A DNA stretch of 63,254 bases, taken from contig RGZB01000005.1 in the NCBI GenBank assembly GCA_010031735.1, forward strand, positions 1 to 63,254. The letters run 5' to 3'. Origin of the DNA: Pseudomonadota bacterium (lineage in GTDB: Bacteria > Pseudomonadota > Alphaproteobacteria > Rickettsiales > RGZB01). Under the pieces are notes generated by a model that was not told the origin of the DNA, ran no database searches, and saw only the letters and a program-made list of their open reading frames with translations. Positions 1 through 63,254 of the stretch are shown here, in pieces (the first letter of the stretch is position 1; each line of letters opens with the position of its first letter). A program made the position numbers and the translations under genes.

Positions 1-1
1 G

Positions 2-16
2 TTAACGATTTATTAA
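2..16. promoter_or_regulatory. CtrA-type binding box (TTAA-N7-TTAA)
   Basis: TTAA cgattta TTAA, followed by TATAGT/TATGTT -10-like hexamers, upstream of the small ORF at 71. Confidence 0.7.
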
Positions 17-70
17 TACATTATATAGTATGTTGAATGTAATAAGCACACAATACTTAGGGAGGACCAT

Positions 71-220
71 ATGGTGGTGAAAAAAACATCCCATACCCAG
101 AGTAAAAGAATGAACACCAATACCAAGCATGCGCCAGAGCAACTGGATTTAGAGGAATTCATCCAGAAAATGCCTGCTCAGACGCTGGTCGCGACGGTAT
201 TACAACCGATGACGGTATAG
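71..220 (+). CDS. small hypothetical protein, 49 aa (MVVKKTSHTQSKRMNTNTKHAPEQLDLEEFIQKMPAQTLVATVLQPMTV)
   Basis: Hand translation; strong RBS AGGGAGGA upstream of ATG; TAG at 218-220 just short of the convergent mtaB stop; below ORF-track size cutoff. Confidence 0.6.
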   Translation: MVVKKTSHTQSKRMNTNTKHAPEQLDLEEFIQKMPAQTLVATVLQPMTV

Positions 221-225
221 GCAGC

Positions 226-1545
226 TCAGGCGGCGGATTTTTCTGCAGCGTCCAGTGCTACGGAGCCGGTGAGGTTGCCGTTTTCATATCCCGTGATGGT
301 CACATCCACGATATGCCCGATTTGGTTGGAAGGCCGCGAAAGCTGGATCGTCGTATAATGTTCCGTGCGTGCGCGGTCGCCGTGCTCGATAAGTGCTTTC
401 ACCGTACGGTTCACTTGAGATTGCTGATAATCGTTCAGTTGTTTCTCGCCAAGTTTACGCAATAAACGCGCGCGGTTTTTGCGTACAGACAGCGGTACTT
501 GTTTATCCGCGGGGATTTTCGCCGCTGGCGTACCTTCGCGTTCGGAATACGGGAATACATGAAGATAGATGAGGTTCGCAGCGCGCACGAATTCGAACGT
601 GTTCTGGAACATCTCGTCCGTCTCGGTCGGGAACCCCGCGATGATATCGGCACCGAACACCGCATCCGGGCGGACTTTACGCACATTATGGACGAAATCG
701 AGCGCCTGCTTGCGCGTGTGGCGGCGTTTCATGCGCTTTAAGATCATGTCATCGCCCGCTTGCAGCGAGAGATGGAAATGCGGCATCAAGCGCGGCTCAT
801 CCGCGATCAGGCGGAATAAATCCTGATCGATCTCCGCGACATCCACAGATGAGAGGCGGATGCGGGGAAGGTTCGGCACGAGTGCGAGCAGACGGCGCAC
901 CATCTGGCCGAGTGTCGGTTTGCCGGGAAGATCGGCACCGTACGAAGTGAGGTCGACCCCGGTCAGCACGATTTCCTGGTAGCCGTTTTTCACGAGCGTG
1001 GTCGCCTGTTCCACGATGTGCCCGATCGGCACCGAGCGGCTGTTGCCGCGGCCATACGGGATGATGCAGAACGTACAGCGATGGTCGCAGCCGTTCTGCA
1101 CTTGCAGGAACGCGCGGGTGCGGCCTTCCAAACCCGGGATCAAATGCCCTGCGGTTTCTTCCACCGACATGATATCGTTCACCTGGATTTTCTCGGTCGT
1201 GCCGATGAAATCGGGTGCGCTTGGCGTATTCGTGTTCGTAAGGTTCTGGTATGCCTCGCCCTTCAGTTTCTCAGCATTGCCGATGACGTTATCGACTTCC
1301 GGCATATCCGCGTAGGCCTTTGGATTCACCTGTGCAGAGCAACCGGTGACGATGATCTTCGCATCTGGATTCTCACGGCGGTAGCGGCGGATCGATTGGC
1401 GTGCCTGGCGCTCCGCCTCTTTCGTGACGGCGCAGGTATTGAAGACAGCCACATCTGTGAGACCGTTCTCTTCGAGGTGTTTTTTGATCACCTCGCTCTC
1501 GAAGCTGTTTAAGCGGCAGCCAAATGTAATGACATCCTGACCCAT
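226..1545 (-). CDS. mtaB: tRNA t6A37 methylthiotransferase (radical SAM, MtaB)
   Basis: TFGCRLN N-terminus, NTCAVT, CDHRCTFC radical SAM motif; next to dapF as in many alphaproteobacteria. Confidence 0.93.
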   Translation of the reverse strand: MGQDVITFGCRLNSFESEVIKKHLEENGLTDVAVFNTCAVTKEAERQARQSIRRYRRENPDAKIIVTGCSAQVNPKAYADMPEVDNVIGNAEKLKGEAYQNLTNTNTPSAPDFIGTTEKIQVNDIMSVEETAGHLIPGLEGRTRAFLQVQNGCDHRCTFCIIPYGRGNSRSVPIGHIVEQATTLVKNGYQEIVLTGVDLTSYGADLPGKPTLGQMVRRLLALVPNLPRIRLSSVDVAEIDQDLFRLIADEPRLMPHFHLSLQAGDDMILKRMKRRHTRKQALDFVHNVRKVRPDAVFGADIIAGFPTETDEMFQNTFEFVRAANLIYLHVFPYSEREGTPAAKIPADKQVPLSVRKNRARLLRKLGEKQLNDYQQSQVNRTVKALIEHGDRARTEHYTTIQLSRPSNQIGHIVDVTITGYENGNLTGSVALDAAEKSAA

Positions 1546-1640
1546 GCAAGTCCGACAAAGATTGATTGCGTTTCGTTGTTTAAAAAGTGTAGTGCGTATG
1601 GAGATAAAAAAGATATGCGTTCTTAAGAAACACGTGACCT

Positions 1641-2492
1641 TTAAGCAGTGTGTGTTTCGAGCTCTAAAGTTCCTTCGAACTGCAGCTTAACAGGCCCGCT
1701 CATCATCACGCGGTTGTTAGGCATCCACTCAATCTCCAATGTCCCGCCTTTAAGCTCGACACTGGCTTTCCTCCCCGCAAGTTTACGCCTTGCTGCTGCA
1801 ACGACGGCCGCACAGGCGCCCGTGCCACACGCTAAGGTTTCCCCTGCTCCCCGTTCGAAAACGCGGAGGCGGAGTGTATCAGAAGCCATAATTTGTGCAA
1901 CGCCGATGTTGGCGCGCTCCGGGAAGAGGGCGTGATGCTCCAAGGCCGGACCCAACTCTTTGAAATCTATGGTATTTATATCTTTTACGAAGAAGACAGC
2001 ATGCGGATTTCCCATACTGACCCCGACCGGATCGGAGAGCGGTCCCTGGCTGATCGGCAGATGGAGCGTATCGGCTTGGTGTGCGAGGGGGATCTCGTTC
2101 CACTCGGTGCGCGCGGGCCCCATATCGACCTGAATGAGGTTTTTATCGGTACGCGTGGCAGTGAGCAAACCTGCCAAGGTTTCGAAAGTGGAGGTATCTT
2201 TTTTCTGCTCTTTCATCATCAGCCAGCCGATGCAGCGCGAGGCATTGCCGCATGAGGCGACTTCGCTGCCATCGGAATTATAGATGCGCATGAAACAATC
2301 CGCTTTTTGTGATTTCTCGATCACGATCAACTGATCGCAGCCTTTCGTGATGGTATTCGCACGCCCGGAAAGACGCAGTATTTCTTCAGGTTTTAAATGC
2401 AGCGCACGCGCACGCGCATCGATGATAACGAAGTCGTTTCCGGTTCCGTCCATCTTGAAAAAATGAAAAGGTGCGATATGCGTTTGATTCAT
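1641..2492 (-). CDS. dapF: diaminopimelate epimerase
   Basis: KMDGTGNDF, CGNASRC, SMGNPH, ERGAGETLACGTGACA. Confidence 0.97.
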   Translation of the reverse strand: MNQTHIAPFHFFKMDGTGNDFVIIDARARALHLKPEEILRLSGRANTITKGCDQLIVIEKSQKADCFMRIYNSDGSEVASCGNASRCIGWLMMKEQKKDTSTFETLAGLLTATRTDKNLIQVDMGPARTEWNEIPLAHQADTLHLPISQGPLSDPVGVSMGNPHAVFFVKDINTIDFKELGPALEHHALFPERANIGVAQIMASDTLRLRVFERGAGETLACGTGACAAVVAAARRKLAGRKASVELKGGTLEIEWMPNNRVMMSGPVKLQFEGTLELETHTA

Positions 2493-2553
2493 AAGTGAGT
2501 ACTAGTTATAATAGCGGTCGCAGGAAAATGAATATTTATTTCAGGATACTAGC

Positions 2554-3123
2554 ATGAACCAAGTGCTCAATCTACTGGTGAAACTGGCGATCGTGGCGGT
2601 GATTGGCTATGGCGGTTACACGTTCTACCGCAGCTATTTCGATAACGATACGGATAAAATCGGTTCGCAAGCACTGGTACGCCAGGTACTCACCATCAAT
2701 GCCGAGCAACTCAAGGGTTTACTCGAATCGGGTCCGAAGAATAACCGCCCGGCGCTCATGTATATCTTCGAATCCACCAACATCGTTTCCCGATTTTATT
2801 TTGCGGATATCGTGAAGTTCTACGATCTTTTCCCGCGGGATAAACTCAATATCATCATGCTTTCGCTCGACCAGGACCCGAAAGCGATCGCGGCGTTCTT
2901 GGACAAGAAGGGGTTCCAACGCCTGCGTATCCTGCGTATGGATCCATCCGAGCGCCAGAACATGGTGGGCAAGATCTTCGAACTCGGCGGGCATTTTGAT
3001 GGTGGTGTGCCGTATGTGGTGGTCATCAACAAATCGGGCCTGATCGAAGAAGTGCCGCTCAGTTTCAATCGCAGCGACAAGATCAAACACCTGATCGAAC
3101 GTTCGAGCGAACAGAAGACATGA
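2554..3123 (+). CDS. membrane-anchored thioredoxin-fold (TlpA-like) protein lacking CxxC
   Basis: N-terminal TM; TlpA-like pattern (PALMYIFES..., LSLDQD, GVPY cis-Pro loop); no cysteine in the protein. Confidence 0.55.
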   Translation: MNQVLNLLVKLAIVAVIGYGGYTFYRSYFDNDTDKIGSQALVRQVLTINAEQLKGLLESGPKNNRPALMYIFESTNIVSRFYFADIVKFYDLFPRDKLNIIMLSLDQDPKAIAAFLDKKGFQRLRILRMDPSERQNMVGKIFELGGHFDGGVPYVVVINKSGLIEEVPLSFNRSDKIKHLIERSSEQKT

Positions 3124-3626
3124 TGAACACCACGCTACGTAAACGGCAGGTCTTCTTGATGGTTGCAGCAGTCGTTGCTTTGGTGGCGATCTGGACCGCT
3201 CCCGATTTCAATGAAACACGCGCTGGCGATATCACGCAGGCACAGAAAAAGCTTGCAACGGCTCCTGTGGTGTTTTCGGGCGCAGGGCACCCGGATGTCA
3301 CGTTTACCGCAGAACTCGCGCGTTCGGAAGAAGAGCAACATATCGGCCTGATGTTCCGCACCAAGATGAATAACGATGAAGGTATGCTCTTTACCTACGA
3401 TGAGCCACAGGTGCTCACCATGTGGATGAAGAATACGCTCCTTCCACTCGACATGGTGTTTATCGACAAAGACCATAAAGTGATCCGTATCGAAGAGAAT
3501 GCGGAGCCTCAAACATTGAATGTACGCTCCTCTCTGGAGCCTGCTATAGCGGTGCTCGAGCTGAATGCGGGTGTGGCCGCAGCGCAGAAGCTTAAAGCGG
3601 GTGATCTCGTCACCTATCCGCAATAG
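3120..3626 (+). CDS. DUF192 family protein
   Basis: GLMFR, GMLF, MWMKNTLLPLDMVFID, VLELNAG. Confidence 0.93.
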   Translation: MMNTTLRKRQVFLMVAAVVALVAIWTAPDFNETRAGDITQAQKKLATAPVVFSGAGHPDVTFTAELARSEEEQHIGLMFRTKMNNDEGMLFTYDEPQVLTMWMKNTLLPLDMVFIDKDHKVIRIEENAEPQTLNVRSSLEPAIAVLELNAGVAAAQKLKAGDLVTYPQ

Positions 3627-3714
3627 CGGTTAAATCCCGATTTTTCTGCTGGCGCCCTTTGCTAAAAAGCGTCATAACGGTTGAGTAGAAATCACTCGAA
3701 ACGATACCACGCGT

Positions 3715-4632
3715 ATGTCCATCTATCTTCCGATTGCCGAGTTGCCGATCAACATCCTGCTCCTACTGGCGCTGGGTGGTTTTGCCGGTATTCTATCAGG
3801 CATGTTCGGTATCGGTGGCGGCTTCCTCATGACACCGCTTCTGATATTCATCGGTGTGCCGCCATCGGTCGCGGTCGCAACGTCTGCGAACCAGATCGTG
3901 GCGGCTTCCGTTTCCGGTTTCCTCGCGCATTGGCGGCGTCAGAACGTTGATATCAAAATGGGATTATTGTTGCTGATCGGCGGTATCGTCGGTTCGAGTT
4001 TCGGTGTCGGGATATTCACCTTCTTAAAAGCACTCGGACAGATCGACCTGGTGATCTCGCTGATCTATGTGTTCTTCCTGGGTACGGTTGGAACGCTGAT
4101 GGCGCTCGAGAGTTCACGCACGATCCTGCATAAGAAACGCGGCACCATCCCGCCGCCGAAGAAAAAACACTGGCTGCATAATCTGCCGCTGCCGTTCGTC
4201 ATGCATTTCCCGCGCTCGGAACTCACCATCAGTGCGTTCCTACCGATCGGTATCGGTATGCTCTCCGGTATCCTCGTTTCACTGATGGGTATCGGCGGTG
4301 GTTTCGTATTGATACCCGCGATGATCTATGTGCTCGGGATGCCGACCAGTGTGGTGATCGGCACGTCGCTCTTCCAGACGATCTTCACCACGAGCAACGT
4401 CACGATACTGCACGCGGCAACGACCCATAGCGTGGATATCGTGCTCGCACTCATCCTGCTTACGGGTTCCGTGGTGGGGGCGCAGGTGGGCAGCAATATG
4501 AGCCTCAAAGTCGCGCCTGAAAAACTCCGCATCATGCTGGCACTCATGGTGCTCGCGGTATGCTTACGCCTTGCGTTCGGTCTGTTCTTACGGCCGGAAG
4601 AACTCTACTCCATCTCGGTGGTGGGGCAGTGA
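3715..4632 (+). CDS. sulfite exporter TauE/SafE family membrane protein
   Basis: MSIYLPIAE start, two GIGGGF motifs, multiple TM helices. Confidence 0.92.
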   Translation: MSIYLPIAELPINILLLLALGGFAGILSGMFGIGGGFLMTPLLIFIGVPPSVAVATSANQIVAASVSGFLAHWRRQNVDIKMGLLLLIGGIVGSSFGVGIFTFLKALGQIDLVISLIYVFFLGTVGTLMALESSRTILHKKRGTIPPPKKKHWLHNLPLPFVMHFPRSELTISAFLPIGIGMLSGILVSLMGIGGGFVLIPAMIYVLGMPTSVVIGTSLFQTIFTTSNVTILHAATTHSVDIVLALILLTGSVVGAQVGSNMSLKVAPEKLRIMLALMVLAVCLRLAFGLFLRPEELYSISVVGQ

Positions 4633-5372
4633 TGAAAGCAAAACACTGCATTGCCATTCTGCTGCTGGTGATAGCGACACTGTGTCGTGGCGACGCAGCA
4701 GAAGCACGCTCCGTGGTGGCGGATCTTGCGATACGCTCGATCGATATCGACCATAATTTCGCGGGTATCGACATCCTACTTTTCGGTGCTAGGAACGACG
4801 TCGGTGATATCGTCGTCGTGGTGCGCGGGCCGGAAGAAGACTATGTGGTGCGTAAAAAAGCGCGCGTCGCAGGCGTCTGGGTGAATCGTTACTCCCAAGA
4901 ATTCAAAAACGTGAATGGCTTCTACGCGGTCGCGACGAGCAGGTCTCTCAAGGAAGTGAATAACGATCAGCTGCTCGAGAAACTCGGTGTTGGTGTCAGT
5001 CACGTGCCGATCCATAGTACGGAAGCGACGGCGAACGAAGCGGAATTCCGCGAAGCGCTGATCCGCAGCAAACAGAAAAAGAATCTGTATTCGACCGAGC
5101 CGGCAGCGGTGACATTCTGGGGGGATACGCTGTTCCGTACCGTGCTTACCTTCCCGAAGAATATCCTGAAAGGGCAATATACCGCGGAGGTATACCTGTT
5201 CAACGATGGCCAATTGACCGCGGTACAGACCACTCCGCTCGGCGTCAACAAAATCGGCTTCGAGGCATTCGTCTACGATATGGCCTACCGCTATCCGGTC
5301 CTCTACGGGATCGTGAGCGTAATGCTGGCGTTACTGGCCGGATGGGTGGCAAGCGTGGTGTTCCAGCGATAG
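4632..5372 (+). CDS. conserved alphaproteobacterial protein (TIGR02186-like)
   Basis: ATG overlaps the TauE stop (TGATG); VRKKARVAGVWVN motif; C-terminal TM; usual partner of TauE gene. Confidence 0.85.
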   Translation: MKAKHCIAILLLVIATLCRGDAAEARSVVADLAIRSIDIDHNFAGIDILLFGARNDVGDIVVVVRGPEEDYVVRKKARVAGVWVNRYSQEFKNVNGFYAVATSRSLKEVNNDQLLEKLGVGVSHVPIHSTEATANEAEFREALIRSKQKKNLYSTEPAAVTFWGDTLFRTVLTFPKNILKGQYTAEVYLFNDGQLTAVQTTPLGVNKIGFEAFVYDMAYRYPVLYGIVSVMLALLAGWVASVVFQR

Positions 5373-5378
5373 GAGACA

Positions 5379-5867
5379 ATGATGGCAGATAATCCAATCA
5401 GTTCGCGTTCGAAATTCCTGGTCTTCATGGACGAGAGTGAATATGCACGTGTGGCGCTCCGTTTTGCCTGCACGCGTGCGAAGGCGAGGGGGCGCCCGGT
5501 GGAGATGCTCTTCATCATCAACCCGATCGAATACAACTCGATCTTCGCGGTCTCCGATGTGATGAAAAAAGACCGTCGCGCCGAGGTGGAGGCGAAGCTC
5601 ACGAAGTTCGCGGAAGAAGCTTTCGCCATGTCGGGTATTACACCCTCGATCAATATCCGCGAAGGCACACCGGCGGAGGAGATCATCAGCTGTATTGCAG
5701 AAGATCACGCAATCAATATGCTGGTGATGTGCTCGGCACCGGCCAAAGCCTCGGGTGGTAGTAAACTCCTTTCCACCATCGTCTCAGAAGTGGACGAGAA
5801 GCTCCACGTTCCGGTGATGATCGTGCCCGCACATCTGACCGACCAACAAATCCAGGAATTGAATTAG
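5379..5867 (+). CDS. universal stress protein
   Basis: KFLVFMDES...ALRFA, REGTPAEEI, VPVMIVP. Confidence 0.88.
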   Translation: MMADNPISSRSKFLVFMDESEYARVALRFACTRAKARGRPVEMLFIINPIEYNSIFAVSDVMKKDRRAEVEAKLTKFAEEAFAMSGITPSINIREGTPAEEIISCIAEDHAINMLVMCSAPAKASGGSKLLSTIVSEVDEKLHVPVMIVPAHLTDQQIQELN

Positions 5868-5870
5868 AAT

Positions 5871-6995
5871 ATGAAACTTACGGACTACCGTTCCATCGTT
5901 ATTAAAATCGGCTCGTCCCTCCTTACCGATGAGAAGGGAAACCCACGCCGCGCGTGGCTTGAGAATCTGCTGCTCGATGTCGCGGAACTGAAGAAGCAAA
6001 AATCGAAAAACGGTAAACCGGTCGAAGTGGTGATCGTCAGTTCCGGTGCCGTGGCGCTTGGGCGCAACGCACTGGGGTTTGCACACGGCGCGCTGCGTCT
6101 GGAGGAAAAACAAGCGGCTGCCGCCTGCGGTCAACCGCGTCTTATGGCACTTTACCGCGAACTATTCGAGGCACATAAAATCCATGCGGCGCAGGTGCTG
6201 CTGACCATGGAAGATTCGGAAGACCGCAGGCGCTATCTGAACGCGCGCACGACACTGCGTACCTTGCTTGATGCCGGTGTGGTGCCGGTGATCAATGAAA
6301 ACGACACGGTCGCGACCGAAGAGCTTCGCTTCGGTGATAACGACCGTTTGGCAGCGCGTGTCGCACAGATGGTAAGCGCGGAACTCCTGATCCTGCTCTC
6401 GGATATCGACGGGCTTTATACCGCCAATCCCAAAACCGATAAAAACGCGAAACATATCCCGCTCGTCAAATCGATCACGCCGGAGATCGAGGCGATGGGG
6501 GGTGCTGCTATCTCGGCGGTCGGTTCTGGTGGTATGGTGACGAAGATCGCCGCTGCCAAAATGGCATTCTATTCCGGTTGCCATACGGTGATCATGGAAG
6601 GTTCGGATGGCTCTCCGCTGAAACGTCTCGAGAAGGGTGGTGTGCATACGCTGTTCCAAGCACAATCAAGCCCGATGCAGGCACGCAAACATTGGATCGC
6701 AAGCGGCCTTCGTGCCTCGGGCGAAGTGACGGTCGATAGTGGGGCTGCCAAGGCGCTCAAAGAAGGCAAAAGCCTGCTACCGGCGGGTGTAAAAGAGATC
6801 AAAGGCCAATTCGGCCGCGGGGATGCGGTCAGTATCCTCGATGAATCGGGCAGGGAGATCGGCCGGGGCTTGGTGGCATATGCCGCGGAAGACGCGCGCC
6901 GCATCATCGGCCATAAAAGTGCGGAAATCGCAGCTATCCTGGGTTACGAGGGGCGCGACGCCCTCATCCACCGCGACGACATGGTGGTGAGTTAG
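5871..6995 (+). CDS. proB: glutamate 5-kinase with PUA domain
   Basis: VIKIGSSLL, VSSGAV, INENDTV, FGDNDRLAA, GSGGMVTK. Confidence 0.97.
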   Translation: MKLTDYRSIVIKIGSSLLTDEKGNPRRAWLENLLLDVAELKKQKSKNGKPVEVVIVSSGAVALGRNALGFAHGALRLEEKQAAAACGQPRLMALYRELFEAHKIHAAQVLLTMEDSEDRRRYLNARTTLRTLLDAGVVPVINENDTVATEELRFGDNDRLAARVAQMVSAELLILLSDIDGLYTANPKTDKNAKHIPLVKSITPEIEAMGGAAISAVGSGGMVTKIAAAKMAFYSGCHTVIMEGSDGSPLKRLEKGGVHTLFQAQSSPMQARKHWIASGLRASGEVTVDSGAAKALKEGKSLLPAGVKEIKGQFGRGDAVSILDESGREIGRGLVAYAAEDARRIIGHKSAEIAAILGYEGRDALIHRDDMVVS

Positions 6996-7061
6996 GGCAA
7001 AAAGCCCTGTTTACAGCGGGTTTAGGGAGGAGTACAATGCTCTCCCGTTTTTGGATAGTGT

Positions 7062-8333
7062 ATGGCACAGAGTAAAACCATCGAAACAGAGATGCAACGA
7101 ATCGGCAAACAAGCGCGTGCGGCCGCACGCATTCTTGCCGTGGCGGAGCCTGCGCAGAAAAACAAAGCACTCAAAAGTGCTGCCGCAGCACTCCGGAAAG
7201 CGGAAGCTGCGATCCTGAAAGCGAATGCGAAAGATGTCGCGCTTGCGAAAAAAAATAATGTGGCAAAAGCCTTCATCGAGCGTTTGGAACTAAATTCCAA
7301 ACGCATCGAAGCGATGGCGAAAGGTTTAGAAGAGATCGCGGCCCTTAAAGATCCGGTGGGCCATTCGCTGGCCAAATGGAAGCGGCCGAACGGACTTACC
7401 ATCGAACGTGTGAGTGTGCCGCTCGGTGTCATCGGCATCATCTACGAATCTCGCCCGAACGTGACGGCGGATGCCGGCGCGCTCTGCCTGAAATCGGGCA
7501 ATGCCGCAATACTCCGCGGTGGTACGGATAGTTTCCATTCCTCACAAGCGATTCTGGAGTGCCTGCAAAAAGGACTTCAGGCGGCGGGACTCCCTGCACA
7601 TGTCATCCAAAGTGTGCCGGTGAAAGACCGTGAAGCCGTTGGGGCGATGCTCCGTATGGACCAATATATCGACGTGATCGTGCCGCGTGGTGGCAAAGGT
7701 CTAATCAAACGCGTAATCGAGGAAAGCCGCATCCCGCTCCTCCAGCATCTGGATGGTAACTGTCATACCTATGTGCACAGTGCGGCAGATATTTCCATGG
7801 CGGTGAAAGTAATCCTGAATGCCAAGATGCGCCGCACCGGTGTCTGCGGTGCAACGGAATCCCTCGTGCTCGATGAGAAGATCGCTGCCAAGGCATTACC
7901 GAAGATCGCGGACGTGCTTGCGAAAGAAGGGTGTGAACTGCGCGGTGATGCCGCATCACGCAAGATCGACAAGCGCATCAAGGCAGCGAACGATGAAGAT
8001 TACCGCACCGAATATCTCGATTCGATTATGTCGGTCAAAATCGTGAAAGGGCTGGAGCAGGCGATCGACTTCATCAACCAGTATAGCTCGCACCATACGG
8101 AAGCGATCATCACGAAAGATAAAAAGGCCGCCGCCCGATTCCTGAAATATATCGATAGTGCCATCGTGATGCATAATGCCTCGACACAATTCGCCGATGG
8201 CGGTGAATTCGGTATGGGCGCGGAGATCGGGATTGCGACCGGCAGGCTGCATGCGCGCGGGCCGGTGGGGGTCGAACAGCTGACCACCTACAAATATGTT
8301 TTACATGGCAGTGGCCAGATACGCCCGAAATAA
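7062..8333 (+). CDS. proA: glutamate-5-semialdehyde dehydrogenase
   Basis: IIYESRPNVT, NASTQFADGGEFGMGAEIGIAT, LHARGPVG. Confidence 0.97.
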   Translation: MAQSKTIETEMQRIGKQARAAARILAVAEPAQKNKALKSAAAALRKAEAAILKANAKDVALAKKNNVAKAFIERLELNSKRIEAMAKGLEEIAALKDPVGHSLAKWKRPNGLTIERVSVPLGVIGIIYESRPNVTADAGALCLKSGNAAILRGGTDSFHSSQAILECLQKGLQAAGLPAHVIQSVPVKDREAVGAMLRMDQYIDVIVPRGGKGLIKRVIEESRIPLLQHLDGNCHTYVHSAADISMAVKVILNAKMRRTGVCGATESLVLDEKIAAKALPKIADVLAKEGCELRGDAASRKIDKRIKAANDEDYRTEYLDSIMSVKIVKGLEQAIDFINQYSSHHTEAIITKDKKAAARFLKYIDSAIVMHNASTQFADGGEFGMGAEIGIATGRLHARGPVGVEQLTTYKYVLHGSGQIRPK

Positions 8334-8451
8334 CAACCTGATACGTCCTTTACAGTAACGTAGACGAAAAGACATGAGGAAACGTCTTTACCTCCGGTCT
8401 AAAATTTTCTATAAAACCCGTGACTCTATCAATTGACCGACAGGTTCTCCC

Positions 8452-9282
8452 ATGGCTTCCCCCAGTAAGAAAAAATCTTCCGCAAAACCGGCTGCTAAGA
8501 AATCCGAACCGCGCGTTGCGGTGGTCACGGGTTCGACAAGCGGTATCGGACTTGGCATCGCGAATGCACTGGCGGCAGAAGGCTGTCATATCGTACTCAA
8601 TGGTTTTGGTGATTCCAAAGAAATCGAAAGCATCCGTAGTGGTTTAGAGAAAACCTATAAAGTACGCGCGATCTATGTCGACTGCGATCTCTCGAAACCG
8701 GCGCAAGTGCAGAAACTGATTCATGTCGCCGAAGAAAAATTCGGGCGCGTCGATATCCTGGTGAATAATGCCGGTATGCAATATGTCGCACCGGTGCAGG
8801 AATTCTCCGGCGAGAAATGGGAGCAGTTACTCTCCGTCAATCTTTCGGCGTCGTTCTATACCATCCATGAAGCATTGCCGGGCATGCAGCAGCGTGGCTT
8901 TGGTCGTATCATCAATATCGCTTCTGCTCACGGTCTGGTCGCGAGCAAGAATAAGTCGGCGTATGTGGCATCGAAGCACGGCCTCGTGGGACTCACCAAA
9001 GTAGTGGCGCTCGAGAATGCTACGGCCGACATCACCTGTAATGCGATCTGCCCGGGTTGGGTACTGACACCGCTCGTGCAGGCGCAGATCGATACGAACG
9101 CCGAGAAGGAACACATCCCGGTGAAAGATGCAGAAATAAAACTGCTCTCCGAAAAACAACCGTCGCTGCGTTTCGCGACACCGGAAGAGATCGGGGCATT
9201 GGTGGTGTATCTTTGCAGTGAAAGCGCCCGCTCGATCACCGGTACGACGCTTTCGATCGACGGTGGCTGGACCGCTCAATAA
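8452..9282 (+). CDS. bdhA: 3-hydroxybutyrate dehydrogenase (SDR)
   Basis: TGSTSGIG, NNAGMQ, ASAHGLVAS, YVASKHG, CPGWVLTPLV, DGGWTAQ. Confidence 0.92.
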   Translation: MASPSKKKSSAKPAAKKSEPRVAVVTGSTSGIGLGIANALAAEGCHIVLNGFGDSKEIESIRSGLEKTYKVRAIYVDCDLSKPAQVQKLIHVAEEKFGRVDILVNNAGMQYVAPVQEFSGEKWEQLLSVNLSASFYTIHEALPGMQQRGFGRIINIASAHGLVASKNKSAYVASKHGLVGLTKVVALENATADITCNAICPGWVLTPLVQAQIDTNAEKEHIPVKDAEIKLLSEKQPSLRFATPEEIGALVVYLCSESARSITGTTLSIDGGWTAQ

Positions 9283-11672
9283 GTGAGTGAACGGCCTGGG
9301 TCTTGCCGGGCTTCACCGGTTGCCCGTAATATCTTTGCGATGATCGGCACACGTCCGGTGTGCATATAGAGATTCACCTTATCAGGACTTGTGCCTTTCT
9401 CTTCTGCGATGGCGACCTTATCCAGTGTTGCTGCATCCCGTCGTGCACTAAAGAAATTTTTTGCCTGTTCGTACGTATCCACATTCATCGAACTCACCGC
9501 ATGCGGGCTGAGATTATTGGCGACTGCAATCTGATGTAGCATGGCTTCGATATTGATGACCACGCCATCTTCTTTGAAAGGATGGCGGCTGAAGATGGGT
9601 GGCATGGTAGTAGTGTCGGGCCTACTTGAGAGATCACCCTTGATCTTCTTCAAGAACAGATCCGGTTCGGACGGGACACCAAGGTCGAGCTTGCCGTCTG
9701 CGACGTACGCCATGAAATCCGCTTCGGTCATATAACGGAAATGGCGGGGTGAGACGAAAGGATCTGCACCGACATCACTGGGTTTCTTCGGTTCTTCGGC
9801 GAGGAACTTCTTCACATCATTAATGCCGATTTCATACGAAGTATCACTAAAGCCGGTCGCATTGCCGGGCGTGCCGTCCTTGTCCAGGATGGAATACGGT
9901 CCAAGGCCAGGCCCGATATCGATACGGATGCTATCGGGTTCGACGTGGTATTCCTCGAACATCGCTTTGATGGTTTTATCGAGTACACCGCTGCGTAGCC
10001 CATGGTGCGATCCCACCACGAGGGCCATCACCGGTTGGCCGCCATATTTATATCCGCGCACCAGAATGGTGTGTGCATCGCCACTCAACGCTGCGATCGG
10101 GCACTCCGGATCATCGGTGATGATGGCGTCGCCAGCAAATTTATGGATGGGTTCTGCACCCGCGTAGGCGTGTTCTACACTACGTATTTTGACCGGCTTC
10201 GTATCGACGATGACGTCCTCCGGGATGGATGCCTCGCGGCCATTTCCGATCTTGACGATGCCCGCCCCATATTGCGATTGCAACACGAAGAGATTCTCCA
10301 ATTTCACATCCATGAAATCAGCAGCCCGGCGGAAATTCTCGTGCGTATTTTCCTTTTTATCGCCGCCGGTCGTAAGTACGTTCAGGCCATTATCGCCAGG
10401 CATCAACCGATGCGGGTGGATGATGCCATAAGCCCCGGTTTTACGTCCTGCGTCGTCCGTGGTATCCGTGCTGACGCCGCCGTGATAAGTAAAGAACTCT
10501 GCATCGGTCCCGTTCATGGGGTTCGGGCTGTAGCTATGGATCAGCGGATAGAGATTACTTTTATAGACGCTATCAGCGAACGACAGTTTTCGGCTCGGTG
10601 GCACATGCATCGAGTCATCATGGCGGGTTTGTGCGGTGAGCGTTGAGTCGTTCAACATATGGAATTCGAGTAACGGGCCCCTCAATGCGTTGAAGGCATT
10701 TCGTACGGCAAGATCCGCTGCCTCAGGAGAGGATATACCCTTCAGGCTACAATGCGTGGTAAGCGCGGCCACACAATCGGTCACATCTTCTCTCAGGAAT
10801 GCGAGGAAGGTATCGCCCGAGCGATGAACGCGAGTGCCATGGGTATGGAGCTCAACGGTTTTTTCTCCCGTTCGCTGCACGATGCCTGCGGTTGAGCCGC
10901 TGAAGCTGCCGGTTACGATTTGCGGAGTGTAATGGTGCGGGCCTCCGCTGATGGCAGGCTCACTCAGCAGCGGATCGAATTTCGAAGCCGTGAAGGTAAG
11001 CGATGCCACCACCTGCCTGTTGCTAAGATCAAGGTGGAACGCTGTGAGCGAAGGAAGGAATTTTTTGGCTTCACGGATATCCAACCGTGCCACTTCAGAA
11101 GTGCGTCCGGGCAGATATTCCTTGCAATGATCCGTCAGGTGACCAAGGGTTGCTTTGGCTACGACCATAGCCTCGATACATGCTTTGGGTGTGGTAGGTG
11201 TAACAGCGGTGTTTATTCGGCTGTTGAATGCATCCAGCTTCACCTTATCGATCGTGCCATCCGCCCGTAGTGCCGCGAAGGCAAGATAGGCTTGCTTGAT
11301 CTCGTAGTCTGCTATGTAGCGCATACGTTCGATGGTCTCATCGGCATGAGACAGGCGTTGAACAGGTAAACCCAATTGTACGAATGCGCCTTGCCGTGCA
11401 ACGGTGCCTAGCTGTGCTTCATTCACATTGAGTTTCAGCGGGTCCGAGGGAAGGGTGGCGGCGATATCCGGTGCATGCAGCAGGAGTGAGAGGTGGAATT
11501 CGCGGTCCGGCTCCGGGAGGGTTCTTGCTACCAATCCCAGACGTTCAAACCACCCACGACGCGATGCGAGACGTGGCTTATCCACCTGCGTGAGGTCGAT
11601 CGCGTGCAATAGGATTTTCTGCCCGGGTTCTTGGCGAAGTGGAATCTCTGCTAGCAGGCGATTTGTCGGCAT
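9276..11672 (-). CDS. 798-aa protein: unknown N-terminal half plus a degenerate YfiH/PgeF (LACC1-like) domain
   Basis: FFTYHGGVS, GLNV...D...EN, GDAIITDDP, IGPG...SYEIG, DTY...FFSARRD, GR follow YfiH motif order; catalytic H/C/H positions substituted. Confidence 0.75.
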   Translation of the reverse strand: MPTNRLLAEIPLRQEPGQKILLHAIDLTQVDKPRLASRRGWFERLGLVARTLPEPDREFHLSLLLHAPDIAATLPSDPLKLNVNEAQLGTVARQGAFVQLGLPVQRLSHADETIERMRYIADYEIKQAYLAFAALRADGTIDKVKLDAFNSRINTAVTPTTPKACIEAMVVAKATLGHLTDHCKEYLPGRTSEVARLDIREAKKFLPSLTAFHLDLSNRQVVASLTFTASKFDPLLSEPAISGGPHHYTPQIVTGSFSGSTAGIVQRTGEKTVELHTHGTRVHRSGDTFLAFLREDVTDCVAALTTHCSLKGISSPEAADLAVRNAFNALRGPLLEFHMLNDSTLTAQTRHDDSMHVPPSRKLSFADSVYKSNLYPLIHSYSPNPMNGTDAEFFTYHGGVSTDTTDDAGRKTGAYGIIHPHRLMPGDNGLNVLTTGGDKKENTHENFRRAADFMDVKLENLFVLQSQYGAGIVKIGNGREASIPEDVIVDTKPVKIRSVEHAYAGAEPIHKFAGDAIITDDPECPIAALSGDAHTILVRGYKYGGQPVMALVVGSHHGLRSGVLDKTIKAMFEEYHVEPDSIRIDIGPGLGPYSILDKDGTPGNATGFSDTSYEIGINDVKKFLAEEPKKPSDVGADPFVSPRHFRYMTEADFMAYVADGKLDLGVPSEPDLFLKKIKGDLSSRPDTTTMPPIFSRHPFKEDGVVINIEAMLHQIAVANNLSPHAVSSMNVDTYEQAKNFFSARRDAATLDKVAIAEEKGTSPDKVNLYMHTGRVPIIAKILRATGEARQDPGRSLTY

Positions 11673-11720
11673 ATCCTTGCCTTACAGAAGGTTACATGCC
11701 CTTACTGTGGCATAAAATGG

Positions 11721-11735
11721 TTAAGATTCGATTAA
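11721..11735 (-). promoter_or_regulatory. CtrA-type box with an internal GANTC site
   Basis: TTAA gattcga TTAA; on the minus strand 11 nt later CACAGT (-10-like); ~50 nt upstream of the 798-aa ORF. Confidence 0.7.
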
Positions 11736-11778
11736 GGGCAGGCGGCTTTTTAAAATCTAAGCGACTGAAAAATAGGCG

Positions 11779-14001
11779 TTATACCTTTTTGACATAATCT
11801 TCGACTACGGTCTTGATGCCCGCTTTGTCGAATTTGATGGTGAGATGTTGGCCATCCACTTTGGCGACGCTGCCGTATCCGAATTTGATGTGGAAGATGC
11901 GTGTGCCGACCGGATAGGGGTGGCTGCTTGCTGCCTGCACGATCGGTGCGGCGGCTTTCGTCATCGGCCCCTGATAGGTGTGGGCAGTTTTTTCACGGAA
12001 ACCATACGATGATTGGGGAGCGGTCGAACGTTGTGCGGTATTGCCGGTGCCCATGTTCATCTGGTCGATATGCGCGCTTGGAAGTTCATCAACGAAACGT
12101 GACGGCAGATTATTCTGCCATTGGTTATAGACGCGGCGGTTGGCGACAAAACTGATCGTGAGCCACTTGCGCGCGCGCGTGATGCCGACGTAGGCGAGAC
12201 GGCGCTCCTCTTCCAAGCCGGCACCACCCGATTCATCGAGCGCGCGCTGGTGGGGGAAGATGCCTTCTTCCCAACCCGGCAGGAATACCGCAGGGAATTC
12301 AAGGCCTTTTGCAGCGTGGAGCGTCATCACGTTCACCAGGCTCGCCTGATCCATCTCTTCGATGTCGGTGACTAAACTCACGTGCTCTAAGAAGCCCTCA
12401 AGCGTTTCGAATTCATCGAGCGCCGTCAGCAACTCTTTCAAGTTCTCCAGACGGCCTTCGGCTTCGGTGCTCTTATCGCTTTCCCACATGCGCTTATAAC
12501 CGGATTCGGTCATGACCTTTTCAGCGAGGTCGCGCGGCTTCAGGATCGCCGCTTCTTCGGCCCAGCGGTCGCGGTCTTTCACGAAGAGCTCGAGCACCGC
12601 CGTGGTTTTATTCTTGGAGGCGGTCTGTGCGACCATCTTCCGGACACCTTCGAAGAGCGAGATATGCATCCCGCGTGCAAAATTACGGATATCATCGAGC
12701 GTGCCTTTGCCGATGCCGCGCTTCGGTGTGTTGATGATGCGCTCGAACGCGAGATCGTCTTCCCCTTGCGCGATCAAACGCAAGTACGCGATCATGTCGC
12801 GGATCTCCATACGCTCATAGAAACGAAGACCCCCGACGACGCGGTACGGGATGCCGGCGGAGATGAAACACTCCTCGAATGCACGGGTTTGGAAACCGGC
12901 ACGCACCAGCACGGCGATATCAGACGGCTTCACTTTATGGATGCTTTGCAGCGCATCGATCTCCTGTGCGACATATTGCGCTTCGTGGCGATCGTCCCAG
13001 AGTGAGATGACCTTCACTTTGTTGGTGCTCTCATCATCTGTCCAGAGTGTTTTACCGAGTCGGCCTTTATTGTAGGCGATCAGGCCACTCGCCGCAGCCA
13101 GGATATCTTTCGTCGAGCGATAGTTGCGCTCCAGGCGAATGGTTTTCGCATCCGGGAAATCTTTATCGAACTTCAGGATGTTCGCGACTTCGGCACCGCG
13201 CCAGCTGTAGATCGACTGATCGTCATCCCCGACACAGCAGATATTGCGATGCCCTTGCGCGAGCAAACGCAGCCACAGATATTGCGCGACGTTCGTATCC
13301 TGATACTCATCGACCAGAATATATTTAAAGCGGCGCTGGTATTCGGAGAGGATATCCGGGTTGTTCAGGAATAGCGTCAGCATGTGCAGGAGCAGATCGC
13401 CGAAGTCCGTTGCGGAAAGGGATTTGAGGCGCGCTTGGTAGGCCGTGTAGAGTTGCAGCAATTTACCGCCCGCGAAATCGGAGACTTCATCGGCCGGTAC
13501 TTTCTCCGGCGTGTAGCCACGATCCTTGAAGCGCTGGATGAGGTAAGAGAGGGTTTTCACCGGCCAGCGTTTATCGTCGATATGGTATTCCGCCATCAGG
13601 TTTTTTAAGAGACGCATCTGGTCGTCATCATCCAGGATCGTGAAACTCGATTTCAAGCCTACGAGTTCTGCATGGCGGCGGAGAATCTTTACGCCGATCG
13701 AGTGGAACGTGCCGAGCCACAGGCCACCCGCATTCGGTCCCGCCATCCCTTCGATGCGGTGCTGCATCTCCCGTGCCGCTTTATTGGTGAACGTGACGGC
13801 CAGGATCTGGCTGGGGAAGGCGAGATTCTGCTGGAGGATATGCGCGATCCGGGAGGTGAGCACGCGTGTTTTGCCCGTACCTGCCCCCGCGAGCACCAGG
13901 ACAGGCCCTTCGGTCGTGACCACCGCCTCACGCTGGGACTCATTTAAGGTATCAAGCAGCGGATTCGTGGCAGGGGGCATCGTGGTTTCAGCAGAAAACA
14001 T
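11779..14001 (-). CDS. uvrD: ATP-dependent DNA helicase UvrD/PcrA
   Basis: AGAGTGKT, TFTNKAA, VDEYQDTN, VGDDDQSIY, TLHAAKGLEF, EEERRLAYV, C-terminal Tudor-like domain. Confidence 0.96.
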   Translation of the reverse strand: MFSAETTMPPATNPLLDTLNESQREAVVTTEGPVLVLAGAGTGKTRVLTSRIAHILQQNLAFPSQILAVTFTNKAAREMQHRIEGMAGPNAGGLWLGTFHSIGVKILRRHAELVGLKSSFTILDDDDQMRLLKNLMAEYHIDDKRWPVKTLSYLIQRFKDRGYTPEKVPADEVSDFAGGKLLQLYTAYQARLKSLSATDFGDLLLHMLTLFLNNPDILSEYQRRFKYILVDEYQDTNVAQYLWLRLLAQGHRNICCVGDDDQSIYSWRGAEVANILKFDKDFPDAKTIRLERNYRSTKDILAAASGLIAYNKGRLGKTLWTDDESTNKVKVISLWDDRHEAQYVAQEIDALQSIHKVKPSDIAVLVRAGFQTRAFEECFISAGIPYRVVGGLRFYERMEIRDMIAYLRLIAQGEDDLAFERIINTPKRGIGKGTLDDIRNFARGMHISLFEGVRKMVAQTASKNKTTAVLELFVKDRDRWAEEAAILKPRDLAEKVMTESGYKRMWESDKSTEAEGRLENLKELLTALDEFETLEGFLEHVSLVTDIEEMDQASLVNVMTLHAAKGLEFPAVFLPGWEEGIFPHQRALDESGGAGLEEERRLAYVGITRARKWLTISFVANRRVYNQWQNNLPSRFVDELPSAHIDQMNMGTGNTAQRSTAPQSSYGFREKTAHTYQGPMTKAAAPIVQAASSHPYPVGTRIFHIKFGYGSVAKVDGQHLTIKFDKAGIKTVVEDYVKKV

Positions 14002-14118
14002 AAAGGTATTTCAACGGGTTGCAAGAGGGGTGGTTTTTGCACGAAAATAATTGCGTCAGACCCCCTTTTTCTTTGCTGTTTATAGCACTATATTAGCTCC
14101 TAGTGAAAGGATAAAAAC

Positions 14119-14532
14119 ATGGCATCCGCGCTACAATCCTATACCGAAGTAACGAAAGCAATCCGCGTCTCCGTGGAGCCGGTTTTCCTTGAGCATCAAT
14201 CTTCGCCCGACGAGCAACAATATGCCTGGGCGTATAGCGTCACGCTCGAGAATACCGGTAAAGAAATCGTGCAACTCATCAGTCGTCACTGGAAGATCGC
14301 AGACGCGAACGGGGTGATGAAAGAAGTGCGCGGTCCGGGTGTCGTGGGTGAGCAACCGGTCTTGAAGCCCGGCCAGAAATACGAATACACCAGCGGCACG
14401 CTGCTCCACACCTCGAGCGGTGTGATGTTCGGTACGTATCAGATGGTGAACGAAGAAGGCCAGATGTTCGATATCGCGATCCCGGCATTCTCACTCGACA
14501 TGCCTGCCAAACGCGCCGGCTATCTCCACTAG
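14119..14532 (+). CDS. apaG: ApaG protein
   Basis: QLISRHWKI, GPGVVGEQP, YEYTSG, IPAFSL. Confidence 0.95.
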   Translation: MASALQSYTEVTKAIRVSVEPVFLEHQSSPDEQQYAWAYSVTLENTGKEIVQLISRHWKIADANGVMKEVRGPGVVGEQPVLKPGQKYEYTSGTLLHTSSGVMFGTYQMVNEEGQMFDIAIPAFSLDMPAKRAGYLH

Positions 14533-14535
14533 ACC

Positions 14536-16008
14536 CTACAACCCGTTGGCCATACGCACCTGTTCTGCCGGCGGCAACTCTCCGCCCTTTTCCGGCTGCG
14601 TGATCGCAAGCTCTTCCATGCGGCGATAGAGCGTCGAACGTCCGATGCCTAGCCGGCGTGCGACCTCCGAAATGTGCCAGTCATAATGCGTGAGCGCAGA
14701 GCGGATGACATCCGCCTCGATCTCTGCGAGTTTGCGGAAATCGCCGCCGTTATGCGAAAGTGCCACCATCGATTTTCCCGCTACCGAAAGCGGCGCAAGC
14801 GGGGTCATTTTCGGATCATCCGAGGTCTGCAGGAAACTAAAATGTTCGGCATCCAGCCATTCACCTTGCGAGAGTACGATCGCACGGAGCACGGCATTCT
14901 GCAATTGGCGCACATTGCCGGGCCATTCATAACTGCAGAGTGTTTCGAGCGCACGGGAGGTGAGGCCGTGAATCTTCCGATCTTCCTTCGCAGAGATCGT
15001 GGCGGTGAAATGTTCGAGCAACATCGCGATATCCTCCCTGCCACGCACGCGAAGCGATGGGATATGCACCGGGAACACATTCACGCGGTAGTAAAGATCC
15101 TCACGGAATTTGCCGGAGACCATCAAACGTTTGAGATCCCGGTTGGTGGCGAAGATGAAGCGTACATCGACCTTCACCGGCTTGCCACCACCGACGGGTT
15201 CCACTTCTTTTTCTTGCAGCGCCCTTAGCAACTTTACCTGCATCGCGGGGGTGAGCTCCGCGATCTCATCGAGGAACAGCGTGCCACCTTCGGCCTCACG
15301 GAATTTGCCGAGTGATTTTTGCACCGCCCCGGTAAAGGCCCCTTTTTCGTGACCGAAGAGCGTGCTCTCGAGAAGATTCTCCGGGATCGCCCCGCAATTG
15401 ACCGCGACGAACGGCTTCCCTGCACGGGCGGACGTGCCATGAATGATGCGCGCGAAAAGTTCCTTGCCGACACCGCTCTCACCCTTCAGGATCGTCGCGA
15501 TATCGGAAGCGGCCGCTTTCTGTGCGATGACGATCACGTCTTTCAAAGGGCGGCTGGTGCCGATGATATCTTTGAAGCCACCGAGACCCTGGATGTTGCG
15601 CTCGAGCTGCTTCAGCTGGAGCCGGAGGGTGGAGCCCTGCAGTGCGTTCAGCACCGAGGTTTCGATTCGCTCCGGCGGTTCATGTTTGAGAATGAAATCG
15701 GAGGCGCCGGATTGCAGCGCCTGCACGGCATAATCCATACTGCTATGGGCAGTGACGACGATGAAAGGCAGTTCCGGGTGGGCGGGTTTCAGTGCACGAA
15801 TCACATCGATACCGCTCATCTCTGGCATCTCGACATCGATCAACACTACATCTATCGGGTTCGAACTTTTGGGGCTGTTGATCAAGCGGATCGCCTCCCG
15901 TCCACTCGAGGCAGTAACCACCTGAAAACGCAGTCGCTGTCGAACAATCGACGCGATGGCCTGCAGTTGCATCGCATTGTCGTCTACCACCAGAACCGTA
16001 TACACCAT
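14536..16008 (-). CDS. sigma-54-dependent response regulator (TacA/NtrC-like)
   Basis: Receiver (VLVVDD, IDVEMP), GESGVGKE, GAFTGA, FLDEI, WPGNVRQL, Fis-type HTH; start placed at MVYTV. Confidence 0.9.
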   Translation of the reverse strand: MVYTVLVVDDNAMQLQAIASIVRQRLRFQVVTASSGREAIRLINSPKSSNPIDVVLIDVEMPEMSGIDVIRALKPAHPELPFIVVTAHSSMDYAVQALQSGASDFILKHEPPERIETSVLNALQGSTLRLQLKQLERNIQGLGGFKDIIGTSRPLKDVIVIAQKAAASDIATILKGESGVGKELFARIIHGTSARAGKPFVAVNCGAIPENLLESTLFGHEKGAFTGAVQKSLGKFREAEGGTLFLDEIAELTPAMQVKLLRALQEKEVEPVGGGKPVKVDVRFIFATNRDLKRLMVSGKFREDLYYRVNVFPVHIPSLRVRGREDIAMLLEHFTATISAKEDRKIHGLTSRALETLCSYEWPGNVRQLQNAVLRAIVLSQGEWLDAEHFSFLQTSDDPKMTPLAPLSVAGKSMVALSHNGGDFRKLAEIEADVIRSALTHYDWHISEVARRLGIGRSTLYRRMEELAITQPEKGGELPPAEQVRMANGL

Positions 16009-16190
16009 AGTACAACCCTTAGTTTTAAAACAATCTCTCATTAATACAACCTAAGGTTACAAAAAGGTTGTTAAAAGTCAACCGCTTTACAACATAACGT
16101 TAACGATGGGCGGGGCTTCTGGCTTGCACATTGGCAGCTAAACTGCTACGAATACGGCATAAATACAGTACTTGCAGAGGTTTTTCCCAC

Positions 16191-16871
16191 GTGAACGCCG
16201 CCAATCAAAATAAAATCAAAATTGCACCCTCGATTTTGTCCGCTGACTTCGCTTGTTTGGGCGATGAGGTGGCGAATATCACCAAAGCCGGTGCCGATTA
16301 CATCCACGTGGATGTGATGGATGGGCACTTCGTGCCGAACCTCACCATTGGCCCGCTCGTCGTGAAAGCGGTCCGTCCGCACACACACCTGCCGCTCGAT
16401 GTGCACTTGATGATCGAACCCCCGGAGCCGTATATCGAGGCGTTCGCGAGTGCCGGTGCGGATATCATCACCGTGCACGCGGAAGCCGTGACGCATCTGG
16501 ACCGCGTGATCGCACAGATCAAATCGCTCAAGAAAAAAGCCGGCGTTTCCATCGTGCCGTCGACCCCGCCGGATGTGCTGGATTATGTACTACCGCTCGT
16601 CGATCTCGTGCTCGTGATGTCGGTGAACCCGGGATTCGGTGGCCAGCAGTTCATCCCGTATTCGCTCGAGAAACTGCGTGAGCTCCGCTACATGATCGAC
16701 GAGACCGGCCGGGATATCGATCTCGAAGTGGACGGTGGCATCAATCCGCAGACGGCAGGACTCGTCGTGGAAGCGGGCGCGAACGTGCTCGTGGCTGGTA
16801 GCGCGGTGTTTGGTGGCGATCCGAAGCGGTATGCCTCCAACATCCAGGCGCTCCGTAGCGCGAAGGCATAG
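16191..16871 (+). CDS. rpe: ribulose-phosphate 3-epimerase
   Basis: [36 protein letters not shown]; GTG start inferred. Confidence 0.96.
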
Positions 16872-16876
16872 AGACC

Positions 16877-17449
16877 ATGGGAAAAGTCATTACACTCGCC
16901 GTAAACGATCACATGCAAGCCGTGAAAGGCTTTTTCGATGAGCATGCGGAAGATATCGATAATCTCGCGGCACGCACCGCAGCGTGTTTAGAAGATGGCG
17001 GCAAGATCCTGCTCTGCGGCAATGGCGGCAGTGCGTGCGATGCACTGCATATCGCCGGTGAATTCGTCGGCCGTTTCGTCAAAGACCGACGCGCACTCCC
17101 CGCGATGGCACTCTCCGCCGATGCAGGGATTTTAACCGCGGTCGGTAACGATTACGGTTTCGAACAGGTCTTCTCCCGCCAGGTGGAAGCACACGGCAAC
17201 AAAGGCGATATCCTGATCGCGATCTCGACCTCGGGCCAGAGCCCGAACATCATCCGCGCACTCGAAGTCGCCAAAAAACGCGGGCTTTACACGGTGATGC
17301 TCACGGGGGAAAAAGGCAGCAAGGTGAAGAAATCAAACCTGCGCCTCGTCGTGCCGAGCACGGTCACCGCGCGCATCCAGGAAGTGCATATCTTCGCATT
17401 ACAACTGCTGTGCGGATTGGTCGAACAGAAAATGGGTATCGGCCAATGA
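16877..17449 (+). CDS. gmhA: D-sedoheptulose-7-phosphate isomerase
   Basis: CGNGGSACDA, NDYGF, ISTSGQSPN, RIQEVH. Confidence 0.93.
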   Translation: MGKVITLAVNDHMQAVKGFFDEHAEDIDNLAARTAACLEDGGKILLCGNGGSACDALHIAGEFVGRFVKDRRALPAMALSADAGILTAVGNDYGFEQVFSRQVEAHGNKGDILIAISTSGQSPNIIRALEVAKKRGLYTVMLTGEKGSKVKKSNLRLVVPSTVTARIQEVHIFALQLLCGLVEQKMGIGQ

Positions 17450-17601
17450 CCGAGACCGAAATCAAAAAACCGGTAGAGAAAAAGAAACCGGAAACTTTCC
17501 CAGAATCAGAGGCGAAACCAGAAGAATTCGGTGGCCCGAAAGGCCCTGAGCCCACACGCTTCGGCGACTGGGAACTGAAAGGCAAGTGCGTCGATTTTTA
17601 A
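17446..17601 (+). CDS. DUF1674 / SDHAF4-like small protein
   Basis: EFGGPKGPEPTRFGDWELKGKCVDF; ATG overlaps gmhA stop. Confidence 0.92.
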   Translation: MTETEIKKPVEKKKPETFPESEAKPEEFGGPKGPEPTRFGDWELKGKCVDF

Positions 17602-17777
17602 GAATGCCTATTTCTCAGATTTTCGATGTACTTAATATGGCCAGCTTTTACAGTTTCTAAAGACTCAGTGTACATTTGTTGTATAGCTACAGAATCGTAA
17701 CGCGGCGCTTTATTGATTAGAGCTGCTGTAATAGTTGCAGTGGCAATTATAAAAGATTCTTCTCTGTTATCACTCAT
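17598..17777 (-). CDS. AT-rich small hypothetical protein, 59 aa
   Basis: Hand translation MSDNREESFIIATATITAALINKAPRYDSVAIQQMYTESLETVKAGHIKYIENLRNRHS; GGAG RBS 5 nt before ATG; stop overlaps the DUF1674 stop. Confidence 0.55.
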   Translation of the reverse strand: MSDNREESFIIATATITAALINKAPRYDSVAIQQMYTESLETVKAGHIKYIENLRNRHS

Positions 17778-17851
17778 ACATTCTCCAAAAAGTTACAGCA
17801 TAATGCTAAAGAACATGTAGGTGAGTTTTTATGCTCGTCAAGGAGGGGAAT

Positions 17852-18661
17852 CTAGCTCTGGAACTGTTCCTTGAGGATGCGTTCTTCCAAGCTGTGGCCC
17901 GGATCGAAGAGGAGCGTCACGGATTGGGATTTATCTTTCATCACCTCGACACTCACCACATTTTTCGTCGCAACGAAATCCGCGACCGCAGTGACGGGAC
18001 GCTTTTTCGGGTCGATCACCTGGAAGCCGACGCGTGCACGGTCCGGCAGTATCGCACCGCCCCACCGGCGCGGGCGGAACGGGCTGATCGGCGTGAGCGA
18101 CACGATCTCGGTACGAAGCGGCATGATGGGGCCGCCAAGTGAAGCATTATAGGCCGATGAGCCTGCCGGCGTGGAAACGAGCACGCCGTCACCCACCAAC
18201 TCTTTCATCTGTACGATCCCATCGATGCTGATCTGGATGTGTGCTGCTTGTGCCGTCTGGCGCATCAATGATACTTCGTTGATGGCGCGGCGTTCGATGA
18301 CTTTATCTTCACGTGTCAGCACTTTCATGAGCAGCGGGTGGATCATCGTCGGGCGTGCCGCCGCGATACGTTCTAAGAGTTTCTTTTCCTGGTACGTATT
18401 CATGAGGAAGCCGACCGTGCCGCAGTTCATGCCGTAGATCGGGATACCGCTGTTGATGAATTCGTGGAGCGTGTGCAGCATGAAGCCGTCACCGCCCAGT
18501 GCGAGTACCACATCGACCTTTGCTTTTTCGGGTTTTTCTGCGTCGATGCGCGTAAAATCATAGAGCTTTGCTAAGCGTGAAAGCGCCTGACGCGCCGCTT
18601 TCGTTTCGCTTGCGATCACACCGATCGATAAGGTCGGGAGGGTGGACAAGGGAGGCTCCAA
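17852..18661 (-). CDS. nadK: NAD kinase
   Basis: LGGDGFML, GTVGFLMN, NEVS, DGVLVSTPAGSSAYN. Confidence 0.94.
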   Translation of the reverse strand: MEPPLSTLPTLSIGVIASETKAARQALSRLAKLYDFTRIDAEKPEKAKVDVVLALGGDGFMLHTLHEFINSGIPIYGMNCGTVGFLMNTYQEKKLLERIAAARPTMIHPLLMKVLTREDKVIERRAINEVSLMRQTAQAAHIQISIDGIVQMKELVGDGVLVSTPAGSSAYNASLGGPIMPLRTEIVSLTPISPFRPRRWGGAILPDRARVGFQVIDPKKRPVTAVADFVATKNVVSVEVMKDKSQSVTLLFDPGHSLEERILKEQFQS

Positions 18662-18752
18662 AAAGTGATTTCCGGAGTCATATTAGCACGGATGGGGCGG
18701 AAATCTTAAGAAAATAAATTGCCGCAGCGCACAAACAGCCGCGGGTAGGGGA

Positions 18753-19982
18753 TTAATGCGCGGTGGTACTACCGCTTGCGTTGCCACCGCTGATCTTGGA
18801 GTGCTGGTGGATCATGCTGATGAAGTAGGAGAGGTTTTCCACTTCCTGCTTTTCGTTTTCGGATAAGGTGAGCAAGCGCTGGATCATCTCTTTCGCCGGT
18901 TGGCGACGGTTCGGGTGTTCATGATCCATCTCGATCAACACACGCACGACGAGTTTCACGGCATCAAAGATGTCTTTCGGTAGTTCCGCACGCTCATAGA
19001 GTTTGCGGAAACCATCGCCCATCACGTCTGCCACCAGTTTCTTGACGTTGGCGACGGGCACATGGGTCACACGCGCGATACTGATCTCAAAGAGCGGCAG
19101 ATGCCCCATGCAGAGTGCAGAAATCGGTGAAAGCCTTCCTTGTTCTTCAAGTTTTTCGATGAGCATCGTGAGGCGTTCGCTCCGCATCACGAGATCCTGT
19201 GCGAGGTCGCTTGAGCGGTCCATCTCATCCACGATCTTGCGGATATCGCCCTCGGAACTAAGGCCTAAGAATTGCAGGGTAACGGCTTCGCGGCTTTTCT
19301 CGATGATGGATTTCAGTTCCGGGCTTTTATTGCCATATTTCTCGAGCAGGCGGTCTTGCAGAATATCCGATACGCGGGAGACGAGTTTCTCCACCAGTTT
19401 CACCGGGAGGTTTTCACGCGCCGCCAGACGTTCGGTGACGTCTTTGCTGGTCGTGAAGATATCGGCGGTTTTGGAAAGCGTCATCTCGCTGAATTTCACT
19501 TCAACGCGCGATAACATGTTCGAGACGACAGTCGCGTTTTTCGTATCGACCAACGCATCGGAGAGTTTTTCGGACACTTCGGAGCGATTAGAGATCGCCA
19601 GCAGGCGATCGGTGCTCTCGGTGCTTTTGATGATCTCGATCAGGTCGTCATCCATGAGCACTTCGGAATATTGCAATACCGGGATCGCGACCGCATCGGC
19701 ATCATGTGCCAGTTCAAGTACGATATCGCGCGGGATGTTCGGATTGTTCTTCACGTTTTCGGAAAGCGCGTGGCGTACGCTGATCTCGGCGTCTTTCAGG
19801 AGTGCGCGGAAAATCTGTTCCGCCATCTTCATCTGTTGTGCAGTGAATTCATTGCTGTTATAGCTCGAGGATATCTTGCCTAGCACCTCTACACGTACCG
19901 CAGGTGAAGGATTCTCAAGCAGATGTGCGACGTCCGTGGAGGAAAGCATAGGATGTTTGTTCTTTTCGCTAGCAGGAGCCAT
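18753..19982 (-). CDS. DUF2336 domain protein
   Basis: IFRALLKDAEISVRHALS, PRDIVLELAHD, PVLQYSEVLMDDDLIEI. Confidence 0.88.
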   Translation of the reverse strand: MAPASEKNKHPMLSSTDVAHLLENPSPAVRVEVLGKISSSYNSNEFTAQQMKMAEQIFRALLKDAEISVRHALSENVKNNPNIPRDIVLELAHDADAVAIPVLQYSEVLMDDDLIEIIKSTESTDRLLAISNRSEVSEKLSDALVDTKNATVVSNMLSRVEVKFSEMTLSKTADIFTTSKDVTERLAARENLPVKLVEKLVSRVSDILQDRLLEKYGNKSPELKSIIEKSREAVTLQFLGLSSEGDIRKIVDEMDRSSDLAQDLVMRSERLTMLIEKLEEQGRLSPISALCMGHLPLFEISIARVTHVPVANVKKLVADVMGDGFRKLYERAELPKDIFDAVKLVVRVLIEMDHEHPNRRQPAKEMIQRLLTLSENEKQEVENLSYFISMIHQHSKISGGNASGSTTAH

Positions 19983-20036
19983 AATGGAGCCATTCTAATG
20001 GTTGGAAGGTGCTTTTTGCAACCTTCTTTCAGGCTT

Positions 20037-21140
20037 TTATCGTGCGGAGAGTTGCTGAGCTTGCAGCAATTGGACGATATACGGCATGTTCGGGATGGTT
20101 TTATGATACCCGCGTTGCATCAGGCGGTCCACCACACGGCGTGCAAACGCCGGTGAGCCGGCAAACGCCTCTTCTTCGAGCGCCGAATTTAACAGCACTT
20201 CTGTTGCCTTCATCATATTTTCCGGCAGATGGCAGGCGCGGTATAGTGAATCGAAACCTTGCGCACTACCCTGACGCAGCAATTTGCGTGCATTCGAGGT
20301 CGGGATGCGGGCCAGTTCCGCCATCGCGCTTTCAAATAGCGGGAAATTCCCTTCGCAGAGTGCTCGGATCACGAGCGAATGGGTCAGCTGCTCGGTTTTG
20401 CCGAGATGTTCGGTCATCTCATGATGATCACGAGAAGCCCCATTCTTGCTGATCAATTCCACCGTTGCGCGTTCGCGCACATCATCGGCCAAGCGTTCTG
20501 CCGCCGGTGCCGACACACCATATTTGGTGGTGAGTTTGCGTTGCAGATTGAGTGTGAGCGATGTGATGAAACGCTGTGCGACCGTCAGCGACAGGCCACC
20601 CCGTTCGATCAATGCATCGAGCACGGTCTCGTTGCGGTTATATAGGTCGAACGCGCGTGTGATGCTGTGTTCGCTGATATCCGCCGTATTGTTGCTGAAG
20701 AGTGCGGTCGCAGCAGCCGTGTTCCCCGCTTCGACCAGTGAACCGGAGACGGCACTCGATAAGAATTTGCGTCGCGCGACTGCGATCAGTTTTTTGGTCT
20801 CACGCGTGCTGTGGATGATTTCTTGTAAGTCGTCATCGGTGAGCACGGGCGAGAATTCGAGCATCGGGGTAGAGACTTGTTCGACATCGCGCGCGAGTTT
20901 GAGCGCGATATCGCGCGGCAGGTCGCGGTTTTCTTTTAAGTGATTGGAGAGGATCGCGCGGATGCGCATCTCGACATCGTTCGCCAGCAGCAGAATAATT
21001 TCTTTTGCGATATGGCATTCGGATTCGGAGAATTTGCGATCATTGAAAGCGACAGCGATCTGCTCCGCCAGCACGGAACGTATCTCCGGTGTTGGCTGTT
21101 CTTTCAGAACAGCGAAATCGCTCAGTTTTAGCGCCTTCAT
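20037..21140 (-). CDS. DUF2336 domain protein (paralog)
   Basis: LLANDVEMRIRAILS, PRDIALKLARD, PMLEFSPVLTDDDLQEI. Confidence 0.88.
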   Translation of the reverse strand: MKALKLSDFAVLKEQPTPEIRSVLAEQIAVAFNDRKFSESECHIAKEIILLLANDVEMRIRAILSNHLKENRDLPRDIALKLARDVEQVSTPMLEFSPVLTDDDLQEIIHSTRETKKLIAVARRKFLSSAVSGSLVEAGNTAAATALFSNNTADISEHSITRAFDLYNRNETVLDALIERGGLSLTVAQRFITSLTLNLQRKLTTKYGVSAPAAERLADDVRERATVELISKNGASRDHHEMTEHLGKTEQLTHSLVIRALCEGNFPLFESAMAELARIPTSNARKLLRQGSAQGFDSLYRACHLPENMMKATEVLLNSALEEEAFAGSPAFARRVVDRLMQRGYHKTIPNMPYIVQLLQAQQLSAR

Positions 21141-21246
21141 ACTCGATGCTCCCTTTTCCTCGCATCATTGCGCTGCGTAGTCGATCCCAAGGGCGTTCCT
21201 CCTCACCCTTTGAATCTGCAGCAAGCCTAGTTATAAGGCTCAAACC

Positions 21247-21261
21247 TTAACAAGTCGTTAA
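21247..21261 (-). promoter_or_regulatory. CtrA-type box of DUF2336 operon promoter
   Basis: TTAA caagtcg TTAA; on the minus strand 11 nt later TATAAC (21235-21230). Confidence 0.75.
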
Positions 21262-21351
21262 CCTGCCATAGGCCCAACCCCTCGATCATAAATGCCACTA
21301 GGGATGTTGTAAACATGCAACAGCTGTGAATTACGCAATTTAAACAGAATG

Positions 21352-21366
21352 TTAATAAAAAATTAA
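21352..21366. promoter_or_regulatory. second CtrA-type box upstream of DUF2336 operon
   Basis: TTAA taaaaaa TTAA in an AT-rich tract. Confidence 0.5.
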
Positions 21367-21377
21367 TCAATAGTATG

Positions 21378-21424
21378 AAAAAAGAAACACCCCTGGTGCA
21401 GTATTTCTGCATCAGGGGTGTTTC
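21378..21424 (-). terminator. intrinsic terminator after ridA-like gene
   Basis: GAAACACCCCTGGTGCAG-tattt-CTGCATCAGGGGTGTTTC hairpin with T-run on minus strand. Confidence 0.8.
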
Positions 21425-21450
21425 AGTAAGTCTCTATTAGTAGAATGTTT

Positions 21451-21951
21451 TTACGCGATTTCGAAGATAGCGGCGACTTCTACGGCCGCATCGAGCGGCA
21501 GGGTGGCAACGCCATAAGCCACGCGCGCATGTTTACCGATCTCCTCGCCGAACAGGTCGATGAAGAGTTTCGAGGCACCGTTTGCGACCAGCTGCGGGCT
21601 TGTGAATTCCGGGGTCACCGCTACGAGCACTTCCAGTTTGAGTACTTTTTTCACGCGGGAAAGATTGCCATTCACGGCACTGTTCAAGCAGGAAAGCACG
21701 TTGATCGCGCAGACCTTCGCGGCCTCCTGTCCTTGCTCCTGCGAGACGTTCTTGCCGAGTTTTCCTGTATGCGAAAGCGCGCCGTCTTTAAATGGCAGTT
21801 GTCCGGAAACGATCACCTGATTACCACTCACCGTATACGGAACATAGAGTGCACCCGGCGGTGCTTTTGCTTCCGGCAGCGTCAGGTTCATGGATTTAAG
21901 GCGTTGGTTGATCTCGTCACTTGATAAGCGCACGGCAGCGGATGATGACAT
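21451..21951 (-). CDS. RidA/YjgF family protein
   Basis: YVPY, VSGQLP, VANGASKL, GKHARVAYGVATLPLDAAVEV. Confidence 0.9.
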   Translation of the reverse strand: MSSSAAVRLSSDEINQRLKSMNLTLPEAKAPPGALYVPYTVSGNQVIVSGQLPFKDGALSHTGKLGKNVSQEQGQEAAKVCAINVLSCLNSAVNGNLSRVKKVLKLEVLVAVTPEFTSPQLVANGASKLFIDLFGEEIGKHARVAYGVATLPLDAAVEVAAIFEIA

Positions 21952-22069
21952 ATATATTCTCCTGTTAAAGTAGGTTCGGGCGGATGTTTCTGTTTAACGG
22001 GGGGCGTCCGAAAAAGCAACCGGTTCAGCATTGGAATTTAGGTAAAAAAGCCACAGATATCTATGTAAA

Positions 22070-22145
22070 TTAACGAATTTTTAAGCTTTTGGTCACGAAA
22101 GGTTCACCTCATTGTAACAAAACTTTAACATTCGGTTGTTAGTTT
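22070..22145 (+). promoter_or_regulatory. CtrA-type promoter of virB2 cluster
   Basis: Perfect TTAA cgaattt TTAA (22070-22084); near-perfect GTAA caaaact TTAA (22114-22128) + 11 nt + TAGTTT. Confidence 0.7.
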
Positions 22146-22214
22146 GGGGATGTTTACGGAGGCGAACCGTATAGTAGATTCCTACTGTGCGGCCGCAGGA
22201 AAAGGAAAGAACAC

Positions 22215-22547
22215 ATGAAGACAGACATTTGTATCTATCGTTCTACAGTTAGTGCACTGCTTGTTGCAGTGGTCATTCTTTTTCCGGAAGGTGCAGTGTG
22301 GGCGCAGACCGCTGGCGGTACGCTCGATGCTGAACTGGGCGGCGGTCTGTGTAAGATTGTGAAGGCTCTGACCGGTCAGACGGGTCGTGCGATTGCCAGT
22401 ATCGGGATTTGTATCCTGGGTATCGGTGCATTCTTCGGCAAGGTCAACTGGGGTTTAGCGATGACGGTCTCAGTGGGCGTCATGGCGATGTTCTCATCCA
22501 TGAAAATTGCCAACATCTTTGCCGGAGGTACGGCGGTTACGTGTTAG
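22215..22547 (+). CDS. virB2: VirB2/TrbC-family pilin 1
   Basis: Signal peptide ending VWA-Q; LCKIVKALTGQTGRAIA; LGIGAFFGKVNW; terminal Cys. Confidence 0.9.
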   Translation: MKTDICIYRSTVSALLVAVVILFPEGAVWAQTAGGTLDAELGGGLCKIVKALTGQTGRAIASIGICILGIGAFFGKVNWGLAMTVSVGVMAMFSSMKIANIFAGGTAVTC

Positions 22548-22666
22548 TGAGAATGGCGAATTTTTCGCTGGCGGAGGCAGATATCTGCTAAACCGACAGC
22601 GGCGAATAAAGTGCGTAGTGTGTGTGGTTTAATATAAGTTGCTTAACGTTTAACAAGGAGAAAAAA

Positions 22667-23005
22667 ATGAAAGTAGTATTCAATCAGAACCTCATTTACC
22701 GTTTGGTGGTGAGTTTAGTGTTATCGGCACTTGTGCTGATGCCAGAGATGGCCTTCGCGCAAACAGCGGGTACGGGTGACCTTGATACGGTGACTGGTGC
22801 AAAAATGTGCTTAATCGTAAAAGCCCTGACCGGTCAGACCGGCCGTGCAATCGCAACCGTGGGTATCATCATCCTCGGTATCGGTGCATTCTTCGGTAAG
22901 GTCAACTGGGGTCTTGCAATTCTCGTCGCAGTCGGCGTGATCGCGATCTTCGCAGCAGCGAGCATCGTAGGCGCTATGGGTGCTGGCGGCAGCACGTGCA
23001 CATAA
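22667..23005 (+). CDS. virB2: VirB2/TrbC-family pilin 2
   Basis: AAGGAG RBS; AFA-Q cleavage site; near-identical core to pilin 1; C-terminal CT. Confidence 0.9.
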   Translation: MKVVFNQNLIYRLVVSLVLSALVLMPEMAFAQTAGTGDLDTVTGAKMCLIVKALTGQTGRAIATVGIIILGIGAFFGKVNWGLAILVAVGVIAIFAAASIVGAMGAGGSTCT

Positions 23006-23030
23006 GAGTGCGCGTAAGTTAAAATGCAAC

Positions 23031-23064
23031 ATCAAGGCCACCTTCGGGTGGCCTTGATTGTTTC
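23031..23064 (+). terminator. hairpin with cUUCGg loop after the pilins (terminator/attenuator)
   Basis: ATCAAGGCCACC-ttcg-GGTGGCCTTGAT then tgtttc. Confidence 0.75.
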
Positions 23065-23114
23065 TAGCCTATTTTTATAGCGACGAACCCCCCACAATTT
23101 CTTATAATAACCGC

Positions 23115-25646
23115 ATGGCAAAAAAGAACCGAACGAACGAACAGCGGCAGCAGGTAAGCGAGAGCGAGTTCATCCCGCTGGCCTGCCACTTCGATCCCAA
23201 TACGCTCCTCACCAAGAATGGCGAGTTACTACAAACCATCAAGATCACCGGCTTCACCTACGAGAGCGTCTTTAACAACGACGGCAAGAAAACCACGCTC
23301 CGCCGTATGATACGTACGGCGATCGCCGAGAGTTTTACCTCGAACAATTATGCGCTCTGGATACACACCGTACGCCGCAAGAAAAACCTCAATGTCGGTG
23401 GGCAATATCGCCCTGGCAGTTTTGAGGAGTATGTCCACCAATCCTGGGTGAAGCGTAACGATTGGGAAAATAAATACGTCAACGAGCTCTATATCACCGT
23501 GGTACGTGAAGGGGAATCGTTCAAGCTGCACCCGGAGGAATATCCCCGCAGCTTCTTCTGGGGTGCGGAGCGCAAGAAGCGCATGAAGTTCATTGAGGAG
23601 GCCTTTGCAGAGATCAATGCGGTCGGGGATCGGATGCTGACGCGTCTACAGGAATTCGGTGCACGGCGCTTGACGATCAGCGAATACCAGGGGGTGAGTT
23701 ATTCCGAACCGATGCAATTCTTCGGGAAGATCATCAATCTGGTGGAAGAAGGGATGCCAGCACCCATCAGCGATATTTCCGAAGTGATCTGCACGCGTAA
23801 AATCGCGTTTGGCCATAACCTGCTTGAAGTGAAAGGTGAGAAAGACCGGTATTTCGGTGCGATGCTGACCGTGAAAGAATACCATGAGGTCAGTTCGACC
23901 GCGATCGACCGCTTCCTGCAGCTCGACCAGGAATTCATCATCACGGAAACATTCGATTTCATCAGTAACGACCGCGCGCTCGAAAGTTATGAGAAACAAA
24001 AAGAAATAATCGCCCTTTCCAACGACAAGCGTTTTGCCAAACTTTCCGGCATGGAAGATGTGATCGGTTCCCTTCGCGGCAAACCGATCGATTTCGGTGA
24101 ACACCAGATCAGTATCATGCTTTTCGATAAATCGATTGCAGGTTTAGAGGCGGAGATTCGTGGTATCTTCAAGGCATTCGGCGAGATCGGTATCGTGGCG
24201 GTGCGTGAAGACCTGATGATGGAAGATGCCTTCTGGGCACAACTTCCGGGTAACTTCCCGTTCCTGCGGCGTCTGTCGCCCATCAGTTCGAACCAGGTGG
24301 CGGGCTTCGCCTCGCTCTACAATTTCCCGGCGGGCAAGATCCAGGGTAATTACTGGGGTGCGGCGGTGGCGCTTCTTTATACCAAGGCCAAAACCCCGTA
24401 TTTCTTCAATTTCCACGACGGGGATAACGGCCATACCAGTATCATCGGACCCTTCGGTGCGGGGAAAACGGTGCTGCTCAATTTCCTGACCTCCGAGGCG
24501 CGGAAATTCAACAATCGTCTGTTCTTCTTTGATCAGCAGCGTGCCTCCGAACTTTTCCTGCGTGCGATCGGTGGTGATTATAAGCGTATCATGAAACAAC
24601 CGCAGAACCATGAACTCAAGATGAATCCGCTGCGGCTTCCGGACACGCCGCAAAACCGTAGCTTCCTGCGTGCCTTGCTGCTGTACATGGCGATGGACGA
24701 TAGCATGCATGTTTCACCCGAAGACTCTACACGTATCCATCAAGCGGTGGACCATATTTACCTGCTCGCGGAAAACGATCGCCGCCTGGCGAACGTGTTA
24801 CCAAAATTTTGGCCGGTTACGGGTGCAGGTCAATCAACACAAGCACCTTCTGCGTTCGAGAACGAACTCGCTTCTATCCAAGCGGGTGCGCGGGCGGTGC
24901 AATTACCGGATGGGTCCATCCAGCAACCGGCGTTACAAGAACTGACCACACCCGAACGTTTGGCGCAATGGTATGGAAACGGTAAATATGCCCACCTGTT
25001 CGACAACCCGACCGACGAAATGCGCTTCGATGGGTTGGTCTACGGTTTCGGCATGACGGAGATGGTGCAGGAAAAACGCCCCCTGATTCCGGTGCTATCG
25101 TACCTGCTCCACCGCATCAAGAATGCACTCGACGGCACCCCGACCATGCTGGTGCTGGACGAGGCGTGGTCATTGATTGACAATCCCGTATTCGCCCCCC
25201 ACGTAACCCACTGGCTCGATGATATGCGCAAGCATAACTGCATGGTGGTTCTGGCTACCGAATCCGTGGAAGACGCGAAAAATAGCAGTATTACCAAGGT
25301 GATGATGGATAAAATGGCCACCCGCATCTTCCTGCCGAACCCGCAGGCGACCCAGGCATATAATGATGTCTTCGGTCTGTCGGATGAGGAGTTTGTGGCC
25401 CTCAAATCCATGCGGTCGGACCGTCGGGAATTCTTGCTTAAACACCACCTGGACCATGTCATCGGAACCTTGGATTTGAGCGGAATGCATGATATAATAG
25501 CAGTACTTTCCGGTTCGAAAGAAAACGTATCCGTGATGTCTACCATTATGTTGGATGTGGGTACGGAGCCGGATCGTTGGTTACCGATATTCCGTGAACG
25601 GGTGATCGCGGAAGAGAACCGTAAAAACAAGGGACACGCGGCGTGA
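23115..25646 (+). CDS. virB4: VirB4-family T4SS ATPase (resembles Rickettsiales VirB4-II)
   Basis: FIPLACHFDPNTLLTKNGELLQ, FWAQLPGNF, YFFNFH, Walker A GPFGAGKT, Walker B LVLDEAW, IFLPNP. Confidence 0.92.
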   Translation: MAKKNRTNEQRQQVSESEFIPLACHFDPNTLLTKNGELLQTIKITGFTYESVFNNDGKKTTLRRMIRTAIAESFTSNNYALWIHTVRRKKNLNVGGQYRPGSFEEYVHQSWVKRNDWENKYVNELYITVVREGESFKLHPEEYPRSFFWGAERKKRMKFIEEAFAEINAVGDRMLTRLQEFGARRLTISEYQGVSYSEPMQFFGKIINLVEEGMPAPISDISEVICTRKIAFGHNLLEVKGEKDRYFGAMLTVKEYHEVSSTAIDRFLQLDQEFIITETFDFISNDRALESYEKQKEIIALSNDKRFAKLSGMEDVIGSLRGKPIDFGEHQISIMLFDKSIAGLEAEIRGIFKAFGEIGIVAVREDLMMEDAFWAQLPGNFPFLRRLSPISSNQVAGFASLYNFPAGKIQGNYWGAAVALLYTKAKTPYFFNFHDGDNGHTSIIGPFGAGKTVLLNFLTSEARKFNNRLFFFDQQRASELFLRAIGGDYKRIMKQPQNHELKMNPLRLPDTPQNRSFLRALLLYMAMDDSMHVSPEDSTRIHQAVDHIYLLAENDRRLANVLPKFWPVTGAGQSTQAPSAFENELASIQAGARAVQLPDGSIQQPALQELTTPERLAQWYGNGKYAHLFDNPTDEMRFDGLVYGFGMTEMVQEKRPLIPVLSYLLHRIKNALDGTPTMLVLDEAWSLIDNPVFAPHVTHWLDDMRKHNCMVVLATESVEDAKNSSITKVMMDKMATRIFLPNPQATQAYNDVFGLSDEEFVALKSMRSDRREFLLKHHLDHVIGTLDLSGMHDIIAVLSGSKENVSVMSTIMLDVGTEPDRWLPIFRERVIAEENRKNKGHAA

Positions 25647-27085
25647 GAGTTGGCACTTCGACGCAGGGTCCAAACCAAGAGCACGGTATGATGCGCCCGC
25701 GTGTTGCTGTCACCTTATTCCCACTGATAGTGCTGGTATTTTCATTGCTGTTCACGGCGATGCCGGAATCGGCGTCGGCCACTACCACCTATACTTATAC
25801 CTGTGATGGGTTTGCCCTCCAGGACAACCACGCGGAAAGTCTCAACAACTGCGCCAGTATCATCAATAACTCCAACGGCTGGGGTATTTTTGCAGGTTCC
25901 GTCTGTGTGATACGCGCCGCGATGGCGGACTCCATGTTCCGCATGTATTGCGACCTCATGACGAAGATCAAGCCGTATTTTATTATCGGACTCACGATCT
26001 ATATCATTTTCTACGCCATCGCCTTCATGTTCGATATCGGCGAGGATTCCGGTAAAAAGCCAGGGCCTACGTTTATCATACGGGTGACGAAAGTGCTTGC
26101 TATCATGGCCATCGCGTTCAAGCCGGAAGTGTTCTATTTCATGCTTTACCGCCTTATCATCTACGGGGTGCTCGATGGGGTTTCCGACCTGCTCATCAGT
26201 ACCAGTTCGTGGCTCAGTTCTTCCGCCGCAACGTCGGGGATGACAGGTTCGATGGTGATCTTCAACAACCTCGATGTGGTATGGGAAACAGTGGTGGGTA
26301 CCGGCTTCGTGATCGCCATGTCTGCCCTGGCGGTGGCACTGATCATCACGGGTATCGGTTCTTTCATCGGATTCATCATTTTCTCTGCCATCATCGCGAC
26401 GATCATGGCGTTCTTACGTGCAGTGGTGGGATACGTCACCGCACTCGTGGCACTCACCTTCCTCCTGATGTTCACGCCACTCTTCATGACCTTGCTCCTA
26501 TTCCGCCGTACCAAAGAATTGTTCGAAGGTTGGGTATCGAGCTTGGTTTCCTACACCCTGCAGCCGATCATCGTGTTGTTCTTCCTGTTCCTGGTGGGTG
26601 AAGTCCAGGACGTGAGCCGTGCGATGAAGGACGTCGCCGATAGTTTCCAAGCGGACAGTAACGGTACCTATGAGAAGAAAACCCTTTTCGTGAGTGCGAA
26701 GATGAATGCACCGAAGATCATCCCGCTCACCGGTGCGGATACGGAACCGAGCGTGGGTTCGTTCCTTGCCGGTATCGTGAACATGCTGTTTTACGGTATC
26801 GCGTTCCTGGTGCTCGATCTGGTACTTTCCTCGTTCCTGAAGATGATACCGCAGATATCGGTCACGCTCGCACAGTTCGGTGGTAGGCCGGGTGCATTGT
26901 TTGTTGTTGGTGGTGGTGGCGGCGGCGGCGGGCCGGATAAAAGCATGGGCAGCCTCATGGATATCGGTAAAGCGGCTGCAGGTTCTGGTGAGAAAAATAC
27001 GGCTGCCAGTGTGCTACGACAAAAACTCTCCGATGGTCGCAGGGGTATAAGTTCGGAAGAGCGCAAAAAAATGGAAGATAAGTAG
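25643..27085 (+). CDS. virB6: VirB6/TrbL-family T4SS membrane protein
   Basis: Polytopic core with PLFMTLLLFRRTKELFEGW...LQP; GTG overlaps virB4 stop (alternative ATG 25688). Confidence 0.82.
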   Translation: MRVGTSTQGPNQEHGMMRPRVAVTLFPLIVLVFSLLFTAMPESASATTTYTYTCDGFALQDNHAESLNNCASIINNSNGWGIFAGSVCVIRAAMADSMFRMYCDLMTKIKPYFIIGLTIYIIFYAIAFMFDIGEDSGKKPGPTFIIRVTKVLAIMAIAFKPEVFYFMLYRLIIYGVLDGVSDLLISTSSWLSSSAATSGMTGSMVIFNNLDVVWETVVGTGFVIAMSALAVALIITGIGSFIGFIIFSAIIATIMAFLRAVVGYVTALVALTFLLMFTPLFMTLLLFRRTKELFEGWVSSLVSYTLQPIIVLFFLFLVGEVQDVSRAMKDVADSFQADSNGTYEKKTLFVSAKMNAPKIIPLTGADTEPSVGSFLAGIVNMLFYGIAFLVLDLVLSSFLKMIPQISVTLAQFGGRPGALFVVGGGGGGGGPDKSMGSLMDIGKAAAGSGEKNTAASVLRQKLSDGRRGISSEERKKMEDK

Positions 27086-27137
27086 GGCTAATAAGAGCCT
27101 ATACGCTACCAATCCTTTTTGTGTATGCTGACCTGCT

Positions 27138-29264
27138 ATGGGTGCAGCCGATTCCAATCCTTCATGGGTAAACATCATCCAGCAGCAATTCGCTGCGGAT
27201 CGTGAACGCTTTATTCTGTGGTTGCCGGTGTGGCTCGGAGTGGGCATCGGTAGTTATTTCTCGCTTACGAACGAGCCTTCGTTAGTCTATCCGCTGGCTG
27301 CTGGGGTATTATGCCTACTGCTTGCAGTATTTTTTCGCCGCCGCGCCTTCTATCACCGACTTTTTCTGATCTTGCTTACGATCGCCCTTGGATTTTCTGC
27401 GGCGGGTCTACGCACGCGTGCGGTGGATGCGCCCGTGATCGCATTTGCCACCAAACCCGTATGGGTGCGTGGCACGATCGACAAGATCGAGCACGTAGGG
27501 AAAGGCTACCGCATATGGCTTACGCAAGTCGATATCTGGAAATTCTCACCCGCCCATACACCGGCCGCGATCCGGCTCACGGTCCGCACCGCGGTGCCAG
27601 AAGATCTGAAGGCAGGCGATCGCATTTCCGTGAAGGCTGCGCTCTCGCCGCCGCCGGGTCCCGTACTACCCGGTGGTTATGATTACAGCATGGTGGCCTA
27701 TTTCGAGCGTACGGGTGCGGTGGGTTATACGGTAACGCCGGTCGAGCGGCTCGCCGAGGCGGGTGGCGGCCTGGCGCTTTCGACCCATATCCAGCATGTG
27801 CGCCAGACCATGACCAATAAAGTGTACCGCCCACTGGAGGATGTGCCCGGTGTCATCAACGACCGCGGCAGTGTGGCGGCCTCGATGATCACGGGCGAGC
27901 GCGGTGCGATCAGTAACGCGGCGATGGAGGCGCTCCGCATCTCAGGACTTGCACATATCCTTTCCATTTCGGGCCTCCATCTGGTGCTCGTGACGGGAAC
28001 GTGCTTTTTCTTGGTACGTCTGATACTGGCGGCGATACCGCCGGTTGCGCTGCGCTATCCCATCAAGAAATGGGCGGCCTTCATCTCACTGATCGTAGGG
28101 TTTCTGTATCTTTTAATCGCCGATTCACCGGTGCCGGCGGAACGCTCCTTCATCATGGTAGGTTTTTTCTTATGCGCGATCTTACTGGATCGTACGGGCA
28201 CACCACTTCGCCCGGTAGCATTTGCGGCATTCCTGATTCTGTTGATGGAGCCGGAGACATTATTATCTGCAAGTTTCCAGATGTCGTTTGCTGCAGCACT
28301 CGCACTTGTCGCTGCCTATGAGAGTGTGCCGTGGCTGAAGCCTGATCGCAGAGACCGTAACAGCCTCGTCTGGCGCGGCTTCTTTTATGTGAGTGGTATT
28401 ATCCTTTCTTCGCTCGTCGCGGGTGCGGCGACAGCGCCTTTTGGCATTTATCATTTCGGGCGCTATTCGGTATATGGTTTACTCTCCAATCTCGGTGCGC
28501 TTCCGGTGACGTCATTCCTGGTGATGCCGGCGGCAATGCTCGGAAGCTTGCTGATGCCTTTCGGGCTAGAGCGCTTTGCACTCATCCCGATGGGATACGG
28601 GGTCGATATCATCCTTAAAGTCTCGTATGCCGTGAGCGCGCTTCCACGTGCGAACATCCCCGTGCATTCCGGCAATCTTGCGGCTCTATTGCTCGCGGTC
28701 GCAGGGGGTTTATGGCTGTGTTTGTGGCGCGAGAACATCCGCTTCCTCGGGATACCGCTTTTGATGCTATCGTTCCTTATTTTGCCGTTCCGCGAGATGC
28801 CGGACCTCTATTTTGACCGCGGTGGAAAATTATTCGCGATGAAGGCGGGTGATGGGAAGCTCATTTTCTCCGACCGTACGAAAGCGCGGTTCAGCCGGCG
28901 CGGTTGGCAGCAGATGAATGCCGAAGAAGGGAAGTCGCGGGTGATCAAAGAACAATTCAGAAACGTCTCGATCCTCGAAGAGAACGGCATCGCGATCGCG
29001 TGTGAGGAGGCGTTCTGCGAGTACACCAAACACGGACACAAAGCGATGATCGTGCGTGCGTGGGTGCCCGACGAGCGATGCAGTGCCGCCGAGGCGGTGG
29101 TGATCCTCACCGACCTGCCGGCCTGTTCTTCCCATCCACACCGTATCACGCGGGAAATACTTGCTGAAACGGGTACCCAGGTGTGGTGGTTGGGTAAGTC
29201 GGGCATAAAAACCACTTCGGTGAGGGAAGAGCGCGGTACTCGCCGCTGGACACAGAGGCGTTAA
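27138..29264 (+). CDS. comEC: ComEC/Rec2 competence protein
   Basis: PGGYDY, SGLAHILSISGLH, ERSFIM, SFQMSFAA. Confidence 0.94.
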   Translation: MGAADSNPSWVNIIQQQFAADRERFILWLPVWLGVGIGSYFSLTNEPSLVYPLAAGVLCLLLAVFFRRRAFYHRLFLILLTIALGFSAAGLRTRAVDAPVIAFATKPVWVRGTIDKIEHVGKGYRIWLTQVDIWKFSPAHTPAAIRLTVRTAVPEDLKAGDRISVKAALSPPPGPVLPGGYDYSMVAYFERTGAVGYTVTPVERLAEAGGGLALSTHIQHVRQTMTNKVYRPLEDVPGVINDRGSVAASMITGERGAISNAAMEALRISGLAHILSISGLHLVLVTGTCFFLVRLILAAIPPVALRYPIKKWAAFISLIVGFLYLLIADSPVPAERSFIMVGFFLCAILLDRTGTPLRPVAFAAFLILLMEPETLLSASFQMSFAAALALVAAYESVPWLKPDRRDRNSLVWRGFFYVSGIILSSLVAGAATAPFGIYHFGRYSVYGLLSNLGALPVTSFLVMPAAMLGSLLMPFGLERFALIPMGYGVDIILKVSYAVSALPRANIPVHSGNLAALLLAVAGGLWLCLWRENIRFLGIPLLMLSFLILPFREMPDLYFDRGGKLFAMKAGDGKLIFSDRTKARFSRRGWQQMNAEEGKSRVIKEQFRNVSILEENGIAIACEEAFCEYTKHGHKAMIVRAWVPDERCSAAEAVVILTDLPACSSHPHRITREILAETGTQVWWLGKSGIKTTSVREERGTRRWTQRR

Positions 29265-29285
29265 TCGATAAAAATCAGAGGCGAT

Positions 29286-30902
29286 ATGCATCGCTCCACA
29301 ACTCTACGCGCCACGCTGCTTCTGGGCTTCACGGCCTTGCTATTTTTGCTGCCTTTTTCTGGCAATGCGGAAACGGAAGTGCATGCCCTTCGCTCGGGCG
29401 TAAAAGACGATATCACACGCGTGGTGATGGAGGTGAAGGATTTGGGCGAGCACCGTATCTTCCTACTGCAGAACCCTCCGCGCGTCGTCGTCGATATCCC
29501 GAACGGGTCTTTCAGCGTGCCGCAGGAACAGATAAGTAAAGCGGCGGGTGAAACGATACGGGCCGTGCGTTTCGGCAAACCCTCGCCGGAGAAACTACGC
29601 ATCATCTTTGACCTCAACAACAAAGGAGAGATAGAAGGCAGTTTCGTGATCCCGCCGAAAGGCGATGGGGGGGCGCCGCGCCTGGTGGTGGATATCCGTG
29701 CAGGGACACCCCTTCCGGTGGCGGTGGAAGCAACACACGTAGCACCTAAAGAGACGCCGAAAGAAATCCCCATCGTCCCGCCGGCGAAAGAGGAATCTGC
29801 AGAGACGGATAAGCATAAAACCGTGGAACCGGTCACTATCCAGGAAGTGGAACAGGAAGAAACCCCTTCGAAGAAAGTGGCATCGTTCCCTTCCGTACAG
29901 GAACTCCAAAAAGAAAAAGAGGAAGAAGAAAAAATCCCGGAGAACGTAATCCCACAAAAGACAACCCTGCCCATCCCGAAACATCGTCCACGCTCCCTCA
30001 ATACCAAGGCCACCGATGTGCCGGAGGAGATCGAGCGCGCCCAAGCGGACACGGTCAAGAATCTGATCACGGGCAATCTTGAAGAGGATGAAAGGAATAA
30101 TGAGCCGAAGAAAGAATCGCGTATCGACGTGCTGCTACCCGAAAAGCTGAAGCAGAAAGGCAAACAGATCTCGAAGAAAGGGGTGCCTGCGGCGACCGTG
30201 AAACAGGCGCTTGCCCATGCGGATTACAAACCGGTGGTAGTCATCGACCCCGGGCATGGCGGTGTCGATCCGGGTGCGATCGGACGCACCGGCATATATG
30301 AAAAGCAGGTCACACTTGGCTTTGCACAGACGCTCAAGAAAGCCCTCGAGGAAGATGGTAAATACCGTGTGGTGATGACACGTACACGTGATAACTACAT
30401 CACGCTGAAAGACCGTGTCGAGATCGCACGCAAAGCGAACGCCGATATCTTCATCTCGCTCCATGCCGATTCGCACCCGAACGGGAATATGCGCGGGCTT
30501 TCGGTCTATACACTTTCCGATAAGGCTTCAGACCGCGAGGCTGCCGTACTCGCGAAACATGCGAATCAGGGTGAGAAGATCGATGGGGTGGAACTCGCCG
30601 AACATAATCAGGATACGCAACGTATCCTGATCGATATGGTGCGCCGGGATACCGTGAATGCCTCGGGCCACTTTGCCGAATTGCTGGTGAACGAGATGGG
30701 GCAGGAAACCAAGCTGCTCAATAACTCCCACCGTTTTGCAGGATTTATGGTGTTGACGAGCGCGGATGTGCCTTCCGTGCTGATCGAACTGGGATATCTG
30801 TCGAATCCGCAAGAAGAGAAACTTCTTCACTCTAAATTATACAAAGAAAAGCTGATCCATGGTATGGTGGCCGCCATCAATCATTATTTTGACGGCATTT
30901 GA
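29286..30902 (+). CDS. amiC: N-acetylmuramoyl-L-alanine amidase (AMIN + Amidase_3)
   Basis: AMIN-like N-terminus, IDPGHGGVDPGA, FISLHAD, SVLIELGYLSN. Confidence 0.92.
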   Translation: MHRSTTLRATLLLGFTALLFLLPFSGNAETEVHALRSGVKDDITRVVMEVKDLGEHRIFLLQNPPRVVVDIPNGSFSVPQEQISKAAGETIRAVRFGKPSPEKLRIIFDLNNKGEIEGSFVIPPKGDGGAPRLVVDIRAGTPLPVAVEATHVAPKETPKEIPIVPPAKEESAETDKHKTVEPVTIQEVEQEETPSKKVASFPSVQELQKEKEEEEKIPENVIPQKTTLPIPKHRPRSLNTKATDVPEEIERAQADTVKNLITGNLEEDERNNEPKKESRIDVLLPEKLKQKGKQISKKGVPAATVKQALAHADYKPVVVIDPGHGGVDPGAIGRTGIYEKQVTLGFAQTLKKALEEDGKYRVVMTRTRDNYITLKDRVEIARKANADIFISLHADSHPNGNMRGLSVYTLSDKASDREAAVLAKHANQGEKIDGVELAEHNQDTQRILIDMVRRDTVNASGHFAELLVNEMGQETKLLNNSHRFAGFMVLTSADVPSVLIELGYLSNPQEEKLLHSKLYKEKLIHGMVAAINHYFDGI

Positions 30903-30910
30903 ACACTGCC

Positions 30911-33523
30911 ATGACGAAGAAACAGCCCAAAAAAACCAAAAAAAGTGCCCTGATGGAGGAGCTGACGCGTGAAGAGAACACGCGTAAATCCCGTCGCCGC
31001 CGCAACTGGCTGCTGGCGATCGGCGCGTTCATGCTCTGTGCGGCTGCAGGTGCGATGCTCGCGGTATGGATGATCATCACCTTCTACAGCCGCGATCTTC
31101 CGGACCATAAACAACTCGCGAAATACAACCCTTCCGTCACTACACGCCTTTATGCGGGTGATGGCCGCTTGATGGAGGAATATGCGCGCGAGAATAGGAT
31201 ATTCGTTCCGATCACCTCGATGCCGAAGATCGTGATCGAGGCCTTCACCTCCGCCGAAGACCAGAATTTCTATAAGCATTCCGGTATCGACTTCTTCGGC
31301 ATCATGCGCGCCATGGGACAGAACCTCTATAACTATGTGCGTACGGATAAGCGCCGCCTGATCGGCGCTTCGACCATCACGCAGCAGGTGGCAAAAAACA
31401 TGCTGCTCACCAACGAGAAAACCTTTGCACGCAAGATCAAGGAAGCGATCCTTGCTTACCGTATGACGCTGACCTTCAGCAAAGACCGCATCATGGAGCT
31501 CTATCTGAACGATATTTTCCTGGGGTCGGGTTCGTATGGTGTGGCTGCTGCATCGCTCAACTATTTCAACAAATCCGTCGAGGAACTGACCGTGCAGGAA
31601 GTCGCACTTCTGGCCGCACTGCCAAAAGCACCTTCTACCTATGACCCCCGCCGCAACTACGAAGCGGCGTATGGTCGCCGCAACTGGGTGATCGACCGCA
31701 TGCGTGAGGATGGCCACATCACCCTCACACAAGCACGCCGTGCGAAACGCGCGCCGATCGTGCTCAGGGGTCGTGACCGCACCGAGGTGGTAAGTGCACC
31801 GTTCTTCGCGGAAGAAGTGCGCCGCCAGATCGCGAAGGAATACGGCGAGAAATCACTCTATGAAGGCGGGCTTACAGTGATGACGACCCTCGACCCGAAA
31901 TTACAGGAGATCGCTGAACGTGCCATTAAAGCCGGTCTATCAGCCTATGATCGCCGTCAAGGGTTTTATCAGATCATCGCACGCATCCCGGTAAGTGATA
32001 GCTGGCTTGATGAACTAAAAACGATCGGTAAGCCGCTCGGCATGGATTATGCGACGCTTGCCGTTACCCTCGGCAGCAATGCAACAGGATATCTGATCGG
32101 CCTTGATGACGGGCGCGATGCGCAAATCCCATTCAGTTCGATGAAGTGGACTGAGAAAATCCCGAATAGCCACGGCAAGAAACGCAAAGTGGAAGAGGTG
32201 CTTAAAGTGGGCGATGTGGTGACCGTGACGCAGTCGAAAGAATCGAGCGATTTCTACGAACTGCAACAACAGCCGCAGGTGGAGGGTGCTATCGTCGCCA
32301 TGGATCCGCATAACGGCCGTGTGCTCGCGATGGTCGGCGGTTACGATCACAAGAAGAGCCAATTCAACCGTGCGACACAGGCGATTCGCCAACCGGGTTC
32401 TGCATTCAAACCGTTTGTCTACACCGCGGCGCTTGAGAACAACTACACGCCTGCGAGCCTGATCAACGACGAGCCGGTGGAGTTCCTGATCCAGAAGAAA
32501 AGCGATATCAATGTCGAAGAGGGCGATAGCTCCGGTGCGGGCGAGGCAACCGAAGACGAGGTCTGGTCACCGCAGAATATCTCTGGCGATTTTTATGGTC
32601 CTACGACGCTTCGCACCGGCCTGGAGAAATCACGGAACGTGATGACGGTGCGTCTTGCGATGGCGATGGGCATTGGGAAAGTGATGGAAGTGGCGAAGCG
32701 TTTCGGTATCAACCAGAATCCACAGCGTAACCTTGCGACCGCACTCGGCGCAACCGAGACGACACTGCTCGACCTCACCAATGCCTACGCTATCATCGTA
32801 AACGGTGGGAAACGCGTGAACCCATCGCTCATCGAACGTGTGCAGGACCGAAACGGCATCACGGTGTATCGGCGCGATGACCGCGTCTGTCCAAACTGTC
32901 AGTTTGTTTCAGTCGATCAATTGCAGGATCTCAAACTCCCGAACCTCGACGACACACGCGAGCAGGTGACCGACCCGTTTACTGCCTACCAGATGGTGTC
33001 GCTCATGGAAGGGGTGGTAAAACGCGGCACCGCCACGCGCGCCCTTGAGATCGGCAAGCCGATCGCGGGGAAAACCGGTACGACCAATAACAGTATGGAC
33101 ACGTGGTTCGTCGGTTTCACTCCCGACCTAGTGGTAGGCGTATTCGTAGGGTACGACAAACCCTATCCGCTCGGTGAGAAAGAAACCGCAGCGACGGTCG
33201 CACTCCCGATGTTCGTCGATTTCATGAAAGAGGCACTTGCCGATAAACCGGCAACGCCGTTCCGTATTCCGCCCGGTATCCGCCTGGTGCGTATCGATGG
33301 TAAAACCGGATTCCTGCCGGGACCCGATACCCAGGCCAAAGATATCATCATCGAAGCATTCAAGCCGGGAACGGAACCGAAGATCTCCATACGCAGGAGC
33401 GAGGCATCCTCCGCACTGGTCGAGAAGAAGCCGACGGGTGATGTCGAAAAATCCAAAGAGCAGATGGAAGAACGATTACTCCGGGATACACCGGCAACAC
33501 GTGGCACGGGAGGGATATACTGA
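30911..33523 (+). CDS. mrcA: penicillin-binding protein 1A
   Basis: AEDQNFYKH, GASTITQQVAKN, QPGSAFKP, SRN, KTGT. Confidence 0.96.
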   Translation: MTKKQPKKTKKSALMEELTREENTRKSRRRRNWLLAIGAFMLCAAAGAMLAVWMIITFYSRDLPDHKQLAKYNPSVTTRLYAGDGRLMEEYARENRIFVPITSMPKIVIEAFTSAEDQNFYKHSGIDFFGIMRAMGQNLYNYVRTDKRRLIGASTITQQVAKNMLLTNEKTFARKIKEAILAYRMTLTFSKDRIMELYLNDIFLGSGSYGVAAASLNYFNKSVEELTVQEVALLAALPKAPSTYDPRRNYEAAYGRRNWVIDRMREDGHITLTQARRAKRAPIVLRGRDRTEVVSAPFFAEEVRRQIAKEYGEKSLYEGGLTVMTTLDPKLQEIAERAIKAGLSAYDRRQGFYQIIARIPVSDSWLDELKTIGKPLGMDYATLAVTLGSNATGYLIGLDDGRDAQIPFSSMKWTEKIPNSHGKKRKVEEVLKVGDVVTVTQSKESSDFYELQQQPQVEGAIVAMDPHNGRVLAMVGGYDHKKSQFNRATQAIRQPGSAFKPFVYTAALENNYTPASLINDEPVEFLIQKKSDINVEEGDSSGAGEATEDEVWSPQNISGDFYGPTTLRTGLEKSRNVMTVRLAMAMGIGKVMEVAKRFGINQNPQRNLATALGATETTLLDLTNAYAIIVNGGKRVNPSLIERVQDRNGITVYRRDDRVCPNCQFVSVDQLQDLKLPNLDDTREQVTDPFTAYQMVSLMEGVVKRGTATRALEIGKPIAGKTGTTNNSMDTWFVGFTPDLVVGVFVGYDKPYPLGEKETAATVALPMFVDFMKEALADKPATPFRIPPGIRLVRIDGKTGFLPGPDTQAKDIIIEAFKPGTEPKISIRRSEASSALVEKKPTGDVEKSKEQMEERLLRDTPATRGTGGIY

Positions 33524-33524
33524 T

Positions 33525-35459
33525 ATGGGCACTTTCATGAAGCGGTTGCGCTATTACGTCCCCAACGTACCGACCGGCTTTATCTTGCTTATCGGTATAC
33601 TCATTGCCTACACGGGCATCACGCCGATACTTAATCCCGAATTCTATGACGATGGAGTGGATTCCAGCTGGATGTGGGTGATGTGCGAGGCATTCGTCCA
33701 CCATATGAAATGGGGGAAGGATATCCTCTGGCATTACGGTCCTTTAGGGTTCCTCTACGGCAGAGGGTATAACCCGGATACCTTCCTGCTCAAGAATATC
33801 TGCTGGTTCTATATGGTCACGGTTTATGTGGCGGGTTGCTACACACTCGTGATGCGTAGCGGGGAGAGAACCACGCCGCACCTGGTCGCGATCCCGATGC
33901 TGATGCTGTTCGCCGCCATCTCGTATGAAACTGCATTCCTCTCCTTCCCGGTCTTGTTCCTGGTCTATTCTTTCTTCATGCGTGCAAGACAGTCCAAGCT
34001 TCTGCTGTACCTGCTTGTGGGTGGGATGGTGATCTCGAGTTTGACCAAGATCAGTTACATGATGCTGTCGCTCGTGATACTCCTGCTGGTCGAATCTTTC
34101 CGAATGATCTGCCTGAAAGAGCGTCCTTACTACATCGTTGCATATGTTGTGGGGTGGCTCGTGGGCTGGAAACTCTGCCACCAGGATTTCACATTGATTC
34201 CGGCCTATATACACGGTGCCATGCAACATGCCCACGGCTTTGCAGAAAGCATGCAGCTCGATATCACCGCGTCATTGCATTACCCTTTGTTCGTGGGCGG
34301 TCTCGTGATCATCTGGGCGCTGATGGCGAGCATCTGGTTTCCCCAATTCGGGAAAGAGGCGTGGGTGCCACTGCTTGGAATCGCCTACATTTTCTTTGCG
34401 GCCACCAAGATCGGCTTCATCCACAACAATAATTATCACATCTTGGAAGCAAGCGCGGTTTTCATCCTGGTTGCACTCACGACCCGCGACCTTTTCTGGG
34501 AGGATCTCTCGGAGCGCAAACAATATATCTTCATGTTCTACTGCATGGGTGTTGCGATATTCATCACCCTGATGTCGATGAGCCAGGAAGGAGCCGACGA
34601 CCGGAAAGAGCTGAAAAAGATGTTCAGTGATGTGGATCCGAAAAACCCACTTTCTGGCAAATCAAACGAAGCGCATTTTAAGGAGGCACTCGAAAAGATA
34701 CGGTCAGAAAATCCGCTGCCGCAAGTGAAAGGTACCTCGGATATGCTGGCCGCTTCGCAGGCAGTGCTTCTCGCGCACCATCTGGCATATAAGCCGCGAC
34801 CGATCTTCCAGGGTTACCATGTCTTTACCTCGTATCTTGCCGAGAAGAACAAAGCGTTTCTTGAGAGCGACCAGGCGCCGGATAATCTCTTTTTCAAAAT
34901 CAGCCAGGTGACGAAACGCTACACCTCGATCGAAGATGCCGTCTCCTGGCCGGTGATCCTTACCCATTATGACCCGCAAAAGTTCTACGGAACCGGACTT
35001 GAACACCGTGTGCTCCATCTCACCAAGCGGGATAAACCGGTTACTTATAGCTTCAAGACCATCCGTCAGGTGACGGCGAAATGGCGGGATAAAGTAGATG
35101 TACCGTCGGTCAAGAAATATGGCCTGGTGTGGGTGCGCATCCATGTAGAGCCCACGTTACTCCACCGGATAGTGACCACATTCTACCGTGCGGCGCGTGT
35201 CATGATGGAGGTGGAAACAGCGGATGGTAAAAAACAGAATGCCATACTGATGTACGGTACGCTGGAGGACGGATTCCTCATTTCGCCGGAGATCAAGACG
35301 GCAGATGATTTCAAGGCGCTTTACGGTAAAGATCCCGTACCGCCTGCACGCGATGTGGTCTCGATCTCGCTCTTCGAGAAGGGCCTAAAAATGTACGCCC
35401 ATCATCTGTTCGAGCCGAAGGTGGAGTATACGTTCGAGCAGGTTGTCATCCACCGCTAG
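33525..35459 (+). CDS. multi-TM membrane protein with C-terminal soluble domain (putative GT-C-type glycosyltransferase)
   Basis: About 11-12 hydrophobic segments; GVDSSW...WGKD...YGPLG first-loop motif; start at MGTF just after mrcA stop. Confidence 0.55.
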   Translation: MGTFMKRLRYYVPNVPTGFILLIGILIAYTGITPILNPEFYDDGVDSSWMWVMCEAFVHHMKWGKDILWHYGPLGFLYGRGYNPDTFLLKNICWFYMVTVYVAGCYTLVMRSGERTTPHLVAIPMLMLFAAISYETAFLSFPVLFLVYSFFMRARQSKLLLYLLVGGMVISSLTKISYMMLSLVILLLVESFRMICLKERPYYIVAYVVGWLVGWKLCHQDFTLIPAYIHGAMQHAHGFAESMQLDITASLHYPLFVGGLVIIWALMASIWFPQFGKEAWVPLLGIAYIFFAATKIGFIHNNNYHILEASAVFILVALTTRDLFWEDLSERKQYIFMFYCMGVAIFITLMSMSQEGADDRKELKKMFSDVDPKNPLSGKSNEAHFKEALEKIRSENPLPQVKGTSDMLAASQAVLLAHHLAYKPRPIFQGYHVFTSYLAEKNKAFLESDQAPDNLFFKISQVTKRYTSIEDAVSWPVILTHYDPQKFYGTGLEHRVLHLTKRDKPVTYSFKTIRQVTAKWRDKVDVPSVKKYGLVWVRIHVEPTLLHRIVTTFYRAARVMMEVETADGKKQNAILMYGTLEDGFLISPEIKTADDFKALYGKDPVPPARDVVSISLFEKGLKMYAHHLFEPKVEYTFEQVVIHR

Positions 35460-35477
35460 ATTCGCTATAAAGAGGAT

Positions 35478-36594
35478 ATGAAAGCGGAAACCTTCCAGAC
35501 CATCGAAACCATCAAGCAGTCGCTCGACCTGCTGGGGAGGTTTCTTTGATATCGATTCCGCGCGCGCGCGCCTGAACGAACTTAGTGCCATCACCGCTGA
35601 TCCTGCGCTCTGGAATAACCGTGAGAGTGCACAGAAACTCCTGAAAGAACAAGACCACCTGAAATTCACCCTGGCGCGCTTTGATGCGATCGCCCGTGAC
35701 CTGAACGATAACGTCAGCCTGATCGAGATGGGCGAAGCAGAGAATGATGCAAGCGTAGTGGCGGACGCTGAAAAAGGACTCAAGAAAACCGCGAAGGATG
35801 CCAAGCAGCTCGAGACCGAAGGCCTCTTCTCCGGCGAGGCGGATGCGAATAATTGTTTCATGGAGATCAACGCGGGTGCCGGTGGCACCGAGAGCTGCGA
35901 CTGGGCGGCGATGCTGATGCGGATGTATCTGCGCTGGGCCGAATGGCATGGATTTTCCGCCGAGATGGTGGATGAGCATGCAGGCGAGGGGGCGGGTATC
36001 AAATCCGCCACCATCAAGGTGAGCGGTATGCATGCCTATGGTTGGGCGAAAACCGAATCGGGCGTGCATCGTCTGGTGCGTATCTCTCCCTTCGATTCCA
36101 ACAAACGCCGCCATACGAGTTTTGCGAGTGTCTGGGTCTATCCGGAGATCGATGATTCCATCGAGGTCGCGATCGAGGAGAAGGACCTCCGTGTCGATAC
36201 CTTCCGTGCATCGGGTGCTGGCGGTCAGCACGTCAACAAAACCGATTCTGCGATCCGTATCACCCATATCCCGACCAATATCGTCGTGCAGTGCCAGACC
36301 GGGCGTTCCCAACACCGCAACCGTGCGGATGCCTATAAAATGCTGAAAGCCCGTCTGTATGAACTCGAACTGCGCAAGCGTGAAGAGGCTGCGAATGCCA
36401 TGAACGCGCAGAAGACGGATAACTCCTGGGGCAACCAGATCCGCTCGTATGTCCTGCATCCATACCAGATGGTGAAGGATTTACGCACGGGCGTCGAGAC
36501 CAGTGACACCGGTGGTGTGCTGGACGGCGACCTCGATGCTTTCATGTCGGCGGCACTTGCAGAACGCGTAATCAACCGGAGGAAAGATGCTTAA
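35478..36594 (+). CDS. prfB: peptide chain release factor 2 (programmed +1 frameshift)
   Basis: 23-codon first frame ends GGGGAGG TTT CTT TGA T; +1 frame continues to SPF and GGQ motifs. Confidence 0.96.
35534..35550 (+). promoter_or_regulatory. prfB +1 frameshift signal
   Basis: Internal SD GGGGAGG, then TTT CTT TGA T. Confidence 0.92.
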
Positions 36595-37495
36595 ACCCGA
36601 AGCACTGAAACAAGGCGACCGGATCGATGTGATCGCTCCCGGTCGCAGCGGTCCGAAAGCCGAGATCGCAGCGATCGAGCGCGTGATTACCGGGCAGGGT
36701 TTCACCGCCCGTATCCCGGCGGATATATATGGGGAGGACCTGCTCTGTTCGAACCGCGATGAAGTGCGTGCGCAACATCTGGTGCAGGCGCTTACGGCCA
36801 CGGATTCCAAGGCCGTATGGTGTGCGCGTGGGGGCTATGGTGCGGCACGCATCGTCGAGATTCTCAGGGTGAATAAAAAACCAAAAACACCGAAATGGTT
36901 CATTGGGTTCAGCGATAATACCGTGCTCCATATGTTCCTGAACCAGGAATGGGGTTGGTCGACGCTCCATGCGCCGGTGCTGTTCCAGATAGCAGAGGAG
37001 AAAGTCGATGAGGTCTCGGTCGCGATGACGGTCGATGTGCTGAAAGGCGAACTGAAAGCACTCCACCATCCGCTGACCGCCATCAATGCCCACGCACACC
37101 GCAAACATACCATCACTGCACCTATCGTAGGTGGCAACCAAACACTGGTGCAATGTTCTGCCGGTACTTCGTGGCAACTCGATACGCAAAAGAAGATCGT
37201 GCTCCTCGAGGATTGCGATGAGGAATCCTACCGCGTCGACCGTGCTCTCCTACAACTCTCGCAATCCGGCATACTAGAGGGTGTGGAGGCCATTGTGTTC
37301 GGTGCATTCACCCATCCAAAGCCAGAATATGAAGCCGCAGTGATGGCGGTCTTAAAACGCTTTGCAACGGCGCAGGCGATTCCTGTGTTTCACACCGAGA
37401 ATGTCGGCCATCGCAGCATGAACCATCCGGTAGTGCTGGGTGCCCCAGCGACCATCACCGCGGGTGTGGACCCGGTGTTGTCGATCACGCTATAA
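36587..37495 (+). CDS. ldcA: LD-carboxypeptidase (peptidase S66)
   Basis: RGGYG, GFSDNT, GGN, LLEDCDE, GH. Confidence 0.88.
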   Translation: MLKPEALKQGDRIDVIAPGRSGPKAEIAAIERVITGQGFTARIPADIYGEDLLCSNRDEVRAQHLVQALTATDSKAVWCARGGYGAARIVEILRVNKKPKTPKWFIGFSDNTVLHMFLNQEWGWSTLHAPVLFQIAEEKVDEVSVAMTVDVLKGELKALHHPLTAINAHAHRKHTITAPIVGGNQTLVQCSAGTSWQLDTQKKIVLLEDCDEESYRVDRALLQLSQSGILEGVEAIVFGAFTHPKPEYEAAVMAVLKRFATAQAIPVFHTENVGHRSMNHPVVLGAPATITAGVDPVLSITL

Positions 37496-37497
37496 CC

Positions 37498-38199
37498 ATG
37501 AAGAACATCGTCATCCTCACCGGATCGGGCATTTCCGCAGAATCGGGTATTTCCACTTTCCGGGGCGGCGATGGCTTATGGGATGGCCACCGTATCGAGG
37601 ATGTAGCGACGCCGGAGGCGTTTGAGCGTGATCCGGATCTCGTACAGTCTTTTTATAATACTCGCCGTGCGCAACTTGCGACCGTAAAGCCGAACCCGGC
37701 GCATGCGGCATTGGTGGCCCTTGAGAACGCATGGCAGGGCGAGTTTCTGCTCGTCACACAAAATGTGGATGATTTACATGAGCGCGCGGGCAGTAAAAAA
37801 CTGATCCATATGCACGGTGAGCTCAAGAAAGCACGCTGCCTGGAGACGGGGCAGGTGTATGACTGGCAGGGTGCCCTCACGCAAGATACGGTGTGTGCCT
37901 GCTGCCAGCGCGAGGGGATGTTACGTCCCCATATCGTCTGGTTCGGGGAGATGCCGCTTGCGATGGAGCACATCTACCACGCGCTTCGGAAAGCCGATAT
38001 CTTCCTTTCGATCGGCACGTCGGGGCTCGTGTACCCTGCGGCAGGATTCGTACAGGAAGTGCGGAGGAATAATCGCAATTGCCGCACGGTCGAGATCAAT
38101 CTGGAGCCGACCGCGGGGCGTAGTTATTTCGCAGAATCGGTTTACGGCAAGGCAGGCGAGGTCCTGCCGGGTTTCGTACAGCAATTATTGAACGATTAG
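37498..38199 (+). CDS. cobB: NAD-dependent deacylase (sirtuin)
   Basis: TGSGISAESGISTFR, TQNVDDLHERAG, HMHG, RPHIVWFGE, IGTSGLVYPAA. Confidence 0.95.
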   Translation: MKNIVILTGSGISAESGISTFRGGDGLWDGHRIEDVATPEAFERDPDLVQSFYNTRRAQLATVKPNPAHAALVALENAWQGEFLLVTQNVDDLHERAGSKKLIHMHGELKKARCLETGQVYDWQGALTQDTVCACCQREGMLRPHIVWFGEMPLAMEHIYHALRKADIFLSIGTSGLVYPAAGFVQEVRRNNRNCRTVEINLEPTAGRSYFAESVYGKAGEVLPGFVQQLLND

Positions 38200-39416
38200 T
38201 GCGTGTCTTTTTCCGAAGCCGTTTTTGCTGCCGGTTTCTGTTTAGCTTTCGCTGTGGCTTTTGCCTTTTTGGTGGGTGCTTTTCTGGCAGATTCTGAAGC
38301 AGTGTTTTTTGCTGCCGCTTTCACAGGGGTTGTTTTGGTTTCTGCTTTGGCAGCCGCCGCCGGTGCATCTTTCGATGCTGCTTTCTTCTGTTCGCGTTTG
38401 ATATCCCGCCAGCTCTTCACGTTCTCGTTATGTTCTTTGAGCGATGGCGCGAAGGCATGTCCACCGGTGCCGTCGGCCACGAAATAAAGGTCATTGGTGG
38501 AATCCGGGTTCAATACCGCTGCGATCGAAGCCTTGCCCGGATTGCAGATGGGGCCCGGGGGAAGTTTACTTACCACATAGGTGTTATAGGGCGATTTCAC
38601 TTCGAGGTCTTTTTTAAGAAGTGGGCGGGAGAGTGGGCCGCGACCTTGTGTGAGTGCATAGATCACGGTCGGGTCCGATTGCAGCTTCATATCCTTGCCC
38701 AGGCGGTTGATGAAAACCGAGGCCACGTGTTTGCGCTCCGATTCGAGTGACGTTTCTTTCTCTACGATCGAAGCCAGGATGATCGCTTGTTTCTGGTTGT
38801 CGATCGGGGTCACCATATTGCGGCCTGCCCAGATCTGGCTCAGTAAGAACTCCTGTGCTTTCTGCATGCGTTTTACCAAGGTCGCACGGCTCTCGCCATA
38901 GGCAAACAGGTAGGTTTCTGGTAGTAAGGTGCCTTCCTTGATCGCAGGCACTTCGCCTTCCAGTCCTTCGGTCGCCATCAGCAGCTCCGCGATCTGGAAC
39001 GATGTAAGGCCTTCTGCCACGGTGAGTTTGCGATAGTAGATGTCGCCACTGATGAGTTTCTTGAACACCTCACGCAGCGACATGCCCGGTTTGAATTCAT
39101 ATTCCCCGGCGCGGAGCGGATCGCGTAAGAAAAAGAGCACATGCGTTGTCTGGAAGAGACGTTCTGAGGAGATCACCCCGGCGGCTTTGAGCGCCTCCGC
39201 AGTGCCATGCACACCCGCACCCTTCTTGATGATGACCTGTTTTTGTTCTGATAGGGGTCCCGGCATATAGCCATAGGCAAAAATGCCGAAGATCAGCAGG
39301 AATACGAAGAGGGCGACACTCGCCATTACCACATTGATCGGTTTGTGATCGAACAAATGCTGTAAGAGATGGCGGATACGCTTACGACGGGGGTGATGGT
39401 TTTCCCCGCCCGACAT
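38196..39416 (-). CDS. mltG: endolytic transglycosylase
   Basis: EGTLLPETY, LASIVEKET, LQSDPT, SPYNTY, PPGPICNPG, LYFVADG. Confidence 0.95.
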   Translation of the reverse strand: MSGGENHHPRRKRIRHLLQHLFDHKPINVVMASVALFVFLLIFGIFAYGYMPGPLSEQKQVIIKKGAGVHGTAEALKAAGVISSERLFQTTHVLFFLRDPLRAGEYEFKPGMSLREVFKKLISGDIYYRKLTVAEGLTSFQIAELLMATEGLEGEVPAIKEGTLLPETYLFAYGESRATLVKRMQKAQEFLLSQIWAGRNMVTPIDNQKQAIILASIVEKETSLESERKHVASVFINRLGKDMKLQSDPTVIYALTQGRGPLSRPLLKKDLEVKSPYNTYVVSKLPPGPICNPGKASIAAVLNPDSTNDLYFVADGTGGHAFAPSLKEHNENVKSWRDIKREQKKAASKDAPAAAAKAETKTTPVKAAAKNTASESARKAPTKKAKATAKAKQKPAAKTASEKDTH

Positions 39417-40679
39417 TTACGCCGCTTTCTTGAAGATGATGGACGCGTTGGTGCCGCCGAACCCGAAGGAGTTCGAAAGTGCGGCGCGGATCACGCGCGG
39501 TTTCGCTTTATGGGGCACGAGATCGACACCCTCTGTACCTTCATCCGGATTATCCAGATTCAAGGTCGGCGGTGCCACTTGATCACGCATGGCCAGGATC
39601 GAGAAGATCGCTTCCACCGCACCGGCGGCACCGAGCAGGTGTCCGATCGAGGATTTCGTCGAGGACATGGAGATGTTCTTCACATGTTCACCGAACAGGC
39701 GTTTTACGGCTTTCAACTCGATCAGGTCGCCCATCGGCGTCGAAGTGCCGTGCGCGTTGATATAATCGATATCGCTCGGTTTCATGTTCGCATGTTTGAA
39801 TGCCGCCTGCATCGCGCGGAAACCACCATCGCCTTCCGGTTCCGGAGAGGTGATGTGATAGGCGTCACCCGAAAGGCCATAACCGGCGAGTTCGGCATAA
39901 ATCTTGGCCCCGCGTTTCTTCGCGTGTTCGTATTCTTCAAGCACTACGACGCCGGCACCTTCACCCATCACGAAACCATCGCGGCCTTTATCCCACGGGC
40001 GGGAGGCTTTAGAAGGCGTTTCGTTATAAGCCGTGGAAAGGGCGCGTGCGGCAGCGAAGCCTGCAACACCGGTTAAGCAAAGGGCGCATTCCGCACCACC
40101 TGCGATCATGACATCGGCATCACCGATCGAGATCAGGCGGCCGGCATCGCCGATCGCGTGGGCGCCAGTGGCACATGCGGTGACGACAGCGTGGTTCGGG
40201 CCTTTATAGCCGTGTTTGATGGAGACCTGGCCGGAAGCCAGGTTGATGAGGCTCGACGGGATGAAGAACGGGCTGACGCGGCGCGTGCCCTTTTCTTTGA
40301 TGTGGAGTACGCATTCTTCGATTGCAGGAAGACCGCCGATGCCGGAACCGATCATGACACCGGTGCGGTTTTTGTCTTCTTCCGATTCAGCTTTCCAACC
40401 GGAATCGATGATCGCCTGATCCGCTGCGCCCATCGCGAAGTGTATGAAGATATCCATTTTCTTCTGGTCTTTCGGCGTCACCCACTGATCCGGGTTGAAT
40501 TCGCCTTCGCCTTCACCATAAGGCACTGCACCTGCGACCTTCGCAGGCAGTTCGGAGACGTCAAAACGGGTGATGGTTTTTAAGCCCGATTCGCCGGCAA
40601 TCAGCTTTTTCCACGTGGCTTCCACGCCACAAGCAAGAGGCGTTACAAGGCCAAGACCCGTTACAACAACACGTCGCAT
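39417..40679 (-). CDS. fabF: 3-oxoacyl-ACP synthase II
   Basis: MRRVVVTGLG, TACATG, INAHGTST, GHLLGAAG, SNSFGFGG. Confidence 0.97.
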   Translation of the reverse strand: MRRVVVTGLGLVTPLACGVEATWKKLIAGESGLKTITRFDVSELPAKVAGAVPYGEGEGEFNPDQWVTPKDQKKMDIFIHFAMGAADQAIIDSGWKAESEEDKNRTGVMIGSGIGGLPAIEECVLHIKEKGTRRVSPFFIPSSLINLASGQVSIKHGYKGPNHAVVTACATGAHAIGDAGRLISIGDADVMIAGGAECALCLTGVAGFAAARALSTAYNETPSKASRPWDKGRDGFVMGEGAGVVVLEEYEHAKKRGAKIYAELAGYGLSGDAYHITSPEPEGDGGFRAMQAAFKHANMKPSDIDYINAHGTSTPMGDLIELKAVKRLFGEHVKNISMSSTKSSIGHLLGAAGAVEAIFSILAMRDQVAPPTLNLDNPDEGTEGVDLVPHKAKPRVIRAALSNSFGFGGTNASIIFKKAA

Positions 40680-40701
40680 AATAATCCTTTGAAATATAAG
40701 A

Positions 40702-40720
40702 GCCGGCATGTACTGCCGGC
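40702..40720 (-). terminator. hairpin between acpP and fabF
   Basis: GCCGGCA-tgtac-TGCCGGC. Confidence 0.5.
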
Positions 40721-40747
40721 CCTATCGTATCTTATCAGAAAAACGGA

Positions 40748-40981
40748 CTAGACGTTTTCTTCGATGAATTTGATCGCGTCTTCAACGGTTGCGATCTTTT
40801 CAGCGGCGTCATCCGGAATCTCGATACCGAACTCTTCTTCGAACGCCATGACGAGCTCTACTTGATCGAGGCTGTCAGCACCCAGATCGTCGGTAAAGCT
40901 GGAATTGGTCGAAATCTTTTCCTCATCTACATCGAGGTGTTCCGCCACAATTTTTTTAACGCGTGCTTCGATATCACTCAT
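40748..40981 (-). CDS. acpP: acyl carrier protein
   Basis: [18 protein letters not shown]. Confidence 0.97.
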
Positions 40982-41122
40982 ACTAAAGAGTCCTCTGTAT
41001 AGGTTTGTTAAACCCGTAACTTACGGTTCCTTGGGCGTATGTCCAGTAAAAAATGCATTATAAGCATATTTTTGTTGTAACTCATGGGATTACTACAAAA
41101 GAAAATCCCATGCTGGTGCCTG

Positions 41123-41148
41123 TTTTCCTGCTGTTTAAAGCAGGAAAA
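41123..41148 (-). terminator. hairpin downstream of APC permease
   Basis: TTTTCCTGCT-gtttaa-AGCAGGAAAA. Confidence 0.45.
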
Positions 41149-41180
41149 GCGCGGAGAGTCCAAGACCAGCCGCTGCGGGA

Positions 41181-43148
41181 TTAGAATTTCATCGGAATGA
41201 TAATGAGCGTTCTACCGCGGTTATGCAGGCGGCGCTGCATGATATACGCGGTTTCGTTGTGCAGGATCTGCGTCATGAAGTTGTCGTTATCCGAAATCAG
41301 CTTGGTCGAGAAGAAGATCACATCGCGATATTCGCGGCTGATCGTATCGGTGAGTTCGGACATTTTATCCACCACGTCGGTACCATACGAATGGTAGAAG
41401 CCGCTGGCGATCCCCTGGCTCTGGCAGAAGTTCACGTATTGTTTGAGGGTGCGCTTATTGTCGTGGCGCAGACGCGTGAGTTTGTCGAGGTCGCCCAATT
41501 CTTCCGTATCGATTTCCCCCACGCTGACGAAAAGGAAGTTGCTGAAAATATCGGTGAAGTTCTTCTGCACCCAGAGATACATCGACATACCCGTCGCATC
41601 CATCTCGCCGATCATGAACACCGCGGTCGGTTTGGAAGGATCAAGACAAGGGGCTTTCTCGGCTTTCTTGCCGGAATCCTGCAACATTACCTGTACTTCA
41701 CGTTCGCGGCGGCGGATGCTTTTGAAGACTTTGAGATAGTGTGCCCGGGTCGCTTGGCCGGCAAAGATGACGAGGCCGGTGACAAGCACAGTCACCCATG
41801 CGCCGCTCATGAATTTCTCCAGGATGGTCACCACGAGGACCGTGGCACACACGATCAAGGCGAGTAGCGGGACCGTCAGCGACGTGACGAGTTTGAAGCG
41901 TTTGCTGGTCTGCCAATGGTGGCGGCAAAGGCCTGCAAGGGAAAGGGTGAAGGTGAGGAACACGTTGATAGAGTAGAGTACGACGAGGACGTGCACTTTC
42001 CCGCGCGTGATGAAAAGTGCCACGATCGCGGCAACGCCCATCAGGATGATACCGTTCTTCGTGACGAGGCGGCTCGAGAGCGCAGTGAACAAGTGCGGCA
42101 TCCAGCGGTCGGCCGCCATATTGGCAAGCACTGCCGGGCCAGCGATGAAGCCGGTGTTGGCCGCAACGAAGAGTAAACCCGCCGTGAAGAGCATGGCGGT
42201 GGCGACGACATAACGCGAGATATTCATCCCGCCCAAGGTCCAATCCGCCGTGATTTTCGCAAATGCGGTGGCGTTCATCGTTTCGCCCGGAATGCCGATC
42301 ACATCCCAGAGCAGATAGATAAGGATGATGCCGGTCGCCATGAAGGCAAGTGAGCCGGCGATACAGATCATCGTGCTCTTACCGGTCTTCACGCGCGGTT
42401 CGGCCATGTTCTGCATACTGTTCGAAACGGCTTCAAGACCGGTGTAGGTACCACCCCCGAGCGAGAAGGCTTTGAAGAAGAGCGCGAGTAGCGGGAACCA
42501 ACCGAGTTCTTTAGCGGTGAATTTCGTTTCATATATGGCATCCGGGATGACGCTGCCGAGTTCACTCGCATGCGCGAGGATACCGGCCACGATGATCACG
42601 ACATGGATGATGATAAAGCCCAGGAAGATCGGCATCAGAATCTTGATCGACTCTTTGATGCCGCGGAGATTGAGATAGGTCAGGAGTATCACCAGCAGGT
42701 ATTTCGCCGGCAGGTTATAGAGCTGGAATTCGGAGGGCAGTGCGGAGAGGAGTGAGTCCACCGCACTCGCAATCGAGATCGCGATGGTGAGGACGTAATC
42801 AATGATGAGTGCCGAGCCTGCCACCAGACCGGCGTGCGGCCCGAGGAGTTTCGAGGCAACTTTATACCCACCGCCACCTTGCGGGAAGAGTTCGATCACT
42901 TGCAGGTACGCGGCTGAGATGAGGAAGACCGTGATACCGGTCGCAAAGGCGAGGAACACCGCCAGCTGCGTATGCGTGCCGAGTGCGGCGAACGCCTGCT
43001 CCGGACCGTATGCTGCAGAAGAAATACCGTCCGCCCCCAGGCCGATCCACGCAAAGAACGTGATCAGTGCCAGATGGCTGCGGGTATTTTTTGCGAAGGG
43101 GTCGAGAGGATTGCCCAGCAGGAAGCGTTTGATAGCCTGGAGTCTCAT
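41181..43148 (-). CDS. APC-superfamily permease, KimA/YdaO-like (putative K+ transporter)
   Basis: DGISSAAYGPEQ, GGGGY, DYVLT, TGLEAVSN, C-terminal cytoplasmic domain. Confidence 0.8.
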   Translation of the reverse strand: MRLQAIKRFLLGNPLDPFAKNTRSHLALITFFAWIGLGADGISSAAYGPEQAFAALGTHTQLAVFLAFATGITVFLISAAYLQVIELFPQGGGGYKVASKLLGPHAGLVAGSALIIDYVLTIAISIASAVDSLLSALPSEFQLYNLPAKYLLVILLTYLNLRGIKESIKILMPIFLGFIIIHVVIIVAGILAHASELGSVIPDAIYETKFTAKELGWFPLLALFFKAFSLGGGTYTGLEAVSNSMQNMAEPRVKTGKSTMICIAGSLAFMATGIILIYLLWDVIGIPGETMNATAFAKITADWTLGGMNISRYVVATAMLFTAGLLFVAANTGFIAGPAVLANMAADRWMPHLFTALSSRLVTKNGIILMGVAAIVALFITRGKVHVLVVLYSINVFLTFTLSLAGLCRHHWQTSKRFKLVTSLTVPLLALIVCATVLVVTILEKFMSGAWVTVLVTGLVIFAGQATRAHYLKVFKSIRRREREVQVMLQDSGKKAEKAPCLDPSKPTAVFMIGEMDATGMSMYLWVQKNFTDIFSNFLFVSVGEIDTEELGDLDKLTRLRHDNKRTLKQYVNFCQSQGIASGFYHSYGTDVVDKMSELTDTISREYRDVIFFSTKLISDNDNFMTQILHNETAYIMQRRLHNRGRTLIIIPMKF

Positions 43149-43276
43149 CCAGAAATCCTATGCAGTTACAGGTCTTAAAGCGATACCTGCGGGGGCGGAG
43201 ACTAACCGTATGACCCTAAGAAATAAAGTAGATTATTTGTGATTATTATTAGTATTATAAATCAATAGGTTAAATA

Positions 43277-44014
43277 CTAAATCATGATCATTCCGCCATT
43301 GACGTGGATCGTTTGGCCGGTGATATAGCGGGATTCTTCGGAAGCCAAGAAAAGCGCGGTGTTCGCGATATCTTGCGATTCGCCCATCATCCCCATCGGG
43401 ATTTTGGCGTTCATGCCTTCTTTTTGCGCGTCGGTCAGAACATCCGTCATCGCGGTGCGGATGAAACCCGGCGCGATACAGTTCACGGTGATGCCGCGGC
43501 TTGCGACTTCGGCTGCGATCGACTTGCTCATGCCGATCAGGCCGGCTTTCGATGCCGCGTAGTTCGCCTGTCCCGGGTTACCCATGACACCGACGATCGA
43601 GGTGATGGTGACGATACGGCCGTAACGGCGCTTCATCATACCGCGTAAGCTCGAGCGGATGAGTGTGAAGGAAGAGGCGAGGTTGATATCGATCACGTGC
43701 ATGAAATCCTCATCGCTCATGCGCATGGACAGACCGTCTTTGGTGATGCCGGCATTGCAGATGATGATATCAAGGCCGCCCATTTTCTCTTCTGCATCGG
43801 CAGCGAGTTTCGCGACCGCCACTTTATCGGCGAGGTTGCAGGGCAGGGCGAACGTACGCTCACCGAGTTGCGAAGAGAGTTCCTGCAGCTTCTCCTGACG
43901 CGTCCCGGAGAGGGAAACCGTCGCACCGGCTTGATGCAGCGTTGCGGCGATGGCACCGCCGATGCCGCCTGTTGCACCTGTTACCAGTGCTTTTTTACCG
44001 TTCAGAGAAAACAT
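43277..44014 (-). CDS. fabG: 3-oxoacyl-ACP reductase
   Basis: TGATGGIG, NAGITKD, NYAASKAG, APGFI, GQTIHVNGGM. Confidence 0.96.
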   Translation of the reverse strand: MFSLNGKKALVTGATGGIGGAIAATLHQAGATVSLSGTRQEKLQELSSQLGERTFALPCNLADKVAVAKLAADAEEKMGGLDIIICNAGITKDGLSMRMSDEDFMHVIDINLASSFTLIRSSLRGMMKRRYGRIVTITSIVGVMGNPGQANYAASKAGLIGMSKSIAAEVASRGITVNCIAPGFIRTAMTDVLTDAQKEGMNAKIPMGMMGESQDIANTALFLASEESRYITGQTIHVNGGMIMI

Positions 44015-44029
44015 ATACACCTCTCGTTA

Positions 44030-44467
44030 TTATCGTTGGATCAAAGGTTGTTCGCGTATCGTCCGGAGTGCAGCGGCTGCACCTTTGCTACGCAGGTAGT
44101 CTATCACCCGCACCTCAAGCTCATCACAATCGTGGGTGCCAGTGGCGGCGAAGACAGGTTTCAGTACTTCCCGGTCAAGAGGGGTTTCGTTCCTGCCATC
44201 GTATGCCTTGTAAGCAGTCTCAATGGCATTTGCAAGCTCGCGTGTCATGGGTGGCGACGGTATTTCATTCGCCATGGCCTCAAGGGTTCCCAGATTATTG
44301 GTATACTCGAGCAAGGCCACGCGCATCACAATTTGATTGAGTGCGTTACGTGCCGTATGGCGATAGAAGAAATTCTCTGGATCCTCAAAACCCCAATCAT
44401 GCATTTGCTGATCAATGGCACTTTGTGCCGCTGCACCTACGCCCCGCGGATCGAGGATGGTCGGCAT
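44030..44467 (-). CDS. orphan hypothetical protein, 145 aa
   Basis: Fills the fabD-fabG gap in the same orientation; helical-looking; no recognised motif. Confidence 0.6.
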   Translation of the reverse strand: MPTILDPRGVGAAAQSAIDQQMHDWGFEDPENFFYRHTARNALNQIVMRVALLEYTNNLGTLEAMANEIPSPPMTRELANAIETAYKAYDGRNETPLDREVLKPVFAATGTHDCDELEVRVIDYLRSKGAAAALRTIREQPLIQR

Positions 44468-44476
44468 TGAGATTGC

Positions 44477-45451
44477 CTACAGTGTTTCGAGAAAGGCTTC
44501 GATGTCTTCCGGACTTCCGACCGAGATCGCGTCCATGCCGGACTCCGTACGCTTGGTCAGGCCTGAGAGGACTTTGCCAGCGCCGAGTTCAACAGTGGTG
44601 TTGACGCCTTTACCGGCGAGCGTGTGGATCGATTCCCGCCAGCGCACCATGCCGCAGACCTGTTCGATCAGCAGTTTCTTGATCTCTTCCGGATCGGAGG
44701 TTTCCTGTGCGGTGACATTCGCGATGAGGGGCACGACCGGGGCATTGAGGGTGGTCTGGCTGAGCGCCTCACGCATTTTATCCGCTGCCGGTTTCATGAG
44801 AGCGGAGTGGAATGGTGCGGAGACCGCAAGCGGGAGCAGGCGTTTTGCACCATGCGCCGAAGCGATGGGGGCGGCGCGTTCGATCGCTGCGGCAGAGCCG
44901 CTGATGACCACTTGGCCCGGAGAGTTGTCGTTCGCAACCTGGCAGATGTCACCCGCCGCTGCTTCCGATGCGATTTTCTTCGCCGTGTCAAGATCGACCC
45001 CTAAGAGCACGCCCATCGAGCCTTTACCTTGCGGCACGGCATCCTGCATCGCGCGCCCGCGGATGCGGAGCAGTTTGGCAGCATCGGCAAGCGAAAGTGA
45101 ACCCGCTGCCGTGAGTGCCGAATATTCGCCGAGCGAGTGGCCCGCGACATAGGAAGCGATGGCGGCCAGATTCAGTTTACCTTGACGCTCGAGCACGCGC
45201 CATACGGCAACCGAGGTCGCCATGATCGCCGCTTGTGCATTTTCAGTGAGCGTAAGCGTTTCGATCGGCCCCTCGAACATCAGCTTCGAGAGCTTCTGTT
45301 GCAGGACATCATCGACTTCCTGGAACACATCGCGTGCTTCCGGGAATGTGTCGTAGAGTTCTTTGCCCATACCGACAGTTTGGGAACCTTGACCAGGGAA
45401 AACCAATGCGCGTTTCACAAGCGTTACCTTTTCTTTAGCTGCTTCCATCAT
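44477..45451 (-). CDS. fabD: malonyl-CoA-ACP transacylase
   Basis: FPGQGSQ, GHSLGEYSAL, VSAPFHS, ELGAGKVL. Confidence 0.97.
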   Translation of the reverse strand: MMEAAKEKVTLVKRALVFPGQGSQTVGMGKELYDTFPEARDVFQEVDDVLQQKLSKLMFEGPIETLTLTENAQAAIMATSVAVWRVLERQGKLNLAAIASYVAGHSLGEYSALTAAGSLSLADAAKLLRIRGRAMQDAVPQGKGSMGVLLGVDLDTAKKIASEAAAGDICQVANDNSPGQVVISGSAAAIERAAPIASAHGAKRLLPLAVSAPFHSALMKPAADKMREALSQTTLNAPVVPLIANVTAQETSDPEEIKKLLIEQVCGMVRWRESIHTLAGKGVNTTVELGAGKVLSGLTKRTESGMDAISVGSPEDIEAFLETL

Positions 45452-45849
45452 CGTGCACCCATGTCTTTGACAGGCACTTCGATACTGACCTCACCTGCTT
45501 TCTCAAACGTGAGTACAAGCGGTACCATCGCACCGGCCGTGAGTGGTTTTTTAAGGCCGGAAACCGCGATATGATTGGTTTGCGGTGTCAGTACCGTGCG
45601 TTTGCCGGCCGCGAGCTCGATATTGCCTGCATTCTTCACGAACACCTCCGTGTGATCCGCGATCGGGCTTTTTGCCGACACCAGACGGTCCTTATGCTTC
45701 GCACTATTCTTGAGCGTCATGGAGATGATGGTCGAATTCTCGCCGGTCGCGGCCGTCGGATAGGCGTAAGCCGCTTCCACTTGCACATCGCCTGCGAAAG
45801 CCGGAAGGGCAAAAAGGACGGCACCTAAAAAGCCAAGGGTCTTTTTCAT
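45448..45849 (-). CDS. copper chaperone PCu(A)C-like protein, degenerate metal motif
   Basis: Signal peptide; DRLVSAKSP, LKKPL..G..VPLVLTFEKAG; adjacent to SCO gene. Confidence 0.8.
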   Translation of the reverse strand: MKKTLGFLGAVLFALPAFAGDVQVEAAYAYPTAATGENSTIISMTLKNSAKHKDRLVSAKSPIADHTEVFVKNAGNIELAAGKRTVLTPQTNHIAVSGLKKPLTAGAMVPLVLTFEKAGEVSIEVPVKDMGAR

Positions 45850-45880
45850 AAACTTAAAGCTCCATTGAAGTGATGGTTTA

Positions 45881-46720
45881 CTATTGGGTGATGAAAGGAC
45901 GGATCTTCACGGCCATTTGGTCTGCCGGCTCGTTATGTTCGAGGTGCGCCAGATACTTGCCGTCTTTATCCATCAGGTAAAGGAAGGTGGAGTGATCCAT
46001 CATGTAACCGTTCATGCCCGGTACTTCCACTTTCTTCGCGTAGACTTTGTATTCTTTCGTCACGTTGTCGATCTGCTCCTGCGTACCGGTGAGTGCGACG
46101 ATGCGCGGATCGAAATTCTGCAGGTAGGTTTTGAGTGCCGCAGGCTGATCGCGCGAAGGATCGACCGTGATGAAGATCGGTACGATCTTGTCTGCATCGG
46201 CGCCGAGTACTTTCAGGGTGCCGGTGATGTTGGTCAGCGCGGTCGGGCAGATCGATGGGCAGTTCGTGAAGCCAAAGAATACGAGCAGGTACTTACCCGC
46301 GTAGGTTTTGTCGCTCACGACGGTGCCGTTCTGGTCGGTCAGTGTGAACGGGCCACCGATGGTCGGGGCTCCGTCGATCGCGACGCCTTCGGCTTGTTTT
46401 TGTCCGGTCGCCGGAGCGGCAGGTGCAGCAGCAGTCGTAGCGGAAGCGGGCGCCGTCGCAGCAGCTACAGGAGCAGCAGCCGCTTCGGAAGCCGGTACGG
46501 CCACCGGTACTGCAGCAGGAACGCTTCCTGCGGCAGAAGCGGCATCACCCACTACCACCGGTGCCGTTCCTGGCGTGGAAGGTTTGGCAGAAGGGGCGGT
46601 AGAAGGCTCGATGCCGCCTTGGGCAACAGGATCCTGAACGATGGCATGGGGTTTCGTGAAATAAAGATAGCCCGCACCTGCGGCTGCGACGATCACCAGT
46701 AACCATAATAATTTACGCAT
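45881..46720 (-). CDS. SCO1/SenC family protein
   Basis: IGGPFTLTDQ, FGFTNCPSICP, TVDP.RD, DHS; Ala/Pro-rich linker after TM. Confidence 0.93.
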   Translation of the reverse strand: MRKLLWLLVIVAAAGAGYLYFTKPHAIVQDPVAQGGIEPSTAPSAKPSTPGTAPVVVGDAASAAGSVPAAVPVAVPASEAAAAPVAAATAPASATTAAAPAAPATGQKQAEGVAIDGAPTIGGPFTLTDQNGTVVSDKTYAGKYLLVFFGFTNCPSICPTALTNITGTLKVLGADADKIVPIFITVDPSRDQPAALKTYLQNFDPRIVALTGTQEQIDNVTKEYKVYAKKVEVPGMNGYMMDHSTFLYLMDKDGKYLAHLEHNEPADQMAVKIRPFITQ

Positions 46721-46734
46721 CGTACACTCCTTGT

Positions 46735-48021
46735 TTATATGGCATTCTTCGTTTGTGCTATGGCACGCCAGGCGATATCACGACGGCAGAAACCTTCGGG
46801 CCAGTGGATAGCATCCACGGCACTATACGCACGTTTTTGTGCTTCCGCAACGGTTGCGCCGATGGCGGTGACGCCAAGCACCCTGCCGCCGATCGCGAGT
46901 ATCTTACCCGCTTCGCGTTTCGTGCCGGCATGGAAAACTTTCACCCCTTCCATCTGGTCTGCTTGGGCGATGTTTTTGATCTCGGTGTTTTTCACATACG
47001 TATCGGGATAGCCTTTCGCTGCCATCACCACGCACACGGCTGCTTTAGACGAAAGCTTCACGGTCTTGCCCTCCAGATTGCCTTTGGCACAGGCGAGCAT
47101 CAACTCGACAAGATCGGATTCCAAGCGCAGCATCAGCACCTGTGTTTCCGGATCGCCGAAACGTGCGTTGAACTCGATCAGCTTCGGGCCTTTTTTGGTA
47201 AGCATCAGGCCGGCGAACAACACGCCTTTGAATGGCATGCCTTCTTTTTTCATCGCGGTGATCGCTGGCTGCATGATGGTGCGCATCACCTCTTCGTCGA
47301 TGGCTTTGGTCACACACGGTGCCGGGGAATAGGTGCCCATGCCGCCGGTGTTCGGGCCGGTATCGCCGTCGCCCACGCGCTTGTGGTCCTGTGCGGAACC
47401 GAAAGCAATAGCCGTCGTGCCATCCGAGAGGGCGAAATAACTTGCCTCTTCACCGTCCAGGAATTCTTCGATCACGACGAGCTTGCCCGCATCGCCGAAT
47501 TTGCCGCCGAACATCTCGTCGATAGCTTTGTAGGCCTCCGCTTTATTTTGCGCGATGATGACACCTTTACCCGCCGCTAAGCCATCGGCTTTGATGACGG
47601 TGGGGTAGCTGTTCTGTGCATCGATATATTTTTTGGCGGACGCCGCATCGGTGAAACTGTCGTACGCACCGGTCGGGAGGTTGTATTTCTTGCAGAGGTC
47701 TTTGGTGAATTTCTTGGAGCCTTCGAGTTGTGCCGCTTTCGCCGAGGGGCCGAAAACCGGAATGCCGGCGGCCTCGAGTTTATCTGCAAGCCCCGCGACC
47801 AAGGGTGCCTCAGGGCCGATCACCACGAGACCGATCGTTTCTTTCTTGCAGAACGCGATGATGCCTTCCGCATCCGTATCTTTCAGATCGACCGGTGTGC
47901 ACAGCGAATGGATACCCGCATTGCCCGGCAGCGCGAAGAGCGTGCCGACCTGCTTAGACTTTTTGAGCGCGTATGCGAGCGCATGTTCGCGTCCGCCGCT
48001 ACCGATCAGTAAAATATGCAT
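46735..48021 (-). CDS. purD: phosphoribosylamine-glycine ligase
   Basis: GSGGREHA, KADGLAAGKGV, QDHKR, GPNTGGMG, EFNARFGDPETQ. Confidence 0.98.
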   Translation of the reverse strand: MHILLIGSGGREHALAYALKKSKQVGTLFALPGNAGIHSLCTPVDLKDTDAEGIIAFCKKETIGLVVIGPEAPLVAGLADKLEAAGIPVFGPSAKAAQLEGSKKFTKDLCKKYNLPTGAYDSFTDAASAKKYIDAQNSYPTVIKADGLAAGKGVIIAQNKAEAYKAIDEMFGGKFGDAGKLVVIEEFLDGEEASYFALSDGTTAIAFGSAQDHKRVGDGDTGPNTGGMGTYSPAPCVTKAIDEEVMRTIMQPAITAMKKEGMPFKGVLFAGLMLTKKGPKLIEFNARFGDPETQVLMLRLESDLVELMLACAKGNLEGKTVKLSSKAAVCVVMAAKGYPDTYVKNTEIKNIAQADQMEGVKVFHAGTKREAGKILAIGGRVLGVTAIGATVAEAQKRAYSAVDAIHWPEGFCRRDIAWRAIAQTKNAI

Positions 48022-48139
48022 AGATTCCAGTTCTTAAAGCCTAACGAAAGGCCCATTTCCCTGGTGCAGGGTATAGCCAAGTTAGGGCCGATATGCAAGT
48101 TATGTTGCAGGCTTACCCCCGTATGCTAGATTCCGCCCT

Positions 48140-49534
48140 ATGGAAGAGCTCAGGAGGAACATACACGAATATACCGTCTCGGAGATATCCGGTGCGCTGA
48201 AACGCACGGTGGAAGAGACTTACGGCTATGTCCGCGTACGCGGTGAGATCATCGGATCGAAGCACCATAGCTCCGGCCACCTCTATATGAGCCTGAAGGA
48301 TGAAGGCGCGGTTTTGGCGGCCGTGTGTTGGCGCGGGGTGGTGGGGAAACTCGCTTTCCGCCCGGAAGATGGCCTAGAGGTGGTCGCTACAGGGCGGATC
48401 ACGACCTTCCCCGGCCAATCGAAATACCAGATCGTCATCGAGCAGATGGAGCCCGCCGGTGTCGGTGCCTTGATGGCACTCTTGGAGAAACGGAAGGCGA
48501 TGTTCGCCGCCGAAGGCTTGTTTGCGCCAGAGCGGAAGAAGCCGATCCCGTTCCTGCCTGCGACCATCGGTGTCATCACCTCCCCTACCGGTGCGGTGAT
48601 CCGCGACATCCTGCACCGTGTGCGCGACCGCTTCCCCGTGCATGTGCTGGTGTGGCCGGTGGCCGTGCAAGGTGAGGCGGCGGCAGGGCAGGTCGCGGAA
48701 GCGATCCGGGGCTTCAATGCGATGAAGGATCGCCCCGATGTGCTGATCGTCGCGCGTGGCGGCGGTTCGATGGAAGACCTCTGGGCATTCAATGAGGAGA
48801 TCGTGGTGCGTGCCGCCGCGGCCAGTGAGATTCCACTCATCTCTGCCGTGGGACACGAAACCGACACGACATTGATCGACTTTGTTTCCGATCGCCGTGC
48901 ACCGACGCCAACGGCAGCCGCAGAGATGGCTCTCCCCGTACGCGCAGAGCTGCAAGCCGCCGCATTCGAATTGAAATCGCGCGCCTTCAATGCGGTGATG
49001 CGCCGCCTCGAGCGCTCCGAAGAATTCGTGCGTGCGCTTTCTCGTGGGCTCATCAGCCCGAAACATATGCTCGAGACCATGGCACAGCGGTTGGATGATG
49101 CGAGCGAGCGGCTCACAACCTCGCTTCCGAAATATATCGAAGCGAAACAACAAACGCTGCGCTTGTTCGCATCGGGACTTAAACTCACGCGCCTCAGTGA
49201 ACGGATGGAGGAGTGGCAGAAGAAACTTGCCGATATCCGGTTACGCCTGAGCGCACAGCTTGAGGCCACGCTCAGTGATAAGGCAAAGCAGGTGACCAAC
49301 CTTTCACGCTTGCTCGACAGTTTCCATTATAAACGCGTGCTCGAACGCGGCTTTGTGCTGGTGCATGGGGCAAGCGGAGTCCTCACTACAGCAAGTGCGG
49401 TGAAATCCGGTGAACATATGGAGTTGGAATTCAAGGACGGTAAACGCGCGGTCAGGGCAGAAGGTTCATCGGTAGCGGTGATGAAGCGTGCCAAACCCAA
49501 AACGCCTTCAGGTGATCAGGGTAGCCTGCTCTGA
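48140..49534 (+). CDS. xseA: exodeoxyribonuclease VII large subunit
   Basis: SGHLY, ITSPTGAVIRD, RGGGSMEDLWAFN, SAVGHETD, RAPTPTAAAE. Confidence 0.97.
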   Translation: MEELRRNIHEYTVSEISGALKRTVEETYGYVRVRGEIIGSKHHSSGHLYMSLKDEGAVLAAVCWRGVVGKLAFRPEDGLEVVATGRITTFPGQSKYQIVIEQMEPAGVGALMALLEKRKAMFAAEGLFAPERKKPIPFLPATIGVITSPTGAVIRDILHRVRDRFPVHVLVWPVAVQGEAAAGQVAEAIRGFNAMKDRPDVLIVARGGGSMEDLWAFNEEIVVRAAAASEIPLISAVGHETDTTLIDFVSDRRAPTPTAAAEMALPVRAELQAAAFELKSRAFNAVMRRLERSEEFVRALSRGLISPKHMLETMAQRLDDASERLTTSLPKYIEAKQQTLRLFASGLKLTRLSERMEEWQKKLADIRLRLSAQLEATLSDKAKQVTNLSRLLDSFHYKRVLERGFVLVHGASGVLTTASAVKSGEHMELEFKDGKRAVRAEGSSVAVMKRAKPKTPSGDQGSLL

Positions 49535-50422
49535 TCAACGCGGTTGATCCGGCTCTCGCGGCCAGCGGCGATGGAGCCACAACCATTGTGCGGGATATTC
49601 GCGGATCCAGTTTTCAAACTGTTGGTTTACTTCCGTCATGATCGCCACGTTATTTTTATTCGTGGTATCGAGTGCCGGTACGATCTCCACTTTGAAGTAC
49701 GCGCCTTTTGTACGAATCACGCGAGCGCCTACCAGCGGGCTTCCCATCTTCAGCGCGATATCAGCCATGGCAGAGGCGGTCATTGCTTCACGGCCGAAGA
49801 ACGGAATGGGAATGCCGTCATTCATCTTCTGATCGACGAGCAAACCGACATAGCCGCCTTCTTTGAGCGTGCGAAGGATATTGCGCGCACTTTCGCGCCC
49901 TTTCGCGAACAATCCGTTATGGCTGTTTTTGCGGCTTTTGCGGTAAAGCCGCTCGACAAAAGGATTGTTGGCCGGGCGGTATACGAGCGCAAGCGGCATG
50001 CCGAGTTCGTAAGCGGTTTTGGGGGCGATCTCCCAATTGCCGATGTGGCCAGAGAATACGATGCCACCTTTGCCAATCACTTTCAGTACTTCTAAATGCT
50101 CTATCCCTGTTACCTCTACACGTTCCCAGAATTTCTTGCCCGTGAGCTTGGGGATGTGCGGGAATTCCGCGACGATACGGCCGAGATTGTTCCACATCTC
50201 GAGAAGCGTAGAATTGATCTTGGCATCATCCCAATCCGGGAACGCGCGCTTGAGATTATAACGTGCGGTGTTGTTTGCACGCAGCCGCGGCCCGATCACC
50301 GTTCCCATGATAGAACCAAAATAAGAAGCGATGTCGATCGGGAGGATGCGGTACAGGTGATAGAAGACGTAGGCGAGAACGCCAATAAAGAGTTTTCGGA
50401 AACTATTTTTCGGACGCTTCAT
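49535..50422 (-). CDS. lipid A biosynthesis acyltransferase (LpxL/HtrB family)
   Basis: GHIGNWE, LVDQ, FFG, PAQWLWLHRRW. Confidence 0.92.
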   Translation of the reverse strand: MKRPKNSFRKLFIGVLAYVFYHLYRILPIDIASYFGSIMGTVIGPRLRANNTARYNLKRAFPDWDDAKINSTLLEMWNNLGRIVAEFPHIPKLTGKKFWERVEVTGIEHLEVLKVIGKGGIVFSGHIGNWEIAPKTAYELGMPLALVYRPANNPFVERLYRKSRKNSHNGLFAKGRESARNILRTLKEGGYVGLLVDQKMNDGIPIPFFGREAMTASAMADIALKMGSPLVGARVIRTKGAYFKVEIVPALDTTNKNNVAIMTEVNQQFENWIREYPAQWLWLHRRWPREPDQPR

Positions 50423-50423
50423 A

Positions 50424-51401
50424 TCACTTGGACTTCTTTATCTGTTTCAGTAGAAGCGATTTAAGCGCTTTCTCGTTATCAAGTGTGAGTTCTGCTTTCA
50501 CGACCTGTACCTTCGACCGGAAATGCTCCGGTAAACGTACCCAGTCCTTCTCGGTGGTGACGAGCGATGCTTCGATTGCCGTCGCCCGTGCCGTGAGAGT
50601 ATGGATATCGGCGGTGGTATAGGCATGATGGTCGGCAAAATCAAGCGTGCCGTTTACCGTAAGGCCTGCCTGCATGAGTGTTTCATAAAATTTTTGCGGG
50701 CGTGCGATGCCGGCAAATGCAAAATAGCTACGCTTCTTTGCGGGCAGGGGTTTTTTCGGCGTCATCGTGCCGGAGAAGTTGGGAAGTGCCTTGAGGCGTA
50801 GGTCTTCGCTCAGTTCTTTGCGTGGTTTGCCGATCACCAGGATGGCGTGCGACCGGGCAAGCGCGCCTTTGATCTTTTCGCGTAGCGGTCCGGCAGGCAG
50901 CATGCCGTAATTACCGAAGCCGAAGCCACCATCGATGACGACGATATTCACATCGCGCGCCACCGCGAAATGCTGTAAGCCATCGTCCATGATAATGAGA
51001 GTGGCACCGTCTTTTATCGCGAGTGCAATCGCGTCTTTACGGTGTTCTGCAATGTAACACGGTGCGTGATCGGCAAGCAGGAGGGGTTCGTCGCCCACGT
51101 CCATGGCGCTATCTTTTTTGCGGTCGACCCTGTAGGGGGCGACATGCCTGCCGCCATAACCACGGCTGACGAACGCGAGCTTGGGATATTCCTTTTTGAG
51201 CAGACGGGCGATAGCGATCGCTGTGGGGGTTTTTCCGGCGCCACCGGCCGTGATATTACCGACGCAGATGATCGGTACGGGGAACGATTGCGCGGTGGTA
51301 AAGCGTTTTTTCAGCAGGAAAAAGAAATAATAGATCGGGGTCAGAGATAACATCACCTCAAAGCGGATGCCGCGACGGTTCCAGTGTTTCGGTGTTTTCA
51401 T
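50424..51401 (-). CDS. lpxK: tetraacyldisaccharide 4'-kinase
   Basis: VGNITAGGAGKTP, SRGYGG, GDEP, MDDGLQ, PAGPLRE, TTEKD. Confidence 0.96.
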   Translation of the reverse strand: MKTPKHWNRRGIRFEVMLSLTPIYYFFFLLKKRFTTAQSFPVPIICVGNITAGGAGKTPTAIAIARLLKKEYPKLAFVSRGYGGRHVAPYRVDRKKDSAMDVGDEPLLLADHAPCYIAEHRKDAIALAIKDGATLIIMDDGLQHFAVARDVNIVVIDGGFGFGNYGMLPAGPLREKIKGALARSHAILVIGKPRKELSEDLRLKALPNFSGTMTPKKPLPAKKRSYFAFAGIARPQKFYETLMQAGLTVNGTLDFADHHAYTTADIHTLTARATAIEASLVTTEKDWVRLPEHFRSKVQVVKAELTLDNEKALKSLLLKQIKKSK

Positions 51402-52675
51402 GACGTGGCCTTCAGTTGCGTGATGAAGGGACCCAGTGCTTCCATATAGTCGGCGACGACGCTTCCCTTACTCTCGACGAAATCGAGTGCGGCATTACAC
51501 ATCGTTTTCTGCATGGTTTTATCGGAGAGCAGGTTTGCGACCGCACCGGGAAGTGCTTCGGCATGTTCGATCTTGATGCAGGCATTCTCCGCGATCAGTT
51601 CATTGAAGATCGGCGTGAAGTGATGGATGTGCGGCCCGGTGATGAGCGCACATTCAAGACGTGCCGGCTCAAGCGGATTATGTCCGCCTTGCTCGATCAG
51701 CGAACCGCCCATGAAGACGATGTTGGACAGGCGGTAGAATAAACCCAGTTCACCGAGCGTATCGGCAAGATAGATATCGGTAGCTGCCGTGGCGACCTCG
51801 GATTTCGAACGCACGGCAATGGAGAGTGATTCCGGTGCTAATGTTTCCAAAATCTCATCCCTGCGGTTCGGATGGCGCGGCACCAGGATGGTGAGTATGT
51901 CAGGAAATTGCTTTTTGAGTGCGAGGTGCGCTTTTGCTACTGCGATCTCTTCGCCGGCATGGGTGCTTGCTGCTACCCACACCGGGCGATTACCGATCAT
52001 GGTAAGCATGCTGCCGACTTCCTTCGGATCAACGGGCAGTGCCGGTGCTTCGAATTTCAGGTTGCCGACGAAACGGATATTCTTCGCGCCTAACGAAGCA
52101 AGACGTTTGCCATCTTCTTCCGTTTGCGGAAGGGTGAGGGAGAAACTCTCCAGCATCCGGTGCGCGAGCTTCTTCGCTTTCTGCCAGGTTGCGACCGATT
52201 CGACGGATAACGTGGCATTCACCTGCACGAGCGGGCACCCCGTTTTATGCGTCTCGACGATCAGGTTCGGCCATAATTCCGATTCTACCCACAGTGCCAG
52301 ATCCGGCCTCCAGTGACGGAGGAAGCGGCGCACCGAATGCACTTTATCGACAGGTACATATTGATGCATGGCGCGGCGCGGCAGACGCTTTGCAAGCATT
52401 TCTGCACTCGTGACCGTACCGGTAGTGACGAGCACATGCGCTTTTGGCAGTGCTTCGGTGATCGAGCGGATGAGCGAGAGCACGGACACCGCTTCACCGA
52501 CGCTGGCTGCATGCACCCAGACGAGTGCGCCTTGCGGGCGTGCTAAACCGGCATGGCCCAGACGTTCGCGGAAACGCACGGCATCTTCTTTGCCCGCCAA
52601 GCGGCGCTTCAAGAGATACAGATCGATGAAAGGACTGAGCAGACGTGTCAGCCACTGGTAGAGGTGCAGTTGCAT
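51398..52675 (-). CDS. waaA: Kdo transferase
   Basis: WVHAASVGE, ESELWPN, GNLK, ASTHAGEE, VPRHP, GGHNPLEPA; start at MQLHL. Confidence 0.95.
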   Translation of the reverse strand: MQLHLYQWLTRLLSPFIDLYLLKRRLAGKEDAVRFRERLGHAGLARPQGALVWVHAASVGEAVSVLSLIRSITEALPKAHVLVTTGTVTSAEMLAKRLPRRAMHQYVPVDKVHSVRRFLRHWRPDLALWVESELWPNLIVETHKTGCPLVQVNATLSVESVATWQKAKKLAHRMLESFSLTLPQTEEDGKRLASLGAKNIRFVGNLKFEAPALPVDPKEVGSMLTMIGNRPVWVAASTHAGEEIAVAKAHLALKKQFPDILTILVPRHPNRRDEILETLAPESLSIAVRSKSEVATAATDIYLADTLGELGLFYRLSNIVFMGGSLIEQGGHNPLEPARLECALITGPHIHHFTPIFNELIAENACIKIEHAEALPGAVANLLSDKTMQKTMCNAALDFVESKGSVVADYMEALGPFITQLKATS

Positions 52676-52676
52676 C

Positions 52677-54521
52677 CTACGATGCCTTCTTCGTATCGCG
52701 GGTGTTACCGCGTTTTTCCTTGGCGGCGAACTGGCGGCGGTAGAGCCTTGCATACTCGCCGCGCCTCGCAAGCAGCTCTTTGTGTTTGCCGTGTTCGATG
52801 ACGCGGCCTTCATGCATCACATAGATGATATCGGAATCCATCACGGTCGACAAACGGTGTGCGATGACCAAGGTCGTGCGGTCTTTCATCAGGTGGTCGA
52901 GCGCTTCCTGCACATGGTGCTCGGAAGCCGTATCGAGCGCCGAGGTCGCTTCGTCGAGCAGCAGGATCGGTGCGTTCTTCAGCATCGCACGTGCAATCGC
53001 GATACGTTGGCGTTGGCCACCCGAAAGCCTTACGCCGTGCTGCCCGACCATGGTGTCGTACCCTTCCGGAAGCGCCTTGATGAAATCATGTGCGGCGGCG
53101 GATTTTGCAGCGGCGATCATCGCTTCTTCAGTGGCATTATCGGTGCCGTAACAGATATTGGCGCGGATCGTATCGTCGAAGAGCATGCTCTCCTGTGCCA
53201 CGATCGCGGTCGCATCGCGGAGTGAATCGAGCGTCACGTGCTTGATGTCCTGGTCGTCGATGGTGATGCGGCCGGCATCCGGATCGTAGAAACGGAGTGC
53301 GAGGTTCATGATCGTACTTTTGCCGGAGCCGGATGCGCCGACGAGTGCCACACGCTTACCTGCAGGTACACGCAGTGTGACGTTCTCGAGGGTCTTCCTC
53401 TCTGCGTTGTACGAGAAGTGTACTTTGTCGAACACGAGCGAACCTTTTTTCACTTTGAGCGCCTTTGCACCCTTCACGTTCTGGATTTCCGGACGCGTAT
53501 CGAGCACGCTGTATAAACGCGAGATCGCCGTCAGGCCTTCCTGCACGTTGGCATTGAGACCCGAAAGACTTTTAAGCGGTTTATACGCCATGATGAGCGC
53601 GGCGATGAACGAGAAGAATGCGCCCGGCGTGGTGGTGCCGTGCACGACTTGCAGGCCGCCATACCAGATTACACCGGAGATCGAAAGACCGGTCAGGATT
53701 TCCATGATCGGCGGCGCTGCCGAATCGATGCGCGCTGCTTTGATGTAGAGCGAGAAGAGTTTTTCCATCACCCCCTTGGCGCGGCGGGTTTCATACCCTT
53801 CCGCGTTATAGGATTTTACGGTGCGGATACCTTGGAACGTATCATCCAGGCTTGCGGTGAAGTGTCCGAGTTCTTCTTGCGTCTTCTCTGCTACTTTGCG
53901 CATGCGTTTGCCGAGGCGCACGGTCGGGTAGATCGCCAGCGGCAGCACGGTGAAGGCGACAAGCGAAAGCGTCACGCTCTGGTAGAACATCACGCCGACC
54001 AGTGCCACGAGTGTGACGGATTCTTTGGCGAAGGTGTTCAAGAAGTTCACCACGTTCTTGCGGATCACGGTGACATCGTTCGAGAAGCGCGAGATGAGTT
54101 TACCGGAAGCATTGCCGGAGAAGAGTGCCACATCGGCATCGAGCAGGTGTTTGAAGAGCGAGATCTGCATGTCGGTCACGATACGCTGGCCGACGAATTT
54201 CATGTAGAGCGACTGGCCGTATGTCGCGAGGCCTTTGACGAGCGATGTACCAAGCACGGCAAGCGGAAGCCACACCAGCATCGACATATCACGTTCCAAG
54301 AATATCTTGTCGAGCACCGGTTGCATCATCCATGCGTTCACGGCGGTAGAGAGTGCAGCAAGCACCATGCAGATCAGTGCGAAGAGGATTTTATTCTTGT
54401 GCGCACGGATATAATCGCGCCACAAGCGCCGCACTAATACGGAAGAGGGCGTATCGGAGCGGGTGATGTGGCCGGTATTGCCGGAAGCAAGGGATAAGCG
54501 GTTCGATTCTTTGCGTGCCAT
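52677..54521 (-). CDS. msbA: lipid A export ABC transporter
   Basis: TMD + NBD (GASGSGKS, LSGGQRQR, LLLDEATS); in lipid A operon. Confidence 0.88.
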   Translation of the reverse strand: MARKESNRLSLASGNTGHITRSDTPSSVLVRRLWRDYIRAHKNKILFALICMVLAALSTAVNAWMMQPVLDKIFLERDMSMLVWLPLAVLGTSLVKGLATYGQSLYMKFVGQRIVTDMQISLFKHLLDADVALFSGNASGKLISRFSNDVTVIRKNVVNFLNTFAKESVTLVALVGVMFYQSVTLSLVAFTVLPLAIYPTVRLGKRMRKVAEKTQEELGHFTASLDDTFQGIRTVKSYNAEGYETRRAKGVMEKLFSLYIKAARIDSAAPPIMEILTGLSISGVIWYGGLQVVHGTTTPGAFFSFIAALIMAYKPLKSLSGLNANVQEGLTAISRLYSVLDTRPEIQNVKGAKALKVKKGSLVFDKVHFSYNAERKTLENVTLRVPAGKRVALVGASGSGKSTIMNLALRFYDPDAGRITIDDQDIKHVTLDSLRDATAIVAQESMLFDDTIRANICYGTDNATEEAMIAAAKSAAAHDFIKALPEGYDTMVGQHGVRLSGGQRQRIAIARAMLKNAPILLLDEATSALDTASEHHVQEALDHLMKDRTTLVIAHRLSTVMDSDIIYVMHEGRVIEHGKHKELLARRGEYARLYRRQFAAKEKRGNTRDTKKAS

Positions 54522-54603
54522 GGTTTTTTGGTATGTGTGTAAAGCCGGCCGAGCATACCGCCTAATTCTGACACAGGCAAGCATTTGAAGGGTCGTCTCT
54601 ATT

Positions 54604-55020
54604 TCACGATTCTGCGAGAATTTTGATCAGCAACGTGATGACCTCTTTCTGCCGGGGGTGGCGGATGCGCATGAAATCGCGGAGCGCATGGAGGGCATCC
54701 TTGTACGCGGCGGTCAACTCCTGGCTCGTCAGCAGACTTTCTTTTTCATAGAAGTCCGCGACCGAGGTGCCAAGCAGATGGGCAATCGCATGCAGGCGGC
54801 TTGCCGTGATGCGATTCGCGCCACGCTCGTATTTATGCAGTTGTTGGTGGGTGATGCCGAGTTTTCTCGCCAGTTCTTTGCGTGAATAACCGGCGATCAC
54901 CCGCCGCTCCTCGATGCGTTTGCCGATCGCGATATCGATCGCCTCGATACTCCGCACATTGCGTTTGTGAATCTGCTCGGCAGCGGTAGGTTTTAGGGGT
55001 GTCTCTGAATCACTGAACAT
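54604..55020 (-). CDS. XRE-family HTH regulator (StaR-like alphaproteobacterial subfamily)
   Basis: IGKRI..RR, LGITHQQLHKYERGANRITASRL. Confidence 0.88.
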   Translation of the reverse strand: MFSDSETPLKPTAAEQIHKRNVRSIEAIDIAIGKRIEERRVIAGYSRKELARKLGITHQQLHKYERGANRITASRLHAIAHLLGTSVADFYEKESLLTSQELTAAYKDALHALRDFMRIRHPRQKEVITLLIKILAES

Positions 55021-55051
55021 GGGATATGGTACTCCTTCATGCCCCTAGAGG

Positions 55052-55068
55052 TTGCAAGGAGAGTGCCA
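55052..55068 (-). promoter_or_regulatory. sigma-54 (-24/-12) promoter
   Basis: Minus strand TGGCAC-tctcc-TTGCAA, exact consensus spacing, upstream of the GAAGGAG RBS of the XRE gene. Confidence 0.82.
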
Positions 55069-55284
55069 GTTTTCATCTCCGGCGCAAGAGGGTGGCCAGT
55101 CCTTTGATATTACAGTGCTAATCAGACGCCTGGAAATGGTGGGTGTGGGACGTCGTGGCAGATTTCCGTTCCAACCCGGTACATCGTCTCGAAACAGGAC
55201 GTTTCAAGCGCAGACATCGGAGAGTTGATAAAAGCAAAAGGGTCGATTAGAAGAGATATATACATTCTTTTGGGGTATAAAACC

Positions 55285-56112
55285 ATGCACCGTCAAATGC
55301 TCTCGTTCACCAGCCTCATCGCACTCACGATCCTGCCCGCATGTGCCTCTATGATGGAAGGTTCGACACAGGTGGTGACGATCGATACCAATCCGCGCAT
55401 CCAGGGTAATTGCACGGCAACGAACGAGCGTGGCGAATGGCAGTTGCCAACCATTCCCGGCACCATCGAAGTGAAGCGTTCGAAAAGCCCGATGCGTGTA
55501 CGCTGCGAAGGCATGGGCATGAAAGGCATCTATAGTGCATCTTCGCGCACGGAATCGTGGGGATATGGCAACGTAGCGACCGTAGGTCTCGGTGCGGGTG
55601 TCGATGGTGCGACAGGCGCACTGTATAAATACCCCGAAACGATCACGGTTGCGATGATGGCGGACTCTGCCGCGGCTGGGTCTACTCCGCCGATCGCGCC
55701 GATGCAGCAACAAGGATTCCAACCGGCACCGACGGCCGCTTTCGGTACGATGCCACCGTATACACCGCCGCCAGGCGTACCTGCGGGTGGGTTAGTGCCA
55801 CCGCAAGGCTTGCCGCATCTGCCGAACCAACCGCCGCTGCAACCGATGGCGATGCCGCAAGGGCTACCACCGATCCCACCGCAAGCGATGCCGCCGCAGG
55901 GTTATGCGCCGCCGCCTTATCCACCGGCACAAGGCATCGCGCCGCCGCCGGGCCTGCCGATGATGGCGCATCCGCCGCAAGCGTATGCACCGCCCCCGCA
56001 ACCGTATGCGCCGCAGGGAGTGCCGTCCTATCCGGCAGCACCGCAAGCCATCGGCACTTCAACAGGCGGCTTCGTACCTACGACGGTTCCGCCGGTCAAT
56101 CCGAAGCAGTAG
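55285..56112 (+). CDS. putative lipoprotein with long Pro/Gln-rich tail
   Basis: Lipobox LPAC; conserved-looking small domain ending VDGATGALYKYP; low-complexity PPQG tail. Confidence 0.75.
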   Translation: MHRQMLSFTSLIALTILPACASMMEGSTQVVTIDTNPRIQGNCTATNERGEWQLPTIPGTIEVKRSKSPMRVRCEGMGMKGIYSASSRTESWGYGNVATVGLGAGVDGATGALYKYPETITVAMMADSAAAGSTPPIAPMQQQGFQPAPTAAFGTMPPYTPPPGVPAGGLVPPQGLPHLPNQPPLQPMAMPQGLPPIPPQAMPPQGYAPPPYPPAQGIAPPPGLPMMAHPPQAYAPPPQPYAPQGVPSYPAAPQAIGTSTGGFVPTTVPPVNPKQ

Positions 56113-56130
56113 TGTAATATGATCCGTGGC

Positions 56131-56157
56131 CCGTACGACGCAGACCCCGTCGTACGG
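56131..56157. terminator. hairpin between convergent genes
   Basis: CCGTACGACG-cagaccc-CGTCGTACGG. Confidence 0.6.
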
Positions 56158-56168
56158 CAGTGATGCGA

Positions 56169-58853
56169 CTAAGCCGCTTTTTTCTTGGCAGACTTATTCT
56201 GTATCGCGGCTTGTGCAGCAGCTAAGCGTGCGATCGGCACGCGGTACGGCGAGCAGCTCACGTAGTTGAGGCCCGTACGGTGACAGAAGTGGATCGTCGC
56301 CGGATTACCGCCATGTTCGCCGCAGATACCGAGTTTGATATCCTTGCGCGTTTTACGGCCGCGTTCCGTCGCGATCGCGACCAGTTCACCGACACCGTCT
56401 TCGTCGATGGCGACAAACGGATCTTTCTCGAAGATACCTTTCTCGACATAGGTGCCGAGGAACGATGCTGCATCATCGCGCGAAATGCCGAGCGTGGTTT
56501 GCGTAAGATCGTTCGTGCCGAAGCTGAAGAACTCTGCTTCTTCCGCGATCTCGCCCGCGCGGAGCGCCGCACGCGGCAGTTCGATCATGGTGCCCACCAA
56601 GTAATCCAGTTTCACCTTCTCGCGTTTCGAGACTTCGTCCGCGATACGGACGATCATCGCCTTCAAGGTTTTCAGTTCCTTGATATGCATGACGAGCGGG
56701 ATCATCACTTCGATCACGGCCGTGTTCGGTTTTTCCTTATTCACTTTCGCCGCGGCTTCGAAAATCGCTTGCGCTTGCATCTCGTAGATTTCCGGGAAGC
56801 TGATGCCGAGTCGGCAACCGCGGTGGCCGAGCATCGGGTTCATCTCGTGCAGTTCTTGTGCGCGGTGTTTCACCGTTTCGATATCGACACCGGCTGCTTT
56901 CGCGACATCCGCGATATCCTGCGCCGTATGCGGCAGGAATTCGTGGAGCGGTGGATCCAAGAGGCGGATCGTGACCGGCAGCCCGTGCATGATCTTGAAT
57001 ATCTCTTCGAAGTCTTTGCGTTGGAACGGCAGCAGTTTATTGATCGCTTTTTTGCGGCCTTCCACATCTTTAGAAACGATCATCTCGCGTACTGCGATGA
57101 TGCGTTCTGCGTCGAAGAACATGTGTTCGGTACGGCATAAGCCGATACCTTCGGCGCCGAATTTGCGCGCGGTCGCGGCATCAAGCGGCGTTTCCGCGTT
57201 GGTGCGGATCTTCAGTGTACGCGTATCATCCGCCCATTTCATCACCTGTTCGAAATTGCCGGTGAGCGCGGGTTGTACGGTCGGCACCAGGCCCAGCATC
57301 ACTTCGCCGGTCGAACCGTTGATGGTGAGCGTGTCGCCTTGTTTCAGTTCCAGTTTGCCGATCTTGAGCGTCTTTTTGTCGTACGAGATCTGGAGATCAC
57401 CCGCACCCGATACGCATGGTTTACCCATGCCGCGTGCAACGACAGCTGCGTGGGAGGTCATGCCGCCGCGCGCAGTTAAAATACCTTGCGCTGCATGCAT
57501 GCCGTGGATGTCTTCCGGTGAGGTCTCGATACGCACCAGAATCACTTTTTCTTTTTTCTGCGCTTTCGCTTCCGCTTCTTCCGCCGAGAACACGATGGTG
57601 CCGGAAGCCGCACCCGGAGAGGCAGGAAGACCTTTCGCGACCACTTCTTTTTTCGCTTTCGGATCGAGTGTCGGGTGGAGAAGCTGATCGAGCGACGCCG
57701 GATCGATGCGCATCAGCGCCTCATCCTTCGTGATCAGTTTTTCTTCGACCATCTCTGCTGCGATACGGAGTGCGGCTGCCGCCGTACGTTTACCGTTACG
57801 CGTTTGTAACATCCAGAGTTTGTTGCTTTGCACGGTGAACTCGATGTCCTGCATGTCCTTGTAGTGACCTTCGAGTTTTTTATAGATATCCACCAGCTGC
57901 TGGTACACCGCGGGCATGACCTCTTCCATCGAGGGCAGCTTCGAGCCGCCGCGTTCGCGTGCCGCTTTAGTGATGGATTGCGGCGTGCGGATGCCTGCCA
58001 CCACGTCTTCACCCTGTGCGTTCACCAGGTATTCACCGTAGAAGATTTTCTCGCCTGTCGAAGGGTCACGCGTGAAGGCAACGCCGGTGGCGCAATCATC
58101 ACCCATGTTGCCGAACACCATCGATTGTACGTTCACCGCCGTACCCCATTCTTCCGGGATATCGTACATCTTGCGGTAGGTGATCGCGCGGTGGTTCATC
58201 CACGATTTGAACACGGCACCCACAGCACCCCACAATTGGTCTTTCACATTCTGTGGGAACGGTTTGCCGGTTTCTTCCTGCACTTTTTCTTTATAGGAAT
58301 CCGAGAGTTCTTTTAAGTCGTCAGCGGTCAGTTCGGTATCGAGCTCGATACCGCGATCCTGTTTCTTCAGTTCCATCAGCTCTTCGAAATGGTAGTGATC
58401 GACATCGAGCACCACATCGGAATACATCTGGATGAAACGACGGTATGAATCATATGCGAAACGCGCGTTTCCGCTTTTCTTCGCCAGTCCCTTTACGGTC
58501 TCATCGTTGAGGCCAAGGTTCAGGATCGTGTCCATCATGCCCGGCATCGATGCACGCGCACCGGAGCGGACAGAGACAAGGAGTGGATTCGATGGGTCGC
58601 CGAAACGTGCGCCGATGGTTTTCTCGATCGCGGCGATCGCGTCGTTCACCTGTTTCTCGAGCTCTTTCGGATACTGTTTTTCGTTCTGGTAGAAATAGGT
58701 GCAAACGTCAGTCGTGATCGTAAGGCCCGGAGGAACCGGAAGTCCGAGCGCGCACATTTCCGCAAGGTTAGCGCCTTTGCCACCGAGCAGGTTCTTCATG
58801 TCGGCTTTGCCTTCTGCTTTGCCGTCACCGAAACTATATACCCATTTAGTCAT
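56169..58853 (-). CDS. ppdK: pyruvate, phosphate dikinase
   Basis: [57 protein letters not shown]. Confidence 0.98.
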
Positions 58854-59003
58854 ATTATCCCTCGCACGTTTATGGGGGTACATCCGCCCCTCTAAAAGTT
58901 GCGCGCAACATAGCCAGAAGCCTTGTCAAAAGCAAGCGAAAACGGGTGATTTCAAGGGAGGGGGCAGAAAGTGGGGGTGGGCCTAAAAAACCCCCTTAAA
59001 CGC

Positions 59004-59047
59004 CGACGGGGGAGGTCCGAGCCACTTGGCCCGGGCCTCCCCCGTCG
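59004..59047 (-). terminator. long GC-rich hairpin downstream of the high-GC ORF
   Basis: CGACGGGGGAGG...CCTCCCCCGTCG, about 20-bp imperfect stem. Confidence 0.65.
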
Positions 59048-59063
59048 TTCGTTCACATCCCTA

Positions 59064-59513
59064 TCACTTCGACCGCATGATTACCGTCACCACGGCCACC
59101 ACCGCCACCGCCACCAAACCCAGTGCCATCACCGCCTGGAGCCACTTCGGCAGCCACTGCTCGTTCGGGTCATCCAGCGCGCGCGCCGTCCGATCTTCGT
59201 CGTCCGGATACTCCTGCAGTTGCTCCAGCCGGATGTTGCCCGTCACGTCCGCCTCCGCGAAGATGTCGTCCACCGGTGCCGGGTCGATTGTCAGTTCGAA
59301 CCGGCCGGCGCGGGTCGCATCGAACGGGCCCGGCTCGAGCGGGATCACTTCCGTCACGATTGGGGGCAAGGCCGGCAGAATCAGTTGGCCATCGAGCCGC
59401 GTGAGCGTGTAGTCGTGGCTGCTCAGCAGGTCTGTCGCGCCGTACCCCGGTTGACCGTCCTTGTTGGTCACCTCGAACACGAAACCATCGATCACGAGAT
59501 GCACCGCACGCAT
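59064..59513 (-). CDS. high-GC hypothetical tail-anchored protein, 149 aa
   Basis: GAGGA RBS; acidic soluble part and single C-terminal TM followed by RSK; own hairpin. Confidence 0.6.
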   Translation of the reverse strand: MRAVHLVIDGFVFEVTNKDGQPGYGATDLLSSHDYTLTRLDGQLILPALPPIVTEVIPLEPGPFDATRAGRFELTIDPAPVDDIFAEADVTGNIRLEQLQEYPDDEDRTARALDDPNEQWLPKWLQAVMALGLVAVAVVAVVTVIMRSK

Positions 59514-59744
59514 AACCAGTCCTCGGAGTGTGGGGATGTCACCGGAAGCTTATGGCATTAGCTCCGGTACCTATCTAATGCCCGTCCTATGAAAGCGACG
59601 TGCAGAAGACCAAAGCAAAATCGAACTTGGGTCAAAGAATCAGCTTATAGTGTAGCAACGGAATATGACGGTTGTGTTACTGGAATAGCCATGTTTATCA
59701 ATGCAATAGCAAATGCTGGCCAAGGGGTGAATCGCGTTAAGCCA

Positions 59745-59776
59745 TTAACATTCTGTTAATTCTTTACGGTTATACT
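59745..59776 (+). promoter_or_regulatory. CtrA-type promoter of the orphan pair
   Basis: TTAA cattctg TTAA + 11 nt + TATACT; extra TTAA at 59737 and GANTC at 59729. Confidence 0.78.
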
Positions 59777-59859
59777 GATAACAGTTTGGCCATCGGTTTT
59801 TGTGGCTGGAGTCCGGTTTGGAATAAAATATTCATATATAACAAAGTATTGGATCTCAT

Positions 59860-60765
59860 ATGAGTAGCGGCAGCAGTTCGTTTATCACACCCCCCCACCA
59901 GCAGGGGAAGGCAATCGCGGCACTGGCCGAGAAGCTTCTCCTGATGCATCCGGAGCCACCCAAGAAAGCGGAAGCACCCGAGGGGGGCGTCAAAACCGAT
60001 TACCTGGGTGTACGCCGTGATCCGGAAGAAACGGTGAGCTTACGAAAAGGCACGACGCCGAAAGATAAAGAGCATGATGTGCCGGTGGCGGGTGGGCCGA
60101 AAGCGGTGATTCACCCTACAGGCAAGGCAAAAATGCAGACACCACCGCCGAAGCCGGAAGCCTTCATCAATGCCGATCCCGTACTGAGGGCGATAGTGGA
60201 TGATATACGGTATGCTGCGACGGATATCAGCCGGAGGCAAGCCGACCAATTTGATATCCATCTCGTGGCGCAACTATTCTCCGCGGTGGTGGATTACGCG
60301 CGCACCACACACCACTCCAATCCTGCCTTCAGGGATGAACTCATCGGCCTTATGTGCGATGTGTTTTCGAGCAATCTTTATACCGCGCATGTAGAGCCTG
60401 CCGGTGTGGATATCGAACGGTTCTACCGTAGGAATGAAAAAGCCGGTCCGTTGCTCGATCTCATTGCGGATATGTTCTTGGAACGCTATCTGCCCGCAGA
60501 TGCAGAGGAGGCGGTTCCGTATATCCCGTTAGACCCGTTCGCCGTATGTGTGTGCCAAGTGCTTCGCGACGGGGTCAAAGATGCGGGCGAGGTGGGTGGT
60601 ACGGTCCATCCGGCAGTGGAGACCATGGTGCTCGATTTCGCCCGGAGTTTCCGCGGCAGTTCGCACGCTTTTGCCGCACATCAGTTGCTCGGCATCCGAA
60701 ATATGCTCGAAACCGAAGGGCTTCTGCAATCGAGGACAGGGGGCGGGCGGTCACGCGAATTATAA
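59860..60765 (+). CDS. orphan helical protein A, 301 aa
   Basis: Disordered-looking N-terminus, helical remainder; similar to downstream ORF. Confidence 0.7.
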   Translation: MSSGSSSFITPPHQQGKAIAALAEKLLLMHPEPPKKAEAPEGGVKTDYLGVRRDPEETVSLRKGTTPKDKEHDVPVAGGPKAVIHPTGKAKMQTPPPKPEAFINADPVLRAIVDDIRYAATDISRRQADQFDIHLVAQLFSAVVDYARTTHHSNPAFRDELIGLMCDVFSSNLYTAHVEPAGVDIERFYRRNEKAGPLLDLIADMFLERYLPADAEEAVPYIPLDPFAVCVCQVLRDGVKDAGEVGGTVHPAVETMVLDFARSFRGSSHAFAAHQLLGIRNMLETEGLLQSRTGGGRSREL

Positions 60766-61571
60766 TGAAGGAACACGCAACGAAATCCTGGGTCGTCGAT
60801 CCGCTCAATGAAGTGGTCTATCACCTTTACGGCGAATCGGAGCATCAGCCGACGCGCCTGCGCCATCTGATGACGCGTGAGCCGGAAATCTCTCAACCGC
60901 TTATCATTCTGGGGCAGTCGCTGCTGAAGATCGGTGAGGAAGGTGGCGTGCTGGATTCGCGTCAACTGCTGTTGCTCTTTAACGCCGTGCTCGATGTGTA
61001 TCACCAGACAGGCTCTGATCAGTCTCAGCTACTGGCGAAGTTATTTGTGGATATCGTGACGAACGGCGAGCATGATCTCGTGGTGCCGAACAAACATATC
61101 ATGGCGCACACCGCATCACGCAAAGCGGCCGATGACGCGAGATACCTTATCGACGTGGCGCTTCTTACCACACGTAATAATGCTGCAGTATGCAGCAGTA
61201 TGCTTAGCGGCAACAGCGAATCGGTACATGCTGTTCTAGATATCGAGAAAGAAAAGCGCGGTATTCTTGAGGAGATGCGGAAACATGCACAAACGCCAGA
61301 GGGTCGGAGCGAATTGTTGATACCGTATGATGAACGTCGCTGGGCCATGACGATGATGCTCAATAACAGCCTGAACCGTATCAGTGAACATGGGGGCGTT
61401 TTGAATGAAACGGTCTTCCAGATAATGGCGGCTTATTCGACGCGCCTTCGATCAAGCGGCCATGAGGATGGCTCGCGGCAGATGGATTTAGTGTATAGGG
61501 AGTTGGTGCGCCAAGACCTCATCATCACGCCCTCCGTCAGTTCGCACGGCCGCGTGTATCCGCGCACCTAA
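60765..61571 (+). CDS. orphan helical protein B, 268 aa
   Basis: TAATG coupling to protein A (start MKEHAT); internal repeat. Confidence 0.7.
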   Translation: MKEHATKSWVVDPLNEVVYHLYGESEHQPTRLRHLMTREPEISQPLIILGQSLLKIGEEGGVLDSRQLLLLFNAVLDVYHQTGSDQSQLLAKLFVDIVTNGEHDLVVPNKHIMAHTASRKAADDARYLIDVALLTTRNNAAVCSSMLSGNSESVHAVLDIEKEKRGILEEMRKHAQTPEGRSELLIPYDERRWAMTMMLNNSLNRISEHGGVLNETVFQIMAAYSTRLRSSGHEDGSRQMDLVYRELVRQDLIITPSVSSHGRVYPRT

Positions 61572-61574
61572 CCC

Positions 61575-63254
61575 TTAGCCTTCGATTTTGGAGAAGTCAG
61601 CGATCTCGTCCACGAGCTCGCGAATCTGTGCAAGCAGCATCAGGCGGTTACGGCGGAGGTCCGGACGTTCTGCATTCACCGTCACGCGTTCGAAGAAACT
61701 ATCGATCGGCTTACGGAGCGACGCCAAAAGCGCCATCGCCGATTCGAATTTTTCTTCCTTAAGTGCTTTCTTGATATCCGATTTGACTTCATGCAGTGCA
61801 TCGAACAATGCTTTTTCGGCTTCTTCTTCCAGCAACGTTTTGGAAGGCACGCCCTTGTAGGTCGATTTGTCTTTCTTCTCTTCGATCGAGACGATGTTCA
61901 CCGCGCGGCGATAACCCGCAAGCAGGTTCGCACCATCGTCACTCCCGAGGAAACGGTCGAGGGAGGCCACGCGGCGCGTCAAGCGCAGCAGATCATCCTC
62001 GTTACCCGCACCGAACACGGCGGAGATGAGGTCGTGGCGCACGCCTTTACCTTTGAGTAACGCCTTCAAACGGTCGATGAAGAATTCGAGGAGTTCGCCC
62101 GTCACCGCATGTTCATCGACCCGCGAGGTAAGCGGGGAGACGATTTTCTTCAGTAAGCCACCACCACCGGATTCTTCTTTGTCAGATGATGCAAGTTTAT
62201 CCGTATCATGGCGAGAGAGGGCGTTCTCGAACGCGAGTTTGAGCGGAACGGAAAGGCCGTTCTCCAAGATGATGCGGATGACACCGAGTGCCGCACGGCG
62301 CAGTGCGAACGGGTCTTTCGAGCCGGTCGGTTTCTCGCCGGCTGCGAACATGCCGGTCAAGGTATCGAGTTTATCCGCGAGTGCAACGGCGATCGAGAGC
62401 GGTTGGCTCGGCACGGAATCATCGGGACCGAGTGGAGAATAATGGTCGCGGATCGCGAGCGCTACCGCTTCGTCTTCGCCTTGTTCTTTTGCGTAATAGT
62501 AACCCATGATGCCTTGCAGTTCCGGGAACTCGCCCACCATGCCGGTAGCGAGATCCGATTTGCAGAGTTCGGCGGCGCGTTCGGTCTGTGTCAGGTTCGC
62601 ATGCGGTATCCACACGCACAAGAACTGCGCGAGATGTTCGATACGCACGACTTTTTCGGCGACGGTGCCGAGTTTCGCATGGAATACGATGCGCTTTAAA
62701 TCATCGAAGCGGTCTTCGAGTTTGCGTTTCTTATCCTGTTCCCAGAAGAAAATGCCATCCGAGAGACGGGCGCGGAGTACGCGTTGGTTGCCTTCGACGA
62801 TCGCGGCACCTTTATCGTCGGTCAGCATGTTGGAGATGACGATGAAAAAGGGTGCGAGTTCGCCGCTGGCGCGATTGGCGCAGAAATATTTCTGGTGTGA
62901 ACGGATGGAAGTCACCAGCACTTCCGGCGGCAAGTGCAGGAATTTCGGATCGATGCTGCCGACCAAGGCCTCCGGCCATTCGACCAGACCGGCGACCTCT
63001 TCCAGCAGGCCATCGTCACGCCGCACATGCACATTATACGATTCGGCGAGTTTGGTCGCTTTCTCGACGATGAGATTCTTGCGGCCTTCTGTCTCGAGTA
63101 CGACAAAACGCTTCTTCAGTTCGTCTTTGTATTGTTTGAAATCAACGATCTTGAAGGGATCGGGTGCAAGGAAGCGATGGCCAAACGAGGTATCGTTCGA
63201 TACCAGGTGGCCAAATTTGAATTTGAGTACCTCACCCGCGAACACGCAGGAAAT
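61575..63254 (-). CDS. glyS: glycine-tRNA ligase beta subunit (5' end outside window)
   Basis: EEVAGLVEWP, HQKYF, RARLSDG.FF, GEFPELQG, PTGSKDPFALRRAA, RRNRL, ADFSKI. Confidence 0.97.
   Translation of the reverse strand: MSCVFAGEVLKFKFGHLVSNDTSFGHRFLAPDPFKIVDFKQYKDELKKRFVVLETEGRKNLIVEKATKLAESYNVHVRRDDGLLEEVAGLVEWPEALVGSIDPKFLHLPPEVLVTSIRSHQKYFCANRASGELAPFFIVISNMLTDDKGAAIVEGNQRVLRARLSDGIFFWEQDKKRKLEDRFDDLKRIVFHAKLGTVAEKVVRIEHLAQFLCVWIPHANLTQTERAAELCKSDLATGMVGEFPELQGIMGYYYAKEQGEDEAVALAIRDHYSPLGPDDSVPSQPLSIAVALADKLDTLTGMFAAGEKPTGSKDPFALRRAALGVIRIILENGLSVPLKLAFENALSRHDTDKLASSDKEESGGGGLLKKIVSPLTSRVDEHAVTGELLEFFIDRLKALLKGKGVRHDLISAVFGAGNEDDLLRLTRRVASLDRFLGSDDGANLLAGYRRAVNIVSIEEKKDKSTYKGVPSKTLLEEEAEKALFDALHEVKSDIKKALKEEKFESAMALLASLRKPIDSFFERVTVNAERPDLRRNRLMLLAQIRELVDEIADFSKIEG

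Follow-up and report, generated by a model that had tools for sequence, protein, structure and literature searches.

Candidate CtrA-type promoters before a virB2–virB4–virB6 operon and orphan genes in an uncultured Rickettsiales-like bacterium

The TTAA-N7-TTAA boxes found in a 63,254-nucleotide stretch of DNA (the window) from an uncultured Rickettsiales-like bacterium are very probably CtrA-type promoters. The response regulator CtrA is proposed to occupy the boxes, which would be used as activator-dependent sigma-70 promoters; by the sequence statistics, the TTAA half-sites of a box are separated by one helical turn and have a predicted position of about −38 to −24, where they would replace the −35 element. 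CckA and ChpT would feed phosphate to CtrA, and the phosphorylated protein would bind as a tandem dimer and recruit RNA polymerase. The proposed regulon has a conserved core (ctrA, fliI, flagellin, cheA, an MCP, ftsZ, clpP, dprA, comM and DUF2336 genes) and a larger, fast-turning-over set of genus-specific orphans, mostly soluble and without Sec signals. Its predicted members in the window are a DUF2336 pair, a virB2-virB2-virB4-virB6 operon, a 798-aa protein and an orphan pair at 59860–61571, to which a 49-aa ORF at the contig start should probably be added. Taken as a whole, this explanation is regarded as highly likely.

Box spacing and promoter geometry

The six perfect boxes listed by the first-pass annotation at positions 2, 11721, 21247, 21352, 22070 and 59745 were all re-found in the window, and their intergenic placement agrees with the ORF calls made here. 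These calls, start codons included, come from a crude program of our own that greedily takes the longest ORF, and not from a trained gene finder; the program returned 2488 ORFs with a minimum length of 70 aa and a coding fraction of 92%. The claim that fewer than one box per window would be expected by chance held, with dinucleotide shuffles containing 0.25 boxes on average and never more than 2, so that none of them (0/100) reached six. In the genome-wide scan that had been proposed, run on the 2.4 Mb and 251 contigs of the analysed genome (G000), the N7 spacing stood out, with 118 intergenic and 6 coding occurrences against 7–16 intergenic TTAA pairs at each other spacing within N0–N15, roughly ten times the level of the composition and spacing controls. 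The flanks of the boxes carry almost no information content, which rules out that the boxes are repeat-element copies or the promoter a part of such an element.

Of 165 site-gene pairs genome-wide, 65 had a TANNNT hexamer exactly 11 nt past the box, compared with 1–14 at other offsets. This gap corresponds to offset 26, at which TANNNT accompanied 72 oriented intergenic perfect boxes (3–17 at other offsets) and 34 one-mismatch boxes (6–18 at other offsets), the virB2 site of the window being one of these 34. Offset 27, equivalent to a 12-nt gap, is a minor variant (14, where the background is about 4). The full promoter, consisting of box, N11 and TANNNT, was present at 76 of about 120 intergenic boxes in the analysed genome. 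The 11-nt gap puts the start of the box near −38 relative to a predicted transcription start, for which TANNNT served as proxy. In the accessible text on Caulobacter, full CtrA motifs have their 5' base near −35, and at −39 in ctrA P2 (PMC4287350). If transcription begins about 7 nt after TANNNT, the geometry found here would match that of Caulobacter CtrA-activated promoters. Two promoter sub-classes are indicated, because the classical CtrA targets mostly lack TANNNT at the canonical distance from their boxes.

The four hexamers noted 11 nt downstream of boxes in the window have the letters claimed for them, but only TAGTTT (22140) and TATACT (59771) fit TANNNT, CACAGT (box 11721) and TATAAC (box 21247) deviating from this consensus. 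A half-site form (a lone TTAA-N11-TANNNT), earlier suggested for the TacA-like gene and the second pilin gene, was rejected, with 40 intergenic occurrences against 29–60 at other gaps, a frequency not above chance; the apparent peak at gap 8 stems from full boxes, whose first half is counted there. The TacA-like gene has an ordinary TTGACT-N16-TAACCT promoter, and its TTAA falls inside the spacer.

The CtrA pathway and the boxes of the window

The pathway genes named for confirmation, ctrA, a cckA-like kinase gene and chpT, were all found in the genome. With a score of 394 bits, CtrA exceeded the 350-bit cut-off of the NCBIfam CtrA equivalog (NF045991), ChpT matched Pfam HPTransfase (PF10090) above cut-off, and CckA was the best family of an 859-aa kinase (636 bits); the CckA and ChpT scores are under the strict NCBIfam equivalog cut-offs. 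In G000, boxes precede ctrA/fliI, flagellin, cheA, MCP, ftsZ, clpP, dprA, comM and DUF2336 genes. The pathway genes, the roughly ten-fold enrichment and the boxes before ctrA and classical targets thus point to the box being the CtrA site, as the first-pass annotation had stated. CtrA copies are 70–84% identical in five relatives (76–84% in the sister genus, G001, and in G002, G015 and G021), and the box upstream of ctrA is kept in G001, G002 and G015. Full promoters numbered 76, 54, 57, 58 and 24 in G000, G001, G002, G015 and G021, respectively, whereas the reversed-pattern control gave 1, 1, 1, 8 and 9 and the 13-nt-gap control 7, 7, 9, 22 and 3. The stereotyped CtrA-type promoter is found in G000 and in at least two relatives from other families.

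At the contig end of the window, a perfect box (2..16, + strand) is followed after a 12-nt gap by TATGTT (29–34). Its candidate target, read from the sequence, is a downstream ORF of 49 aa (71..219, + strand) that has GGAGG as ribosome-binding site; the 15-mer of this box recurs unchanged upstream of the flagellin gene (contig C175). The box at 11721..11735 (− strand), with a poor −10 (CACAGT, 11704–11709), is 48 nt upstream of the gene of the 798-aa protein (9276..11672, − strand). This lineage-specific protein combines a long uncharacterised N-terminal part with a Cu-oxidase_4 (YfiH/LACC1-like) domain; no match was obtained in any of the 30 relatives searched, and its Atlas model recovered only the known Cu-oxidase_4 domain. 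The box at 21247..21261 (− strand; TATAAC at 21230–21235), whose position and much of whose sequence are kept in the sister genus, lies 106 nt upstream of two tandem DUF2336 genes (18753..21140, − strand; 20037–21140 and 18753–19982). A third DUF2336 gene (C175) has a box 112 nt upstream, and no paper joining DUF2336 with CtrA was found in a literature search. The A/T-only box at 21352..21366, beside the yjgF terminator hairpin and with no −10 in either direction, is possibly an auxiliary site or a chance occurrence. The canonical full promoter at 59745..59776 (+ strand), with a perfect box, an 11-nt gap and TATACT (59771–59776), precedes two tandem orphan genes (59860..61571, + strand; 59860–60765 and probably 60765–61571) with overlapping stop and start codons. 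The first orphan (301 aa) has no Pfam family and went unmatched in all 30 relatives searched, and its Atlas model is of low confidence, with no usable fold.

The near-perfect box reported at 22114 does read GTAA-N7-TTAA, and it belongs to an array in which [GT]T[AC]A recurs in exact 11-bp phase, six times in all (22070..22129, + strand; at 22070, 22081, 22092, 22103, 22114 and 22125); this tetramer is met at 0.017 per position in intergenic DNA. The array is made up of the perfect box 22070–22084, which taken alone has no −10, two Pho-box-like middle repeats (GTCAC and TTCAC) and the one-mismatch box 22114–22128, the proximal pair reading GTAAC/TTAAC. The −10 hexamer TAGTTT (22140..22145, + strand) follows the proximal box after 11 nt, and virB2 starts 69 nt further on. 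The T4SS operon (22215..27085, + strand) comprises, all on the same strand, virB2 (22215–22547), a second virB2 (probable ATG at 22667, end at 23005), virB4 (23058–25646) and virB6 (25643–27085). The comEC gene (27138..29264, + strand) starts 52 nt after virB6 and may be co-transcribed with the operon; comM and dprA, elsewhere in the genome, carry boxes. True CtrA control of the virB2-virB2-virB4-virB6 operon is somewhat favoured. The rvh-type VirB/D4 set of G000 includes virB2, virB4, virB6, virB8, virB9, virB10 and virD4; VirB3 had no match and VirB4 a single one in this 251-contig assembly, in which T4SS genes lie at contig ends, so virB3 and a second virB4 may have been missed. Most of 30 relatives have VirB4 matches at two loci.

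The link between the box and rvh genes drawn by the first-pass annotation stood in part, with similar promoters at 6 of 28 virB loci across the order and none at the other 22. Canonical promoters were found upstream of virB3/virB2-virB4 operons in G001, G014, G019, G021 and G022, and the offset-26 excess at virB loci was confined to the 200 nt before the first gene of the operon, no such excess being seen in a 1.5-kb window upstream of virB4 loci. The virB2 ortholog of G001 has a Pho-box-like promoter (TGTCAT-N4-CTGTCAT-N10-TACACT), in which two GTCAY repeats 11 bp apart end 10 nt before the −10; promoters of the same form occur in G000 at C25:11521 and C41:1775. The link of the T4SS to the predicted CtrA-type promoter is considered moderate.

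Content of the proposed regulon and rival explanations

The association of the boxes with orphan genes was stronger than could be seen from the window, as 52 of the 65 genes behind a full promoter had no Pfam family, compared with 33/84 genes beside boxes without TANNNT and 54/148 in the background. Most of these orphans appear genus-specific, and 43 of the 52 lack both a signal-peptide-like N-terminus and any membrane segment. A single paralogous family was ruled out, with no blastp matches among the 52. Their median GC3 was 0.56, against 0.62 for the genome. Their C-terminal 10 residues contained more glycine than expected from the background (1.50 vs 0.64, p 3.6e-7), with whole-protein glycine unchanged, and this excess was repeated in the genus-specific targets of G001 (1.18, p 0.001); a C-terminal arginine enrichment was not replicated in G001. 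The net charge of the C-terminus is a feature of the classical VirB/D4 signal, and a positive C-terminus as T4SS signal was rejected, the orphans not differing from the genome background in net charge. RTX proteins, which by family are type I secretion substrates, also carry boxes. In G000 and G001, the only two genomes examined in this respect, the targets are mainly genus-specific proteins without assigned function.

Joint control of flagella, chemotaxis, DNA uptake, parts of the T4SS and orphan genes suggests that the regulon would serve a dispersal or host-contact stage and not strict cell-cycle housekeeping. Since the CtrA-type promoters stand before unknown genes and a secretion-pilus operon, the unknown genes are candidate secreted proteins. 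It is tentatively proposed that the TTAA-N7-TTAA-N11-TANNNT promoter marks the VirB/D4 effector repertoire, with CtrA in the role of PmrA and the glycine-rich tail as part of the export signal; CtrA would then turn on, in a host-seeking stage, at least 50 genus-specific substrates per genome along with the genes for pilus and channel. Substrates of Rickettsiales-type secretion are, to our knowledge, largely unknown and hard to predict. The promoter signature flags about 50 candidates per genome, a testable list that can be checked for VirD4 binding or export, and, if these are indeed effectors, scanning for the motif would provide lists of candidate effectors in a bacterial group with very few known ones.

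An even chance is given to the regulon being real with the T4SS and orphans merely co-regulated, the orphans being stage-specific cytoplasmic proteins or otherwise exported instead of T4SS substrates, and the virB2 array a relic or a dual PhoB/CtrA site. The background-like C-terminal charge of the orphans, the boxes at RTX genes, the Pho-box-like virB2 promoter of G001 with its two counterparts in G000 and the GTCAC and TTCAC repeats of the window array are in line with this, as is the placing of the T4SS outside the CtrA regulon in the available portion of a report on Dinoroseobacter shibae (PMC4886583). The lack of signal-peptide-like N-termini and membrane segments in 43/52 orphans, their glycine-enriched ends in both genera and the same promoter at the virB operons of six genomes speak against this reading.

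Binding of some or all boxes by another OmpR-family member, either a PmrA/QseB-like protein (C174) or PhoB, is considered unlikely. In Salmonella, Legionella and Coxiella, PmrA-type regulators use TTAA-containing tandem repeats that are likewise phased at 11 bp. A PmrA/QseB-like regulator scoring 214 bits, where the cut-off is 330, is encoded in G000 and is the only other candidate for a TTAA-type regulator. The CtrA-type and Pho-type promoters have the same geometry here. Legionella PmrA activates about 40 effector genes, as stated in the accessible part of PMC6989116; a literature search found no paper linking PmrA, TTAA and effectors in Legionella. However, the best match of the PmrA/QseB-like protein in G001, G002, G015 and G021 is CtrA (39% identity), and the PmrA-like protein is disfavoured as binder because its ortholog is absent from these four relatives, in all of which the promoter is enriched and CtrA is 76–84% conserved. 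The boxes also stand before ctrA and classical CtrA targets, and PhoB is opposed by the Pho-box-like sites of G000, which read GTCAY and not TTAA. A product of composition, or a generic A/T-rich promoter feature without a dedicated regulator, is very improbable: intergenic DNA is A/T-richer than coding DNA and box 21352 is pure A/T, but enrichment is confined to N7 among the spacings (118 vs 7–16) and to the 11-nt gap before TANNNT, the reversed-pattern controls were near zero and the flanks are nearly information-free.

Comparison with known systems

CtrA boxes and the geometry of their promoters are textbook knowledge; what would be new is the content of the regulon, mostly genes without known relatives together with a secretion-pilus operon. 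In Caulobacter, pilA has several CtrA sites, including one that overlaps the −35 region, and the window likewise has a pilin gene behind multiple predicted sites, although the pilA product forms the Tad/Cpa pilus and the pilin here is that of a VirB2 T-pilus. The full-motif promoters of Caulobacter crescentus (ctrA P2 and class II flagellar) have TTAA-N7-TTAA near −35/−39 with a sigma-70 −10, as is predicted here, and ctrA autoregulation, the ftsZ, clpP, flagellar and chemotaxis targets and the CckA-ChpT-CtrA relay appear to be shared. Unlike Caulobacter, for which 52 full promoters are given in the accessible text of PMC4287350, 76 were found here in 2.4 Mb. The targets here, known from sequence alone, are four in five orphans and include T4SS genes.

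In the PmrA system, the box has a tandem-repeat form and lies just upstream of the −10. In Legionella and Coxiella an OmpR-family regulator likewise governs about 40 dispersed effector genes, along with secretion-system genes (PMC6989116). The regulator here is different, the PmrA-like protein being without ortholog in relatives, the Legionella/Coxiella system is Dot/Icm, and the targets here are candidate effectors only. Ehrlichia chaffeensis likewise offers a Rickettsiales CtrA with a lineage-specific regulon, with 211 genes in ChIP-seq (excerpt of PMC9791040) and a tie to a developmental or stage switch (excerpt of PMC6847485); these excerpts name stress and envelope genes as targets but neither T4SS genes nor effectors, and, unlike Ehrlichia chaffeensis, the organism studied here has flagella and a larger genome. 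Pho-box promoters share the geometry, with 11-bp-phased direct repeats ending 10 nt before the −10 (G001 virB2 and two G000 loci), but have the half-site GTCAY instead of TTAA, which in the window is resembled only by the middle repeats of the virB2 array. With virB2 behind a Pho-type promoter in one genus and a CtrA-type promoter in the other, regulatory rewiring between OmpR-family activators of one geometry may be in view.

Box architecture and the candidate regulator

The window is one entire contig (C186) of the source genome (2.38 Mb in 251 contigs, 53% G+C, 98.7% complete), to which a greedy longest-ORF routine was applied; this yielded a gene set of 2488 ORFs with 92% coding sequence. 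All six perfect TTAA-N7-TTAA boxes that the first-pass annotation had placed in the window (2, 11721, 21247, 21352, 22070 and 59745) were recovered at those positions, and 100 dinucleotide shuffles of the window averaged 0.25 boxes and never reached six. When TTAA-Nx-TTAA was counted across the genome for x = 0 to 15, the N7 spacing gave 118 intergenic and 6 coding sites, compared with 7–16 intergenic sites at each other spacing. Divergent genes flanked 58 of the 124 N7 sites and 49 lay upstream of one gene, with 12 facing no gene start and 5 within ORFs.

Alignment of 107 sites, each oriented to its nearest gene, showed flanks nearly devoid of information, except for a T-rich spacer centre and a TANNNT hexamer beginning 26 nt after the first box base (T, A and T in 71, 70 and 75 of the 107 sites, respectively). 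Of 165 site-gene pairs, 65 had this hexamer at offset 26 (1–14 at offsets 15–49), as did 72 oriented intergenic perfect boxes (3–17 elsewhere). Similarly, boxes with one altered TTAA base carried it at offset 26 in 34 cases versus 6–18 elsewhere, and therefore about two thirds of the 34, which include the GTAA-N7-TTAA site at 22114 of the window, are real. The 11-nt gap between box and hexamer, first proposed from four window sites, is thus a genome-wide property. Lone TTAA half-sites at the same gap from TANNNT were not enriched in the genome (40 vs. 29–60 at other gaps), so the claimed half-site promoters of pilin 2 and the TacA-like gene are not upheld; a half-site peak at gap 8 was discarded as an artefact of full boxes. 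The TacA-like gene, a generic NtrC/AtoC-type regulator according to NCBIfam, has an ordinary TTGACT-N16-TAACCT promoter.

Seven OmpR-family regulators were found in the source genome, one of which scored above the NCBIfam CtrA equivalog cut-off (394 vs. 350 bits). A ChpT-type phosphotransferase exceeded its Pfam cut-off, and an 859-aa hybrid kinase had CckA as its best family by far (636 bits), yet under the strict cut-off of 1000. A second candidate for TTAA-type recognition was a PmrA/QseB-like regulator, with 214 bits, under its own cut-off. No ortholog of it was found in the sister genus (G001) or in the relatives G002, G015 and G021, where its best match was CtrA (39% identity), while CtrA itself was kept at 84, 84, 80 and 76% identity, respectively. 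The full promoter (box, 11-nt gap and TANNNT) was counted 76, 54, 57, 58 and 24 times in the source genome, G001, G002, G015 and G021, against 1, 1, 1, 8 and 9 for a reversed pattern and 7, 7, 9, 22 and 3 for a 13-nt gap. The pattern is enriched where CtrA is kept and the PmrA/QseB-like ortholog is absent, and therefore the motif tracks CtrA. Additionally, ctrA is preceded by a box in the source genome, G001, G002 and G015. The boxes are, with good confidence, CtrA-type activator promoters.

The virB2 array and other boxes of the window

At 22070, the perfect box lacks a −10 of its own; it opens a series of six [GT]T[AC]A repeats read from the sequence at an exact 11-bp spacing (22070, 22081, 22092, 22103, 22114 and 22125), with TAGTTT 11 nt after the last repeat and 69 nt before virB2. 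With an intergenic frequency of 0.017 per position for this tetramer, the array is not due to chance. Its two central repeats are GTCAC and TTCAC, and the virB2 ortholog of the sister genus (locus L038, about 6890–6935) has TGTCAT-N4-CTGTCAT-N10-TACACT in place of the CtrA-type array, so PhoB input or ancestry would be a live possibility at the window promoter. Two promoters of the same form were found in the source genome (C25:11521 and C41:1775); all three resemble the Pho-box consensus. The geometry common to the Pho-box-like and CtrA-type promoters suggests that one regulator was exchanged for another.

In G001 and G022, virB3-virB4 lies behind a perfect full promoter, and a one-mismatch version stands before virB3 or virB2 in G019, G014 and G021, the G014 box differing from the window box at 2 of 15 positions. 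Across 28 virB operon loci, the 200-nt stretch ahead of the first gene scored 6 at offset 26, versus 0–3 at 19 other offsets; leaving out the window and the G001 locus, itself found by the pattern, 4 of 26 loci remained where about 0.9 would be expected (p about 0.015). No excess at offset 26 was seen when 1.5 kb upstream was taken. The link between the CtrA-type promoter and virB is recurrent in the order, not universal. On these counts, the window virB2 operon is somewhat more probably than otherwise under CtrA control. The T4SS genes of the source genome are dispersed over contig ends; virB8-virB9, virB10 and virD4 (C25:48612–49949) were located, and neither virB3 nor a second virB4 locus was found in the 251-contig assembly. 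A further phased array resembling that of virB2 lies upstream of a 1422-aa orphan (C58:16424–16460), where three perfect boxes overlap at 11-bp steps.

The DUF2336 box at 21247 is kept in position and largely in sequence in G001, and that at 59745 is a textbook full promoter of two tandem orphan genes. The box at 11721 has a poor −10, that at 2 is followed by TATGTT after 12 nt and by a 49-aa ORF, and that at 21352, made of A/T only and beside a terminator, may be incidental. This terminator, an ordinary one between the two DUF2336-side boxes, is a strong hairpin, rich in G+C, with a run of T's after it (21390–21424), just downstream of yjgF (− strand). Elsewhere in the window, a 138-aa HTH_3 protein (54604–55020, − strand) has a sole NCBIfam match, to the Wmk (male-killing) family of Wolbachia WO, whose 59.7 bits stay far under the cut-off of 300. 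The + strand ORF at 58971–59561 translates into a low-complexity, R/H-rich sequence; the real gene there looks like the opposite-strand ORF at 59064–59513, with 149 aa and a C-terminal hydrophobic anchor.

Content and turnover of the regulon

The 149 genes flanking boxes outside the window were scanned against Pfam. Boxes without a canonical −10 were found upstream of ctrA/fliI, flagellin, cheA, MCP, ftsZ and clpP, as well as dprA, comM, a third DUF2336 gene, virB8-virB9 and several RTX proteins; the TANNNT of the virB8-virB9 box faces the other way, toward a 1395-aa orphan. No Pfam family was assigned to 52 of 65 genes behind box plus TANNNT, versus 33 of 84 other flanking genes (Fisher p 9e-7) and 54 of 148 non-flanking genes of the same fetched regions, a background that is conservative because 11 of its 54 orphans sit just downstream of a promoter target. 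Restricted to proteins of 150 aa or more, the Pfam-less counts were 45 of 58 behind the promoter and 32 of 115 in the background (p 6e-10). Orphan dominance of the regulon is a computed fact. By blastp (E at most 1e-5), 37 of the 54 full promoters of G001 drive genes without a match in the source ORF set; nine of the 17 matched homologues also carry a box, among them ctrA, a histidine kinase beside comM, mlaA and an asparaginase-like gene. The window orphan at 59860–60765 and the 798-aa protein had no match in any of 30 relatives searched. The regulon therefore comprises a small conserved core and a large genus-specific shell.

Several individual loci were also recorded. A perfect box lies between chpT and cheA, with chpT directly upstream of cheA (C113:45392–45520), an arrangement that makes a physical link between the chemotaxis operon and the CtrA relay. 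At C47:2683–5516, a divergent gene pair shares one box with TANNNT in both directions, each gene encoding a 420–500-aa protein with a cytidine/dCMP deaminase-like domain. Competence genes comM (C193:8124–9647) and dprA (C2:15739–16890) have CtrA boxes, and comEC (window 27138–29264) directly follows virB6; in Rhodobacter, DNA-uptake genes are under CtrA control. Among the G001 targets with Pfam domains (L160, L161, L172, L175 and L129) are two lipases of class 3, one subtilase, one protein with an FHA domain and a large RTX protein, and such enzyme types are often secreted.

The 52 Pfam-less proteins behind full promoters showed no similarity to one another, had a median length of 305 aa, a slightly low GC3 and an ordinary C-terminal net charge, and by a crude hydropathy test 43 of them lacked both a signal-peptide-like start and a membrane segment (genome, 1562 of 2236). 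Their last ten residues were enriched in glycine (1.50 vs. 0.64 per protein, p 3.6e-7; whole-protein glycine unchanged), a difference found post hoc after the sequences had been inspected and replicated in the genus-specific targets of G001 (1.18, p 0.001, against the source-genome background). An arginine enrichment failed to replicate in G001 and was dropped. The glycine may mark a disordered C-terminal end or serve as a signal for export. That the orphans are T4SS substrates is an attractive, if rather doubtful, hypothesis.

Comparison with known CtrA and effector regulation

No report of a CtrA-box signature on T4SS substrates was found in the titles or abstract openings of the open-access papers retrieved. 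In the excerpts consulted, a 2013 effector-prediction paper stated that no cis-regulatory sequence was then known for T4 effectors in alphaproteobacteria (PMC3814349), and PmrA was described as activating about 40 effector genes in Legionella (PMC6989116). The excerpts on Ehrlichia present a lineage-specific CtrA regulon of 211 ChIP-seq genes and do not mention T4SS genes or effectors (PMC9791040), and an excerpt on Dinoroseobacter places its T4SS outside the CtrA regulon (PMC4886583). Assuming a transcription start some 7 nt beyond the hexamer, the box of the source genome begins near −38; Caulobacter promoters activated through full CtrA motifs place the 5' base of the motif near −35, with ctrA P2 at −39 (PMC4287350; placement also summarised in PMC6180460). 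With the start so assumed, the box-to-start geometry is therefore alike in the two systems and is that of known CtrA activation.
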